DNA of 64,000 bases from Acidobacteriota bacterium (GCA_965205505.1 CBDBHB010000009.1:1408001-1472000), one strand, 5' to 3'. Positions 1-64,000 are shown, counted from the first letter of the stretch. Translations and numbers: made by a program. Notes: generated by a model not told the origin, from the sequence alone.

Positions 1-134
1 CCTCGGCTCATCTCGCGGCTGGCGTGTTCCTCGAGAACTCTCGCGATCTGGGGAGCGTAAGCCTGATCTCGCAGACGCAGTGCCGCCAGCAGCACCAAAT
101 GCTCGAACTCGCCGAGGGCAGCTTTTCTTGCCAC
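1..134 (-). CDS. PadR-family transcriptional regulator, N-terminal part (runs off window; not in ORF track)
   Basis: GTG at 134 after GGAGG reads MARKAALGEFEHLVLLAALRLRDQAYAPQIARVLEEHASREMSR, matching the LGEFE.LVLLA.LRL...AY pattern of acidobacterial PadR. Confidence 0.8.
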   Translation of the reverse strand, partial: MARKAALGEFEHLVLLAALRLRDQAYAPQIARVLEEHASREMSR

Positions 135-152
135 GGGTGTCCTCCGCCACAG

Positions 153-195
153 CGTCGCTTTAAGCGACGATAGGAGACCACGCCGTTTCTGTCAA
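153..195 (-). promoter_or_regulatory. Sigma70-type promoter with overlapping inverted-repeat operator for the PadR gene
   Basis: Minus strand TTGACA(190-195)-17 nt-TATCGT(167-172); 8-1-8 inverted repeat CGTCGCTT-T-AAGCGACG at 153-169. Confidence 0.6.
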
Positions 196-352
196 GGGTG
201 CCCATTGTGGGCCAAGGCATCAATACGGCCGTGTTCTATGTGGTTGCGCTTGGTGGTGTGCTCTGCTCGGGCATCTGACGGCGGGGCACCTCGCGTGTGA
301 TCTAGACGTGCTTCCCGTTGTTACCTTGCGCCGTCGTGCATAGAGTCGGGCA

Positions 353-609
353 ATGGAACCCGGCACCAAACTAGGTCCCTACGAGATCGCCGAGCAGCTC
401 GGTGCTGGCGGCATGGGCGAGGTGTACCTGGCGCAGGACACGCGCCTGGCAAGGTGCTGCCCGCCGAGTTCGCCTCTGATCCCGAGCGCCTGGCCCGCTT
501 CGAGCAGGAAGCCCGCGCTGCCGCTGCCCTGAACCACCCGCACATCGCCATCGTTCACGATATCGGCACCGAAGACGACACCCACTTCATGGTGCAGGAG
601 TACGGATGA
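353..609 (+). pseudogene. Ser/Thr kinase 5' stub (lineage A) with internal deletion
   Basis: [32 protein letters not shown] / [38 protein letters not shown]; near-identical to the gene at 26343; preceded by TTGTTA-17-TAGAGT 6 nt before the ATG. Confidence 0.85.
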
Positions 610-799
610 CCTTGCCGAACTAGTAAGCGCAGTGAAGGATGATCCTCATCCAACGAAGGCCGACGCCTTCGGCCCCCGCGTGGCCGCCTGGATAGCGAGG
701 ATGGTCCAGAAGGCAGCGACAGGAGCCTGGAAGGTGGGGACTTCGGCAGCGTCAAAACTGATAAGCGAAGCGCTGCTCCGCTACTACGATCTGCAGTAG
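605..799 (+). pseudogene. Orphan C-terminal tail resembling AbiTii-domain proteins
   Basis: [64 protein letters not shown]; no start codon; family recalled from the FGP.V..WI..M..KAA.G.W pattern. Confidence 0.5.
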
Positions 800-868
800 T
801 GAAGGCTGTCCAACCCGCGGCGGGCGTCGCCCCGGCCCACATCTATTGAATATTCCCGCGAGAGAAAG

Positions 869-2080
869 ATGAAGATACGGATTCGAACCAAGGCGGCCGG
901 CGTTTTTCTGCTCTCGGGTTCCATGATGCTGTTGCCGGCTTGCACGCAAGTGTCCCCCGACGAACGTCGGGATTCCGGGACCCCGATTCCAGTCTCAGCG
1001 TCGCAGTCCGATGACGCCGAACTGGTATTTTCGAGTTTGGACATCGATCAGACGAATCGTGGCACCGTCAACATCAACGGCTACGACCGTCATTTCTCCG
1101 TCACGTTTCCCACCTCATATGACAATCAGGTAGCGTATCCGGTCGTTCTATTTTTTCATGGTTGTCGGTGTCGTCCGACAGTCGACGACGAAGCCGTTTT
1201 GAGCTATTTGGACTGGTCACCGAGGTTGGAACCGTATAAAGACGATTTCATCGTCGTCAGAATGTCTGCCTTTTCCGAGATGAAACCGGAGGTTCCCCGA
1301 GCGCCTGAGGATGGTGGAGCGCGCGGTATGTGGTTCTGGCATGAAGGCTTCGAGGCAAAACGGGACGATTTCGCGTTCCTTCATACGGTGCTCACAGCGT
1401 TACAGTCGTCCTCTGATATCAACATCGATCCGGAAAACATCTTTGGGGTCGGTCATTCATCCGGGGCGATCTTCTTGCTCTCGTACGTATTGGGTGGCCC
1501 AGTCGATCTGACCGATGCCGGCTTGAATGACACCTATGCGTTCAAAGCCATTTCCACGACGGGAGGCCCAGGGTTTCGACAGGGGATTGTCGATTTCAAG
1601 GAAAACACGCCCAGCACATTGCCCTCTGTCTTCCACATCCAGGGAGAGCGGGATGGAGGGGTATGGTTCAACGGGCAAGAGACGGGGAAACGAGGCATCA
1701 ATTTCTTAGAATTCGCCAATCCTTCCCCACCAACGGTCGTAGACGGATTCCGAGAGACGGTACATGGGCGTACGTACTCTGCCTGGGACGAGAACACCCC
1801 CTCGAATCCAAGCACCCTGCAACGATGGGCCGAGCATCTCGATCTCGAGTATTCGGGGTACGAGGATTATTCCCAATATTACCTCTATAATTTCCAGCCG
1901 GTATCGACTTCGGAGAACGTGCTCCTCGGGATGAGGATCAAGGATTGCCCGCATGTAGTAGCCGCGGATCAATATCAGGCTGATTTCTTCCGCGTCTTCT
2001 CACAGCAAGATGGTGACTTGCAAGCCTTCGACCGCAAGATCTCGCGAGACACCGCTATGAGGTTTTGTGGCCGTCCTTAA
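869..2080 (+). CDS. Alpha/beta-hydrolase esterase (PHB depolymerase/LpqC-like), putative lipoprotein
   Basis: YPVVLFFHG, GHSSG nucleophile elbow, HIQGERD, lipobox-like LPAC; visibly more AT-rich than its neighbours. Confidence 0.7.
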   Translation: MKIRIRTKAAGVFLLSGSMMLLPACTQVSPDERRDSGTPIPVSASQSDDAELVFSSLDIDQTNRGTVNINGYDRHFSVTFPTSYDNQVAYPVVLFFHGCRCRPTVDDEAVLSYLDWSPRLEPYKDDFIVVRMSAFSEMKPEVPRAPEDGGARGMWFWHEGFEAKRDDFAFLHTVLTALQSSSDINIDPENIFGVGHSSGAIFLLSYVLGGPVDLTDAGLNDTYAFKAISTTGGPGFRQGIVDFKENTPSTLPSVFHIQGERDGGVWFNGQETGKRGINFLEFANPSPPTVVDGFRETVHGRTYSAWDENTPSNPSTLQRWAEHLDLEYSGYEDYSQYYLYNFQPVSTSENVLLGMRIKDCPHVVAADQYQADFFRVFSQQDGDLQAFDRKISRDTAMRFCGRP

Positions 2081-2216
2081 ACAAACGGGACAGATCTGAC
2101 TTCCAACACGGGATCTGGGCAAGGCGCGGCAACAAGTTCGCCGACCTTTAACGCGCCGTTAGCCGGACTCGGCGGCCAACTCCTCGACCTCGCGCCAGAC
2201 TCGTAGCAGATCGCCG

Positions 2217-2245
2217 TGGACCCTCGACTGCCCCAGCGATAGGCT
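2217..2245 (+). promoter_or_regulatory. Repeated promoter module, copy 1
   Basis: TGGACC-17 nt-TAGGCT followed by TCAGGCGCTCAC; recurs at 9555, 11175 and 11731. Confidence 0.65.
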
Positions 2246-2278
2246 TCAGGCGCTCACCCACCCCTCTGTGGTAGCGCC

Positions 2279-2362
2279 ATGGAACCCGGCACGCGACTAG
2301 GCCCCTACGAGATCATCGAGCAGCTCGGCGCTGGCGGCATGGCCGAGGTATACCGAGCACGC
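2279..2362 (+). pseudogene. Ser/Thr kinase 5' stub (28 codons)
   Basis: [28 protein letters not shown], continuing in frame into a lipoprotein-like signal. Confidence 0.85.
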
Positions 2363-2448
2363 AGCCACCGCCCTCTCCGGTGCGCAGCTTTGCTGCTCGC
2401 CGTCCTGCTGGCCCCGAGCTGTGCGGGCCGTGACTCCGCCCGTCGCCG

Positions 2449-4818
2449 TTGACCGCAGAGGTTCCCCTACACCTTGAGGAACACCTCGACGTGGCCACCG
2501 TCGTGGGCTCTGAGGTGCCCGCAGATGCTCCGGCCGTTATGGAATGGCCCTTCGACGAGCCCCAGGAGGATTGGAAGCCGGTAGTCCCATTCAACCCGAC
2601 GATCGATCCGGTCGAGGTCACGCAGTTCGACGACGCGCTGCGAGTCACGTATACGGACGGTACGAGGAATCCGAACGGCTTGCCGAACGGTGGCCTCGTT
2701 CTCGAGGCGCCCGATTGGAACTACGAGGATCTGGGGAACCTCGTGGTGCGTGCTCGCACCTCCGATGATGTCAGGAACTTCTGGCTCTTCTTCAATCGAC
2801 GCGAGGGGACCGATACAGATACAGACCTCCCCAATCCATTCGAGCATGAAGGCGAGACGGTCCCCGTTGTAAGCGACGGTACGGTCCAGACCTACCGGGC
2901 ACGGCTCGATTTCTTTCGGAGGGGTCCGCCACCGGAGGGACGGATTCGGCAGATCGCCCTGTGGTTCGCGCCCGACGATCTGGCCAGCATCGACATCCTT
3001 TCCATCACGCTGATTCCGAAGGTAGCCACCTATGCGGAGGCGGGCGCGGCCTCGCGCACGGAAATCCGCAACCGGATTCATCGACAGGCTCTGTATACGC
3101 ACACGCCGGGGCGCGTGGAGTATCGGGTGAAGATCCCGGAGGCCGGCCGGCTCGACTTCGCCATGGGTGTCCTGCGCGAAGACGTGCCCGTGACCTTTCG
3201 GGTTACGGCGATCCGTGATGGTGCCGAGGGTGGTGAACCGACCGCGGTGTTCGAGGAGCACTATGCGGACAAGGAGGCCTGGAGCCAACGTTCGGTGGAT
3301 CTGGCCGACTTTGCGGGCCAGACCGTGACGCTTGGCCTCGAGGCCGAATCCGAGGACGGTGGCCGGGTCGCTTTGTGGGGAGCGCCGACCGTAACGGGCG
3401 GCGACCAGTCGGTTCTTCGCAACGTCGTCTTCTACGTCTTCGACGGCGGTGCGGCGGACTACATGAGTGTTTACGGCTACAACCGTCGCACGACCCCGAC
3501 CCTGGAGCGGCTGGCCGAGGAGGGCGTCGTGTTCGAGCGAGCCTACAGCAATTCTTCCTGGACCGTGCCCTCGACGGCCTCCTTCATGACTTCCCTACAT
3601 ACCAGTGTGACGGGCGGCTCGCACCGTGCCGGCAACGTCAACCCTCTGCCTGCCGAGGCCGTGACGATGGCCGAGCACATGCACCGGGCCGGCTACCAGA
3701 CCGCGGTGTTCACGGGGAACCCCGGCGCCGGGACTTTGAGCGATCTCCAGCGGGGCGTCGATCTGTTTCGGGAAGACTGGGAGGACTTCTCCTACGGTGG
3801 GAATAATCACAAGGAGTCCTCGAAGTACCTCCATGAGGGATTCTGGAGCTGGCGGGAAGACTATCCCAGGCAGCCGTTCTGGGCGCACTTCCAGACTACT
3901 GACACGCACGAGGACTTTCCGGCTCCGCCACCCTTTGGCGGGCTCTTTGTCACTGCGGATGAGCGGGAGAGCATGAATGAGTCGTTTGATCGCCTAGGTC
4001 GTGGCGGGCACCGTCCCTATTCTCCCGCCTGGGATTCTACGGGGATCAGCCAGACGGCGCTCTACTCTGTGGGGAAGGGCCTGTACGACGAAGCGATGGC
4101 CCACAACGACTATCGGCTCGGGCAGCTCATCGACCGGCTGAAGGTTGAAGGGGAGTGGGACAATACGCTGTTGATCATCGGGGGCGATCACAGTATCCGG
4201 GCGGCTTACGCTGACATGGGACTCGTGCTCAGCGACCCGCTGCCTCCGCCATGGAGCCAGCCGATACTCCGGCCTAAGATCTCCAGGGTGCCCCTCATGT
4301 TCGTATGGCCGAGCCACATCGAGGGGGGACAGCGGATAGCCCCTCCCGTATCGATGATCGACGTGCTCCCCACCCTGCTCGACCTGGTGGGGCTGCCCCC
4401 TGCCGAGATCGCACAAGGGCAGTCGCTGGCTCCTCTGATGTTGGGTCGAGAGGGATGGGAGCCGCGACCGGTGATCCTCGACGAGTTCTACGCCGATTCC
4501 ACGACCGGCGAGCTGGAGGGCGTCATCGAGGTGGTGGACGGTCGCTGGGGCGCTTCGTTGGAGATCAACGACCCGGATGCGCGGCCGCGGTTCGGCCCCC
4601 GTCCCGTCCCACTGCTGCTCTACGACCTCTGGAACGATCCGATGGCTCTGTGGAGCCTGCACGAGGAACGGCCGGACCTCGTCCAAAAGTACACAGCCTT
4701 CTTGGAGGAGCAGTTCGAGGCCCACGTGGCCCTGTCGCAGTACTTCACGCCAGGCGAGGATTCGCCACTGACCCCGGAGCAGCTACGGTCTCTTCGGGCA
4801 CTTGGCTACATACGGTGA
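2449..4818 (+). CDS. Sulfatase/alkaline-phosphatase superfamily protein with N-terminal accessory domains; signal peptide one frame off at about 2440
   Basis: NVVFYVFD, YGY.R.TTP, SSWTVPSTASFMTS, GDH, RVPLMF, C-terminal LRALGYI. Confidence 0.85.
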   Translation: MTAEVPLHLEEHLDVATVVGSEVPADAPAVMEWPFDEPQEDWKPVVPFNPTIDPVEVTQFDDALRVTYTDGTRNPNGLPNGGLVLEAPDWNYEDLGNLVVRARTSDDVRNFWLFFNRREGTDTDTDLPNPFEHEGETVPVVSDGTVQTYRARLDFFRRGPPPEGRIRQIALWFAPDDLASIDILSITLIPKVATYAEAGAASRTEIRNRIHRQALYTHTPGRVEYRVKIPEAGRLDFAMGVLREDVPVTFRVTAIRDGAEGGEPTAVFEEHYADKEAWSQRSVDLADFAGQTVTLGLEAESEDGGRVALWGAPTVTGGDQSVLRNVVFYVFDGGAADYMSVYGYNRRTTPTLERLAEEGVVFERAYSNSSWTVPSTASFMTSLHTSVTGGSHRAGNVNPLPAEAVTMAEHMHRAGYQTAVFTGNPGAGTLSDLQRGVDLFREDWEDFSYGGNNHKESSKYLHEGFWSWREDYPRQPFWAHFQTTDTHEDFPAPPPFGGLFVTADERESMNESFDRLGRGGHRPYSPAWDSTGISQTALYSVGKGLYDEAMAHNDYRLGQLIDRLKVEGEWDNTLLIIGGDHSIRAAYADMGLVLSDPLPPPWSQPILRPKISRVPLMFVWPSHIEGGQRIAPPVSMIDVLPTLLDLVGLPPAEIAQGQSLAPLMLGREGWEPRPVILDEFYADSTTGELEGVIEVVDGRWGASLEINDPDARPRFGPRPVPLLLYDLWNDPMALWSLHEERPDLVQKYTAFLEEQFEAHVALSQYFTPGEDSPLTPEQLRSLRALGYIR

Positions 4819-4828
4819 GTTGAGGAGA

Positions 4829-4914
4829 ATGATCGGTACCTCCCGCGGTCCCTACGAGATCACCGAGCAGCTCGGCGCGGCAGCATGGGCGAGGTTTACC
4901 GAGCACGCGACACC
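4829..4914 (+). pseudogene. Ser/Thr kinase 5' stub, frameshifted
   Basis: GAGGAG RBS, then MIGTSRGPYEITEQLGA / [10 protein letters not shown]. Confidence 0.8.
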
Positions 4915-5063
4915 GTCGGCGGATTCCTGTCCGACGTGCCGTGGCGCGCAGACCAGCTGGGCATTAGGCTCTGGACCGGTAGAGCTTGGACAGGAGAGAA
5001 ACCGGTCGGGACTCGAGAACCGACGTTTCGTGTAGCTACGGCGTCAGAGAGTCGGGAGGAGCT

Positions 5064-6989
5064 ATGTCCAGCAGCGATGATCGTGATCTCGGGATGCACC
5101 GGGAGATTACTCGTCGCGACTTCGTCTCCGGTGTCAGCGTTGCGCTGAGCGGCAGCCTCACGTTCCCATGGGCGCAGACGAACGCCTTGGCGAGCCCTGC
5201 GGGTCCGGGAGGAGTCTCACAGGCCCTCGCCGACACGTATCCACCCATCCGCACCGGTATGCGCGGCAGCCACGACGGCTCCTACGAGGTTGCCCATCAG
5301 CTTGTCGAAGGCGTGCGCTGGGACAACGCGGAGGAGACGGGTGAGCTCTACGATCTGGTCGTGGTTGGCGGTGGCCTCAGTGGCCTCGCGGCGGCGTGGT
5401 TCTACCAAGAGGCTGTTTCCGGCGCCCGCATCCTGATTCTCGACAACCACGACGACTTCGGCGGTCATGCCAAGCGCAACGAGTTCCGGCTCGACGGTCG
5501 GATGTTCCTGTCAAATGGCGGCACGGTCTTTATCTCCAACCTGAACGAGTACGGTGAAGGAGCCCAGCGCCTGATCCGCGGGATTGGCATCGACGTAAGC
5601 CGTTACTCCGAATTCGTCGATAGCGACCTGTACAGCTCGCTCGGCCTGCGCAGGTCGGTTTTCTTCGACCGCGAGACGTTCGGCACCGATCGGCTGCTGG
5701 TAGGCGAAGGCAGGCCCTCTTGGCGCGAGTTCCTGGCGCGCGCGCCCCTGTCCGAAACGGCACGTGATGACCTTGTAAGACTCCACGAGCCGAACATCGA
5801 TTACCTGGCGCACCTCAGCTTGGAGGAGAAGGTCGAGTTTCTTCGTAACACGAGCTACGAAGACTTTCTCTTGAAGGTGTCCCAGGTAGGTCGCGAGGCA
5901 ATCTCCTTCCTCGAGACCTCCGGCGGTTGGACCATCGGCCTCGATGGCGTCCCCGCCTGGCTCGGCGCCGGCCGCTGGCCTGGGACCACCGGGCTGGGGC
6001 TCGGCGACGACGATGATGATGCCGATGATACCGGCGAGGAGCGTGCTTTCTTCCAGTTTCCGGATGGCAACGCGTCGATCGCGCGTCTGATCGTCCGGTC
6101 GCTGATCCCAGAGGTCGCTCCCGGCAGCACGATGGAGGACATCGTCGACGCTCAGTTCGACTATGGCAAGCTCGATCGGGAGGGCTCGGCTGTCCGCGTG
6201 CGGCTGGAGAGCACAGCGGTGCGGGTAGCTCACCGTGGCGATCGGCGAACCGCCAAGGAGGTCGAGGTCACCTACGTCCGCGACGGCCACGCCCGGCGCG
6301 TGCGCGCCGGTCGTTGCGTGCTCGCCTGTTACAACGCCGTGATCCCTTTGATTTGCGAGGAACTGCCGGATATTCAAAAACAGGCGCTATCGAACGCACT
6401 CAAGTCGCCACTTGTCTACACCAACGTCCTGATCCGCAACTGGACCGCCTTCGCCAGGCTCGGTGTGAGCAGGGTGCGCTGCCCGGGGAGTTATTTCGAG
6501 AACGTGAATGTGCCGCCACCCATCAGCATCGGCAACTACCGACACGCTGGTACGCCCGAGGAGCCCATCGTCGTGCGCATGTGGCGCGTTCCCCTCGTAC
6601 CGGAGGCCCGCGGGCGGTCCGTGGCTGAGCAGTGGAAGGCAGCCCGCCATGGTCTGTTGGCGACGACGTTCGCGACCTTCGAGCGCAAGATCAGGGACCA
6701 GCTCGGCCGGATACTGTCGCCCGGAGGCTTCGACCCGGCGCGCGACATCGCGGCGATAACCGTGAATCGCTGGCCGCACGGCTATGCCAAAGGCCTCGAT
6801 CCGAAGACGGGTCAGATCGCGTGGAGGCCCGATGAGGTGCCGCCCGAGCGTGCCCCGTGGGTCACCGCCCGGCATCCTCGTGGCCGGATCGCCATCGCCA
6901 ACTCCGACACCGGCGCACGGGCCATGACCGAGATCGCCATCGATCAGGCTCACCGCGCCGTGAGTGAGCTCTTGTCGGCGAAGACCTAG
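5064..6989 (+). CDS. Spermidine dehydrogenase-like FAD oxidoreductase, Tat signal
   Basis: GGAGGA RBS; TRRDFV; GMRGSH; DLVVVGGGLSG; DNHDDFGGHAKRNEF; FPDGNAS; NRWPHGYA. Confidence 0.85.
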   Translation: MSSSDDRDLGMHREITRRDFVSGVSVALSGSLTFPWAQTNALASPAGPGGVSQALADTYPPIRTGMRGSHDGSYEVAHQLVEGVRWDNAEETGELYDLVVVGGGLSGLAAAWFYQEAVSGARILILDNHDDFGGHAKRNEFRLDGRMFLSNGGTVFISNLNEYGEGAQRLIRGIGIDVSRYSEFVDSDLYSSLGLRRSVFFDRETFGTDRLLVGEGRPSWREFLARAPLSETARDDLVRLHEPNIDYLAHLSLEEKVEFLRNTSYEDFLLKVSQVGREAISFLETSGGWTIGLDGVPAWLGAGRWPGTTGLGLGDDDDDADDTGEERAFFQFPDGNASIARLIVRSLIPEVAPGSTMEDIVDAQFDYGKLDREGSAVRVRLESTAVRVAHRGDRRTAKEVEVTYVRDGHARRVRAGRCVLACYNAVIPLICEELPDIQKQALSNALKSPLVYTNVLIRNWTAFARLGVSRVRCPGSYFENVNVPPPISIGNYRHAGTPEEPIVVRMWRVPLVPEARGRSVAEQWKAARHGLLATTFATFERKIRDQLGRILSPGGFDPARDIAAITVNRWPHGYAKGLDPKTGQIAWRPDEVPPERAPWVTARHPRGRIAIANSDTGARAMTEIAIDQAHRAVSELLSAKT

Positions 6990-7033
6990 CAGGCGAGTTC
7001 GGCGACTCGCGACGCACGAGGGGTTGAACATAG

Positions 7034-7183
7034 GCGTCTCCAAAACGTCTCCACGACCGGGGTTCACACCAGTAGACGCCAGTCGACTGGAGTCGACTAC
7101 TTGAGCCACCGTTAACGGTTACCTGCCAACGAGAAACGGCGAAAGCCGTGCGCCATCAACCACTTAGCAGAATCCGCTAGATC
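7034..7183 (+). repeat. 150-bp direct repeat, copy 1
   Basis: Aligns ungapped to 9176-9325 with 4 mismatches. Confidence 0.95.
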
Positions 7184-9080
7184 ACGGCCTCGTGGCGGAA
7201 CGCCAGGTGTCCTCGTTGAGCACCTCGTCGATGACGCTCTCCAGGTAGCTCCAGTACTCGTCGATGTAGCTGTGGCCTCTTGGTCCGGTCAGCAGCCACG
7301 GGTTCATCAGGGTATGGCGGAGAATGAAGATGTGATCGGCCTCGCGCTCGTCGTCCTCCGGCACGCGCACGAAGGAGACGGGATCGATGCCCAGCTCTTC
7401 GAGAATACGGTGGGCCTGCGCGCCCGGCAGGCTCTTCTTCTTGAGCGAGGTGTATGAGCCGATGAATGTCTTGACCTGCAGCGGTTGCTCGGTGTCCACG
7501 CGCATACGCCGGAACACCTGGCGCCCGAACCGATTCATGACGGCGAGGCATCGGTTGCCGCTGGGGTTCATGGCCAGGCACGCCAGATTGCTGTCGGGCT
7601 CGAAGGGCACCGGCAACACCTTGTGGGTGACGTATACCGATGCAGCGGCGGCGCCCGCCTTGGAGCCCTCGAGGATGTACTGTCCCAGATTGTGGAGCTG
7701 GTCGCGCCGCGATGCCTCGCCCTCGCTGCCGCCCGAGTCGAACACATAGGCGGGGGCTTCGCTGACGAAGTCGACAACCTCACGGTTGCGAGCGATGAAC
7801 GCACCCGCGGCGTAGGGAACGTAGCCCAGCTTGTGGGGATCGACGGTGATCGAGTCGGCTTGCGGGAGCACTTTGAAAGCCCGATAAATGCGCTCCGACG
7901 GGAAGTAGCGGAACGACTTCCGCAGCTCCTCGCGGTCAGCGAACGAGCCGTCGGGACGCCGGAACACGGAGGTGAGGTAGCCACCCCAGGCGGCATCGAC
8001 GTGAACGCCGAAATCCAGTCCCCGTTGCCGCCAGCTGTCGCGCGCGGCAATGACCTCGTGAATCGGATCGAAGGTGCCGAACTCCGTGCTGCCGAGGATG
8101 CCCACCACGGCCAGTACCGGCGTGTGGCTCTCGAACGCCTCGTCGAGACAGCGGCGAAGGTCGGGGGCATCCATGCGCATATGGCTCTCGACCTGGATCT
8201 TGCAGAGGTTCGAGGTTCCGAGCCCCAAGACCTTCATGGCCTTGTCCCATGAGTAGTGGCCCGACGCGGACACCATCACCTTCGGAGGACTGACGTCCGG
8301 ATGTTGCAGGAAGAAGCCGGCCGTCCCGAGTGCCTCGAGCCGTTGGCCGCGTACCGAGTGGACGAAGTCATGGAGGTCGCGCCGGTTCATGAGGGTGCGG
8401 GCCTGCCGACCAACCGTACGCCGCAACTCGATGGTGGAATCCACCGACAGATTGAGCAGCTCCCAGTCCGAGTAGGCGCTCAGGCTCTTGTGGGCCGGGC
8501 CCACTCCGTCTGGATCGAAGCCGCACACTGCCGCGCCAGCCTGCAGCGCGATGCCGTAGAACTTGACCGAGCGCAGGTTCCAGAGCGCCTCGTAGTTGGC
8601 CACGGTGCCGCCGCTCGTGAGGTGTCCCCAGGCACACGGCTCGCGGTTCTCATCGACGCGATACCCGATCATCCTCGCCAGCTGCTCGCCGACCTCCAGC
8701 TCCATGTCGAGCGTTACCGGAGCTGTTTCCTCCGCCACGTTGTTGGGGTTGTAGAGCGTCGTCACGATGCGTGCCACGAGGCCCGCGATCAGGAGGTCGG
8801 AGCTCATATGGCCGACGTAGCGGGGGTGGAAGGACGGCAACGCCTGCTTGAGCTCGGCGCTCAGCGCATACAGCTCTGTGCGGAGTCGAGCCTGGAACTC
8901 CACGTAGTCAGGCCGCGTTCGGGCAGACGAGGCGATGCGCTGACCATCCTCCGGATGGAAGTTCCGGCGCCAGTAGACGTGGTCGCGTAGGAACTCCACG
9001 ATCAGCTCTTCGAGCAGCTCGGCGTTCTCCGCCGCCGGCCCGAGAAAGAACGGGTCCAGGAAATCGAGATCTTCGTTCAT
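7182..9080 (-). CDS. Group II PLP-dependent decarboxylase (tyrosine/glutamate decarboxylase-like)
   Basis: PRYVGHM, YNPNN, TSGGTVAN, HVDAAWGG, SITVDPHK (PLP lysine), ILEGSK; may lack a short segment after THKVLP. Confidence 0.9.
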   Translation of the reverse strand: MNEDLDFLDPFFLGPAAENAELLEELIVEFLRDHVYWRRNFHPEDGQRIASSARTRPDYVEFQARLRTELYALSAELKQALPSFHPRYVGHMSSDLLIAGLVARIVTTLYNPNNVAEETAPVTLDMELEVGEQLARMIGYRVDENREPCAWGHLTSGGTVANYEALWNLRSVKFYGIALQAGAAVCGFDPDGVGPAHKSLSAYSDWELLNLSVDSTIELRRTVGRQARTLMNRRDLHDFVHSVRGQRLEALGTAGFFLQHPDVSPPKVMVSASGHYSWDKAMKVLGLGTSNLCKIQVESHMRMDAPDLRRCLDEAFESHTPVLAVVGILGSTEFGTFDPIHEVIAARDSWRQRGLDFGVHVDAAWGGYLTSVFRRPDGSFADREELRKSFRYFPSERIYRAFKVLPQADSITVDPHKLGYVPYAAGAFIARNREVVDFVSEAPAYVFDSGGSEGEASRRDQLHNLGQYILEGSKAGAAAASVYVTHKVLPVPFEPDSNLACLAMNPSGNRCLAVMNRFGRQVFRRMRVDTEQPLQVKTFIGSYTSLKKKSLPGAQAHRILEELGIDPVSFVRVPEDDEREADHIFILRHTLMNPWLLTGPRGHSYIDEYWSYLESVIDEVLNEDTWRSATRP

Positions 9081-9175
9081 GCTCGCAGGGTTTCGCGGCG
9101 GCGGTCGGATGCCGACACGACGTGATCAGCGCCAGTCTATGCGGGCCTGGCAATGTGCGCGCCCTTGCCGTCGTC

Positions 9176-9325
9176 GCGTCTCCAAAACGTCTCCACGACT
9201 GGGGTTCACTCCAGTAGACGCCAGTCGACTGGAGTCGACTACTTGAGCCACCGTTAACGGTTACCTGCCAACGAGAAACGGCGAAAGCCGCGCGCCATCA
9301 ACCACTTAGCAGAATCCGCTGGATC
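9176..9325 (+). repeat. 150-bp direct repeat, copy 2
   Basis: Copy of 7034-7183. Confidence 0.95.
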
Positions 9326-9349
9326 GGGTTCGAGTCCCTCCCTCGGTAC
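9326..9349 (+). mobile_element. tRNA 3'-end remnant (possibly Leu), att-site-like
   Basis: GGGTTCGAGTCCC T-arm plus TCCCTCGGTAC acceptor strand with no 5' half; followed by TGTCCCT-N4-TGTCCCT at 9410-9427. Confidence 0.6.
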
Positions 9350-9554
9350 TTGAAAACAAAGGACTTACGCGGCGGCGCGGGTGCGAGTTGTTGTCTCATA
9401 CGGGCTGATTGTCCCTATTCTGTCCCTGTCGCGGGCCTCGGGCCTTCCACGGGGTGCGTGCATAGCGAAGCGCCCTCGCGATAGGTGGCCTCGGGATTCC
9501 CGTGGTATCGGGGCGTTCCGGCACGCGAAGCTGGGGACACGACGGCACCCTCCG

Positions 9555-9583
9555 TGGACCCCTGCGAGCCCCAGCGATAGGCT
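9555..9583 (+). promoter_or_regulatory. Repeated promoter module, copy 2
   Basis: TGGACC-17 nt-TAGGCT-TCAGGCGCTCAC. Confidence 0.65.
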
Positions 9584-9614
9584 TCAGGCGCTCACTCCCC
9601 CCTCTGGTACCGCC

Positions 9615-10028
9615 ATGGAACCCGGCACTCGACTAGGCCAGTACGAAATCCTCGACCGCCTCGGTGCAGGTGGAATGGGCGAGGTCTACCGCGCACGCGA
9701 TACGACGCTGGATCGTGACGTCGCGATCAAGGTGCTGCCTGAGGACTTTGCTGACGACGCCAACCGGCTGGCTCGCTTCGAGCGCGAAGCCAAGCTGCTC
9801 GCCTCGTTGAACCACCCCAACATCGCCACGATCTTCGGCTTCGAGGAATCGGATGGCGTGCGCTTCATCGCTATGGAGCTGGTCGAGGGTGTGCAACCAT
9901 CCGGCGAAAGGACGCAGATCTCGACCGATTCCGGGGGTTGGCCACTGTGGTCCAGGGACGGGGCGGCGATCTACTACGTGCTAGTGCCAGCTACGAACTT
10001 CAAATCAGCAAAGAGAACCTCAGGATGA
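9615..10028 (+). pseudogene. Internally deleted kinase-propeller gene (lineage B kinase N-lobe joined to a late propeller blade)
   Basis: [37 protein letters not shown] joined directly to [21 protein letters not shown]; no HRD or DFG. Confidence 0.85.
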
Positions 10029-10420
10029 TTCTTCGTACATTTGCACAATTGAAGGGGACACCGAATTTTGTCGAAGCGGATGGTTTCGTGAGCGCCCGCC
10101 TGGCGGTCGCGTCCGACAACCTGGGCTTCACCGTAACCGAGGCCGTCGGCGCGGCAGACATCGACCTCGAGGTCGAGCATAAGAATCACATCGAGGCCGT
10201 TTACATTCTCGAGGGAACCGGCACCGTCGAGATCATCGAGACCGGGGAGATTTATAGACTGGAGCCGGGAGTTTTCTATGCTTTCGACAAACATGAGCGT
10301 CACCGCTACAAGCTGGATACCGAAGTGCGCGCCATTGCCATTTTCAACCCGCCGCTGGTTGGCGACGAAGTCAACGACGAATCGGGTGGATACGCTCTCC
10401 CGGACGATGCCGAAAGCTGA
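10025..10420 (+). CDS. ectC: Ectoine synthase-like cupin (solitary)
   Basis: [45 protein letters not shown]. Confidence 0.8.
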
Positions 10421-10672
10421 GGTTGTAGTCGCTCTACTTGGAGATTACCCGGGCAACTAACGACAAGGCGGAACACAGCAGCTTAGGTGATGCCATCCGG
10501 TGTTATCCCGATACAACTAACTGCCACGCAATTGCACCTGCGCCACGAAATCCACTACCCTCGCCCCCCTTGCTCTCCAGATTGCCTTGCGAGGATCGGC
10601 GTCGGCGGCTGGAAGGAATAGGTTTCGAGTAGGAGATTGTGCCGACCCCTGACGACAACCTCCCCGCCAGGA

Positions 10673-10714
10673 TGGTTCGACGAGCTGAAGCGGCTCGTGC
10701 CGACGGACCCGTAG
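10673..10714 (+). repeat. Isolated kinase-propeller 3' tail ([13 protein letters not shown])
   Basis: 42 nt nearly identical to 16500-16541, 26182-26223 and 31716-31757. Confidence 0.9.
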
Positions 10715-10742
10715 CGGCTGGCAGCCTCATCGGCAGACACCC

Positions 10743-11027
10743 ATGGATGACCCACGCCATCGCAGAGGCAGACACTCCTGGACCCTCAGCGATTGGTTGC
10801 GGGGCGCGGCTATCTCGGTGCTAGTAGCCGGAACCCTCGCCGTCGGGTTTGAGTTAGGCCGACAGGTCGGCGGTGTAGTAGCTGGCGCCTACTCGCAGGA
10901 TCGAGTTACAGGCGCAAGGGAGCGGGGTGAAGCGTTCGGCGGCTCAGTGGGTTTCATTGTCGCCGCGGGGTGCTGGCTGACCGTGGGGCTGACGGCGCTT
11001 AGACGCAGTTGGCAACCGTCTAGCTGA
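10743..11027 (+). CDS. Small hypothetical membrane protein
   Basis: 94 aa with two hydrophobic stretches. Confidence 0.4.
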   Translation: MDDPRHRRGRHSWTLSDWLRGAAISVLVAGTLAVGFELGRQVGGVVAGAYSQDRVTGARERGEAFGGSVGFIVAAGCWLTVGLTALRRSWQPSS

Positions 11028-11174
11028 CGGTTGAGACAGACTGGGCAGACACCAGTCATATGTCTGTTTAGGAGCCCGAGAAGGGCCGCCGACAGCCTCG
11101 CCGGCACTTCGGGTTGGGCTGCGTGCCCGTGGACGTTAGAGGGGCGCTGAGAGGGAGCGTCCCGGCACCTGCCT

Positions 11175-11203
11175 TGGACCCTCGCTCGCTCCGGCGATAG
11201 GCT
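11175..11203 (+). promoter_or_regulatory. Repeated promoter module, copy 3
   Basis: TGGACC-17 nt-TAGGCT-TCAG. Confidence 0.6.
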
Positions 11204-11270
11204 TCAGCCGCATATGAGCGCAGGGCCAGTAGTGGAGCCTTGAACCATGTGAGGAGGAAGCAATGGAGGC

Positions 11271-11699
11271 GCCTTTCGGATCGGTCGACTTGGTCGAGTC
11301 GCGCGAATCGTGCGCGTTCTTCGCGGGGTGCGCGCGACTCGCGACGTCCTGGCGTTCGTCGGGGAAAGACGGGCTCAGGCATCGTTGCTGAGCGCAGTCC
11401 TGATGGCGTTCCTTGTGGTGACCATCGCAAGCATCGCCGTCGTCCACCTGGAATCGCCGACCGGCAACATCAAGACTGCCTAAGATGCGCTCTGGTGGGC
11501 GACGGCCACTACCAGCACCGTCGGCTATGGCGACCTCTACCCGGTGACAATGGAGGGGCGTCTGTTCGTCGCCAACTGGTTCACCACTCCCGACGATGCG
11601 CGGCGTGAGGAAGGCATTGAAGCAATCCAGGAGGAGCTCGCGGTGATACGGGCGGAGATCAAACAGATCCATCGCTTGCTCGACGACCGTGGACGCTAG
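11271..11699 (+). pseudogene. Voltage-gated potassium channel remnant (not in ORF track)
   Basis: S4-like RIGRLGRVARIVRVLRGVR, DALWW, TVGYGD filter; in-frame TAA at 11481; N-terminus and inner helix missing. Confidence 0.9.
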
Positions 11700-11730
11700 C
11701 GCGCAGCCATGGCCGATCAGGCTCCAGCCG

Positions 11731-11806
11731 TGGACCCTCGCGTGCCCGACGATAGGCTTCAGGCGCTCACCCACCCCCCGCAGGGAGCGTCATGGAACCC
11801 GGCACC
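11731..11806 (+). promoter_or_regulatory. Repeated promoter module, copy 4, with minimal kinase start (MEPGT)
   Basis: TGGACC-16 nt-TAGGCT-TCAGGCGCTCACCCACCCC, then ATGGAACCCGGCAC at 11792. Confidence 0.7.
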
Positions 11807-11972
11807 ACGCCGTGCGGGGCGCCGAAGTGCTTGCCGAGAAACTGCAGAAGACTCGACCGCCCTCGGCGGCGCTCATCGAACAAATCATCAGTAAAGAGGG
11901 TGGTGTCCTCGGCGCGGAAATTGGACGACCCTCGAAGGAGCCGCCCGATTCCCGCAGCTCAAGCGAGTAACG

Positions 11973-13508
11973 CTAGTCCCCGGCCTTGACGACCTCTTTC
12001 ATGTACCAGTTGACGAAGCCGTTGGGGCCGCTCTCGTGGTTGGAGTAGCGACTGGGAGCGTAGGCGCCGGACTCGACGCCCACGTGGTTGTTGTCGGTGA
12101 TCCAGATGTCTTCCAGGAGCGTGATGTACCACAGCGCCTTCACGTTGTCCGGATCATAGTCGCGACCCTCGACGGCGTCGGGATGCACCAGCCAGATAGT
12201 CTCGCAATCGGTGAGCTTCTCCGTCCGCGGCGTAAACCGTGCTACCACAACGTGATCGTCGTAGGCTTGCCAGAAGCCGGTGGTCTGGCCTGACCCGGCT
12301 TGGTCAGTCTCGTTGTTCCACCCTGTGATGTTGGGAAGGAGGATTGAGACCGGCTTGCCGTCGACCGACCCGGTGACGAAGCCGGGATTGAGCATCCCCG
12401 ACGTCGCCGGCCAGGGAACGTCTTCGGTGGTACCGTCGGCGCCGCCTCCCATGCTACCTCCCATGCCGGCCTCGCCCTGCTGGTCGTAGGCGGAGCGAGG
12501 CGCGTTCGGCGCCCAGGCGCGCACGCGTGCGTCCTGCTCGGCCCACTGCTCGCGGGTGCCCTCCTCGTCCCAGTGGTGGGTGGTCACCAGATTCGTGTGC
12601 GCCGGGCCGCAGTGATAGCACTCCCTGAAGTTCTCGATAAACAGCTTCCAGTTGGCATTGATCGGGACGTACTCGCGTGCCGCGACCTTCAGATCCTCGA
12701 GGCTCCACTTCTCGCCGATGTCCCTCACCGAGCTCACAGCCGACTCGAAGTCCGGCGGCGTGTCCGACTTGGACAGGTTGATGAAGACCTGGCCTTCGGC
12801 GACCCGCGTGTGGCAGGGAAGCAAACCGTTGTCGGCCGGGTCGAAGTCGTCCTGCATGCCGTAGGCGTAGATCAGGTTGCCTTCGGTGTCGTACGTCCAG
12901 GCGTGGTATGGGCAGCGGAACACGGGTGAGCTACCGGACTGTCCGAGTTGCTTGACTGACAGGCGCGGGTCGCCAGGTTTGGCATCGGCGTCATGCCGGC
13001 ATACCCGCGAGCCGCGGTGGCGGCAGACGTTGTAGAACCCTCGGATCTCGTTGTCCTGACCACGAACGATCAGGATGGACTCGGAGCGACCGAACTCGAA
13101 CACGTAGTAGTCACCCGGGTTCGCAATACGACTCGCCTGGTCGGTGTACTGCCAGATGTTCTCCGCTAGGAAGGCCTCGTCGGCGTCGAAGTGCTTTGCG
13201 TCCAAGTAATACTCGCCGGGAAGGGTCAGGCCGTCTTTCCAGCCGTTCACACTGGCCGTCTGGGGAACCGGGCCCGGGAGGGGAGTCGCCCCACTGCCAC
13301 CGTAGCCAGCGGGCTCGTCTGGCATCTCGACACGAGCCGCACGACCATAGGTCGTCTTCGTCGCGGCGGTCTTGGTCGGGGTCGAGCCGAGCAACGTGTT
13401 AGGCAGGGCGACAGCCGCGGTACCGGCGGCGACCGAGGTCTTTGCGAAAGTCCGGCGGCTCAGCTTGGCATCCGCGCCGTTCGTCTCACCTGCATCTCGC
13501 TTGCTCAT
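11973..13508 (-). CDS. Rieske non-heme iron oxygenase alpha subunit (GbcA/choline monooxygenase-like) with twin-arginine leader
   Basis: CRHRG..CPYHAW Rieske motif; ANWK..EN..ECYHC...H; ED; N-terminal SRRTFAK plus hydrophobic stretch. Confidence 0.9.
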   Translation of the reverse strand: MSKRDAGETNGADAKLSRRTFAKTSVAAGTAAVALPNTLLGSTPTKTAATKTTYGRAARVEMPDEPAGYGGSGATPLPGPVPQTASVNGWKDGLTLPGEYYLDAKHFDADEAFLAENIWQYTDQASRIANPGDYYVFEFGRSESILIVRGQDNEIRGFYNVCRHRGSRVCRHDADAKPGDPRLSVKQLGQSGSSPVFRCPYHAWTYDTEGNLIYAYGMQDDFDPADNGLLPCHTRVAEGQVFINLSKSDTPPDFESAVSSVRDIGEKWSLEDLKVAAREYVPINANWKLFIENFRECYHCGPAHTNLVTTHHWDEEGTREQWAEQDARVRAWAPNAPRSAYDQQGEAGMGGSMGGGADGTTEDVPWPATSGMLNPGFVTGSVDGKPVSILLPNITGWNNETDQAGSGQTTGFWQAYDDHVVVARFTPRTEKLTDCETIWLVHPDAVEGRDYDPDNVKALWYITLLEDIWITDNNHVGVESGAYAPSRYSNHESGPNGFVNWYMKEVVKAGD

Positions 13509-13714
13509 GCCGCCCTCCATCCGTCGAGTCTGAAGCTGCAGATCCCTCCGCTTGCCACGACGACCGATATCACGACCCCGGTGGTATTACAACCGTAGCG
13601 CCGTCAGTCTGACGCCCGACCCGATCGAGCGTGCCCTTGTGCAGATCGAGGCGGATACGACGCTGGCGGAGGCGCGGACGGTCGGATTTGATCTGGCATT
13701 GGACCTGGAACTGA

Positions 13715-14722
13715 TCAGCGGCCGCGGGCCATGAACGCGTCGACCTCAGCTGCGCGATAAGGCAAGCCGCTGCTGAGGACCTCGTGACCGTCTTGTGTCA
13801 CGACGATCATGTCCTCTAGGTAGAAGGCATCGGGGCCCACCGTGACCATGGGCTCGTAGGCGAGCACCGTGCCGGCGCGCAGCACCGGAAGCGCCTCCTC
13901 GCCACTCTCGATCCCGACGCCGTGCAGGTGCCATGCGGCGTCCACATCCAGGAGCAGGGCGGCCTGTCGGGCCCCGTCAGAGCTCAGGGACGGCGTCAAC
14001 TCGCGCACCCGCGCCCGGCTCGCGGCCCGAACCTCAGCGACCGTTACGCCGTCGGCGATGATCTAGAGACCGGCGAGGTACCCCTCGATGAGCAGCTCCA
14101 CCTCGGCGCTCGATTTCACCCAGCGAAGCTCCCGGATCACCTGCAGTGCCGAGGCGATAGTCGCCTCCGGAAAGGCCTCCTCGAGGGCAGTGCGCCACAG
14201 CGCCATGGGCCCCGCTACCGGGCGCAAGCCCGCCGGCGAGCCGGTCGACTCGACCCGGCGGGGCTCGTCCACGTAGAGAGGCACCGAGGCTTCATCGAGA
14301 CGCTGGCGTAACCACGGCAGAAACCGATCCCAGTGTTCGACACGGGTCAGGGTGAGCTGGCGCGCCGTGTCGCTCCCCGGTGTTACCCCGACCCCTGGAA
14401 CCGGCCTGCCGAAGGAGATCGGGGCCGGCGGGGCGAACAACAACGACTCCTGTCGTGGAGCATCGAGGGCGAGAATCGCCCCCGGCTGTTCGGCCAACCC
14501 GGTGAAGTAGAAGAAAGAGGCGTCCTGCCGGAAGCTCGGCTGATCCTCGGACTTCCCTTCGGACCGCGCGTGCAGTAGCAGGATCCCGTCCGAGAGCCGC
14601 TCCATCGCCTGCTGGCGTCGCCCTGCGTATTCCTCGTTGCCGACTTGTACGGTGGCAGTGGCGGTCAGGACGAGCGAGGCGGCGAGCGAAAGGCGGACGA
14701 GCACGACGCGAGGATGTCCCAA
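13715..14722 (-). pseudogene. Xaa-Pro aminopeptidase (M24), internally deleted and frameshifted
   Basis: FRQD.SFFYFTG, LRWVKS.AEVEL, then HGVG..YEP..LEDMIVVT.DG.EVLS in another frame; central metal-binding part absent. Confidence 0.8.
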
Positions 14723-14753
14723 GTCACGGCGCGCAGCAACCGCTCCAACCGCC

Positions 14754-14936
14754 CTAGACCTCGAACCGTTCCCACTGCGACCGGACGTCCTCCATCAATT
14801 CCTTGAAGCGCTGCTCCTGCCGGAGGTTCTGCAACAGTGGATCGTACTGGGAGAGAAAGGGATAGCAGATGAGCCCTTGTTGCGTGGAAATCTCTAGCCA
14901 CTCGATCGCCCTGTCCCGTTCATCGATCAAGGCATA
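14754..14936 (-). pseudogene. Orphan C-terminal tail of a TPR-type signalling protein
   Basis: YALIDERDRAIEWLEISTQQGLICYPFLSQYDPLLQNLRQEQRFKELMEDVRSQWERFEV*. Confidence 0.7.
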
Positions 14937-14978
14937 GATCGGCTGGCGCGGTTCGAGCGCGAAGCGAAGCGGTTGGCA
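14937..14978 (+). pseudogene. Micro-fragment of lineage B kinase
   Basis: [14 protein letters not shown]. Confidence 0.65.
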
Positions 14979-15003
14979 CGGGTGCGCCGCCGCCGGTCGG
15001 ATA

Positions 15004-16209
15004 CTAGGCGAATCGTTCGGGGCGGTAAGGGGCGAGCGCTTCCGTCCCGTTGTCCGTGAGGACCTCGCGACTGATCAGCTCCCCCATGATTGGCGCCAGC
15101 GTCACGCCGCTGTGCATGACGGCGAGATAGACATGTGAGGAACCGGGGATGTATCCGACAATGGGCAAGCCGTCGGATGGCATCGGTCGGAAACCGAGCG
15201 TCAGCCGATCGAGCGCAGCGTACCGTGCGTCATGCATGACCTCGCCGATCCGCCCCAAGATGCGCTCACCGTGCTCGTAGCGTACTGCTTGGCTCGGGAA
15301 CCCACCCGCCTGCCGTAGGATTTCCTCGTGGTCCGGTGTGCTCGGTGGGACGTCGCTGTCGGCTCCCACCAAGCGCCCGTCAGGGAACTGTTTGAAGTGC
15401 ACCCCGGGCGCGTAGTGTACGGCGCTCGACACCAACTGCATCGGCCTGCTGTGAGCGAGAATTCCTGGGGCGTGATCCAGTGGCGGTCGATACCCGACGA
15501 GGGATGTCAGCCTGCCGCTGTCGACACCTGCGGCGATCACCAACCGGTCGAGATGGTAGTCGCCGACGGTTGTCGCGACGCCTATGCGGCGGCCTTCCAT
15601 CCGTAGGCCGGTCACCTCGCAGGGCATGATGAGCTCGACTCCATGTCCCCGGGCTGCCTTCAGCAGCTTGTTCGTCACCGCCACCGGGTCGATATGCCCG
15701 TCGATTCCGCAATGAAGCGCGATCTCGAAGGTGCCGGGGGATAGGTGTGGCGCAATGCTGGAGAAGTCGGATGGCGTCAGAGATCTCACCAGGTAGTCGG
15801 GCGATGAGATGGCTGCATGCAGGGCACGCAACTCAGCCGCCGCTTCCTCTGCCGCGGCCGTATCCGGCTCCCACATGAAGACCCCGCCCCAGTTGATTTG
15901 CAGCTCATGTTCCGAGTCGAGCGCGGCCCAGGCGCGCAGGCTACGACGCCGCAGCTGGTGATAGTCGACGTTGTCGGTCATCGCGTTGAGCCAGGCGAAG
16001 CTCTTGGAGGTGGCCCCCGCTGCCGGCGCTTCGCGCTCGAAGAGCGTGACCTCGGCGCCGGCCTTGGCAAGATGGAGGCAGATCGAGGTGCCGACGATCC
16101 CCCCGCCGACGACTCCTATGCGCGGCTGTGCTTGCCGGGCTATCGAAACGCGCGGCAACGCCAATGCCGTTGCGCCGGCCAGATGCTTGAGAAAAGCGCG
16201 CCGCTTCAT
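15004..16209 (-). CDS. FAD-dependent oxidoreductase, DAO/glycine oxidase family, Tat signal
   Basis: MKRRAFLK, VVGGGIVG, GATSKSFAWLN, GFRPMPSDGLPIVG, HSGVTLAP. Confidence 0.88.
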   Translation of the reverse strand: MKRRAFLKHLAGATALALPRVSIARQAQPRIGVVGGGIVGTSICLHLAKAGAEVTLFEREAPAAGATSKSFAWLNAMTDNVDYHQLRRRSLRAWAALDSEHELQINWGGVFMWEPDTAAAEEAAAELRALHAAISSPDYLVRSLTPSDFSSIAPHLSPGTFEIALHCGIDGHIDPVAVTNKLLKAARGHGVELIMPCEVTGLRMEGRRIGVATTVGDYHLDRLVIAAGVDSGRLTSLVGYRPPLDHAPGILAHSRPMQLVSSAVHYAPGVHFKQFPDGRLVGADSDVPPSTPDHEEILRQAGGFPSQAVRYEHGERILGRIGEVMHDARYAALDRLTLGFRPMPSDGLPIVGYIPGSSHVYLAVMHSGVTLAPIMGELISREVLTDNGTEALAPYRPERFA

Positions 16210-16400
16210 TTCGCCCACTCCTCACTGGTCATGCTACTGCCGATGGAGCAATCGATCCAGCCCGTCCCAACCGTTCGTACCAGGCCGACCTACGGTCATC
16301 GTGAGCGTACCGTCAGTACCGTTGCCACCGCATGCGAAGTCGATACGAGCGATGCAGATCATCGGGTTCTGTGTGACTTCCGGCATGGTGCTGTAATGCC

Positions 16401-16541
16401 AACTACGACGTGACGGGCGACGGTCAGCGGTTCGTGATGTTCCCCGAGACGGGTGCAGGCGAGCAACTTCGTAGCGGTCATGTGACGATGGTCACCAACT
16501 GGTTCGACGAGCTGAAGCGGCTCGTGCCGACGGATCCGTAG
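16401..16541 (+). pseudogene. Kinase-propeller 3' remnant
   Basis: [29 protein letters not shown]. Confidence 0.88.
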
Positions 16542-16580
16542 CGCGCTCAGTCGAATCTGTCAGCACCGCCCGCTCACCGC

Positions 16581-16599
16581 CGTCTCCAAAACGTCTCCA
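16581..16599 (+). repeat. Third copy of the 5' end of the 150-bp repeat
   Basis: CGTCTCCAAAACGTCTCCA, identical to the starts at 7035 and 9177. Confidence 0.8.
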
Positions 16600-16657
16600 A
16601 CCTGAGGTGCTCCCCGGTACGGACCGCAGCTAACCTCTTGACCGGCGCCTTTTCACT

Positions 16658-19381
16658 TCACTCCGCCTGCAGCGCTTTCACGGGATCGGCACGCGCTGTG
16701 CGGCGCGCCGGCAGATAGCAGGCGACCAGGCCGACCAGCAGGAGGACGGCCACGACCGTGCCGTAGGTTGCACTATCGGTAGGGCTCACGCCGTATAGGA
16801 GACTCGACACCCAGGGAGCCAGTGCGGTTGCCGCCAGCACGCCGACTGCGATGCTTACGACTCCGGCGCCCGATGCAAGTACCGATCGCACCAGGCGTTG
16901 AGGGCTGGCTCCGAGAGCGATACGGACGCCGAACTCGTGCCGCCGCTGATCGACGGCATAGGAAACGACGCCGTACACGCCCACGGCCGCCAGCGTCAGC
17001 GCCAGGACGCCGAAGGCGCTCAGCAGTACGAGCATGAACCGCGCCTCGGCGCGAGCGTCGAGGACGTAGTCGCTCAGCGGGCGCATGTCGTTGATCGGTA
17101 GGTCCGGATCCAACGCCCAGACCTGCTCGCGCAGCATCGGGCTGAGGCTTTCCGGAGCGAGCTCGCTGCGCACCGTGATGCGCATAGTTCGCGACGCACG
17201 CTGGTCCTGCGGGAAGTACATGTGCTCACGCAGGTCCGCTGTGAGGGTGTAGATGCGCGTATGCTCGACCACCCCGACGACGGTCCGGTTGTTGCCCAGC
17301 CTCGTGGTCTGCAGTTGCTTGCCGATCGGGTCTTCACCGGGCCAGGCGCGTTCGGCGAGCATCTGCTCGACGATTACCGCCGGCTCCCCATCCGCCCGGT
17401 CCCGGCTGTCGAAGACGCGGCCGGCCAGCAACTGGATACCCATGGATTCGAAGTAGCCGGGTACCACGCTTCGCCCGTCGGCACTGAGGTTGAAGTGCGA
17501 AGCTGTCTCGTCGTCGTATGCGTAGGGCAGCAGAGGACCGCTGCCGGTTAGCGGCAGTTGTGTCGTGCCGCCGATAGTCTCCACACCACGCAGCGCGCGG
17601 ATGCGCTCGGTGAGGCTGCGGTAGAAAGCGGTGATGGCCTCGCGGTCCGGATAGTCGGCACGCGGCAGCGCCAGCCCGAAGGTCATTACATGCTCGTGGT
17701 CGAATCCCGGACGGATCTGCTGCAACGCTTCAAAGCTGCGGATCATCAACCCGGCGCCGACCAACAGAACCAACGACAGGGCGATCTCGGCTCCAACTAG
17801 CGAGGTGCGCAAACGCGACGCGGTGGCGGAGGTCCCGGCACGGGCGCCGTCCTTGAGCGTCGCGGTCAGATCGGTCCGCGAGGCCAGATAGGCCGGGGCG
17901 ATGCCGAAGATGACCGCGGTGAGCACCGTGGCGGCGGCCGTGAACGCCAGTACCGCGCCGTTGATGGCGATGTCATCGAGGCGCGGCAGGTTGGGTGGCT
18001 GTAGGCGCGTGAGCGTCGCCAGCCCGACGTAGGTGATCCCGAGGCCGCCGAGCGCGCCGAGCGTAGCGAGTCCCAGGCTCTCGAGCAATGCCTGGCGAGC
18101 GATCACACTGCGCCGGGCGCCGAGCGCGGCGCGCACCGCGAATTCTGGCTGTCTAGCGGTGCCGCGCAGCAGCAAGAGATGGGCGACGTTGGCGCAGGCG
18201 ATCAGCAGCACGAAGCCGACGGCTCCAAGGAGCGTCAGCAGCGCCGGGCGCGCCTGCTTGACGATGTCGCCGTGGAAGGGCACCAGCCGGATCTGCATGC
18301 CCGAGGCGGCGTGCTCCGGGTGAGTGGCACGCAGTGTTGCGGCAACGGCATCCATCTCGCTTTGGGCCTCCTGGAGCGAGACCCCGGGCGCCAGCTTGCC
18401 GAGCACGGTGTAGGCGGTCCAGTTGCGCGGCGGCAGGCGTTCGTAGTTGGTCTGCAACGGCACCCAGATCTCGGCGTCCTTGATCAGGAACGCCTCGTTG
18501 GGCAGTAGCAGTCGGAAGCTTCTCGGCAGCACGCCAACGACGGCGAAGGCGCGGCCGTCCAGCTGAATCGTGCTGCCCACTACCGCAGGGTCGCCGCCCC
18601 AGCGCTGTTGCCAGAGCCGGTGGCTGAGCATGGCCACCTGTGGGCCGCCGAACTGTTCCTCTTCTTCTGTGAACTGGCGGCCGAGCAGCGGCTCGACGCC
18701 AAGCATGGAGAAGAAGTTGTGCGTGACCGGCGAGACGTCGACACTACGCGGCGGGCCATCGCCGGTAAGGACGCCTTGGAGGCCCACCTGGCCGCTGCCC
18801 GAGGCGGCCGCGAACTCCTCGAGCGTCTTGCTTATCTGCTGGTAGTCGCGGAAATCTGCTGCGTGGACCGCCGGCAGAAACTGGCGCTCCTCCACAAGAT
18901 CGTTCCAGACGTTTACCAGGCGGTGCGAGTCGGCGTAGGGCAACGGCCGCAGCAAGACCCCATGGACAACGCTGAAGATGAGTGTCGTGGCGCCCATTCC
19001 GAGCCCGATGGTCACGGTGGCGGTGAGGGTGAAGCCGGGCGCCGCGGCCAACGAGCGGACGGTCACACGTACTTCCGAAGATAGGTGATCGAGGACGCCG
19101 GACAACCACCCGCGCGTGCGGTAGCGATCACGACGCGGCCCCTGGCCGCGCGTGCTGTAGCCGAAGAGTCGTCGCCAGCGGGTGAGTGTGGCGCTAGTGA
19201 CGACGTCGCGAATGGCGGAGATCCAGGCTTTCACCGTACCGAGACGTTCGGCGCGTGTATTCGGATCGTTGATGGTGGCGCTGAACATCGCCTCCATGTC
19301 GGCGCCGTTGCGCTGCCGGAAGTCTCGCGGCAGCACGTGCATCAGACTCCGATAAAGAGCCAAGGTCCGCTTGCCGCTCAT
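16658..19381 (-). CDS. Duplicated MacB/FtsX ABC permease (ADOP family)
   Basis: APGFT..GATTLIFSVVHGVLLRPLPY, VLLIACANVA, EFAVRAALGA, CYLPARR. Confidence 0.92.
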   Translation of the reverse strand: MSGKRTLALYRSLMHVLPRDFRQRNGADMEAMFSATINDPNTRAERLGTVKAWISAIRDVVTSATLTRWRRLFGYSTRGQGPRRDRYRTRGWLSGVLDHLSSEVRVTVRSLAAAPGFTLTATVTIGLGMGATTLIFSVVHGVLLRPLPYADSHRLVNVWNDLVEERQFLPAVHAADFRDYQQISKTLEEFAAASGSGQVGLQGVLTGDGPPRSVDVSPVTHNFFSMLGVEPLLGRQFTEEEEQFGGPQVAMLSHRLWQQRWGGDPAVVGSTIQLDGRAFAVVGVLPRSFRLLLPNEAFLIKDAEIWVPLQTNYERLPPRNWTAYTVLGKLAPGVSLQEAQSEMDAVAATLRATHPEHAASGMQIRLVPFHGDIVKQARPALLTLLGAVGFVLLIACANVAHLLLLRGTARQPEFAVRAALGARRSVIARQALLESLGLATLGALGGLGITYVGLATLTRLQPPNLPRLDDIAINGAVLAFTAAATVLTAVIFGIAPAYLASRTDLTATLKDGARAGTSATASRLRTSLVGAEIALSLVLLVGAGLMIRSFEALQQIRPGFDHEHVMTFGLALPRADYPDREAITAFYRSLTERIRALRGVETIGGTTQLPLTGSGPLLPYAYDDETASHFNLSADGRSVVPGYFESMGIQLLAGRVFDSRDRADGEPAVIVEQMLAERAWPGEDPIGKQLQTTRLGNNRTVVGVVEHTRIYTLTADLREHMYFPQDQRASRTMRITVRSELAPESLSPMLREQVWALDPDLPINDMRPLSDYVLDARAEARFMLVLLSAFGVLALTLAAVGVYGVVSYAVDQRRHEFGVRIALGASPQRLVRSVLASGAGVVSIAVGVLAATALAPWVSSLLYGVSPTDSATYGTVVAVLLLVGLVACYLPARRTARADPVKALQAE

Positions 19382-19735
19382 GCGGTGTGCTTCTTGGAGG
19401 CTGTCGCCTTGGCGCGTGCGAATCGCGCCAGCGCCTCAAGGCGTTCGGCGTCTTCGGCCAGCCGCTCACGCCCGGTGGTTGTAATGCGGAAGTAGCGGCG
19501 CCGACCGCTTGCCCCGGGCGGCCGCTCATCGGGACGGGTCAGCTCTTGTATGAGACCGATCTCGACGAGCTGCTCGAGCGTGCCATACAACATTGCCGGC
19601 CACAGGCGCAGACCGCCGTCGGTTTGCTGCAACACCTGATCGACAATTCCCGAGCCATGCCGCGGCTCGTCGGACAAGCGCCAGCAGGATGTGAAACCAG
19701 CGTGGCTGCAGGGTCTGGTTGCGGCGAGGAGCCAT
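19378..19735 (-). CDS. PadR-family regulator, frameshifted near 19678
   Basis: MAPRRNQTLQPRWFHILLAL / DEPRHG..LWPAMLYGTL..RRRYFRITTTG; stop overlaps the ADOP start. Confidence 0.85.
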
Positions 19736-19754
19736 GATGTAGACGATCTCCTGT

Positions 19755-19786
19755 TATCAATTGGTATTTTATTAATTGATAGTATA
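19755..19786 (-). promoter_or_regulatory. AT-rich inverted repeat operator and -10 box upstream of padR
   Basis: TATCAATT-N11-AATTGATA; minus-strand TATACT at 19781-19786. Confidence 0.55.
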
Positions 19787-19819
19787 GAAGACGGCGAACT
19801 CGTCGCGCCGTTCGTGTGC

Positions 19820-19891
19820 GACGAGTTCATCGTCGTCGCGGTCGGCGGCGTCCACCACGCAGCCGAGTTCGTCGCACTCGCATTGCTGTGA
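19820..19891 (+). pseudogene. Orphan tail resembling the C-terminus of PQQ-dependent dehydrogenases
   Basis: EFIVVAVGGVHHAAEFVALALL*. Confidence 0.45.
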
Positions 19892-19994
19892 GCGCCGGTG
19901 CGTCTACGCAGCCAGCCCGGCCGTGTTGGCTCAGCAGGAGCGCGACGACCAAGAGCACCGTCTCCGCCGGCATGAATCCCTGACGCGGTCGCCG

Positions 19995-20789
19995 CTACCC
20001 TCCACTACAGGGTTTGAGGGTGACCCAGATGAGCTCGATCGGCTCGTCGCCGTTGTTGCCCGAGTCGTGCTGCTCCGACAGTTCGACGGCCTCCATCCAG
20101 CCGACAGAACCGTCGGGCGAAGGCCGGGTGCCGACTCTCTCGCTGCCATCGCGACGCCCGGACCACACACCACCCTTGACATGAACGTAGACCTGCTCGC
20201 CCGGGTGGGAGTGCACCCCCTCCCACTGCCCCGGCTCGACGACGAACTTCTGCACCACGACGTGATCGTTCTCCAGCAGCAGTTCGCCCGGAATGTTCGG
20301 ATAAAACGTGCCGGTGTGATGGTTCGCCACTAACGTGCAAGGTTTGAGGGTGATCCAGACCAACTCGATTGGGGTGTCTCCGGTGTTGCCGGAATTGTGT
20401 TGCTCCGACAGATCGATGGCATCCATCCATCCGACGGAGCCGGCGGGCGAAGGCTGGGTGCCGATTCTCTCGCGGCCGCCACGACGCCCAGACCACACAC
20501 CGCCCTTGATGGTCACCCAGAGCTGGTTGCCTGGGTGTGGATGGACCCCCTCCCACTGCCCCGGCTCGACGACGAACTTCTGCACCACGACGCGATCGTT
20601 CTCCAGCAGCAGCTCGCCCGGAATATCCGGATAAAAGGTACCGATCTCCTGGCCGGCAAAGAGCAATCCGGGGAGCGCCAGGATGACGGCGGCCAGCATC
20701 ATACGGATTGGGTTTCGGGTCGCTGCACTCGCGGGTGCTCGGCACGGAACGCGGCATCGGTTGCTGCTCGTGAGGTCCATGGACGGCAT
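19995..20789 (-). CDS. Probably secreted tandem-cupin protein
   Basis: Two ~110-aa units TFYP.IPGELLLEND.VVVQKFVVEPGQWEGVH.HPG..H.SGN.G..PIEL.W.TLKPC at 330-nt spacing; hydrophobic leader; GGAG RBS. Confidence 0.8.
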   Translation of the reverse strand: MPSMDLTSSNRCRVPCRAPASAATRNPIRMMLAAVILALPGLLFAGQEIGTFYPDIPGELLLENDRVVVQKFVVEPGQWEGVHPHPGNQLWVTIKGGVWSGRRGGRERIGTQPSPAGSVGWMDAIDLSEQHNSGNTGDTPIELVWITLKPCTLVANHHTGTFYPNIPGELLLENDHVVVQKFVVEPGQWEGVHSHPGEQVYVHVKGGVWSGRRDGSERVGTRPSPDGSVGWMEAVELSEQHDSGNNGDEPIELIWVTLKPCSGG

Positions 20790-20906
20790 CAGCTGACTCC
20801 TGGTCGAAGGACACTTGGGTCGCAGATCGGGAAACGACTCTATCAACATAAGGCCGCCAGTGGTCAAGAGCACACCTCGCTAACATGCCGATCTGATCCC
20901 ACTCCT

Positions 20907-22892
20907 TCAGGTTCGCTCGGCCCAGGGATATTGGAACTCGGGCCGAATGACGTCGGTGATCAGCTCTTGGACCGCACGGTGCGCCTGGTCGAACGCCGCC
21001 TGTGTAAGACACGTCGCGGCCGCGTCGGAGTTCGCGATGCCGATCCGCCCGAACCGCTTACGGCCCAATACCCAGGGAGCCTCGTCGTATCCCCAGTCGG
21101 GGTCGAAGAGGTCATTGCCCGCTCCCGCGTACCCGTGGGGCCAGCGGTTGACGAAGATGGCCTCGATGTCCCGGGCGGGATCGAAGCCTCCCTCCCCCAG
21201 GGCACGAGCAAGCTGATCCCTGATGCCACGCTCGAAGGTCTCGAACGACATGGCCAGAAGCTCCTCCCGTGCGGCGCGCCACTGGTCCCGTACGGAGAGC
21301 CCCGGAGCGTTCGGAGATGCCCAGAGCCTTACGACGACCGGTTCGTCGGGCAACCGGCCGGTCTGGTATTCCCCGAAGCTGTTGCTCCAATCGTCAAGGC
21401 TGACATTCTCGAAGTACGCGCTCGGGCAATGGATGCGCGCCACACCGAGCCGCTCGAACGCTCGCCAGCCGCGAACCACGACGTTAGTCGCAACGAAGGG
21501 TCTGCGCACCGCCATATGCAGGTGTTCTTTCTGGTCCTCCGGCAGCTCCGGACACAGATACGGGATCACCGAGTTGTAGCAAGCCATCACGCAGGTGCCC
21601 CCGCGCACGCGATGCGCTTGGCCGTCCCGCACGTACGTGACCTCCACCGCGCTCGCCTTGGCCCGATCGCCCACGTGGTGAGCGTTTACCACCGTGCTGT
21701 TGAGACGGATGCGCACGTCGTTTTCTGCCCGGTCGAGGGTCGAATACCGGACCCGCGTCGGCACCGAGTCGTTCATCGTCTCGCCCGGTAGCGAACCCGG
21801 AATCAGCCAGCGCACGAGCAGCCGGGCGACGCCAGCCATTCCGTCGGGGAAGTGCATGTCATCGAACGGATTCTCCAGTCCAGGGAACCCGTCTCTCGGC
21901 GGCGGCTCCCCGAGCCCGAGGCCCTGCAGCCCGGGCAAGCTGCTGTACCGGAACGCGGCCCAGCCGCTCATCGTATCGATACCGGCAATGCCATTGGCAT
22001 CCGGGGCGCGGCGCTTGAAGAAGGGGATCACGTCCGGGTCGACGCCGACGACGTTCAGCAGATAGTCCTGATAGCTCATCTTGCGGAGCCGGGCGATCTT
22101 CTCCTGCACCGACAATCCGGGGAAGAAATCCTCCTGCGTCTGGTACAGCTTCGCGATGTCCTTCTGCACCCGGTCCGAGAGCGGCGTCTTCTGAAGCCAT
22201 TCCGTCCACGCCTCCGGCTCGTCCGATCCGGGCTCTCCTACGACCAGCCGATCCTCACCGAACGTCTCCTCGTCGAACAAGACCGCGCTTCCCAAGCCCC
22301 GCTCTCGCGCCCGTAAGCTGCGTCCCACGTTCGCACGCCTGTACACCTCCGCATCCAGACCGATGTCGTGCATCAACTCCAGGCCTTCGTACGTATAGGC
22401 TCCGGTGATGTACGCCGTACCGCCGTAGCTGATGACCTGGCGCCCCTCGACCATGGCCTCGTTCCGCTGCGCGTGCCCTCCGAAGTCGTCGTGGTTCTCC
22501 AGAATCAGGACCCTCGCCTCAGGCATCGCCTTGCGGAAGTAGTAGGCCGCCCCGAGACCGCTCAACCCGCCGCCCACCACGATCAGGTCGTACTCTTCTC
22601 CGGTTTCCTGCGGGTCGTCCCACACCTCGCCGTCCCGCATGCGATGAGCCACCTCGAACGACCCCGGATGGCTGCCCCGCATCCCCGTACGTGTCGGCGG
22701 ATAGTACGTCTCCTGGCTCACAGATTGATCGACGACTGGAGATGCGGCCGGAGCCAGCCGGGCATCGCGCCCCTGCGCCCCCACATCCCCGGGCGCAAGG
22801 GCCGCTCCCGTGATCGCGATGCTCGTTCCGCTCACGAAGTCGCGACGGTTGATTTCCCGGTTCATGCCCAGCTCACGATCGCTCTTCTTCAT
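20907..22892 (-). CDS. Spermidine dehydrogenase-like FAD oxidoreductase, Tat signal (paralog 2)
   Basis: NRRDFV, GMRGSH, ENHDDFGGHAQRNE, FPDG, NRWPHGYA. Confidence 0.87.
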   Translation of the reverse strand: MKKSDRELGMNREINRRDFVSGTSIAITGAALAPGDVGAQGRDARLAPAASPVVDQSVSQETYYPPTRTGMRGSHPGSFEVAHRMRDGEVWDDPQETGEEYDLIVVGGGLSGLGAAYYFRKAMPEARVLILENHDDFGGHAQRNEAMVEGRQVISYGGTAYITGAYTYEGLELMHDIGLDAEVYRRANVGRSLRARERGLGSAVLFDEETFGEDRLVVGEPGSDEPEAWTEWLQKTPLSDRVQKDIAKLYQTQEDFFPGLSVQEKIARLRKMSYQDYLLNVVGVDPDVIPFFKRRAPDANGIAGIDTMSGWAAFRYSSLPGLQGLGLGEPPPRDGFPGLENPFDDMHFPDGMAGVARLLVRWLIPGSLPGETMNDSVPTRVRYSTLDRAENDVRIRLNSTVVNAHHVGDRAKASAVEVTYVRDGQAHRVRGGTCVMACYNSVIPYLCPELPEDQKEHLHMAVRRPFVATNVVVRGWRAFERLGVARIHCPSAYFENVSLDDWSNSFGEYQTGRLPDEPVVVRLWASPNAPGLSVRDQWRAAREELLAMSFETFERGIRDQLARALGEGGFDPARDIEAIFVNRWPHGYAGAGNDLFDPDWGYDEAPWVLGRKRFGRIGIANSDAAATCLTQAAFDQAHRAVQELITDVIRPEFQYPWAERT

Positions 22893-23159
22893 TTCATGTC
22901 TCCTCGAGCGTCAAGGTGTGGGCAGTGAGACAGCGCCGCTGACGCAGTGATCGAAGAATTCCCTTGGGACAACACACAGCTATAGAAGTCTGCCGTGGCC
23001 AGGCGATCCTAGTCTACTAGTGCTCCTGATCATAAGTACGGTGACGTTTGTGGCGCGCGCGACCGAGCCGGATCCCAGGAGGCGCGACGACAGCGATGCA
23101 ATGAGCATCGTCGAGGAGCGCCGACGCCGGAGGCTGCCGGTCCCGCCGCCACCCGGAAG

Positions 23160-23261
23160 GCTGGGCCGAGATAGGGGCAATCTCGGCGTTGCGATTCGTC
23201 GACGATCGGCGAGGATCGCCATTCTCATCGCGCCTTGAGCTTGCCCCTATCTCGGCCCAGC
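23160..23261. repeat. 102-bp element with perfect 21-bp terminal inverted repeats
   Basis: GCTGGGCCGAGATAGGGGCAA ... TTGCCCCTATCTCGGCCCAGC. Confidence 0.85.
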
Positions 23262-23501
23262 AATATGCAACGGATTCCTGACTCAGGACACTAGATGCCC
23301 AGACCGGGTCGATCCGGTGCCACTACGCTCCCGCGGTCCAGCAAGTTGCCGTTCTTCATTCCAAACTCGAAGGCCCGGTCGAATTGCCGCGGCCCGTGAG
23401 GTGAACAGGAAACGCTGTCCCCGACCTTGATGACCACCGTGGCCACAATCGGCTCGGCCGGGTAGTCTGTGAGCATCCCGCTCCAATCAAACCGGGTGCA
23501 C

Positions 23502-26223
23502 ATGGAGATCGGTAGCAAGCTCGGCCACTACGAGATCCTTGCCCCGCTCGGTGAAGGCGGGATGGGGCAAGTGTACCGAGCACGCGACACGACGCTGGAC
23601 CGTGATGTCGCCATCAAGGTGCTGCCGGAGGACTTCGCCACCGATGCGGGTCGGCTAGCCCAATTCGAGCGCGAAGCCAAGCTGCTCGCCTCGCTGAACC
23701 ATCCCAACATCGCCATGATCTTCGGCTTCGAGAAATCGGATGGTGTCCGCTTCATCGCCATGGAGCTGGTGGAGGGTCAGAGTCTCGCCGAACGGATCGA
23801 AGCCAGTGGTCGCATCGAAGTTGATGAAGCACTGGAGATCGCCCGCCGGATCGCGCTGGCGCTAGAAGCGGCCCACGAGGCTGGCGTCATCCATCGCGAT
23901 CTCAAACCCGCCAACGTGCAGGTGGCACCCGATGGCACCGTCAAGGTGCTCGACTTCGGGCTGGCCAAAGCCTACGAAGCGGAAGGCAGTGAGCCGTCGT
24001 CCGACCTGAGCCACTCACCCACGATAATGGCCGCCACCGGCACCGGCGTGATCATGGGCACGGCTCCCTACATGAGCCCAGAGCAGGCGAGGGGGCAGCC
24101 CGTCGATAAACGTGCCGACATATGGGCGTTCGGCTGCGTGCTGTACGAGATGCTGACGGGCGAGAGGACGTTCGATGGTAAGACCGTCAGCGACACGATG
24201 GCATCGATCCTCAGGGATGAGCCGAACTGGGATCGGTTCGCCGGCGATGTCCCCTCGAGAATCCGGGATCTGCTCCGTCGATGCTTGGTGAAGCTTCCGT
24301 GCGACCGTCTGCGTGACATCGGGGATGCTCGTATCGAGATCATCGACGCCGTCGCTCAGCCCGATGTGACCACCGCTCGATCGTCGGCTCCGGCCAAGCG
24401 ATGGCCGGTGCCCTCGTGGGGGCTCGCGGCCCTGGTGGTTGTTGGCACGCTTGCCGTCTTGTACGGGCTTCGCTCCGAAGCCCCGTCGCGCCGACCTACG
24501 CAGCGAACGCTGGTGGACCTGGGCCAGTTGGGACGAGTCAGAACCGGGATCAGCGCGCATCCTGCGCTCTCGCCCGACGGCACACGACTCGTCTACGCCG
24601 CCGAGGTTGATGGCACAACGCGCCTGTACACGCGCTCCTTGGATCGACTCGAGACCGAACCGATCGCCGGTACCGAAGGCGCCTACGCACCGTTCTTCTC
24701 GCCCGATGGTGAGTGGGTCGGGTTCTTCAGCTCCGTTGCCGACCGGAGGCTAAGGAAGGTGTCCGTTCGTGGTGGCCAGCCGCAGCCGCTGTGCGACGCC
24801 TGCGAAGCCCCCATCGGCGGGGGCGCCTCGTGGGGGGCGGACGATGTCGTGGTCTTCTCTGCCCAGGTCGCGGATCAGTGGCGCCTGTTCCGGGTGTCGC
24901 TCGCCGAGAACGGCGACCCCGAGATCCTGACCTCGGTGGACCGCGATCAGGGGGAGCGCGCCCACCTGGCTCTGCAGATCCTGCCCGGTGGTGATTCGGC
25001 ACTATTGACCATCCGGGGGTCTTTGGGCGTCTCCTGGTCACGCGTCGGTGTCGTCGATCTTGAGACGGGCAACCCGGCCCTTGAACATCCGCGGATACAG
25101 CGCACTGTACGTTCCGACGGGACACGTCGTTTTTCTTCGCGCCGGCGAGCTGTGGGCAGCGCCGTTCGACCTCGCACGGCTGCAGGCCGGCCCGGAGGCG
25201 CCTGTTCTCGAGGGGATTGAATGGGACAGCTTTTCAGTATCCACGCCGTTTGCCTTCACCGACGACGGATTGCTCGTTTACTTGCGCGGAGGTGACATGA
25301 ACGCCGGACCCGAGAGGAGCCTCGTCTGGGTGGATCGCGAGGGTCGCGAGGCGCCGCTTCCGTGGCTCAGTCCGGCTCGCTACGGCCGGCCGCAGGTCTC
25401 ACCGGACGGCTCTGCGATCGTCGTGGCCATCATCGACGGCTCGGGAAACGAGGACCTGTGGATCGTCGATCTGGAACGTGAAGCCATCGATCAATTTACA
25501 TTCGACCCGGCGCAGGATTGGATGCCGATCTGGACGCATGATGGTGAATGGATCGTGTTCAGCTCAGCCCGCGAGACCGGGGTGCTGAACTTATGGCGAA
25601 AGGCTGCCGACTTCACCGGGTCGCCGGAGCGACTGACCAGTGGTCCCGACAATCAGTATGTCCACGGGTGTGCCGCGGACGGTGAAACCGTGTTGTTCTG
25701 CGGCGGCAACAACGGCCTGCCGTTCAACCTGGGCCTACTGCCGCCGGGAGGGAGCACGGACGCCGAGTACATCACGCAAACGGAGTTTATGGAGGCGGTG
25801 CCGGTCAACTCGCCCAATGGCAGATGGCTCGCGTACCAGTCGGACGAGACCGGGCAGTTCGAGATTTACGTCGCTCGGTACCCCAATGTTCGCGATGGCA
25901 AGCAGCGGATCTCCACCGACGGCAACGGTGGCTACGCACCCGTGTGGGCACGTGATGGCACCGAGCTCTTCTATCGCAGCAGAGAATCGCTGATGAGAGT
26001 CGGCGTCGTGGCGACCGAACCCACGTTCGTGTGGGACCCTCCCGAGGCCGTGTTCGAGGACACCTACTTCGTGGGTGACTACCGCTACTTCGACGTTTCG
26101 CTCGACGGGCGGCGCTTCCTGATGATGAAGGAATCCGGGACACTACCCAGCTCCACCACGCAGCTCGTCTTCGTCAGCAACTGGTTCGAAGAGCTAAAGC
26201 GGCTCGTGCCGACGGACCCGTAG
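23502..26223 (+). pseudogene. Ser/Thr kinase-TM-TolB/PD40 beta-propeller protein 1, frameshift at about 25070
   Basis: GEGGMG, VAIK, HRDLKPAN, DFG, YMSPEQ; TM helix; SPDG repeats; NWFEELKRLVPTDP. Confidence 0.9.
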
Positions 26224-26342
26224 CGCGTACAGCCAATCTGGAGCGCGCTTTTTTCAGGGTGGATAGAGCCACCGAATCTCGGCGCATGAGTTCATCGCAC
26301 GGCCGTGGCAAGTGTGACTCTCAGCGCGTAGCCTCTCGTGCT

Positions 26343-29095
26343 ATGGAACCCGGCATCAAACTAGGCCCCTACGAAATCACCGAGCAGCTCGGTGCTGGCG
26401 GCATGGGCGAGGTGTACCTGGCGCAGGACACCCGCCTGGGCCGCAAGGTGGCCATCAAGGTGCTGCCTGCCGAGTTTGCCTCTGACCCCGAGCGCCTCGC
26501 CCGCTTCGAGCAGGAGGCCCGTGCTGCTGCCGCCCTGAACCACCCGCACATCGCAGCGGTCTTCGATGTCGGCACCGAAGACGGGACCCACTTCATGGTG
26601 CAGGAGTACCTGGAGGGGGACACGCTCCGGGAGCCGCTACAGAAAGGTGTGCTGCCGCTCAAGAAGGCGCTCGGCTTGGCCACCGAGATCGCCGAGGCGC
26701 TGGCTGCTGCTCACGCCGCCGGGATCATCCACCGCGATCTAAAGCCGGAGAACATCTTCGTTACCAAGGAGGGGCACGCGAAGGTGTTGGACTTCGGCCT
26801 GGCGAAGCTCACCGAGGTAGCGGCGGCAGGCTCACCGGGCGGTGCAACGCAGTCACCCACGATGATGGGCACGGTGGCCGGTCAGGTGATGGGTACTGCC
26901 GGCTACATGGCCCCGGAGCAGGTCGAGGGCTCCGACAAGATCGACCATCGAGCCGATCTGTTCGCCTTCGGTTGCGTGCTCTACGAGATGGCGAGCGGAG
27001 CACGGGCATTCGCCGGGCGCAGTATCGCCGAGACGCTGGCACACATCCAGCACGATGACCCAGCATCGATTCAGGAGTCCGACCCGTCTCTGCCCGACGA
27101 GCTACAACGCATCGTCCGAAAGTGCGTCGCGAAGGAACTGGATCGCCGATACCAGGGTGGCAATGATCTCGTGGTGGATCTGAAGGCGTTGGCGCGTGAC
27201 GTGGAGTCGGGTAGCGCCGGGATGGTTCCCCAACGTCCGCCGGTCGGGCTGAGGCCTAGCTCGAGCATGAATTCCGACAGTCGGCATTACCGGCCAGCGG
27301 GCAGGCACCAGCCGTCGTGGAAACGACACGCGGCATCCCGTGGAAGCTGGCAGCCCCGATAGCCGTGGCCAGCGTCCTTCTTGGGGCTTTCGGAGTCTGG
27401 ATCACGACCCCGTCAGCGCCAGAGTCCATCGTTCGCCGCTTCTACATCGACTATCCACCAGAAACTACTTTCCAGAGCGAGTCCACCCTGGGCGTTGCGA
27501 TCTCACCCGATGGCAAGTCGGTGGTATTCAACGCCAACCGGCAGCTTTGGCTCCGAGCGATTGACGATCCGGTTGCCACACCCATCCGTGGCACGGAGGA
27601 TGCCAGAGTGCCGTTCTTTTCACCCGATGGCCAACAGCTCGGCTTTCGGGGAGTCGATGGGCAAATGAAGAAGGTTTCGAAAACCGGCGGTGCGCCGGTG
27701 TCGCTGGGGCCAGCGCCTCAGCTACCTTACGGAGCGAGCTGGGCAGACGACGGCTACATCTACTTCGGGCAGGGTGCCGGAGGGATCTGGCGTGTCTCAG
27801 ACAACGGCGGTGAACCACAGGTAGTCGTTGAAACGGAAGAGGGCGAGCAAGCCTACGGCCCCCAACTTCTTCCCGGTGGCGAGTGGTTGCTGCTTACGCT
27901 GGCGAGCGGCCCCGGTACGTGGGACGAAGCGAGCATCGTTGCCCAGCCGGTGTCTGGCGGTGACCGCAAGGTGCTGGGCATTGTCGGCACCGATGGCCGC
28001 TACGTGCCCACCGGCCACATCGTCTATTCGCTCGCAGGCAACCTCTTCGCAGTGCCCTTCGATGCAGACAGCATCGAGGTTACCGGAGGACCGGCGTCGA
28101 TCGTCGAGGGGGTCCGGCAGGGGAGCCTCACGGGAGCAAGCCAGTACGCGTTTTCGGATCGCGGTGGGTTGGTGTACATGCCGGGTGGTAGCGCTTTCCA
28201 ACTCGTCTGGGTGGATCGTGACGGCCAAGTCGAACCGCTGCCCTTCGAGCCGCGTGCGTCTGAGGACTTGGACCTCTCGCCGGATGACCAGCGCATCGCG
28301 CTCGGAGTCCAGGGAGATGATGGGGAGTGGGACATCTGGATCTACGAGATCGAAAGAGGGGGCAGCCAGGTGCTGCTGACCATGGAGGGCAACAACCAAA
28401 TGCTCGTTTGGTCGCCGGATGGAGAGTGGTTTTTCTTCTCGTCGGATCGGGGTGGCAACTACGACATCTGGAAGCGCCGGGCTGACCGGAGTCTCGAAGC
28501 CGAGCTGCTGTTGGATACAGAGGCTAACCTGTGGCCGACATCGATCTCGGCGAACGGTGCGATGCTGCTGGTTAACAGTGGGATCTTACCGAATCTCGAC
28601 GTGAGGATACTGCCTCTCGATACAAGTGATACGGAAATGCTCGTCGATACTGCCGGCAATGAGACTTTGCCCAGTTTCTCGCCGGACAGTCGCTTCTTCG
28701 CCTTCGCTTCGAATGAGACGGGGCAATTCGAGGTGGTCGTGCGGGAGGTATCGAGCGGTCGGACATTTCCGGTCTCTACCAGTACCCGTGGTGGTTGGTT
28801 CCCTCGCTGGTCGCGGGACGGAAGGGAGATTTACTACGCATCCGTCACAAGCCCAGGCATCCTCGTCGCGGAGGTGGCGATGGAGCCGTTTTCCGCATCC
28901 GACCCTGTCGAACTCTCGGACATCGTCATGCGTGCCAATAGCAACTTCGATGTCACCGCCGATGGGCAGAAGTTCCTGGTGACGGTGCCCGCTCGTAGTG
29001 ATGAGACTGGGGCCACGGCACCCGGCACACGACTCAACATTGTCCTCAACTGGTTCGAGGAATTGAACCGGCTCGTGCCGACGGGCGGCTCCTGA
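26343..29095 (+). pseudogene. Ser/Thr kinase-TM-PD40 propeller protein 2, frame broken by a probable 52-bp insertion (27219-27270)
   Basis: [17 protein letters not shown]; second frame open from 27271; TGGCAA-17-TAGCCT 8 nt before the ATG. Confidence 0.9.
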
Positions 29096-31757
29096 TGGTC
29101 GGCAAGACGCTCGGCCACTACGAGATCCTCGCCCCGCTCGGTGAAGGCGGCATGGGAGAGGTGTATCGGGCACGCGATACCACGCTGGATCGTGATGTCG
29201 CTATCAAGGTGCTGCCCGAGGACTTCGCCACCGACTCTGGCCGCCTGGCTCGATTCGAGCGCGAAGCCAAGCTGCTTGCCTCCCTGAATCACCCCAACAT
29301 CGCCACCATCTTCGGCTTCGAGGAATCCGACGGTGTGCGCTTCATCGCCATGGAACTGGTCGAGGGACAGAGTCTCGCCGAGCGGATCACCGCTTCCGGT
29401 CGCATCCCGGTCGATGACACGCTAGAGATCGCCCGCCGGATTGCGCTGGCGCTCGAAGCCGCGCACGAGGCTGGCGTCATCCATCGCGACTTGAAGCCGG
29501 CCAACGTGCAGGTAGCAACCGATGGCACCGTCAAGGTGCTCGACTTCGGGCTGGCTAAAGCCTACGAGGCGGAAGGCAGCGAGCCGTCGTCCGATCTCAG
29601 CCACTCACCCACGATGATGGCCGCCACGGGCACCGGCGTGATTATGGGCACAGCTCCCTACATGAGCCCGGAGCAGGCGCGTGGTCAGCCAGTCGACAAG
29701 CGGAGCGACATCTGGTCGTTCGGCTGTGTTCTGTACCAGATGCTTCACAGGGAAGGCGGTTTTCGGCGGCAAGACCGTGAGCGATGTCATCGCTGCCATC
29801 ATCGAGCGTGAGCCGGATTGGAGCAGTCTGCCCGACCGTCTGCATCCTAGGCTGAGGGAATTACTCGAGCGTTGCCTGGCGAAAGACCCCCGAAGCCGAT
29901 GGCACGACGTTGCCGACGTCCGGCTTGATGTCGAAGGAGTCCAGAGAGATCCACACCGCACGGAGCAAAGGGTGCCTCCCTTCGACCGGGGCAAGCAAAG
30001 AACCTCGTCGGTGTGGGCGCTGGCTAGCTTCGTGTTGGGCGCGGTTGCGACGGGTGTGGTGATGTGGAGCCTGCCAGGCGCTGTCGATACGGATACTCGT
30101 ACGGTGCGCTTCTCTTACTCGCTGCCGCTGACTCAGACGTGGACAGTTCGTCACGGCAACCTCTTGGCCGTCTCGCCCGATGGGAGCAGGATCGCATACG
30201 TTGTAGATCAGCAGCTCTATCTACGCGGGCTGGATCAGCTGGAGGGCACACCGCTTCCCGGAACCGACGGTGCCGCGAGCCCGTTCTTCTCGCCGGATGG
30301 GAACTGGGTGGGGTTTGCGACCGAAGGCAGTCTGAAGAGAGTCTCGGTCGCGGGAGGCGCTCCACTCGATATCTCGGCCGCCTGGAGGGTGACGGGCGCG
30401 ACCTGGGGAAGGGACGACACCATTATCTTCGGCGGCGGTGCCGGTTCCGGTCTACTGCAGGTTCCGGTGTCAGGAGGAATACCGCAGCCGGTGACTTTTC
30501 CAGATCCCGAAAAGGGCGAGGTCCACCATGGCCTTCCCCAGATGTTGCCCGATGGGAAGACGGTGGTGTTTACGGTTGCGACCGGGGAGGGGTCCCGTCT
30601 CGCGCTGTTGTCGTTGGAAACGGGCAGCTGGCGGGAGCTCCTGCCTGCCGGCTCGGGGGCTCAGTACTTATCTGCCGGGTACTTGCTGTTTTCTGAAGAA
30701 GGCAATCTGCGGCTTGTTCCGTTTGACCTCGACGATGGCGAGGTGACCGACTCCATCGTTCCTGTATTAGATGGCATCGAGTGGGAGAGTATCGCCGGTT
30801 TGGAATTAGCATCTTTCGCCGTGTCGCCAGCCGGTAACTTGGCGTACATCCCCGGCGATCTGCGGTTTCCCCTGACAACCCCGGTGTGGGTCGATCGCAA
30901 CGGGCGCGAAACGAGCATCGACGTCGATCCGGCTCTGTACCTCGGAGCGCATATCTCACCGGACGGACGGCGAGTCGCCTTCACCCGCGTTGCAGCAGAC
31001 GGACATGGAATCGGCGACGTGTGGGTTCTCGAGCTCGGCGCAAATCGAATGATTCCGGTCGTTCGCGAAGGGGGCTGTCTACAACGCAATCTGGACGCCG
31101 GACGGCGCTATGCTCACCTTTACGGTCAACGGCAATCTGTTTGAGACGTTGGTGGACCGTGACGGCGCACCCACGAATCTCCTGAGGCGCGAGAACTACC
31201 AGTTATCTCGGTCGTGGTCTCCGAATGGGTAGGACCTGGCGTTTGTCGATTGGTCGCCGGCTGGATTGAGCGTCTGGATCTTGTCCCGTGAGGGCGACCT
31301 ATCGCCGTTAATGGATTCGAATTCGACCTCGAATTCGACCTCGCCCCGGTTCTCTCCCCAAGGCGGTTGGCTTGCGTATCTTTCTGACGAATCTGGACAG
31401 CCAGAAGTCTACGTTCGCCGTCACCCGGGCTCCGACCGAGGCCAGAGAGTGTCGAGCGAAGGAGGGCTGCAGCCGGTTTGGTCAGTCGACGGAAAGGAAC
31501 TGTTCTACCGCAGTGGAGATCGGATGATGGCTGTGCCGATCACAACGGAGCCCGATCTCTCGGTCGGCGTGGGTCGCGAACTCTGGGAAAGACCCTACTT
31601 CGACACCGGGATGCTCGGTGGCAGTTATGACGTTGCTGCTGATGGCCGTTTTCTGATGCTCAGCGTCTCCGACTCTTCCTACTCGCTGGGCACACAGGTC
31701 AGTGTGGTCACCAACTGGTTCGACGAGCTAAAGCGGCTCGCGCCGACGGACCCGTAG
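29095..31757 (+). pseudogene. Ser/Thr kinase-TM-PD40 propeller protein 3; frameshifts at about 29745 and 31070, in-frame TAG at 31230
   Basis: Kinase domain nearly identical to that at 23502; TGATG overlap with the previous gene; tail [14 protein letters not shown]. Confidence 0.9.
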
Positions 31758-31794
31758 CGCCCTCAGCCGACGCTCGCCACGTACTCCGCGTGGT

Positions 31795-31938
31795 CTCGCC
31801 CGCTTCGAGCAGGAAGCCCGCGCTGCCGCTGCCCTGAACCACCCACACATCGCAGCCGTTCACGACGTGGGCACCGAAGACGGCACCCACTTCATGGTGC
31901 AGGAGTACCTGGAGGGAGACACGCTCCGGGAGCCGCTA
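31795..31938 (+). pseudogene. Internal fragment of lineage A kinase
   Basis: [48 protein letters not shown]. Confidence 0.88.
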
Positions 31939-31942
31939 CCTA

Positions 31943-32202
31943 TCGCACCAACCAGGTCGTCAACGCGAGCGACAGATGCGCAGATTCAAGTCCGTGGCTC
32001 ACGCGCAGCGGTTTCTGTCCGTGCACGCGGCGGTCCGGAATCTCTTCAACCTGAGCCGACGCCGACTACAATCCGCGAACTACCGGGCGCTTCGGACTCG
32101 TGCCTTTGGGACCTGGAGCGAGGTGGTCAGCGCCTGAGGCAAGCTAGCTCTAGGCCGCAGCTCGCCCGGAGCCGAGCCGGGCGCCCTTAACTTGACAGTA
32201 CC
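31943..32202 (+). mobile_element. IS6-family remnant (transposase C-terminus and right inverted repeat)
   Basis: [33 protein letters not shown] (stop at 32137); terminal AACTTGACAGTACC at 32189-32202. Confidence 0.8.
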
Positions 32203-32279
32203 CTCGAGACGGTGGGCGACCGTCTTGATAGGCTGTTTGCGGAATCGGGGCGCTCGGGGCCAATAGCGAGGGGTGCTTC

Positions 32280-33401
32280 ATGCCTACGAATGGGAAGGTC
32301 AACGTCGCGGTTATCGGGCTCGGCTTCGGGGCCGAGTTCATCCCCATTTACCAGGCGCACCCGGCGGTGAACATGTACGCGGTCTGTCGTCGCGACGAGG
32401 CCGAGCTCAACAAGATCGGCGACGCGTTCGACGTCGAGCGGCGCTTCACGTCCTTTGACGAGCTGCTGGGTGATGCAGCGATCGACTTCGTGCACATCAA
32501 CTCGCCAATTCAGGACCACGCGCGCATGTCGGTCGAGGCGTTGCGGGCCGGCAAGCACGTCATGTGCACCGTACCCATGGCGACCACCATCGCCGAGTGT
32601 GAGCAAATCGTTCGACTGGTCGAGCAGACCGGGCTCAAGTACATGATGGCCGAGACGGTTGTCTACAGCCGCGAGTTCCTGTTCATCAAGCAGATGTACG
32701 AGGCCGGTGAGCTCGGCGCCATCCAGTACATGCAGGCGTCGCATCCCCAGGACATGGAGGGCTGGCCGGAGTACTGGGAGCGCATGATCCCGATGCACTA
32801 CGCCACCCATGTGGTCTCACCCGTTCTCGGTCTGGTCGAAGGCAGCGCCGAGTACGTGTCTTGCTTCGGCTCGGGCGCCATTGGGCCGCGACTTGCCGAG
32901 AAGTCCGGCAACCGGTTCGCCGTGGAGTCGTGCCACATCAAGATCAAGGATTTCGATGTTGCTGGTCATATCTGGAGGTGCCTGTTCGATACGGCACGGC
33001 AATATCGCGAGTCGTTCGACGTCTACGGTTCCAAGAAGTCGTTCGAGTGGGCCCTGGTCGAGGGGGAGTCGCACGTCCTGCACACCGCCAAGCGCCCCGA
33101 GTCCGAGATCGCCGATCACGTCGAGGTTCCCGACTTCGCACACCTGCTGCCGGAAGAGATTCAAGGCTTCACGTCGGCGATCCAAGACGCCGAGCACCTG
33201 TCGTTCATCCAGGGTGCCGGTCACGGGGGGTCACACCCGCACCTAGTGCACGAGTTCGTTTCGGCGTTGATCGACGACCGCGACCCTTGGCCCAACGCGG
33301 TCATCAGCGCCAATTGGACCTGCGTCGGCATTTGTGCCCACGAGTCGGCCAACGACGGCGGTGCGGTTGTCCGCCTGCCGGGTTTCACCCTGGCTACCTG
33401 A
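32280..33401 (+). CDS. Gfo/Idh/MocA family oxidoreductase
   Basis: VAVIGLGFG, AGKHVMCTVPMA, GHGGSHPHL. Confidence 0.88.
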   Translation: MPTNGKVNVAVIGLGFGAEFIPIYQAHPAVNMYAVCRRDEAELNKIGDAFDVERRFTSFDELLGDAAIDFVHINSPIQDHARMSVEALRAGKHVMCTVPMATTIAECEQIVRLVEQTGLKYMMAETVVYSREFLFIKQMYEAGELGAIQYMQASHPQDMEGWPEYWERMIPMHYATHVVSPVLGLVEGSAEYVSCFGSGAIGPRLAEKSGNRFAVESCHIKIKDFDVAGHIWRCLFDTARQYRESFDVYGSKKSFEWALVEGESHVLHTAKRPESEIADHVEVPDFAHLLPEEIQGFTSAIQDAEHLSFIQGAGHGGSHPHLVHEFVSALIDDRDPWPNAVISANWTCVGICAHESANDGGAVVRLPGFTLAT

Positions 33402-33484
33402 CGGTGGTGACGGCGTACCGGCATCGCGGCTGGGCAGCGGTCGCAGCGCGTTGAACACATTCGACGAGACAGCGAGAGCGAGCC

Positions 33485-33754
33485 GTGGTTTACATGATCA
33501 TCGAGAGCTTCCGCGACGGCGACGCCGCGCCAGTCTATCGGCGTTTGCGTGAGCAGGGACGCGGTTTTCCCGACGGGCTGACCTATGTGGCGAGCTGGGT
33601 CAGCGCAGACTTGAAGCGTTGCTTCCAGATCATGGAGTGCGACGACCGTGCTCTGCTCGACGAGTGGATGTCGCGATGGGTCGACCTCGTGGACTTCGAG
33701 ATCGTGCCGGTGTTGGCGTCCTCGGAGGCCGCCGCCGCGATCGCCCCCGCGTAG
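33485..33754 (+). CDS. DUF3303-like small protein
   Basis: YMIIESF..GR..PDGL.YV.SWV..RCFQ.MEC..W...W.DLVDFE.VPV. Confidence 0.75.
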   Translation: MVYMIIESFRDGDAAPVYRRLREQGRGFPDGLTYVASWVSADLKRCFQIMECDDRALLDEWMSRWVDLVDFEIVPVLASSEAAAAIAPA

Positions 33755-33858
33755 GGCCCGAGCCGGGAAGTACCTTCCGCACCGGGGTTGAAATGACGGC
33801 TATCATTCGAGCGCATATGGCTCCCGGACGTATCACCCTCACCGAAAAGGATCATTCG

Positions 33859-36800
33859 ATGGGCAAGCGCATCTCCATAACGAGTCTCGCTCTGCTGGTG
33901 ATTGCAGCATCTTTCGACGGTTCGAGCGCGCGCGCTCAGTCGGATACACAGGACGGCGTGGCAGAGGCTGTCGCCGGGCTGAAGCTTCGGGGCATCGGGC
34001 CGGCGCTCATGGGAGGTCGCATCGCCGACATCGCCGTTCACCCGAACGACCGCAGTACCTGGTACGTGGCGGTGGGGTCAGGGGGCCTGTGGAAGACGAC
34101 CAACGCCGGTATCACTTGGGAGCCGATCTTCGACGATCAGCGGTCCTACTCCATCGGCGTTGTAACCCTCGACCCCGGCAACCCCGAGGTCGTTTGGGTA
34201 GGCACCGGCGAGAACGTCAGCGGACGCCACGTCGGCTGGGGGGATGGCGTTTACCGCAGTCGGGACGGCGGCGACTCGTGGCAGCGGATGGGTCTGGAGG
34301 CCTCTGAGCACATCGGCAAGATCCTCGTCGACCCGAGGAACAGTGACGTCGTGTTGGTGGCGGCCGAGGGGCCGCTATGGTCCGTAGGAGGTGAGCGCGG
34401 CGTCTACAAGACAACCGATGGCGGCGAGACCTGGACCGCGGTGCTCGAAATCGACGAGCACACCGGCGTGACCGACCTCGAGTACGACCCCTCGAACCCC
34501 GACGTTGTCTACGCGGCGGCATATCAGCGGCGCCGGCATGTCTGGGCGTTCCTCGGGGGTGGCCCGAGCTCCGGGATCTACAAGTCGACCGACGCCGGCA
34601 ATAGCTGGAGGCTGCTCACCGAAGGACTTCCTTCAGGAGACGTGGGCAAGATCGGCCTCGCGGTGACCCCGGCCGATCCCGGCCTCCTGTACGCCACCAT
34701 CGAGGCCGACGATGAGGAACGCGGCTTTTATCGGTCGAGGGACAAGGGCGAGAGCTGGGAGCGTCGCAGCTCGTACATCTCGGGCGGAACCGGCCCCCAC
34801 TACTACCAGGAGATCGAAGCGTCGCCTCAGGATCCCACGCTGGTGTACCAGATGGACGTATTCGTCCAGGTGACGCGGGATGCCGGGGCCAACTTCGACT
34901 ATCTCGGCACGGGACGTGAAAAACACAGCGACAACCACGCGCTGTGGATCGATCCCGACGACGGCGGTCACCTGATCGCCGGGACCGATGCCGGCCTCTA
35001 CGAGACTTTCGACGAGGGATTGACCTGGCGGCACTTTCCAAACCTGCCCGTATCGCAGTTTTACAAGGTCGCATTGAGCAACTCGGAGCCGTTTTACGAC
35101 ATTCTCGGCGGCGCCCAAGACTTGGGCACCTTGCACGGACCGTCGCGAACCCAGAACGCCGAGGGCGTGCGGAATCGCGATTGGTACGTTCCCATGGGAG
35201 CCGACGGCTACGGCGTCGCCATCGATCCGGAAGATGCCGGCACCCTCTATTTGATGACTCAAGAGGGCAACCTGTCGCGCACCGACCGTCGAAGCGACGA
35301 GTCGCTCGGCATCCGGCCGTTGCCGGGTCCTGGGGAGTTGCCCGAGCGTTGGAACTGGGACTCGCCGATTCTCATCAGCCCTCACAACCCGCAGCGGCTC
35401 TACTTCGGTTCGCAACGGCTCTGGAGGAGCGACGACCGCGGCGACTCGTGGGCGGCCGTCAGCGGCGATCTGACGCGCGACAGAGATCGCTACGAGTTGG
35501 AGCTGATGGGTCGCGTATGGAGCGTCGACTCGCTCTACGACAACGGCGCGATGTCGAAGTACGCCACCCTGACCGCCGTATCGGAATCCCCCGTCGCCGA
35601 AGGCGTGCTGTACGTCGGCAGCGACGACGGTCTGGTTCAGGTGAGTGATGACGGCGGCGGGGGCTGGCGCCTCGCGGGAGCTCTCCCTCAGGTTCCGGAG
35701 CTTTCGTTCATCAACGATGTCGAGGCCTCGCAGCACGATGCCGACGTCGTCTTCGCAGTCGCGGACGCGCACAAGACGGGCGATTACAGTCCCTATGTAT
35801 TCGCCAGCGCCGATCGCGGACGTAGCTGGGAGTCGATCGTCGGCGACTTACCCGCCGAGACGATCGTCTGGGCAATTCAGCAGGATCACGTCGTTCCTGA
35901 TCTGCTGTTTGTCGCTACCGAGTACGGCATCTACGTCAGCATGAACGGTGGCGACAATTGGACGATGCTAAGCGGCGGCGTTCCGACGATCCCGTTCCGG
36001 GATCTCAAGCTGCATCGGCGTGACGATGACCTGGTAGGCGCGAGCTTCGGTAGGGGCGTCTACGTCCTCGACGACTACTCGCCGCTCCGCGAGATCGCGG
36101 CGGGTGCATTGGACGGCGACAGCCAGGTGTTTCCGGTGCGCGATGCCTGGTGGTACGTGCCTTCGGTTCCCGGTCAGGCTCGTGGGCGGCCCACCCAGGG
36201 CAGCACTGCGTACACGGCCCCGAATCCGCCCTTCGGCGCCACCTTCACCTACTTCCTCACCGATGCGCCGGTCACCGCGCGGGAGTTGCGCAGGGCAACC
36301 GAGCGAGAGCGGCGCGAGGTTGGGGAAGACGTTCCGTTCCCGGGCTACGAGACCCTGCGCCTCGAGGCAGCGGAGAGCGATCCGATGGTGCTGTTGGTTG
36401 TTCGAGACGCACTGGGGGAAGCAGTGCGGTGGGTAGAAGGGACGGCGAAGCCGGGGATGCACCGGGTGACCTGGGACTTGCGTCGCCCGCCTCCGGATCC
36501 GATCGAGCTGAGCACCCCGGGGTTCACCCCGCCGTGGGCAAGGCCGCCGCAGGGCCCGTTGGCACCGCCCGGTCAATACAGCGTGAAATTGCTGGTCATC
36601 TCGGCCGACGGCGCGCAGTTGCTGGGGTCGGCGCAACAGTTCGATGTCCGTGCGGTGCCTACCGTGGCGCCGGGCACCGATCTAGCTGTCGTGGCCGAGT
36701 TCCAGCACCAGGCGAGTGACCTCATGCGACGGATCGCGGCAGCCGGCGCCGAAATGCGGCGAGCGCGCGAGCGGCTGCGTCACATGCGCGCGGCGCTGGT

Positions 36801-37149
36801 CGAGACTCCGCGGGCCGACCCGGCGCTGTTCGGCAGGATGGACGAGCTGGTGGCGAGCCTCGACGACCTACAGGTGCGCCTCTCGGGCGACCCGGCTCGT
36901 CAGCGGCTCAGCCAGTCGATGTCCCCATCGATTCGCGGACGTGTTGGACAGGTCATCGGCGGGCACTGGCCGACGCGTCAAGCGCCGACGGCGACGCAGC
37001 GAAGCAGCCTCGAGCTCGCCAGCGAAGGCTTCGAGATGCTCAGTGGCGAGCTCTCGGAGCTGATCGAAGTCGATCTGGCCCGCCTGGAAGCCGATCTCGC
37101 CGCTGCCGGCGCCCCGTGGACTCCTGGACGTCGGCTGTCGACGCAGTAG
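33859..37149 (+). CDS. Secreted BNR/VPS10-type beta-propeller protein (putative glycosyl hydrolase)
   Basis: Signal peptide; LRGIGPALMGGRIADI; many S.D.G.TW Asp-box repeats; coiled C-terminus. Confidence 0.85.
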   Translation: MGKRISITSLALLVIAASFDGSSARAQSDTQDGVAEAVAGLKLRGIGPALMGGRIADIAVHPNDRSTWYVAVGSGGLWKTTNAGITWEPIFDDQRSYSIGVVTLDPGNPEVVWVGTGENVSGRHVGWGDGVYRSRDGGDSWQRMGLEASEHIGKILVDPRNSDVVLVAAEGPLWSVGGERGVYKTTDGGETWTAVLEIDEHTGVTDLEYDPSNPDVVYAAAYQRRRHVWAFLGGGPSSGIYKSTDAGNSWRLLTEGLPSGDVGKIGLAVTPADPGLLYATIEADDEERGFYRSRDKGESWERRSSYISGGTGPHYYQEIEASPQDPTLVYQMDVFVQVTRDAGANFDYLGTGREKHSDNHALWIDPDDGGHLIAGTDAGLYETFDEGLTWRHFPNLPVSQFYKVALSNSEPFYDILGGAQDLGTLHGPSRTQNAEGVRNRDWYVPMGADGYGVAIDPEDAGTLYLMTQEGNLSRTDRRSDESLGIRPLPGPGELPERWNWDSPILISPHNPQRLYFGSQRLWRSDDRGDSWAAVSGDLTRDRDRYELELMGRVWSVDSLYDNGAMSKYATLTAVSESPVAEGVLYVGSDDGLVQVSDDGGGGWRLAGALPQVPELSFINDVEASQHDADVVFAVADAHKTGDYSPYVFASADRGRSWESIVGDLPAETIVWAIQQDHVVPDLLFVATEYGIYVSMNGGDNWTMLSGGVPTIPFRDLKLHRRDDDLVGASFGRGVYVLDDYSPLREIAAGALDGDSQVFPVRDAWWYVPSVPGQARGRPTQGSTAYTAPNPPFGATFTYFLTDAPVTARELRRATERERREVGEDVPFPGYETLRLEAAESDPMVLLVVRDALGEAVRWVEGTAKPGMHRVTWDLRRPPPDPIELSTPGFTPPWARPPQGPLAPPGQYSVKLLVISADGAQLLGSAQQFDVRAVPTVAPGTDLAVVAEFQHQASDLMRRIAAAGAEMRRARERLRHMRAALVETPRADPALFGRMDELVASLDDLQVRLSGDPARQRLSQSMSPSIRGRVGQVIGGHWPTRQAPTATQRSSLELASEGFEMLSGELSELIEVDLARLEADLAAAGAPWTPGRRLSTQ

Positions 37150-37163
37150 AGGGTTCGCGGGGC

Positions 37164-38446
37164 TCAGCGTCGGTCGTTTGTGGTCAACGGGCTCAGATAC
37201 TGACGCCCGTCGAGGCCCTTCTTGTTCATAGCGATGCCGGTGAGGCATTCCTGCACGATTCGATCGGAGTTGAGCGTAGTCGTGTAGCCGGGATCGATGA
37301 GCGGAGCCAGCTCGACGAGATCGAAGCCGACGAGATTGTTCTCGGCGCACAGCCCCGGATGAGCGGAAAGACCTCGCGTGTCGTCAGGCCTCCGGGCTCG
37401 GGTGTGCCCGTCCCCGGAGTAAAGGCAGGATCGAGCACGTCGATATCGAATGAGATGTAGAGGAACTCGGGGCCGTCGTTGGCTTCGTCGAGCACGCGCT
37501 GCATCACCGGCCCCCAGCCATCACGTTCGATTTCCACCATCGGGTGGTAGCGCATGCGCTGCTCGCGCATCCACTCGAAGCCGGCTTCTCCGGGCCAGTA
37601 GCCACGCAGGCCCACCTGGATGTAGTTGCTGCCGAGAATGTGGCCGTCCTCGATGAGGCGACGAATGGGCCTGCCGTGGGCGATCATGTGACCGGAGCGG
37701 TTGATTCCGGCGTCGTAGTGCGCATCAAAGTGAATGACGCCGACGTTCTCCTTGCCGTACACGTCGGTGATCCCGGCGACGTTGGGATACTCGAGCGAGT
37801 GGTCGCCGCCGATGATGATCGGGATGGCGCCGGTTTCGGCGATCTCGCGCACCATGCGGCGCACCGGCGGCATGCTGCGCTCTGTGCTCATGTTGTCGAT
37901 CGGCGCGTCGCCGTAGTCCACGGCGACGAGCTCAGCGGTCCACGACACCCCCACGTGCATGTGCGGCAAGCCCCACGCGAGGCTTTGCGAGCGCAGCTCG
38001 CGCGGGCCGAACTTGGCGCCGCGCATGCCGCTCCCCATGTCGAGCGGCGCTCCCATGATCGCCACCTCGACGTTGCCTGCGGTCAGGTCCTCCGGAGTCA
38101 GAGCAACCGGCAGCCCGAAGAAGCTGTGAATTGCCGGGTACTGAAAGCGTCCTATGTGGAAGGGGCCCGGCTCGCGCGCCGGGTCCTCGGAAGTGTCGCG
38201 CAGGTCGCTCCACAGGTCGAGGTTCTCGGCGTCGGGGTCGAGCCGGATGATCGCTAGCTCGGGATCCACTTCGGGCTCGGTCTGTTCCTCGCCGTCCGCG
38301 GCTGCACCGTCGGTCGGCGCAGCGCCCGGCTCTGCAGCGGTGCCGGCGGGTTCGGAGGCTTCGGGCTCCGCAGGCGGTTGCGATGTGCAGGCAACCGAGA
38401 AAACCAGGAACAACAGAATCGCGCTCGCCCGAGCGACTAGCCTCAC
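37164..38446 (-). CDS. Agmatinase/ureohydrolase family lipoprotein; 1-nt frameshift in a G run at about 37355
   Basis: GGDHS, DAHYD, SFDIDVLDPAFTPGTGTPEPGG; lipobox SVAC; GGAGG RBS before GTG; true C-terminus ..YLSPLTTNDRR*. Confidence 0.85.
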
Positions 38447-38548
38447 GGCCTTGCCTCCGTCTCGAGTTCGAGATCGTATTGCGGACGGGGTGAGTTTCCG
38501 GGAGCGGGTAGGGTAGCCGATTGGCGCGCCGTTCGACATGATGGCCTG

Positions 38549-38710
38549 CTAGCGCTGGTCGTTCGTGGTGAGCGGGCTCAGGAATCCGCGCCCATCCATC
38601 CCCTTCTTGTGCATGGCGATGCCGGTGAGACACTCCCGGACGATCCGGTCCGAGTTGAGCCCGGTGATGTAGCCCGGGTCGACTAGCGGGTTGAACTCCA
38701 CGAGGTCAGG
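38549..38710 (-). pseudogene. C-terminal tail of a second agmatinase paralog
   Basis: DLVEFNPLVDPGYITGLNSDRIVRECLTGIAMHKKG..LSPLTTNDQR*, homologous to the end of the adjacent gene. Confidence 0.85.
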
Positions 38711-38835
38711 AAACTTCTTCATCGGAACCCTCAGAATTGGCTTCATTCAAGAGTGGTTGCTACCCTGCCATCGGTAGGGCTCGAGCACGACCCGCTCGAG
38801 TGTCGCAGGCGAAACTGGAGCCCGGAGAGCAGGGG

Positions 38836-40344
38836 ATGAGCGAGTTGCGGTGGACGGGCGGATCCGGCGGAGGGAACGTACGCAGAGAGCCCCAGGGGAA
38901 CCGGGTCTGCGTGTTGCCCTTGCTGCTGGGCGCCTGCCTGTACGGCTGCGGCGCACCCTCCGGTAGCGTGCAGGCGCTGCACCAACAGGTCGACGAGCTA
39001 TTCGTCGAGTGGGATCGTCCTGATTCGCCTGGTGCCGTGGTCGGCGTGTTCCAGGCTGGAGAGGTCGTCTACGCGCAGGGCTACGGCGTGGCGAACCTGG
39101 ATCATGGGGTCCCGCTGACGCCGAGGTCGGTGTTGCGGATCGGCTCCATCTCCAAGCAGTTCGTGGTGATGGGGATCGCCTTGCTCGCCCAGGAGCAGAG
39201 ACTGTCGCTCGACGACGACATCCGCACCCATCTTCCGGAGATGCCGACCTACGGCAAGCCGATCACGATTCGCCACTTGCTACACCACACCAGCGGCATC
39301 CGCGAGTACCTGGTGCTGGTAGGGTTGATCGGTCAGGCGGAGGGAGGTGTGTACGGCTATACGTCCCGCGACCTCCTCGGGCTCCTGTCTCGGCAGGCAG
39401 CGCTCAATTTCGAACCCGGTGAGCGCTTCTCGTACAGCAACTCCGGCTACTTTCTGCTCGCTCAGATCATCGAGTGGGTCTCCGGCATGAAGACAAGCGC
39501 GTTCGCCAAGGAGCGCATCTTCGACCCGCTGGGAATGTCCAGCACTCGCTTCTATGACGATCCCAGGGCGATCGTGCCGGACCTGGCGTATGGCTACTCG
39601 CGCGGCGACGATGGCGACTATGAGCTAGACATACTGCGCTCCGACGTCATCGGTGACCTCGGGGTTGTCACCGCGGTCGAGGACTTCTTCCGCTGGGACG
39701 CGAACTTCTACGACAACAAGCTGGGCGACGGAGGTCCGGGGCTCATCGAGACGATGCAGCGGCGGGGGCGGACCGCCGATGGCGATGAGCTCTCCTATGC
39801 CTCGGGCTTGGAGTGGGACTCGTATCCGGGGCTTACCACCGTTGGTCATAGTGGCTCAGCCGTAGGGTATGTGGCGGACTTCGTGCAGTTTCCCGAGGAG
39901 CGGTTCTCGGTGGTCGTAATGTCGAACTTCAGTGGGTTTCGACCCGGGCGGCTGGCTCAGAGAATCGCTGATCTCTACCTCGCCGATCGTCTTGGCGAGG
40001 AGCCGCCAGGGGACAGCGCGTCCCGGCCGGATTCCGAGGAGCTGCCGCGTGCGACACTCTCGGCGCTGCAGCTGGAGCAGTTCGCGGGTTACTTCTATCG
40101 CGAGGAGCTCGATTTCGTCTACTCGCTCGACGTGCACAGCGGCGACCTCGAGCTCGAGGTCAGGGGACAGAAGACTCGGCTCATCCCTGAGTCCGCGGAT
40201 CGATTCAGGGGAGACCGCATGGTGCTGGAGTTCGAGAGAGACGGCCGGGGTGCGATCTCCAGCCTCTCGGTGCATGCTGGCGGAGTACGTAACATTCGCT
40301 TCGAGCGCGTCGAAGGGCGACGGCCGCGAGCAATACGACCGTAG
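38836..40344 (+). CDS. Serine hydrolase, beta-lactamase/AmpC-like family, putative lipoprotein
   Basis: SISK, LLHHTSG, YSN, HSG; LYGC lipobox. Confidence 0.88.
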   Translation: MSELRWTGGSGGGNVRREPQGNRVCVLPLLLGACLYGCGAPSGSVQALHQQVDELFVEWDRPDSPGAVVGVFQAGEVVYAQGYGVANLDHGVPLTPRSVLRIGSISKQFVVMGIALLAQEQRLSLDDDIRTHLPEMPTYGKPITIRHLLHHTSGIREYLVLVGLIGQAEGGVYGYTSRDLLGLLSRQAALNFEPGERFSYSNSGYFLLAQIIEWVSGMKTSAFAKERIFDPLGMSSTRFYDDPRAIVPDLAYGYSRGDDGDYELDILRSDVIGDLGVVTAVEDFFRWDANFYDNKLGDGGPGLIETMQRRGRTADGDELSYASGLEWDSYPGLTTVGHSGSAVGYVADFVQFPEERFSVVVMSNFSGFRPGRLAQRIADLYLADRLGEEPPGDSASRPDSEELPRATLSALQLEQFAGYFYREELDFVYSLDVHSGDLELEVRGQKTRLIPESADRFRGDRMVLEFERDGRGAISSLSVHAGGVRNIRFERVEGRRPRAIRP

Positions 40345-40407
40345 GGGGGTAGTAGGGAGTTCGGATATTTCTCCAGATGCGGGTGGGCGCCGGACGGCTC
40401 AGCGGCG

Positions 40408-40929
40408 TTGACTCGAGGGAGTCGAAGAATGCGGAAAACGACGTCATGTGGGTTGGCCTCGATGGCGATCGGCACCCTGATCACTGGCCACGCTCGGCGC
40501 CGAAGGCGGGTCCACGCGGCCGCGGGACTCCTCGGCCGTGCAATGGTTGCCGCCCTGATCGCCGGGATACCAGCGATCGGTATCGCCGCGCAGCAGGTGG
40601 GCGTGTTCTACCCCGACATCCCCGGCGAGCTGTTGCTCGAGAACGAGTACGTTGTCGTGCAGAGGTACATCATCGAGCCGGGGCAGTGGGAGGGCATCCA
40701 CTCCCATGCGGGCAACCAGGTCTACGTGCACATCAAAGGAGGCAACTGGGCCGGCCGCCTCGGTGGCCGCGAGGTTTACAGGCAGACGGAGCCTTCGAAG
40801 GATGGCTCCGTCGGATGGCTGGACGCCATCGACCTGTCCGAAGGGCACAATTCCGGCAACGTCGGGGACACAACGATGGAGCTTGTCTATGTGACCCTCA
40901 AAGCGTGTCGCCCGTTGACGGCGCCATGA
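40408..40929 (+). CDS. Single-unit cupin, paralog of the tandem cupin at 20 kb (true start probably downstream)
   Basis: FYPDIPGELLLEN..EPGQWEGIHSH.GNQ..HNSGN.G. Confidence 0.75.
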   Translation: MTRGSRRMRKTTSCGLASMAIGTLITGHARRRRRVHAAAGLLGRAMVAALIAGIPAIGIAAQQVGVFYPDIPGELLLENEYVVVQRYIIEPGQWEGIHSHAGNQVYVHIKGGNWAGRLGGREVYRQTEPSKDGSVGWLDAIDLSEGHNSGNVGDTTMELVYVTLKACRPLTAP

Positions 40930-40932
40930 CTC

Positions 40933-41361
40933 GTGCTTAGCCGCGAGCGATTATCTATCGTCGTCCTGTTGCTGCGCCTCTACCTGGGCGTGGCGTTGTT
41001 CCTGCCACTCGGCATCGGCAAGCTCGCCGGATTCCCGGGCTCCTCGGCAGGGTTGATGGAGGGGTATCGAGAGACGATTCTCGGTGCGTGGCCCTCGCTA
41101 CCGTTCCTGTACTTGTTCTCCTACGCGCTGCCGTTTCTCGAGACCCTGGGCGGCCTGGCGCTGGTAGCCGGATGGCGGACGCGGCAGGTCTTTCTGGGGT
41201 TGGCGTGCCTGCTGATACTGCTCGGTTTCGGCACCACGCTGGATGGCCGCATCGCGACGACCGCCAACAACCTGATCTTCCTGGCGGGGTGTCTCGTCGG
41301 ATATGCGCTCGCCGACGACGATCGCTATGGCGTGAGCGGCTGGCGCCGGAATGAACCCTGA
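40933..41361 (+). CDS. DoxX-family membrane protein
   Basis: LLLRLYLG..G.GK..LPFLE..G.AL.AG..TR; four hydrophobic segments. Confidence 0.75.
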   Translation: MLSRERLSIVVLLLRLYLGVALFLPLGIGKLAGFPGSSAGLMEGYRETILGAWPSLPFLYLFSYALPFLETLGGLALVAGWRTRQVFLGLACLLILLGFGTTLDGRIATTANNLIFLAGCLVGYALADDDRYGVSGWRRNEP

Positions 41362-41376
41362 CGCCGAGGCGGCCTG

Positions 41377-42231
41377 CTAACCGACGGTGCGCCCTTTCCC
41401 AAGGGCCGGCAGATGGATGTCTTTCGCCAAGCCGACCCATGACAGCACCTTGATGGCCCAGTAGGTGGGGTCGAGCTCGAAGCGCCGCAGGCCGTGAGCG
41501 GCCGAGCGCGGGAAGGCGTGATGGTTGTTGTGCCAGCCCTCGCCAAAGGCCAGCACCGATACCCACCACAGGTTGCGCGACTGCTCGCGTGTTTTGAAGT
41601 TCCTGTAACCCCAGGTGTGGCTGGCGGAGTTGACGAACCAGGTGGCGTGATAGGTGAATACGGTGCGTACGGCGATGCCCCAGATTACCCACGGCAAGCC
41701 ACCAGCGGCGTAGAGGAGGATGGCGAGAACAGCTTGCGGTACCCAGAAGTATTGCTCGAGGAGCCGCATACCCGGGTCGCGTTGCAGGTCTGGCGCATAG
41801 TCGGAGCGGTTGCGGCCGTATGGGTCCCGCACAACACACCAGAGCATGTGCGACCAGTCGAAACCGTGTCTCGGTGAGTGCGGGTCGAGCTCGGTGTCCG
41901 ACTCCTTGTGATGCAGGCGGTGCGTGCCGACCCAGCGGATGGGGCCACCCTGCCAGTTCAGACACCCGAGAGCGGTGAGAAAGTACTCGAAGGGCTTCGG
42001 TGTCTTGAAGCTGCGGTGGGTAAGCAATCGGTGGTAGCAAAGGCAGATGCCCAGTCCACCGGCGACCCACCATAAGAACACGGCGACTGCCAGCGCCCCC
42101 CAGGTGAAGTAGAAGGGTGCCGCCAAGCACGCTACGTGCAGAAGGCCGATGGCGATAAACGCCGTCCAATCGACGTCGAGCCAGTGGAAATGCGGCTTGT
42201 TCGCGGTCGTTTCGGTAGCATTGACACTCAT
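41377..42231 (-). CDS. Delta-9 type membrane fatty-acid desaturase
   Basis: His boxes HRLLTH, HRLHH, GEGWHNNHH. Confidence 0.93.
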   Translation of the reverse strand: MSVNATETTANKPHFHWLDVDWTAFIAIGLLHVACLAAPFYFTWGALAVAVFLWWVAGGLGICLCYHRLLTHRSFKTPKPFEYFLTALGCLNWQGGPIRWVGTHRLHHKESDTELDPHSPRHGFDWSHMLWCVVRDPYGRNRSDYAPDLQRDPGMRLLEQYFWVPQAVLAILLYAAGGLPWVIWGIAVRTVFTYHATWFVNSASHTWGYRNFKTREQSRNLWWVSVLAFGEGWHNNHHAFPRSAAHGLRRFELDPTYWAIKVLSWVGLAKDIHLPALGKGRTVG

Positions 42232-42375
42232 ATCATCAACAGCATAACTACCCGGCAGTCGCTGGTCAAAAACTGTTAATCTTGGAAGGAAGAGGCGTTG
42301 CAGCGTCTACGCACGCCCTGGCCCACGCCTGCGGCAGCGTCGTACGAGGAGCGCACCATCCCCAGGGAAAGCTGC

Positions 42376-43203
42376 GTGAAGAGAGGCTGGATCGGAAGGG
42401 CCTTGGCAGGCGGTGTAGTGCTGTTGATCTCCGCCATCGGTGCGTCGTCGTCGGTCAGTGCGCAGCGTCCGACACAGTCCCGCCAGCTCGACGAGATGCG
42501 CTCAGCGCTCGACGGCCGCTCGATACCGCGAAGCAGCAGCCTCGGTCCACACGAGTTCTATTTCACACGTGCCGTCTACGGTGGCAGGGGTCGCTCCTGG
42601 GGCCGCGGCTCGTGGGCGGTCGACTTTCCCAAGGCTGATCGGCAGTTCGTCTTTGGCCTGCGCCGTCTGACAGGGATCGACGTGTCCGAGAGCGAGAATC
42701 CGGTTCTGCTCACCGACCCGGAGCTCTTTCGGTTTCCGTTCCTGTATGCGCTCGAGGTCGGTTACATGAGCATGAGCGAGGAGGAGGTCACGGCGCTGAA
42801 GCGTTACCTGCTGGCGGGCGGCTTTCTGTTCATTGACGACTTCTGGGGTACCTGGGAGTGGCGCAACTTCGAGTACGAGATCTCTCGTGTCTTGCCGGAG
42901 TACCGCATCGTCGACCTGCCTCTGGAACATCCCGTTTTTCACACCTTCTACGACATCGACCAGATCCTGCAGGTTCCGAGCGTTCGCATCGTGCGCGGCG
43001 GTCCGACCTGGGAGCAGGACGGGTACGTGCCGTACGTGCGTGGCATCTTCGATGACGATGGCCGACTCTTGGTGATCATCAACTGGAACACTGACCTGGG
43101 CGACGCCTGGGAATGGGTCGATGATCCCTACTACCCGATCAAGTTCTCGAACTTCGCCTATCAGATGGCGGTGAACACGATCCTCTACGCCATGAGCCAT
43201 TGA
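42376..43203 (+). CDS. DUF4159 domain protein, exported
   Basis: W..DFP.AD, FPFLYA.EVG, YLLAGGFL.IDDFWG, N.DLGDAWE. Confidence 0.8.
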   Translation: MKRGWIGRALAGGVVLLISAIGASSSVSAQRPTQSRQLDEMRSALDGRSIPRSSSLGPHEFYFTRAVYGGRGRSWGRGSWAVDFPKADRQFVFGLRRLTGIDVSESENPVLLTDPELFRFPFLYALEVGYMSMSEEEVTALKRYLLAGGFLFIDDFWGTWEWRNFEYEISRVLPEYRIVDLPLEHPVFHTFYDIDQILQVPSVRIVRGGPTWEQDGYVPYVRGIFDDDGRLLVIINWNTDLGDAWEWVDDPYYPIKFSNFAYQMAVNTILYAMSH

Positions 43204-45509
43204 TGTCACCGGCCGTCGAGTCGCTATTCTCGTTCCTGTTCAAGTACAAGCCTTTCGTGTTCGAGAAAGGCCGGCTGCTGCTGTCGCCATCGTGGCCCGC
43301 GGTGCTCGTAGCGGTGGTGCTGATCGTGGCCGCTGTGCCCGCCATACGACGGTACGCGGACGTCGGCGGCAAGGCATCGAGTCGAGATCGCAAGTTGTTG
43401 GCTGCACTACGCGTGGCCGTGGTCGGGCTAGCGGTTCTGTGCCTGCTGCGGCCGTCGCTCGTGGTGGCCACTGCGGTGCCCCAGCAGAACTTCATCGGTG
43501 TGCTGATTGACGACTCGCGTAGCATGCGGATCGCCGACCTTGCGGGCCGGTCGCGGAGCGCTCAGCTGGCCGAATGGTTGAACGACGAAAGCCCCTTGCT
43601 CACGGCGTTGCGGGAGCGTTTCAAGCTACGTCTTTTCTCGTTTGCGGCCGGGTCGGCGCGGGTCGAGGGATTCGGTGAGCTGAGCTTTTCAGGCCATCGG
43701 ACCAACCTCGCCCGAGCCCTCGACCGTGCCCGGCAGGAGCTCTCGAGTGTGCCGTTGTCAGGGCTGGTGCTGATCACCGACGGCTCCGACAACGCCGAGA
43801 CGGGTCTCAGTGAGTCGATCAACGCTCTGCGTGACGCCACTATTCCGGTTTTCGCCGTCGGTGTTGGCAGCGAGGAGTTTTCACGCGATATCGAGGTGGT
43901 CCGGGTCGAGACCCCACGCGAGGTCCTGCGGGGATCTTCGGTTGGTGCGGATGTGGTTGTCCGCCAACGCGGATTCGATGGCGAGACCGTGCAGCTGTTC
44001 GTTGAAGATGACGGGCGCATTCTGTCGACGATAGACGTGGGACTGCCCCGTGCAGGTGAGAGCACCGTCGTGCGGACACGTTTCCTCGCCGAGGAGGCTG
44101 GCCCGCGCCTGCTCACGTTCCGCATCGCCGCTGCGGAAGGCGAGATGGTACAGCGCAACAATGAGCTACAAGCTCTGGTGACGGTGAGTGACGAGCAGGC
44201 GCGCATCCTCTACTTCGAGGGTGAGCCGCGGCACGAGGTGGCGTTCATTCGGCGTGCCCTGCACGAAGACCAGAACATCGCTCTGGCAGTGCTGGTGCGT
44301 TCGGCCGAAAACAAGTTCCAGAGCCTGATCGTCGACCCCGACGAACGCTTTGGTGGCGAGCAGGAGCTCTTCGGCGGCTTTCCGCGCACGCGCGAGCAGT
44401 TGTACCGCTACAGCGGCGTTATTCTCGGCAGCGTTGAGGCGGAGTTCTTCACCGCCGATCAGCTTCGCATGCTTTCTGACTTCGTATCGCAGCGCGGTGG
44501 CGGCCTGCTGGCGCTCGGAGGCCGGTATTCGTTCGCCAAGGGCGGCTACGCCGGCACCCCGGTAGCCGATGTATTACCGGTGGTCTTGCCGGCCGCCAGC
44601 GATCCCGCGCAGTTTGCCGAAGTCAAAATCACGCCTACGCTGTTCGGCCGCTCGCACCCCGCGGTGCAACTCGCAGACACCCTCGAGGAGAGCCAGCAGC
44701 GGTGGGAGACGTTGCCGCCGCTGCTGACCCTGAACCCGATCTCACGCACCAAGCCGGGTGCGGCCACTTTGTTGGAGGGAAGCTCCGAATCGTTGAGCGA
44801 CCCGCAAGTGGTGCTCGCCTACCAGCGCTACGGGGCCGGCAAGTCGATTGCGTTGACCGTAACAGACACCTGGCAGTGGCAGATGCACTACGAGATCCCG
44901 CTCGAGGACCAGACGCACGAGATGCTCTGGCAGCAGCTTCTGCGATGGCTCGTCAGCGACGTTCCCGGGCAGGTACGGGCCGACCTGGGGCTCGATCGTT
45001 TCGCCGTTGGGGAGACCGTTCAACTCAGCGCCGACGTGTTCGACGATACCTACCTCGCGGTCAACAACGCCCGGGTTGTCGCCACCATCACCGATCCGAC
45101 GGGTGCCGTCCGTCAGCTTCCGCTGCAATGGGACGTCGAGGTCGACGGCCGGTATCGAGGCACCTTCGCAGCGACTAACGAGGGCTATCACCGCGTAGAT
45201 GTTGAGGCGTTGCGCAACGGTGAGCTACTGGGCCACGACAGCATCATCGGCGAGGCGGCACAGCTGACCCGCGAGTTCTTCGGCGCCGAGATGAACCGAC
45301 CACTGCTCGAAAGGGTCGCCGACGAGACTGGTGGACACTTCTACACAGCTGCAACTATTGATGAGTTACCGGGCGATGTTGCCTTCGCCGCCGGCGGGAC
45401 AACTATCACCGAGGTGTTGGACCTGTGGGACATGCCGATCATCTTTCTGGCGTTCATCGCGCTGATCGGCACCGAGTGGTCGTTGCGGAAGCTGCGGAGG
45501 CTGGCTTGA
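43200..45509 (+). CDS. Membrane protein with vWA and glutamine-amidotransferase-like domains
   Basis: DDSRSM MIDAS, ITDG.DN, RGGGLLALGG, YG.GK, EWSLRKLRRLA end. Confidence 0.8.
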   Translation: MMSPAVESLFSFLFKYKPFVFEKGRLLLSPSWPAVLVAVVLIVAAVPAIRRYADVGGKASSRDRKLLAALRVAVVGLAVLCLLRPSLVVATAVPQQNFIGVLIDDSRSMRIADLAGRSRSAQLAEWLNDESPLLTALRERFKLRLFSFAAGSARVEGFGELSFSGHRTNLARALDRARQELSSVPLSGLVLITDGSDNAETGLSESINALRDATIPVFAVGVGSEEFSRDIEVVRVETPREVLRGSSVGADVVVRQRGFDGETVQLFVEDDGRILSTIDVGLPRAGESTVVRTRFLAEEAGPRLLTFRIAAAEGEMVQRNNELQALVTVSDEQARILYFEGEPRHEVAFIRRALHEDQNIALAVLVRSAENKFQSLIVDPDERFGGEQELFGGFPRTREQLYRYSGVILGSVEAEFFTADQLRMLSDFVSQRGGGLLALGGRYSFAKGGYAGTPVADVLPVVLPAASDPAQFAEVKITPTLFGRSHPAVQLADTLEESQQRWETLPPLLTLNPISRTKPGAATLLEGSSESLSDPQVVLAYQRYGAGKSIALTVTDTWQWQMHYEIPLEDQTHEMLWQQLLRWLVSDVPGQVRADLGLDRFAVGETVQLSADVFDDTYLAVNNARVVATITDPTGAVRQLPLQWDVEVDGRYRGTFAATNEGYHRVDVEALRNGELLGHDSIIGEAAQLTREFFGAEMNRPLLERVADETGGHFYTAATIDELPGDVAFAAGGTTITEVLDLWDMPIIFLAFIALIGTEWSLRKLRRLA

Positions 45510-46507
45510 GAGGCGCGGTGTCTGCGGTCGTCGTGATTGCCGCGGGTCTGTGGCCGGCCGCGGCAGCGGCGCAGGAAACCTGGCTGCTTGTTGTCAGCGG
45601 GGTTGGTGGGAACGCCAGCTATCGTCAGACGTTCGTAGATCGCTCGATCCAGCTGCTCGATGCCGCGCAGGAGCGCTTCGGCATTCCCGCCAGCCGCATT
45701 ACCTACCTGGCCGAGCGCACCGAGCTTACCGACGGACGGGCCGCGGCCCGATCTACACGCGAAGAGGTCGATGCCGCGATCACCGACATAGCGGCTCGGT
45801 GCGATGCCGGCGACCAGGTGCTGATCGTGCTGATCGGACACGGCAGCACGCAGGGCGAGGGTGGCCGCTTCGCGCTTCCCGGCCCCGACATGGGCCCCGC
45901 AGATTTCGCCCCGTTGCTTGGACGCCTGTCACAGCAGCGCGTCGGTTTCGTCAATACTGCGAGTGCCTCGGGCGGGTTCCTGGCGCTGGCGGCCCCTGGA
46001 CGGGTGGTGGTTGCGGCGACCCGGGCTCGCCAGCGTGAGGAACCGTTATTCGGTCAGTTCTTCGTCGAGGCGTTCAGCGCGGAGGGTGCCGATACCGACA
46101 AGGATCAAGGGGTCTCCCTGCTGGAGTCGTTCGTGTACGCGCGAACGGAGGTGGCCCGAGCGTACGATCTCGAGGGAACACTGCGCACCGAGAATGCGCT
46201 ACTCGACGACGACGGAGACGGGGAGGGAACCGAGACCCCGGAGGCAAACGACAGCGATGGCGTTCTGGCGCGCAGCTTCGTGCTCGGCGGGGTCCACGGA
46301 TCCGCTCGCCTGGCCGGGGCGGCCGACGATGCGGAGCTGCGCTTGATGCTGGAAAGGAGAGGCGAGCACCAGGCGGCATTCGATCGACTCCGGGCCGCCA
46401 AGGCCGAGCTGGCCGAGGACGACTACCTGACGCAGCTCGAGGAACTGCTGGTGAAGATCGCCGAGCTCGACACCGCGATCCGTGCTCGCAATGAGGCAGC
46501 CCAGTGA
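45425..46507 (+). CDS. Exported hypothetical protein with caspase/C13-like core (true start probably about 45506)
   Basis: Signal peptide; VLIGHGS; NTASASG; ADTDKDQGVSLLE; ALLDDDGDG. Confidence 0.6.
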   Translation: MGHADHLSGVHRADRHRVVVAEAAEAGLRGAVSAVVVIAAGLWPAAAAAQETWLLVVSGVGGNASYRQTFVDRSIQLLDAAQERFGIPASRITYLAERTELTDGRAAARSTREEVDAAITDIAARCDAGDQVLIVLIGHGSTQGEGGRFALPGPDMGPADFAPLLGRLSQQRVGFVNTASASGGFLALAAPGRVVVAATRARQREEPLFGQFFVEAFSAEGADTDKDQGVSLLESFVYARTEVARAYDLEGTLRTENALLDDDGDGEGTETPEANDSDGVLARSFVLGGVHGSARLAGAADDAELRLMLERRGEHQAAFDRLRAAKAELAEDDYLTQLEELLVKIAELDTAIRARNEAAQ

Positions 46508-49137
46508 AACGGCTCGTCGGGATGCTCCTTTGCCTTTGCCTTGTCGGCGCCACCAGTGCGCCGCCGGCGCAGGACGATGCGGCGCTGACTGCGTTTCGTA
46601 GCGGGCACTACGACGAGGCGATCGCGGTGTGGCAAGCGGCGCTCGACGGCGGCAGCGCCACGGTCGCTCAGGTAAGGAATCTGGTGGAAGCTCTTCGTGC
46701 CACCGGACGGTCTGATCGTGCGGCTGCGGCGGCTCGTGCCGTCTCCGAGGACGGTAACGCCGTCGCGATTGCCAACCGCTGGGGCGAGCTCCTCTACGAG
46801 CGCGGCCAGATCGAGGCGGCGCGTGCGCGGTTCCAGCTCGCCATCGACGAGCGTGCCCCCGATGCGCTCGTTGCCGAGCTCAACCTTGCCGTTCTCGAGT
46901 TCGAGAGTGGTGATCGGGATTCAGCCACAAAGCGTTTCGATCGGTTCGTCGACGTCTACAACTCGAGCGGCACGCTCAACGCCGAGGAGCTAGCGGCCGT
47001 GGGCGTCGCCTGCTCCTATCTCGGCCGCGAAAACCCTTCGCTGTTTCACGACGCGGTGCGGGCGTTCGAAGAGGCGATCGCCGCCGACCCTGAGGGTCCC
47101 GAGCCACGACTACGCTTGGCGGAGCTTTTCCTGGCGAAGTACGACGGTGCCGAAGCTGGTGTGTTGATCGAGGAGCTCCTCCGCCTCAATCCGAGCCACG
47201 CCGGCGCTCACCTTGCCGAGGCACGGCGCCTGCACTTCAACGGCTCGTCGGAGGCGATGGTACGGGTCGATCGGGCGCTCGAGCTCAACCCCGAGCTCAT
47301 TCCGGCGCGCGTGCTGCGCGCGCGACTCCTGTTGGCAGCTGAGTCGCACACGGTCGCCGAAGCGGAGATTGATCGAGCGCTGAAGTCCAACCCGGACTCC
47401 CTCGAGGTGCTTACGCTGAAGGCGGCGCTTCATTTCCTGCGCGGCGAGCAGCGCAGCTTCGACGAAGCTGCCGCCCGCGCCTTGTCGCGAGACCCCAACT
47501 ACGGCCAGCTGTTTGCGGTCGTCGCCGAGCTTGCCGTTCAGAACCGGTTGTATGCACAGGCAGTGGATCTGGCGCGCCGGGCGACGGAAATCGATCCGAG
47601 CTTGTGGGCGGCGCACGGAACCCTGGGTATCAACCTGATGCGCATCGGTCGTATCGACGAAGCGCGGGCCAGGCTCGAGCGGGCGTTCCAGGGCGACCCG
47701 TTCAACGTGTGGATAAAGAACACCCTCGATCTTCTCGACACGTTCCCCGACTACCGAATTGTGGAGACCGACCGCTTCCGGCTGATGATTGGTCACGAGC
47801 GCGCAGATCTCATGTCGTTGTACATGGGTCCGCTGGCGGAGGAGGCGTACGAGGCGCTGAGCGCCAAGTACAGATACCACTCCGAGGAGCCGGTACGGAT
47901 CGAGGTCTATGACCGGCACGCCGACTTCTCCGTTCGCACACTGGGGTTGGCGGGCCTCGGTGCCCTCGGGGTGGCCTTCGGTCCGGTGGTTGCGGTTGAT
48001 GCCCCGGTGACGCCCGGCATGGGTCTGTTCAATTGGGGCTCGACGCTTTGGCACGAGATCGCCCACGTTGTCACGCTGGGAGTGACCGATTCCCGTGTCC
48101 CCCGATGGTTGAGCGAGGGACTCTCCGTCTACGAGGAGCGACGCGCCCGTGAGGCCTGGGGTGACGATGCAACGCCGGGGTTCCTGCTGGCGTTGCTGCG
48201 CGGCCAGTTGCTGCCAGTGAGCCAAATCAACGAGGGCTTCGCCCGCCCTCGCTACCCGGAGCATCTGGGCCATTCCTATCTGCAGGCATCGCTGGTGTGC
48301 GAGCTGATCGAAGAGGACTGGGGGTTCGATGCGATCCTGGCGCTGCTCGATGCCTATCGCGATGGGAGGACGGGCGCCGAGGCAATCCGCGTTGGACTCG
48401 GTATCGAACCAGAGGAGTTGGACGCGCGGTTCGACGCGTATCTACGGGCCCGTTATGCGGGTCCCTTGCACGGGCTCGAGGCTGCCGCGAAGCGGCCGCC
48501 CGCGCAACCACGCCAACGTGCGGAATCGGAAGATCTCAAAGCCTTAGCCGATGCTGATAGCAGCGACTTCATTGCCCACCTCTCCGTCGGCGCGGCGCTG
48601 GCGGACCAAGGGAGCGATGAAGCGATCGAATACCTCGAACGCGCCAAGCGACTCTTTCCCGGTTATGCCGGCCCCGACAGCGCGTACGTGCATCTTGCAA
48701 AGATCCATGAGGCTCGGGGCGACGTTGCGGCCGCGGCGGCCGAGCTTCGAACGCTGCTGTCGCTCAACGAATCCCTGCTGCCGGCCTATCTGAAAAGCGC
48801 CGAGTTACTCGAGCAGTTGGGACGCACATCCGAGGCGGCCGATTTCTTACAGCGATCAATGTTCATCGATCCGTGGGACATTTCTCGCCACGAGCAGTTG
48901 GCCCTGATACGCGAGAATCTGGAACAATGGAGCGACGCGGTGCGCGAGCGCGCGGCGGTCGTCGCGCTCGCACCGGTCGACCGAGCGTCGGCGCTGTATC
49001 GCCTGGCATATGCACATGATCGGCACGGTGACGCCCGTGCCGCTCGTCGCGCGGTGATCGCGGCGCTGGAGATCGCGCCCGGCTACCAGGACGCCCAGGA
49101 GTTGCTGCTGGCGATACGCGCTCGGGAGGGAACATGA
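46504..49137 (+). CDS. TPR protein with zincin (peptidase MA-like) domain
   Basis: Signal peptide, many TPRs, HEIAH..PRWLSEG. Confidence 0.82.
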   Translation: MKRLVGMLLCLCLVGATSAPPAQDDAALTAFRSGHYDEAIAVWQAALDGGSATVAQVRNLVEALRATGRSDRAAAAARAVSEDGNAVAIANRWGELLYERGQIEAARARFQLAIDERAPDALVAELNLAVLEFESGDRDSATKRFDRFVDVYNSSGTLNAEELAAVGVACSYLGRENPSLFHDAVRAFEEAIAADPEGPEPRLRLAELFLAKYDGAEAGVLIEELLRLNPSHAGAHLAEARRLHFNGSSEAMVRVDRALELNPELIPARVLRARLLLAAESHTVAEAEIDRALKSNPDSLEVLTLKAALHFLRGEQRSFDEAAARALSRDPNYGQLFAVVAELAVQNRLYAQAVDLARRATEIDPSLWAAHGTLGINLMRIGRIDEARARLERAFQGDPFNVWIKNTLDLLDTFPDYRIVETDRFRLMIGHERADLMSLYMGPLAEEAYEALSAKYRYHSEEPVRIEVYDRHADFSVRTLGLAGLGALGVAFGPVVAVDAPVTPGMGLFNWGSTLWHEIAHVVTLGVTDSRVPRWLSEGLSVYEERRAREAWGDDATPGFLLALLRGQLLPVSQINEGFARPRYPEHLGHSYLQASLVCELIEEDWGFDAILALLDAYRDGRTGAEAIRVGLGIEPEELDARFDAYLRARYAGPLHGLEAAAKRPPAQPRQRAESEDLKALADADSSDFIAHLSVGAALADQGSDEAIEYLERAKRLFPGYAGPDSAYVHLAKIHEARGDVAAAAAELRTLLSLNESLLPAYLKSAELLEQLGRTSEAADFLQRSMFIDPWDISRHEQLALIRENLEQWSDAVRERAAVVALAPVDRASALYRLAYAHDRHGDARAARRAVIAALEIAPGYQDAQELLLAIRAREGT

Positions 49138-49958
49138 GGCCTGTGCGAGCTCGAAGGCTCATGGGCACGATGGTCGCCACGGCCATCGTCTGCCTGCTCG
49201 TATCCGGTGCCATCGCCGCCTCGATCGGCCAATGGGGTCGCCGGGGAAACACCGGGCCCGCGCCGGAGGTTGACTACGAGAACGCCGAGTACGACGGTCG
49301 GTTCAGCTTTGTGCGGGTGAAGTTCAACCCATCGCAGTGGCGTCCGGGCCGTTACGAGTGGGGTTTGGATCTGAAGTGGAACCACGATTATCCGCGTGCC
49401 GACCGGCGCTTGGCGGAGATCCTCGACTTGGTCTCCGGCATGGCCGCCAATCAGGACAACAGCAACATCGTTGGCCTGGATGAGCCCGAGCTGTTTCGCT
49501 ATCCCTGGGCGTATATGTGCGAGGTGGGCTTTCTGACGCTTACCGACGCAGAGGCTCAGAACCTGCGCAGCTATCTGCTCAAGGGTGGCTTCGTGGTGGT
49601 CGACGACTTCGTCGGTTACCACTGGTACAACTTCGAGGACGAGATGCGGAAGGTGATTCCCGGGGGACGCTTTATCGCGCTCGACGCGAGCCACCCCGTC
49701 TTTCACGCCTTCTTCGACATCGACGATCTATTCTTCGGCGGCGGACAGTACCGCGGCTACCAGGGAGGCGGCATCCCCCAGTACTTCGGCCTGTTCGAGG
49801 ACAACGACCCCGACAAGCGGCTCATGATGATTGTCAACTATGACAACGACATCGGTGAGTACTGGGAGTTTGCCGGAAGCCCTTACGTCGAGATCGACCT
49901 GACGAACGACGCTTTCAAGCTGGGCGTTAACTACGTCATGTACTCAATGCTGCACTGA
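49134..49958 (+). CDS. DUF4159 domain protein 2
   Basis: W.HDYPRAD, YPWAYMCEVG, YLLKGGFVVVDDF, DIGEYWE. Confidence 0.8.
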   Translation: MRPVRARRLMGTMVATAIVCLLVSGAIAASIGQWGRRGNTGPAPEVDYENAEYDGRFSFVRVKFNPSQWRPGRYEWGLDLKWNHDYPRADRRLAEILDLVSGMAANQDNSNIVGLDEPELFRYPWAYMCEVGFLTLTDAEAQNLRSYLLKGGFVVVDDFVGYHWYNFEDEMRKVIPGGRFIALDASHPVFHAFFDIDDLFFGGGQYRGYQGGGIPQYFGLFEDNDPDKRLMMIVNYDNDIGEYWEFAGSPYVEIDLTNDAFKLGVNYVMYSMLH

Positions 49959-49972
49959 GAACGGGAAAGTTC

Positions 49973-51097
49973 ATGAGCGAACCTGACGAAAGGGTGGAAT
50001 CCACGGCACCTGTCGACGACGGGGAGACCCACGGCGAGCCGGCATCGGGGGGTGGCGAGCAGGCATCGGGGGGCGACGACTTGACGGACGAGCTCGCGGC
50101 GGCAGACGACATTGCCCTGGCCGACCGCCTGCGGGAGACGCGCTTGCAGGTGCTCGGCGAGCTGCGCAAGGTAATCATCGGGCAGGACGCCGTGGTCGAG
50201 CAGGTGCTGATGTCGCTGCTGGTGGGCGGCAACAGCATCATTACCGGTGTTCCCGGGCTCGCCAAGACGTTGCTGGTGCAGACAATCGCCCAGGTGCTGG
50301 ACCTGAAGTTCTCGCGCATCCAGTTCACCCCGGATCTGATGCCCTCCGACATCACCGGCACGGACCTGGTTCAGGAGGACCCCGAGACCGGGCGACGTAA
50401 GCTGGTGTTCGCTCCCGGCCCCATCTTCGCCAACATCGTTCTCGCCGACGAGATTAACCGCACGCCTCCCAAGACGCAGGCGGCGCTGCTGGAGGCGATG
50501 CAGGAGCACCGCGTCACCGTTCAAGGGACGACCTACCAGCTCGAGGAGCCGTTCTTCGTCTTCGCCACCCAGAACCCGATCGAGCTGGAGGGCACCTACC
50601 CGTTGCCTGAGGCGCAGCTCGACCGTTTCATGTTCGACATCATCATCGAGCATCTTCCGCTCGACGAGGAGCTGGAGGTGGTGCGGTCGACTACTTCCGA
50701 GCAGAACGTCGAGCTCGAGGCCGTGGTCAGCGGTGCCGAGATCATCGCCTTCCAGCAGCTCGTGCGGCGCGTGCCGGTTGCCGAGTCTGTCATGCGATAC
50801 GCCGTCGATCTGGTTCGCACCAGTCGTCCCTCGGAGGACGGACCCGAGTTCGTGCGCCAATGGGTCGACTACGGAGCCAGCGTACGAGCCGCCCAGTATC
50901 TGATCTTGGGAGGTAAGGCGCGGGCGCTGATGGAGGGCCGCTACGCGGTGGACTTTGACGACATCCGCGCTCTCGCCAAACCGGTGTTGCGCCACCGTCT
51001 TCTGACCAACTTCCACGCCGAGTCGGAGCGCGTTGGAGCGGGTGACATCGTCGAGCAGCTACTCGAGGCCGTGGCGGTTCCCGGCTCGAGCATGTAG
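49973..51097 (+). CDS. moxR: MoxR-family AAA+ ATPase
   Basis: GVPGLAKT, RIQFTPDLMPSD, LADEINR, ATQNPIE.EGTYPLPEAQLDRF. Confidence 0.95.
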   Translation: MSEPDERVESTAPVDDGETHGEPASGGGEQASGGDDLTDELAAADDIALADRLRETRLQVLGELRKVIIGQDAVVEQVLMSLLVGGNSIITGVPGLAKTLLVQTIAQVLDLKFSRIQFTPDLMPSDITGTDLVQEDPETGRRKLVFAPGPIFANIVLADEINRTPPKTQAALLEAMQEHRVTVQGTTYQLEEPFFVFATQNPIELEGTYPLPEAQLDRFMFDIIIEHLPLDEELEVVRSTTSEQNVELEAVVSGAEIIAFQQLVRRVPVAESVMRYAVDLVRTSRPSEDGPEFVRQWVDYGASVRAAQYLILGGKARALMEGRYAVDFDDIRALAKPVLRHRLLTNFHAESERVGAGDIVEQLLEAVAVPGSSM

Positions 51098-51151
51098 CCG
51101 GCTGATCGAGGCAGGGAGAGATGGTGCTCGATATTCTGCACAGGGGGCGTC

Positions 51152-52072
51152 GTGGCGAACGACACACGTAGTCACGCTCGGCCGGGTTCGAGCTTCATCG
51201 ATCCGCTGGTGCTGGGTCGCATCGACAACCTTGCCCTGCTGGCGCGGACGGTCGTCGAGGGTTTCATTGGTGGGCTACACCGCTCGCCCTACCGCGGGCT
51301 CTCGGTGGATTTCGCCGAACATCGCCCGTATATGCCAGGCGACGACATCCGCATGATCGACTGGCGTGTTTTTGGTCGCACGGATCGCTTCTACATCAAG
51401 CAGTTCGAGGCGGATTCGAACGCCAACTTCACGGTGTTGCTCGACGTGTCGCGCTCTATGGGCTTCGCGCAGTCGGGACTCAGCAAGCTCGACTACGCGC
51501 GCTACCTGGCCGCCTGCCTTCTGTACTTCGCCCGCAAGCAGCGAGACCGTGTTGGTTTTCTGAGCTTCAACGACGATGTCGTGGACTACATTCCGCCGGC
51601 CGCCAAACACCTGGACCTGATCATGCACACCATCGACGGGCTCCAGCCCGGCGGCGCCAGCGCGCTCGAAAAGCCGCTGTGGAAGCTCGCCGAGACGGCG
51701 CGACGGCGCGGCATAATGGTGCTGATCTCGGACCTCTACGAAGACCCGACGACAGTGCTCGAGAGCATTCAGCGCCTGGGCTACAAGGGCAACGACATGC
51801 TCGTCTTCCACGTGCTCGACCGCGCTGAGATCGAATTCCCGTTCGAGGAGTCGGCTAATTACGTCGATATGGAGTCCGGTGAGAGCTTGCCAGTTGTCCC
51901 GGATCGCCTGCGCGAGCGGTACCGGGAGCTGGTAGCGGAGCATATCGCGGCGCTGCGAAGCAACCTCGGTCAGCGCCGCATCGACTACGCCCTGTTCGAT
52001 ACCAGCCAGCCTCTCGACCACGCGCTGTTCAGCTATCTGTCGATGCGGCATCAGCTCACGCGGACTCGCTGA
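51152..52072 (+). CDS. DUF58 domain protein
   Basis: G.HRSP..G.SVDFAEHR.Y.PGDD.R.IDW; DVSRSM; LISD. Confidence 0.92.
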   Translation: MANDTRSHARPGSSFIDPLVLGRIDNLALLARTVVEGFIGGLHRSPYRGLSVDFAEHRPYMPGDDIRMIDWRVFGRTDRFYIKQFEADSNANFTVLLDVSRSMGFAQSGLSKLDYARYLAACLLYFARKQRDRVGFLSFNDDVVDYIPPAAKHLDLIMHTIDGLQPGGASALEKPLWKLAETARRRGIMVLISDLYEDPTTVLESIQRLGYKGNDMLVFHVLDRAEIEFPFEESANYVDMESGESLPVVPDRLRERYRELVAEHIAALRSNLGQRRIDYALFDTSQPLDHALFSYLSMRHQLTRTR

Positions 52073-54165
52073 TGGGTCTGTCGTTTCTCGTCCCCGCATT
52101 TCTTGCTGGCTTCGCGGCGATTGCGATACCGATCTGGGTTCACCTGCGCAATCGAGCCAAGACCGAAACCATCGACTTCCCTTCGCTCATGTTTCTCGAG
52201 CGCGTACCCTATCGCTCGGTGCAGCGCCAGCAGTTGCGCCATCGGCTGCTCTTCGCGGCGCGCTGCGCCGCATTGTTGCTGTTGGCGCTGGCGTTCGCGC
52301 GACCCTTCTTGGGCGGTGTGGATATCGCTGGGGCGGTCTCCCGCGGTGATCGCGAGATCGTGATCCTCCTGGATCGCAGCTGGAGCATGGGCTACGAGGA
52401 TCGCTGGGAGCGCGCCCTCGAGGCCGCTGCGGCCGAAGCTGGGAGCATGGTGGCCGGCGATCGCGCCTCGTTGGTGCTGTTCGACGACACCGCTGAGGTT
52501 GCTGTCGAGTCGACCGCCGACCGTGCAGCGCTGATGGGCGCTGTGCAGACGGCTGAGCTGGGGGTGTCGACGACCCGAATCGTTGCAGGCTTGCGGGCGG
52601 CGTCGCGCCTGCTGACTGCGAGCTCGCTTCCAAGCCGGGAGGTGGTGCTTATCAGCGATTTTCAGCGTATCGGTTGGGGCGAGGACGACGACGTCGACCT
52701 GCCCGAGGGTACCGTGATTCGCCCGGTCAATCTGAGCGACGTCCCGGCGCGTAATATCGGCGTTGCGAGCGTTGGGCTGCAGCGACAACGGTCGACGGCC
52801 GACGCTTCCAACGACACCGTTGTGGTGACCGCGAGGCTCACGCGACAAGGCGGCGAGCCGGTCCGGGAACTCACCGCCGAGCTTCGAGTCGACGGAATCG
52901 TGCAGCAATCACTAACGGTCGACTTGCCGGCCAATGGGGCGGCAACGGTGACGTTCGATCCGCTCACCGGAGGCGCCCGAGCCGTGCGCGGAACGGTTAG
53001 CGTGGAACATGACGATCTGCCGGGCGACGACGAGTTTCACTTCGTCTCATCGCCGACCCAGGCGCTGTCGGTGCTGCTGGTGCAGAACGCGACGGCAAGC
53101 GAGTCCGATTCGCTTTATGTTGAGCGTGCCTTGCGTGTCGGCTCGCGGCCGCCGTTTCGTCTCGAGCGCGCCAGCTTGCCCGATCTGCTGTCCGCAGACC
53201 TCGATCAGCGCGACCTGGTGATACTGAACGACGTCGGCGCGATCGGGACGGGGACCGCAGCCGCTTTGCACGACTACGTCAGCGCCGGCGGCGGTGTCTT
53301 GGTCGGCCTGGCCGAGCTCAGTAGCGCAGCGCCCAGCGGCTGGTTGCCCTTCGGAGCGGGAGGCGAAGCCGATCGCAGCCGCGATCTCGGGGCTACGCTT
53401 GCCTACGTCGATTCCGATCATCCCGTGTTCGAGGTGTTCCGCTCCGCCGACAGTGCTGACCTTGCAGCAGCGCGGTTCTACCGCTACCGGCTGCTGGATC
53501 CCGTTCCGGATACCGGCGTGCTGGCCCGTTATGACGATGGTTCGCCGGCGCTTGTCGAGGTGGGTGTGGGCGAGGGGCGGGTACTGGTCTGGACGAGCTC
53601 ATTGGATACGTTCTGGACCGACCTGCCTCTCCAGCCAGTGTTTCTTCCGCTGCTTCACGAGACGGCAAAGTACGCTGCCGGGTACCGTGAAAGCGATCTG
53701 TGGTTACCCGCTGGTCGTGGGCTCAGCAGCGCCGAGCTGGCCAGGGCTGCCCGCGGAGGCCGTGCGGCAGAATCGCTCGAGAATGTAGATGTGGTGTCCG
53801 AAACCGGCGCTCGAGTTGAGCGTTGGGTTGGTGACCGCGTCCGGCTGAGCCCTGGTTTTCACAGCGTGTCCTGGTCGGGTGGGGAAGGCAGTGTGGCGGT
53901 GAATCTGGACCGCGCTGAAGCTGACCTGGCGGCGCTCGACGCGGAAGAGCTCGCCGCCGCAGTCGTCTGGGATGCCGGCGGCGAGGTAGACTCGAATGTG
54001 CCGCAGCAGGCGACGGGCGCAGAGATCGAAGGCCGTCAGTCGTTGTGGTGGTACTTGCTGGTCGCGGCGGCGCTCTTGCTGGTCGCCGAGACGATCCTGT
54101 CCAATCGCCTGTCGCCGCGTTCTGGCGCGAGGGTGGGCACAGTACACGATTCCCCAGTGTCGTGA
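52072..54165 (+). CDS. BatA N-terminal plus vWA domain membrane protein
   Basis: FL.P......AIPI..HL, FPSLMFL, AFARP, DRSWSM, ISDFQ, C-terminal LWWYLL..E. Confidence 0.88.
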   Translation: MGLSFLVPAFLAGFAAIAIPIWVHLRNRAKTETIDFPSLMFLERVPYRSVQRQQLRHRLLFAARCAALLLLALAFARPFLGGVDIAGAVSRGDREIVILLDRSWSMGYEDRWERALEAAAAEAGSMVAGDRASLVLFDDTAEVAVESTADRAALMGAVQTAELGVSTTRIVAGLRAASRLLTASSLPSREVVLISDFQRIGWGEDDDVDLPEGTVIRPVNLSDVPARNIGVASVGLQRQRSTADASNDTVVVTARLTRQGGEPVRELTAELRVDGIVQQSLTVDLPANGAATVTFDPLTGGARAVRGTVSVEHDDLPGDDEFHFVSSPTQALSVLLVQNATASESDSLYVERALRVGSRPPFRLERASLPDLLSADLDQRDLVILNDVGAIGTGTAAALHDYVSAGGGVLVGLAELSSAAPSGWLPFGAGGEADRSRDLGATLAYVDSDHPVFEVFRSADSADLAAARFYRYRLLDPVPDTGVLARYDDGSPALVEVGVGEGRVLVWTSSLDTFWTDLPLQPVFLPLLHETAKYAAGYRESDLWLPAGRGLSSAELARAARGGRAAESLENVDVVSETGARVERWVGDRVRLSPGFHSVSWSGGEGSVAVNLDRAEADLAALDAEELAAAVVWDAGGEVDSNVPQQATGAEIEGRQSLWWYLLVAAALLLVAETILSNRLSPRSGARVGTVHDSPVS

Positions 54166-54181
54166 TTGACACCTGGAAAAG

Positions 54182-57100
54182 GTGCTGATGAAGCCTAGGG
54201 CCGTTCGCAAGCTGGCGACGTTGCAGTCGATCGAGTACCAGCGTCTGCTCGGTATCATGCGGCGCGTCCGTAATCGTTGGCGTTTGCGGCTACTGCTGCG
54301 CGGTCTCGCCCTTGCATTGATTGCCGTGCTCGCGACCGTCCTGCTGGCGTCGTGGGGGTTGGATACGGTCCGCTATCGGCCCTGGGCAGTTATCGGCCTG
54401 AGTGGCCTCACGTATGCTGTGCTGGCCTACGCTTTCTACCGCTTCCTGGCGCGGCCACTGTGGCGACGGGTTACCGATGAGCAAGTTGCCCTGTATGTCC
54501 AGGAGCATACCGGCGCCGATGCGGCGCTCGTGTCGGCGGTCGAGTTCGGGTCGCCAGAGCAACGCACCGACAACAACGAGGTGTCTGCGCAGTTCGTAGA
54601 GAAGCTCGTCGAGGAGGCCGTGCTACGCGCACCCGAGTTCGGCTTCGGCACGAGCGTCGAGCGCAGCGAGCTGCGTCGGATGTCCGGTGTGCTCGGCGCC
54701 GCCTCCATGGCGGTCGTGGCGGTGGCGCTGCTGAACCCGGCCTTCCTGCTTGATGGTGCCAGACGGCTGTTCACGCCGTTCGCACGCGTTGCCGCCCCGA
54801 CGCCCTACACGATCGAGGTCACGCCCGGAAACAACGAAGTCGCTCGAGGTGGTGATCAACTCATCGCCGCGTTGCTGTTCGGCTTCGACTCGGATCAGGT
54901 GGAAATCTCTTTCAAGGTCGGAGACGGAGACTGGGAAAGGCAGTCGATGGCGGCCGATAGCGTAACCGGAGCGCATCAGTTCATGATGTTCCGACTCTCC
55001 GACGACGCCGAATACTTCGTCGAGGCGAGCGGCGTTCGGTCGCCGTTGTACCGGCTCGAGGTCGTCGACGTGCCCTACGTCGAGCGTGTCGATCTGGAGC
55101 TGATATTCCCGCAATACAGCGGCCTGTCTCCCCAGGTGATCGAGGATGGTGGTGACATTGCGGCGCTGGCGGGGACCCGGGTGCGACTTCTGGTCACTCC
55201 AACCGTCGATGTCCCGGGGGGGAGCTTGCGTATCGAGTGGCTCGCCGCTGACGATGACGACGATCCGCTGGTGGAGACGCTGCCGCTTGAGGCGGGAGAC
55301 GACGGCCTGCGCGTTGAGCTCGAGGTCTTGCGATCTGGCTACTACCGGGTCGAGCTGAGTGACTTCGACGGTACCCTGCACGAGGCTTCCTCTGAATACT
55401 TGATCGAGATGCTCACCGACCAGCCGCCGGCCGTGGCCTTCGATTTACCAGGCAGGGACGTGAGCGTGACGTCGATCGAGGAGGTCTTTACCGAGGTGTC
55501 GGCGGAGGACGACTACGGATTGGCCCGAGTCGACATGATCTACTCGATCAACGGTGGCGAAAGACGCACCGTGCCCTTGTTGCAGGGCTCCGGCGCCGAC
55601 CGGCGTAGCCTCACCGCGGCGCATACCTTCTATCTGGAGGAAGAGGAGCTCGAGCCCGGGGACTTCATCGTCTATTTCGCGCGCGCGCAGGACAATCGTG
55701 GTGTGCCCGAGGCGCAGACGAGAAGCACGGACCTGTACTTCTTGGAGGTGCAACCGTTCGACCGTCGTTACCAGCAGGCCGATGCCGGCGGTGGAAGTGG
55801 CGGAGGTGGCCAGGGAGGCGGGCTCGGACTGGCCCGGCGCCAGCGCGAGGTGGTTTCGGCAACGTTCAAGATCGCGCGCGACGCTGATAGCATCGCCGAC
55901 GAAGAGATGATCGATGATCTGGATTTTCTCGCCGGCGTCGAGAACGACCTCCGCGAGCAAGTACAGCAGGCCCAGAGCCAGTTCGGAGGGCTCGGAAGCG
56001 ACGAGGACTCGCTGCGCGGCATCGACTATCTCGCCGAGGCCTCGAAGGCACTCGACGAAGCGGCCGGCGAGCTGATCGGGCACGACGCCGACGGCGCCCT
56101 GCCTCCCGAACAACGCGCCTTGCAGTATCTACAACGCTTCGAGGCGCTGTTCCTCGACATGCAGGTTTCGATGAACCAAGGTGGCGGCGGTGGCGGCGGC
56201 GCCGCCGGCGACATGTCCGAGCTCGAGGAGATGTTCGAAAATCAGGCGGACGAGCTCGACAATCAGTACGAGTCGGTGCGCCGCGAGCGCCAGGACGAGA
56301 CCGACAACGCTGTCGATGAAGCCATGCAGCGGCTGACCGAGCTCGCTCGTCGCCAGCAGCAAGAGATCGAGCGTCAGCGAGCGCAGGGCACGCGAGCGCC
56401 CAACCAGGGTGGCGGGCAGGCACAGCAGCGCCAGATTGCAGAGCAGGCGGAGGAACTCGCTCGTGAGCTCGAGCGGCTGGGTCGACGCAATTCCCAGCGC
56501 GACCTCCAGGAGGCTGCCAATCGTCTGCGCGAAGCTGCCGACGCCATGCGTCGATCGGCGGCCAGCGGCGGTGACGCCAGTGCCTCCGATAGCGCCCGGG
56601 CGCTGAATGACCTGCAGAACGCCCGCCGGCTCCTCGACCGAAATCGCGAGGGCCGTCTTGACCGTGATCTGCGCGACGCGCAGCAGCGAATCGCCGAGAT
56701 GCGCGAGGATCAGGCGGCAATCGAGAACGGGGTCGAGGCGTTGGGTGGCGCCGGCGGGCGCACGCAAGAGCGCATCGACGATCTGTTCGAGCGCAAAGAC
56801 CGCTTGACCGACGACATTCGCGGGCTCGAACGCAACCTCGACGACATGGCGCGGGAGTCACGCAGCGAGCAGATGGCCGCCTCCCGTGCTCTCCAGGAAG
56901 CGGCCGAGTGGGTACGGGACGAGAAGCTGGCCGACAAGGTGCGGTACTCGAAGGGCGTCGTGCAGGAGCGTGATCCGCGCACGGCACAGGCGTTCGAGCA
57001 GGAGATCAGCGATGGCCTGGCGAGCCTAGAGGGACTTGTCGACTCCGCGGCCGAGAACATCGAGCAGTCGCCTGGCGAGCGCCTGGCCGACGCGGTCGAA

Positions 57101-57604
57101 GACACGCGCGATCTAATACGCCGCCTGGAGTCGTTCGAGGACCGCGTGCGCGACGCTGCGGAGGCGGGCCCGCCGGGCGAACCGAGCGGGCAGGGCGGTG
57201 CTGAAGAACCGGGTGCCGGGAACCGGCGCCAGAACTTGCCCGGCGGCTCGACGTCGGGAGTCCCCGGCGTACGGCAGTTCGCTCGAGAGTTCCGCGAGCG
57301 GGTAGCCGACGCCGAGGAGTTGCGGGATCGACTCGGCGCGGACGGTCTGCAGACAACCGACCTCGACACTGTCGTGGGCGCGATGCGTGATTTCGAGGAG
57401 CAGTTTCAGGGCACGACGCGCGGGCTCGACGAGCTCAGCGGTGATGTGATCGACGGGCTGAAGCTGTTCGAGTTCTGGTTACGGCGGGTAAGCCAGGCGG
57501 AAGCCGGCGTGCGACCTCAGCTTGCCGGGTCGGATCGGGTTCCCGAGGAGTACCGCAGCCTGGTCGAGGAGTATTTCCGCGCGCTTGCCCAGGAGGAGCC
57601 GTAA
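54182..57604 (+). CDS. Large membrane-anchored Ig-like/coiled-coil protein (DUF4175-like)
   Basis: N-terminal TMs, D.PP.V, AEDDYGL, long Q/E-rich coiled coil, VPEEYR.LVEEYFRAL end. Confidence 0.75.
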   Translation: MLMKPRAVRKLATLQSIEYQRLLGIMRRVRNRWRLRLLLRGLALALIAVLATVLLASWGLDTVRYRPWAVIGLSGLTYAVLAYAFYRFLARPLWRRVTDEQVALYVQEHTGADAALVSAVEFGSPEQRTDNNEVSAQFVEKLVEEAVLRAPEFGFGTSVERSELRRMSGVLGAASMAVVAVALLNPAFLLDGARRLFTPFARVAAPTPYTIEVTPGNNEVARGGDQLIAALLFGFDSDQVEISFKVGDGDWERQSMAADSVTGAHQFMMFRLSDDAEYFVEASGVRSPLYRLEVVDVPYVERVDLELIFPQYSGLSPQVIEDGGDIAALAGTRVRLLVTPTVDVPGGSLRIEWLAADDDDDPLVETLPLEAGDDGLRVELEVLRSGYYRVELSDFDGTLHEASSEYLIEMLTDQPPAVAFDLPGRDVSVTSIEEVFTEVSAEDDYGLARVDMIYSINGGERRTVPLLQGSGADRRSLTAAHTFYLEEEELEPGDFIVYFARAQDNRGVPEAQTRSTDLYFLEVQPFDRRYQQADAGGGSGGGGQGGGLGLARRQREVVSATFKIARDADSIADEEMIDDLDFLAGVENDLREQVQQAQSQFGGLGSDEDSLRGIDYLAEASKALDEAAGELIGHDADGALPPEQRALQYLQRFEALFLDMQVSMNQGGGGGGGAAGDMSELEEMFENQADELDNQYESVRRERQDETDNAVDEAMQRLTELARRQQQEIERQRAQGTRAPNQGGGQAQQRQIAEQAEELARELERLGRRNSQRDLQEAANRLREAADAMRRSAASGGDASASDSARALNDLQNARRLLDRNREGRLDRDLRDAQQRIAEMREDQAAIENGVEALGGAGGRTQERIDDLFERKDRLTDDIRGLERNLDDMARESRSEQMAASRALQEAAEWVRDEKLADKVRYSKGVVQERDPRTAQAFEQEISDGLASLEGLVDSAAENIEQSPGERLADAVEDTRDLIRRLESFEDRVRDAAEAGPPGEPSGQGGAEEPGAGNRRQNLPGGSTSGVPGVRQFAREFRERVADAEELRDRLGADGLQTTDLDTVVGAMRDFEEQFQGTTRGLDELSGDVIDGLKLFEFWLRRVSQAEAGVRPQLAGSDRVPEEYRSLVEEYFRALAQEEP

Positions 57605-57665
57605 CCAGGCTCGCCACATCCACCACGGCCTGCTAGGCCGGCCGCGGTTAGACGCGTCCGAAGAC

Positions 57666-58502
57666 TCAAATGCTGAGATCGTCGCTGTCCCAGCCACGCT
57701 GCGCGATGAGTTGCCGGTAGGCTTTCAGGTGTTTCAGGGCATCGGGCTTTCTCCCCATGCGCTCGAGGACGCCGGCGAGGTTGAAGTGAGCATCGGCGTG
57801 GTCGGGATCGGCGAGCAGAGTTTCCCGGTAGGCGGCGCGTGCCTCCTTGAGACGCCCTAGGTCTTCCAGGGCTACGCCGAAGTTGAACAACGCCGTCAGG
57901 TCGGTGGGGCGAATTGCCAACGCGGCACGGTAGTGGCGCTCCGCTGCTTTCACGTCGCCCGACTCGTGTAGCAATCGACCGAGATTGACGTGTGCATCGG
58001 CCGACTCAGGGTCGGCCTCGAGGGCCCTCCGGTACGCGGCGCGCGCCTCGCCGGGGCAGGCCGTTTCGAGATCGCAGCCGATTTCGAACCAGTCACGGGC
58101 CGGCAAGGCGGGCTCGAGATCGGCGGCTCGTATGGCGGCGTCGCGCGCCAACGGGGCAACCCTCTGAGCGAGCTCGGCGACGTCGAAATCGAGCAACGCC
58201 TGCTTGGTCTCGGGGTCCCAGATCTCACGGCCCTCCCGCACCACCACGCGCGCGCCGTCCGCCTGCACTCGCACCCCGGTGAGCGAGTGCCCATCGGGCA
58301 GCTGATGCTTGAGATTGGCGAGGGACCTGCGAACGCGAGCGAAAGGAACGCCAGCAGCCAACAGGTCGCGCGCCGTGCGCATGACTATCAAGTCGGTAAA
58401 CGAGAAGCGGTACTCATGCCGCTCGCCGCGGCGAGGGCTTACCAACCCGGCTCGGGCCAAAGCACGCACCCGGCGTGGCTCGAGGTCGAGCACGCGGGCC
58501 AC
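57666..58502 (-). CDS. MerR-like HTH plus TPR protein (start uncertain)
   Basis: VARVLDL..RVR..ARAGLV.P.R....YRFSFTDL; TPRs ADAHVNLG, ADAHFNLA. Confidence 0.8.
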   Translation of the reverse strand: MARVLDLEPRRVRALARAGLVSPRRGERHEYRFSFTDLIVMRTARDLLAAGVPFARVRRSLANLKHQLPDGHSLTGVRVQADGARVVVREGREIWDPETKQALLDFDVAELAQRVAPLARDAAIRAADLEPALPARDWFEIGCDLETACPGEARAAYRRALEADPESADAHVNLGRLLHESGDVKAAERHYRAALAIRPTDLTALFNFGVALEDLGRLKEARAAYRETLLADPDHADAHFNLAGVLERMGRKPDALKHLKAYRQLIAQRGWDSDDLSI

Positions 58503-58546
58503 GGCGCTGGTGTCGTAGCCGCTTTGGGTAACTGGGTCGCTGATGA

Positions 58547-59431
58547 CTATCGCTTCTTAGCCCGCTTGGTTGCGGCTTTCGCCTTGGTGGCCTTGCTGCG
58601 AGGCGATGTCTTGCGCTTGGCACCCTTGCGCCCGGTAGCTGCGGACCCTGCTTCGCCCGAGTACCCCGCGAGGCTGCTCTTGAGGGCCTCCATCAGATCG
58701 ATGATCTGCCCCTTGGGCTCCTCTTCCGGAGCCGCCGTGATCTCCTTACCCTCGACCTTTTGGGCAATGATCTTCTCGAGCCGCTCGGTAGCCGTGTCAC
58801 GGTACTGCTCGGGGCGAAACTCGTCGTTGGAGATCTGGTCGACGATCTGCATGGCCAGCTGGAGCTCACTATCGTCGATCTCTGCGTCGCCGATCTCAAT
58901 GTCATCGACGGCGCGGATCTCGTTACTGTACCGCAGCTGCTGCATGATCAGCCCCTCTTGGAAGGGCCGGAGCAGCACCAGGTAGTTCTTGCCCCGCGCT
59001 GCGTACATCGCCAGTGCGGCGCGGCTCTTTTCCCGCATGACCCGGGCAAGCAATTGATACGGGCGTTCGCCGCCGGTGTTCGAGCCGAGGTAGTAGGCCT
59101 TTGCGAAGTGGATCGGGTCGACCTGGTCGAGCGGCACGAACTCCTTGATCTCGATGGCGTGCGTTGCCTTGAAGACGACCTCTTCGAGCTCCTCCTCGGT
59201 GAAGGTGACGTACTGGCCCTTGGCAAACTCGTAGCCCTTCACCAGATCTTCGCGCTCTACCAGCTCGTCGTCGGTCGGGTCCCAGAAGCGCATGCGAACC
59301 CGCGAGGCCGTCTTCGGGTTGATCCAGTTGAGGCTGATCTTGGCACTGGTGACGGTGCTTGAATACAGTCTTACCGGAATCGACACGAGTCCGAACGAGA
59401 TTGTCGCTGTAGCCATTGCACGCGCAGCCAT
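58547..59431 (-). CDS. ku: NHEJ protein Ku
   Basis: ISFGLVSIPVRLY, LVKGYE, IEI.EFVP, IDLMEALK.SL, basic tail. Confidence 0.95.
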   Translation of the reverse strand: MAARAMATATISFGLVSIPVRLYSSTVTSAKISLNWINPKTASRVRMRFWDPTDDELVEREDLVKGYEFAKGQYVTFTEEELEEVVFKATHAIEIKEFVPLDQVDPIHFAKAYYLGSNTGGERPYQLLARVMREKSRAALAMYAARGKNYLVLLRPFQEGLIMQQLRYSNEIRAVDDIEIGDAEIDDSELQLAMQIVDQISNDEFRPEQYRDTATERLEKIIAQKVEGKEITAAPEEEPKGQIIDLMEALKSSLAGYSGEAGSAATGRKGAKRKTSPRSKATKAKAATKRAKKR

Positions 59432-59457
59432 ACAAGTACTATAGCATTCGACACGCG

Positions 59458-62031
59458 ATGCCACGCAATGACAAGGACGCGCACTCGCGCTTAGCAAAGT
59501 ATAGGAGCAAGCGGCGTCAGCAGGTGACTCCGGAGCCGTTCCCGACCGGTGAGCAACGCCCCGGGCAGTTCGTTGTTCATCTGCATGCGGCGCGGCGCAC
59601 GCACTACGACCTCCGCCTTGAGGCAGGTGGCGTCCTGCGCTGCTGGGCTGTTCCGAACGGCCCTTCGCTCGATACCTCCGACAAGCGGCTCGCCGTGCAG
59701 ACCGAGGACCATCCGGTCGAGTACCTGGACTTCGAGGATGTGATTCCGGAGGGAAACTACGGCGCCGGGGCGATGATCGTGTGGGATCGAGGCCGCTGGG
59801 TGCAGCGCGAGGACGACCAAACAGGCGACAACAAGCTCCTGTTCGATCTGTACGGGTACAAGCTCAGGGGGCGTTGGACGCTCGTGCGCACCAAGCGCGA
59901 TCCGAAGGAATGGCTGCTCATCAAGAAGGCTGACGGTTTTGCGCGCACCGGAGCCGAAGCCAATCTGCCCGAGGAGTCTGTGTACTCGGGGCTCACGGTC
60001 GAACAACTCGGCGACGGCGGCGATCCCGCTGCGAGCGTGCGAGTCGAGCTCGAGCGGGCCGGGGTGCCTCTGAGTCGCGTCAACGCGTCGAGTCTGGACC
60101 TCATGCTGGCGAAGACGGCCGAGGCTCCTTTTTCGCGCCGCGGATGGCTGTTCGAGCTCAAGTACGACGGCTATCGCCTCGTGGTGGGCGTTGACGATGG
60201 CAACGCCTTCCTACGCTATCGAAACGGGGGCGATGTGACCGAGATCTACCCAGATCTGATGGCGGCGCTCGCCTCGCTGCCATATCGGTCACTGGTTCTC
60301 GATGGCGAGGTGGTGGTGCTAGCTGACGACGGTCGTCCGAGCTTCAGCCGGTTGGCCAAGCGAGCACGACTATCACGCGCATCGGAAATCCGCACCGCAG
60401 CCCTGCAACATCCGGCCACCTACTTTGTCTTCGATCTGCTCGAGCTCGACGGCTACGACCTGCGTGGCCTGCCACTGTCCGAGCGCAAGGAGTTGTTGAG
60501 CCGGGTGGTCCCGCAGCGCGGCCCCGTGCGCTACGCCGAGCACATCGAGCGTCAAGGCGCGGAGCTCTTCGAGCAGGTTCGCAAGATGGGGCTCGAGGGG
60601 TTGATGGCCAAGCGCGGTGATTCCAAGTACCGAGCTGGCCGCTCGGATCACTGGTTGAAGATCCGCGCCGACCGCAACGCCGACCTGGTGATCGCGGGGT
60701 ACGCTCACGGCAAGGGGTCGCGCACCACGCTCGGCGCGTTGCTCGTTGCCGTCTACCACGAAGGCGAGCTGGTGTACGTAGGGCGCGTTGGCAGCGGGCT
60801 TCGCGAGCGTGAGATCAACGAAATTCTCCCGCAATTGCTCGAGCTGAGTAGCGGGGTGAAGTCGCCACCGGTTGAGCTGCCGGCGTCCGGAACACAGCGT
60901 CACGCCAACATCCCCAAGCCCGGAGAGACGGTCTGGGTACGCCCCGAGCTCGTCTGCGAGGTTCGGTTCAAGGAGATCACCCCAGACGGACTGCTGCGCC
61001 ATCCGGTCTTCTTGCGCATGCGCATCGACAAGCCGCCGACGGAGTGCGACACGGGGCAGGCAGCCCTGGCCCATGCTCAGTTCTTCGGTGCGGGCGAAGA
61101 CGGTCCCACTCCCGCTACTGCTCCCGCGTTCGAGGCCAGTCGTACGGTCATCACCCGACCTGAGAAAGTGCTCTGGCCGGATGAGGGCTACACGAAAGGC
61201 AACCTGATCGACTACTACCGGGCCGTGTCGGAATGGCTGTTGCCTTATCTGGAGGACAGACTGCTGGTGCTCGACCGGTACCCCGACGGCATTGACGGCA
61301 AGTCGTTCTTCCAGAAGCACGCACCGCACTTCACACCGGATTGGATCCGCACCGTGACCATCCACTCCGGATCCGGCGAGCGCGACATCGACTACTTCGT
61401 TGTCGACGATCCGGAAGGGCTCGTCTACATGGCAAACGCGGCCGCCATTCCGCTGCACATCTGGTCCAGTCGGACATCAACCATCGATAATCCCGACTGG
61501 GCCATCCTGGATCTCGATCCGAAAGAGGCCTCGTTCGGCAGCGTCGTCCAGGTGGCTCGAGGGATCAACGAGCTATGTAAGCAAATCGGCCTGAGTGCCT
61601 ACGCCAAGACGTCCGGCAAGACCGGGATGCACGTGTTGGTTCCATTGGGTCGACAAGTTACGTACGAGCACGGCCGGATGCTGGCCGACCTACTGGCCTT
61701 GATCGTTTCGAGGCGGTATCCGGAACTGGCCACCGTGAACCGCTCGTTCCACACCCGTGGAGGACGCGTGTATATCGACGCGGTGCAGAACGGTGCCGGC
61801 CGGCTGCTGGTGTCGCCGCTGTGTGTGCGACCGTTCCGCGGCGCGACGGTATCTACACCCCTTCGCTGGCGGGAGGTGAACGACAAGCTCGATATGCACC
61901 GTTTCACGATAAAGACGGTACCGGCACGCTTGCGACGCATGAAACAGGAGCCGATGCGGGCGATACTCGGCGAGCAGCCTGATCTGCTAGGAGCACTGCA
62001 GTTACTGTCGGAGCTCGAGGATACGGACTGA
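59458..62031 (+). CDS. ligD: DNA ligase D (phosphoesterase-ligase-polymerase)
   Basis: H.ARRTHYDLRLE, ELKYDGYR, EGLMAK, LRHPVF, RYPDG..G..FFQK, DLDP, KTSG..G.H. Confidence 0.95.
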   Translation: MPRNDKDAHSRLAKYRSKRRQQVTPEPFPTGEQRPGQFVVHLHAARRTHYDLRLEAGGVLRCWAVPNGPSLDTSDKRLAVQTEDHPVEYLDFEDVIPEGNYGAGAMIVWDRGRWVQREDDQTGDNKLLFDLYGYKLRGRWTLVRTKRDPKEWLLIKKADGFARTGAEANLPEESVYSGLTVEQLGDGGDPAASVRVELERAGVPLSRVNASSLDLMLAKTAEAPFSRRGWLFELKYDGYRLVVGVDDGNAFLRYRNGGDVTEIYPDLMAALASLPYRSLVLDGEVVVLADDGRPSFSRLAKRARLSRASEIRTAALQHPATYFVFDLLELDGYDLRGLPLSERKELLSRVVPQRGPVRYAEHIERQGAELFEQVRKMGLEGLMAKRGDSKYRAGRSDHWLKIRADRNADLVIAGYAHGKGSRTTLGALLVAVYHEGELVYVGRVGSGLREREINEILPQLLELSSGVKSPPVELPASGTQRHANIPKPGETVWVRPELVCEVRFKEITPDGLLRHPVFLRMRIDKPPTECDTGQAALAHAQFFGAGEDGPTPATAPAFEASRTVITRPEKVLWPDEGYTKGNLIDYYRAVSEWLLPYLEDRLLVLDRYPDGIDGKSFFQKHAPHFTPDWIRTVTIHSGSGERDIDYFVVDDPEGLVYMANAAAIPLHIWSSRTSTIDNPDWAILDLDPKEASFGSVVQVARGINELCKQIGLSAYAKTSGKTGMHVLVPLGRQVTYEHGRMLADLLALIVSRRYPELATVNRSFHTRGGRVYIDAVQNGAGRLLVSPLCVRPFRGATVSTPLRWREVNDKLDMHRFTIKTVPARLRRMKQEPMRAILGEQPDLLGALQLLSELEDTD

Positions 62032-62068
62032 TCGTGGGGGCAGGCCGGCACACTTCCACCACGGCCTG

Positions 62069-62719
62069 CTAGTGGTGCTCGCCAGGGTCGGGCAGCGCCC
62101 CGACGAACTCCGCTGCTGCGTCGAGGGCCTCTTGGAGGTTGCCTGCCAGCGTGCGGCCCGACTTCACACGAGGCTTGAACGAGTGGTCGCCGTCTGCCAG
62201 CCAGCGCATCGAGATCGCCGCCGACAGACCGTAGTGTTCTACCTCGCCGGGCGTGCCGAACGGGTCGCGCGTGCCCTGGAGAACGAGAGTTGGCGTGCGT
62301 AGGTCGACCAGGTGCGCGGTCCGGAGCTTCTTGGGCCGGCCGGGCGGATGGAATGGGTAACCCAGACACAAGAGCCCTCGGGCGGTGACTTCGTCGGCCA
62401 CCATGCTGGCAATGCGGCCGCCCATCGACTTGCCTCCGATGACCAGCCTTTGCCCGCCGCCCAGCGCCTCGACTGCCGCACGCCACGTATCGAGGAGCGT
62501 CGCCGGGCGATCCAGTCCGCCGCGCTTGCCGGTCTCACGCCTACGTCTCATGTAGGGGAATTCAAATCGGGCGACGTGAAGTCCGCGCTCGACCAGCCCG
62601 GCCGCGAAGCCATTCATCCAGGCGGAGTCCATACCGGCACCGGCACCATGAGCCAGGACCACTGTGTGGTTGTCGGGCATGCCGTCGAAGACGAAGTCGT
62701 CCACAGTCATCCCGTGCAT
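62069..62719 (-). CDS. Alpha/beta hydrolase family protein
   Basis: LAHGAGAGMD, GGKSMGGR, GYPFHPPG, QGTRDPFG, GDHS. Confidence 0.88.
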   Translation of the reverse strand: MHGMTVDDFVFDGMPDNHTVVLAHGAGAGMDSAWMNGFAAGLVERGLHVARFEFPYMRRRRETGKRGGLDRPATLLDTWRAAVEALGGGQRLVIGGKSMGGRIASMVADEVTARGLLCLGYPFHPPGRPKKLRTAHLVDLRTPTLVLQGTRDPFGTPGEVEHYGLSAAISMRWLADGDHSFKPRVKSGRTLAGNLQEALDAAAEFVGALPDPGEHH

Positions 62720-62813
62720 TGTGGGTCGCGCCGAAACGCGCGTCCAGCGTGGATGCTCGCGGAAACTCAGCGCCCCGGTTGAGCAAAGACCCTAAGACGG
62801 TTCGCAGAGCCAG

Positions 62814-63783
62814 TGACCCCACCCCGAAATCAGTACCAGTCAGAGGTTTAGGATTCGGTGTTCCGAAGCCTCCGGTTGCCAGCCCCTGGCGAACTCCGTA
62901 GGAGTTCGATCGTTCAGTGAGCTGTGTGGTCTGTGGGTATTGTAATCAAGCCTCCAACTCCAGTTTTCGGCGCGCGTCATCGATCGAGAAGAACAGGTTG
63001 GCGTTGAGGCATTCGTCGCGAAGCCGTCCGTTGAAACTCTCGATGAACGCATTCTCCACGGGCTTTCCCGGCCGAATGAACTCCAACTGCACGCCTCTCC
63101 GGTACGCCCAGGAGTCCATCGCCTGGGAGTAGAATTCTGAGCCATTGTCGACGGTGATGACCCGTGGCAACGGCCCGGCAAACGACAGCCGCTCGAGTGC
63201 CCAGCCACCGCCTTGCCGGTCATCGACACGCCCGGCTCAAGTAACGGACATTCACGGCTAAACTGATCGACCACCGTCAGCACCCGAAACGGCCGGCCAC
63301 TCTCGAGCCGATCGGTCACGAACCATGCTCCAGCGCTCGTTGGGCCGCTCTGCGGGCGGCAGCACAAGCCGTATGTGACTCGCCCGCTTGCGCCGTCGCT
63401 TTTTGGTCCGTACCTCCAGCCCCTCCTCTCGATAGATCCGATACACGCGCTTCTGGTTCACTACCCATCCCTCGCGGCGTAGCAACACGCACAACCTCCG
63501 ATACCCGAACCGCGGACGCGCCGCGGCGAGCTCGCCAAGACGACGCCGCAGCACGGGGTCGTCCGTCCTTGTGCTCTGATACCGATGGCTGGTGCGCGAC
63601 AACTCGATCAGCCGACACGCTCGACGCTCACTGACACGGAACCCGTCCTGCAGGTACCGCACCACCTCGCGCTTGCGCGCCGGCTTCACACCTTTTTTGA
63701 CAGCACCTCCTGGAGCATGTGCTTGTCCAAGCTCAGATCTGCCACCAGCTGCTTCAACTTCCGGTTCTCATGGCGGAGTCTCG
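62814..63783 (-). mobile_element. IS3-family (IS407-like) element, truncated, with frameshifted orfB
   Basis: orfA tail ENRKLKQLVADLSLDK; AAAAAAG slip site at 63692-63698; orf[38 protein letters not shown] split over frames; terminal TGACCCCACCCCGAAATCAGTACCA. Confidence 0.9.
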
Positions 63784-64000
63784 GCCACGGGGCTTCGGTG
63801 GTGCTCGCTCATGCTCGGCGCACGCCATTGCCACGGTCGCTTTCGTCAGGTTCGCAGAGCCCGGGTCTTCCGCAAACGTCGGCTGACGTACCGTACGCGA
63901 GGATGTGAATGCAGGAGCGCTCCTGACGCTGGCGGCCGGGGCGATCTTCGGGATCGCACAGGGCCTGCTGCTCGTTTTCGTCGGGGCCTCGGTGGGTGCT

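Follow-up and report, generated by a model that had tools for sequence, protein, structure and literature searches.

Ends of a kinase-PD40 gene family frame unrelated genes in an acidobacterial genome: apparent promoter reuse and repeat-mediated shuffling

Introduction

Orphan modules of Rhs and CDI loci are composed of a stub, which is the 3' part of a conserved core, a toxin tip fused to it, and an immunity gene. In capsule and O-antigen loci, gene content is swapped without an integrase via conserved single-copy flanks at one locus. Homology-facilitated illegitimate recombination makes use of a one-sided anchor that lets foreign DNA in, recipient DNA being lost. Promoter reuse and repeat-mediated rearrangement are usually viewed as isolated events. 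Putative mobile promoters have been defined as sequences of at least 80% identity over at least 50 nt found upstream of unrelated genes in one genome (Nijveen, Matus-Garcia and van Passel 2012, PMC3575422). They have no known mobile element attached and may reach into coding sequence; their families, surveyed in a window from -150 to -50, are mostly pairs (PMC3575422). Large families of Ser/Thr kinase paralogues, mostly less than 50% identical, have been reported in an acidobacterial genome (Challacombe et al. 2011, PMC3174227); in the main text of that paper, the words "promoter" and "pseudogene" are absent, and its passages on kinases and tandem copies mention neither stubs nor framed cargo. 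A limited search of the open-access literature returned papers on promoter reuse and on acidobacterial paralogues, none of which describes the arrangement reported here.

The window, the whole stretch of 64,000 nt that was analysed, belongs to a metagenome-assembled genome (9 contigs, 6 Mb; G000) of an organism present in metagenomes of at least 12 studies. Its first half holds fragments of one kinase family interspersed with unrelated genes, which the original prediction read as a possible platform for capture or exchange of foreign DNA without an integrase. Two accounts are at stake: passive decay, versus a working, homology-based acquisition and movement of genes without integrases.

Kinase Ends in the Window and the Genome

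As originally predicted, the plus strand carries kinase 5' stubs and 3' tails as well as three kinase-PD40 genes in tandem, each frameshifted; they were recovered by a repeat finder, by tblastn with the window's own kinase pieces and by profile searches. This pattern of kinase ends around unrelated genes is real and not due to chance. With the repeat finder and tblastn, the 5' ends are located at 346-603, 2272-2375, 4834-4878 (ATG at 4829), 9604-9903 and 11745-11805, and the 3' tails at 10648-10725 and 16475-16552. Profile searches of the whole genome return the five stubs with E-values of 4e-13 to 9e-74 and the two tails with 1e-15 and 5e-27. Stub alignments cover the first 16-300 nt of the profile and place the stubs in the Ser/Thr kinase-PD40 (TolB-like β-propeller) family. 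Nearly all the pieces listed in the prediction were found again, the weak one being an "internal fragment" at 14937, reduced to a match of 28 nt (14943-14970, 89% identity, E 6e-4 in a small search).

The first stub (346-603, +) covers profile positions -12 to 267, lacks the conserved element of ~65 nt found upstream of the kinase start (hereafter PE), and has its frame shifted by a 16-nt deletion at 449/450. The second unit (2214-2360, +) comprises a PE (2214-2278) and a stub of 27 codons (ATG 2279 to 2360) continuing into the signal peptide of a sulfatase. The third stub (4829-4914, +) is the start of a type-2 kinase (MIG..., with GGAG before it), cut off after ~86 nt. In the fourth unit (9543-9990, +), a PE and a stub (ATG 9615 to 9903) continue without a change of frame into a short remainder of the last PD40 blade; as read from its sequence, this gene is a kinase gene that has lost an internal segment in frame. 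The fifth (11708-11807, +) harbors a PE and 16 nt of kinase start (ATG 11792), with convergent genes next, and a promoter-only PE copy (positions -82 to -27) lies at 11156-11212 (+). The first tail (10673-10725, +) ends with ...FDELKRLVPTDP and a stop, and the second (16392-16552, +) contains the last ~50 codons and the conserved post-stop sequence. Genes A (23469-26223), B (26343-29095, type 1) and C (29095-31757, type 2), all on the plus strand, are each split by one or two frameshifts when compared with intact paralogues: ~25013-25108 in A, ~27254-27281 in B, and ~29745 and 31036-31089 in C. The stop of gene B overlaps the start of gene C (TGATG), and an internal kinase-domain fragment (31786-31938, +, profile 152-300) is found directly behind gene C. 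Pfam matches of the pieces of these three genes have E-values of 1e-48 to 3e-52 for Pkinase and of 1e-8 to 4e-24 for PD40.

The pattern noticed originally is not specific to the window; it extends genome-wide and comes with the conserved upstream element. PE with the kinase start is found by profile search in 71 copies in the genome, and the tail in 42. The kinase-5' profile has 93 matches, which by our own count of the search table divide into 26 reaching the end of the kinase domain, 56 anchored at the 5' end but truncated, and 11 internal ones. Intact kinase-PD40 genes amount to only four ORFs of 780-1000 aa in crude gene calls. Another kinase end follows within 9 kb downstream of 44 of the 70 5' elements, on the same strand in 41 cases. 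Among 10 long kinase copies, sliding identity stays at 0.65-0.78 throughout the kinase domain, drops to 0.4-0.55 over the propeller and reaches 0.6-0.66 for the final 60 nt. A special homogenisation of the kinase ends was considered and rejected, this identity pattern being explained by protein constraint alone. Preferential survival of the ends was likewise dropped as proof of selection, since the same would be seen if each gene had undergone a single internal deletion or replacement.

The region is best read, with a probability of about 0.55, as the remnants of co-oriented kinase arrays whose ends have been reused as promoter and start and recombine by ordinary homologous recombination. Each unit of the family consists of a PE, presumed to be a promoter, the kinase gene, and a conserved end made up of its last ~50 nt and the spacer behind the stop. 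Most units would have lost the gene body in a single event, through internal deletion or through illegitimate exchange for another gene, leaving a 5' stub and a 3' tail on both sides of the new content. Stubs may persist since PE and the kinase start serve the downstream gene as promoter and sometimes as translation start, a form of promoter or 5'-end capture. Because dozens of co-oriented ends are 80-90% identical, RecA-type recombination of the ordinary kind would be expected among them, deleting, fusing and redistributing units. What speaks against this reading is that pure decay explains neither the presence of whole foreign genes between stub and tail nor the sharp left edge of PE at -65.

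Cargo Genes and Related Genomes

Pfam confirms the cargo identities of the sulfatase, the FAD/NAD-binding protein, the ectoine synthase (ectC), the Rieske oxygenase, DAO, the MacB/FtsX permease and PadR. The esterase-like ORF (869-2080, +) has no Pfam match, its sole support being a G-H-S-S-G motif in the DNA, and with the low GC content of its region (57.8%) it looks imported. The lipoprotein-type sulfatase (2361-4818, +) has its frame broken near 2437 in the window assembly, where populations X5 and X6 possess an extra G. Next come an FAD/NAD-binding oxidoreductase (4986-6989, +; originally "SpdH-like"), which is a member of a multicopy family, and a PLP-dependent decarboxylase (7182-9080, -). 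The latter is bracketed by a 150-nt direct repeat (7034-7183 and 9176-9325, 97% identical) made of post-tail spacer and post-FAD sequence; it was not found in the four same-genus genomes searched, and its homologues in other genera have no kinase ends within the loci fetched. An ectoine-synthase-like cupin (9938-10420, +, Pfam match from ~10025) precedes a minus-strand block (11973-16218) composed of the Rieske oxygenase (11973-13520), an AMP_N fragment (14063-14722) and the DAO oxidoreductase (15004-16218), from which the segment 14594-15455 is missing in populations X5 and X6. Both ectC and the Rieske-DAO block are enclosed by a stub on one side and a tail on the other. Four of the five stubs are followed by a co-oriented gene, and cargo "in either orientation" is true only behind 11792 and for the decarboxylase.

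The 27-codon stub fused in frame to the sulfatase signal peptide, with an out-of-frame tail remnant after the gene, occurs in G000, in another genus (G005) and in another family (G020), where it forms an intact ORF of 829 aa. In the sister genome G004, a stub also lies ahead of the sulfatase but in another frame. Among 22 translated upstream regions of sulfatase homologues from other lineages, a kinase start is present only in the G020 record itself, and homologues from other phyla carry no kinase stub. The fusion looks older than the split of families in this order, which would make it inherited and not recently captured. An apparent duplication of kinase nt 11-82 had suggested a Campbell-type insertion of the sulfatase, an idea abandoned once the second stub, equipped with an ATG and a GGAG of its own, proved to be the start of the type-2 kinase at 4829. 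Several stub-cargo units are broken, by the frameshift of the window sulfatase, by a 370-nt deletion in the C9:1136 copy and by the change of frame in G004, so selection on such units is not obvious, a point against the preferred reading.

The original proposal survives in part. In a sharpened form, kinase 5' and 3' ends would act as universal homology arms and expression frames of a cassette platform capturing and exchanging genes without an integrase. A gene once framed could be transferred to any kinase locus of the same or another genome, by double crossover, via circular intermediates, or, following DNA uptake, by homology-facilitated illegitimate recombination. We consider this rather unlikely. 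The idea that kinase termini are sites of recombination is supported: three-way alignment reveals that the window's sulfatase-stub-FAD junction arose by recombination between two arrangements which G004 keeps apart, the crossover falling within the stub's ~70 nt of kinase 5' homology. Corresponding positions also differ in content, G004 departing from the window at two slots, its esterase slot containing a different gene (a 458-aa secreted ORF) and three PE-headed units lying left of the conserved right flank versus three kinases in the window. Among ORFs of ~90 aa or more between -9 kb and +42 kb, a scan detected no domain of an integrase, transposase or recombinase, in keeping with an integrase-free process. 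The framing of ectC and of the Rieske-DAO block by stub and tail is in line with it, as is the 95-96% identity of cargo genes between species versus 81-93% for the syntenic flanks. The esterase unit (833-2216), which is 84% identical to that of a genome from another family (G016), stands behind a kinase-domain piece there too, but the kinase breakpoints differ, at 822 in G016 versus 267 in G000.

Entry of foreign DNA through the kinase anchors, however, is where the proposal finds no support. The FAD block (4940-6974), 95-96% identical to its counterpart in G003, ends at gene borders without kinase ends; this cargo gene has moved between species without them. The decarboxylase is flanked by the spacer repeat, the stub-sulfatase unit looks vertically old, and full-length kinases show no greater similarity at their ends than over the remaining kinase domain. 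For the stubs, the best match at another place in the genome has only 80-89% identity, which makes them a poor substrate for frequent recombination and gives no sign of recent spread. Behind its sulfatase, G004 possesses a full type-2 kinase where the window has a stub, which is the ordinary deletion that the original prediction had itself set against the idea. A wider version, in which kinase ends would be the universal frame of a genus-wide, integrase-free shuffling of genes among dozens of kinase loci, is doubtful; if true, this frame would be a homology-based counterpart of the integron, operating within a genome and between related genomes.

The Upstream Element

It is equally doubtful that PE and the kinase start form a mobile promoter propagating before unrelated genes, with the kinase family as the source and not the victim, although much of the anatomy would suit it. 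The left edge at -65 is shared by nearly all of the 71 copies, and many copies are 80-95% identical over 65-90 nt ahead of unrelated genes. Most stand ahead of non-kinase genes: 9 are followed by a long kinase match, 29 by a co-oriented gene (at least 100 aa, within 400 nt), 12 by an opposed gene and 21 by none, and the binomial p of 0.012 for this orientation assumes independent copies, which PE copies are not. The 21 listed proteins downstream of PE are mostly secreted. The opposed and the empty cases count against the preferred reading. Copies vary in length, and eleven promoter-only ones end at -15 to -36, mostly at -24 to -28. The PE query matched 6 of the 41 genomes searched, namely G000, all four other congeneric genomes and a single one from a second genus; each genome of the genus has many copies, with up to 108 candidates in G004. 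Promoter reuse as a concept includes elements reaching into coding sequence (PMC3575422).

Against mobility, PE has no terminal inverted repeats, and RNAalifold on 38 full copies predicts no structure (energy 0.0) and no attC-like palindrome. Six stubs end at +22 to +25, just behind CTAG, as breaks made by a CTAG-targeting MITE might, and the sequences following the stub breakpoints have nothing in common among the copies. Best matches of 80-89% between copies argue against a recent burst, the tails would need a second explanation, and the co-oriented clusters with tails fit former tandem arrays better than scattered insertion. An RNA leader or riboswitch in PE was rejected in the lack of both a consensus structure and an Rfam match (0 at gathering score over the whole window, which also has no tRNA genes).

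Very unlikely is the possibility that PE copies are alike because one sigma factor or regulator needs them, the kinase-coding stubs being incidental. Conservation does fall in blocks (~-65 to -52, -46 to -18 and -9 to +14) with a variable spacer, and promoter-only copies end where a transcript would start. However, the copies stay alike across spacer and leader and on into the kinase coding sequence, for up to 300 nt of it, which shows common descent and not motif convergence, and outside the genus PE is restricted to a single match. Neither sigma-70 nor sigma-54 could be assigned, PE not being called by a sigma-70 consensus scan and a GG-N10-GC match seen by eye failing in other copies. The negative scan weighs against the reading as reused kinase arrays, in which we infer the promoter role of PE.

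Assembly Support

Contigs from four studies cover the stub-cargo junctions 574-2258, 9827-10702, 10689-12027 and 13501-16518 at 99% or better, which speaks against the misassembly named in the original prediction. These short-read contigs are interrupted within the repeated cores (2258, 9827, 10689/10702 and 16518), so that the order of units comes from the original assembly alone, which is a further point against the preferred reading. Joints with sides of 20-33 nt (409/10688, 428/14946, 4818/16499, 10716/11133 and others) were left out because they probably derive from other genome copies. That kinase-family repeats gave chimeric joins is extremely improbable, since, even in a metagenome-assembled genome whose unit order has this single source, each stub-end-to-cargo junction is reproduced by the four studies, the kinase-family copies of the window (62-93% identical to each other) are too different to collapse, and the same architectures recur in sister genomes.

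Comparison with Known Systems

The reuse of kinase ends apparently represents promoter reuse combined with repeat-mediated shuffling, and not a proven new gene-capture machine. One gene family has left ~70 starts, which probably bear promoters, and ~40 ends in a genome of 6 Mb, where they surround working genes in ordered arrays. With one fusion kept across the families of an order, the fate of an expanded gene family becomes directly readable, and three outcomes are visible: the bodies have disappeared, the regulatory ends persist and are seemingly re-employed, and leftover repeats may drive more shuffling.

Like Rhs and CDI orphans, the stubs are co-oriented fragments of one conserved gene before variable content, offering homology for recombination with the full gene. 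Unlike them, they are 5' starts, and their cargo consists of ordinary metabolic or secreted enzymes in either orientation; no core stub with toxin tip and immunity gene occurs among the window cargo. In contrast to capsule and O-antigen exchange, the flanks would be the two ends of a multicopy family at dozens of loci. As in integron arrays, a short element recurs on one strand between unrelated genes. However, neither an integrase nor an attC-like folded site was found, the cargo is oriented either way, and the recurring element has a promoter-like sequence and a gene start. Without inverted ends and with unrelated sequences after the stubs, PE differs from MITEs and insertion sequences. Putative mobile promoters come closest: many copies of PE, which spans -65 to -1, likewise reach the identity and length of that definition. 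It differs from them by its 71 copies, by an identifiable source gene family, by the 15-300 nt of coding sequence carried along, and by its arrangement in co-oriented arrays with matching 3' tails.

Kinase ends in the window and across the genome

The window spans C9:1408001-1472000 of the source genome (G000), which measures 5.98 Mb in 9 contigs, with 64% GC. Within the window, a repeat finder places starts of kinase-PD40 genes at 346-603, 2272-2375, 4834-4878, 9604-9903, 23491, 26332, and 29081, a shared upstream piece at 2232, 9570, and 11745, and kinase 3' ends ("tails") at 10648, 16475, 26157, 29026, and 31691. A tblastn search using the window's own kinase pieces recovers the same places together with 31786-31938. 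The three tandem genes A (23469-26223), B (26343-29095), and C (29095-31757), on the + strand, combine Pkinase and PD40 domains (Pfam) and are each broken into two or three ORFs, the frame changing relative to intact paralogues at ~25013-25108, 27254-27281, 29745, and 31036-31089. The stubs (truncated kinase 5' ends), tails, and disrupted tandem copies of the original prediction are hence all present, while the internal fragment it placed at 14937 exists as a match of only 28 nt at 89%. Pfam bears out the identities it gave to the non-kinase genes among these ends (the "cargo"), with the exception of the esterase, for which there is no hit. At 9615, a kinase gene has lost an internal segment in frame, and residues 99-121 of its product match the last propeller blade; an ectoine-synthase-like gene sits between this blade piece and the tail at 10673.

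Most stubs are preceded by a conserved ~65-nt element, the putative promoter PE, as from 2214 (CCGTGGACCC...) to 2278, immediately before an ATG. Searched with a profile that joins PE to the first 45 nt of coding sequence, the genome yields 71 copies. A second profile, extended to nt 836 of the kinase, gives 93 kinase-5' hits, of which 26 continue to the profile's end, 56 are 5'-anchored but break off between +2 and +664, and 11 are internal. The break points of the stubs concentrate at +22..25, +37..43, and +77..86. Tails, together with a conserved stretch of ~60 nt behind the stop, number 42, many of them left-cut, and apparently intact kinase-PD40 genes amount to only four ORFs of 780-1000 aa in crude gene calls. 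A further kinase end follows within 9 kb downstream for 44 of 70 5' elements, on the same strand in 41 of the 44 (14 tails and 27 further 5' elements); genes between co-oriented ends take either orientation. The array of kinase ends first noticed in the window is thus seen, but it is genome-wide and comes with an upstream element that had been missed. PE is present in all five genomes of the genus, the source genome included, and has one match (G007) among 36 other genomes searched.

Genes B and C form one instance of a recurrent pair, in which a type-1 gene (MEPGT..., ending ...TGGS) and a type-2 gene (M[IV]GKTLGHYEIL...) meet in TGATG, the stop of the former overlapping the start of the latter. 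Sites of this pair are 26223-26343 and 29092-29098 in the window and C7:234720 and C9:2054905 in the same genome; the overlap suggests translational coupling of the two paralogous kinases.

Other repeated features lie in the window. Just upstream of gene A, a high-copy element (23001-23300) that matches 60-69 places across the genome contains internal palindromes (GGGCCGAGATAGGGGCAA ... TTGCCCCTATCTCGGCCC) and has CTAG on both sides; it is probably a CTAG-targeting MITE. A cupin-like minus-strand ORF contains a 300-nt tandem-like direct repeat (83%) at 20008-20637, and the same sequence is found inverted ~20 kb away, at 40585-40907 (72-76%). The window opens inside a PadR-like regulator gene (1-140, minus strand; by eye ...GEFEHLVLLAALRLRDQAYAPQI...), which adjoins a second ADOP-type permease upstream (L012:17088-19838); the PadR and permease pair recurs at 16658-19830.

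An old stub-sulfatase fusion

In the window, 27 kinase codons lead without a frame change into RSHRPLRCAALLLAVLLAPSC, which is a lipoprotein signal peptide, and from there into the sulfatase. The same junction is found in two further copies in the source genome, in another genus (G005), and in another family (G020), where the fusion is an intact 829-aa ORF. In the same-genus sister genome G004, the stub also precedes the sulfatase, but in another frame. G005 and G020 retain, behind the sulfatase stop, an out-of-frame remnant ...NWFEELKRLVPTG followed by a stop. Translation of 22 upstream regions from sulfatase homologues (Gemmatimonadota, Bryobacterales, Planctomycetota, and others) shows an ordinary short signal peptide at the start of every one except the G020 record itself. 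Because homologues elsewhere begin in this way, the native sulfatase start appears to have been replaced by a kinase start in one event, early in this order. The window sulfatase has its frame broken near 2437 in the assembly. Metagenome run X1 likewise lacks the extra G at 2437 by which contigs from two further studies (X5, X6) restore the stub-to-sulfatase frame; the frameshift is therefore a strain difference.

Recombination and possible exchange of cargo

G004 keeps apart two arrangements, a sulfatase with a full type-2 kinase behind it and a PE-stub with an FAD gene behind it. The window unites them, the first left of ~4850 and the second right of it, and the switch falls inside shared kinase 5' sequence. 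The joint matches the expected product of recombination between two co-oriented kinase starts, with loss of the intervening DNA.

Synteny with the sister genomes breaks off ~7.2 kb before the window begins and is restored near 32.3-32.9 kb. Two slots differ in content between G004 and the window: upstream of the PE-stub-sulfatase, G004 carries a 458-aa secreted ORF versus the esterase in the window, and beside the conserved right flank three PE-headed units versus three kinases. At 84% identity, the esterase unit (833-2216; 57.8% GC) matches G016, from another family (57% GC), in which a kinase-domain piece (540..822) precedes it. The original prediction suggested that the kinase termini may be homology anchors at which foreign DNA is captured or exchanged, forming an integrase-free cassette platform. 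Such a working capture system, with which the differing slots are compatible, is unlikely, and the FAD gene speaks against the anchor idea: the block shared with the sister genome G003 comprises just 4940-6974 and is not bordered by kinase ends. Identity to the G003 and G004 copies is 94-96% for the FAD genes, against 81-93% for the syntenic flanks. These FAD/NAD-binding genes (4986-6989, 20907-22892) belong to a many-copy family in the genome and its sisters, with short motifs having 17-28 matching places. None of the four same-genus genomes searched yielded the decarboxylase, which in the window is flanked on both sides by a 150-nt repeat (97%) made of spacer sequence.

Genes behind the upstream element

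Of the 71 PE copies, 9 are followed by a long kinase match, 29 by a co-oriented gene (100 aa or longer, no more than 400 nt away), 12 by an opposed gene, and 21 by none of these. The 21 listed co-oriented neighbours encode mostly proteins with signal peptides. Promoter-only copies end at ~-26, directly behind GATAGGCTTCAGGCGC, which would be the expected transcript start if GATAGGCT were a -10 box. PE is not called by a sigma-70 scan, and has neither a conserved fold nor an Rfam match. That an in-frame stub has lasted so long, and that co-oriented genes are in excess behind PE, speaks for a reuse of these ends as promoter and start. A promoter element propagating itself might leave such promoter-only copies; beside the 42 tails, this is doubtful. 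PE as a mere regulon motif is quite improbable.

Assembly and population variants

The window's DNA is found in runs of 12 studies, and metatranscriptome run X17 contains a small share of it. Contigs from four of the studies cover 574-2258, 9827-10702, 10689-12027, 13501-16518, and 16516-18212, without differences in X1, and end within repeated cores. Since they span junctions and stop in these cores, the stub-cargo junctions are real, and the order of the units is that of the original assembly; an assembly artefact caused by the repeats is scarcely credible as the source of the pattern. Populations also differ: contigs of X5 and X6 lack 862 nt (14594-15455) that hold the 28-nt kinase piece along with the final third of the DAO gene, and X4 lacks 593 nt (1014-1606) inside the esterase ORF.

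Origin of the arrays and comparison with known systems

We favour, at a probability of about 55%, kinase remnants that are reused and recombine by ordinary means. One body-removing event per kinase gene would explain why starts and tails outnumber internal pieces, and co-orientation would be the legacy of former tandem arrays, as still present in G004. PE and the stubs may then have served downstream genes as promoter and start, after which the many similar ends could recombine.

Promoter reuse has already been described (PMC3575422), as have kinase expansions in Acidobacteria (PMC3174227). Our literature search turned up no description of arrays in which the two ends of a single gene family enclose genes unrelated to it. 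Promoter reuse and acidobacterial kinase expansion are known; the framing of unrelated genes, in arrays, by the two ends of one family appears to be new.
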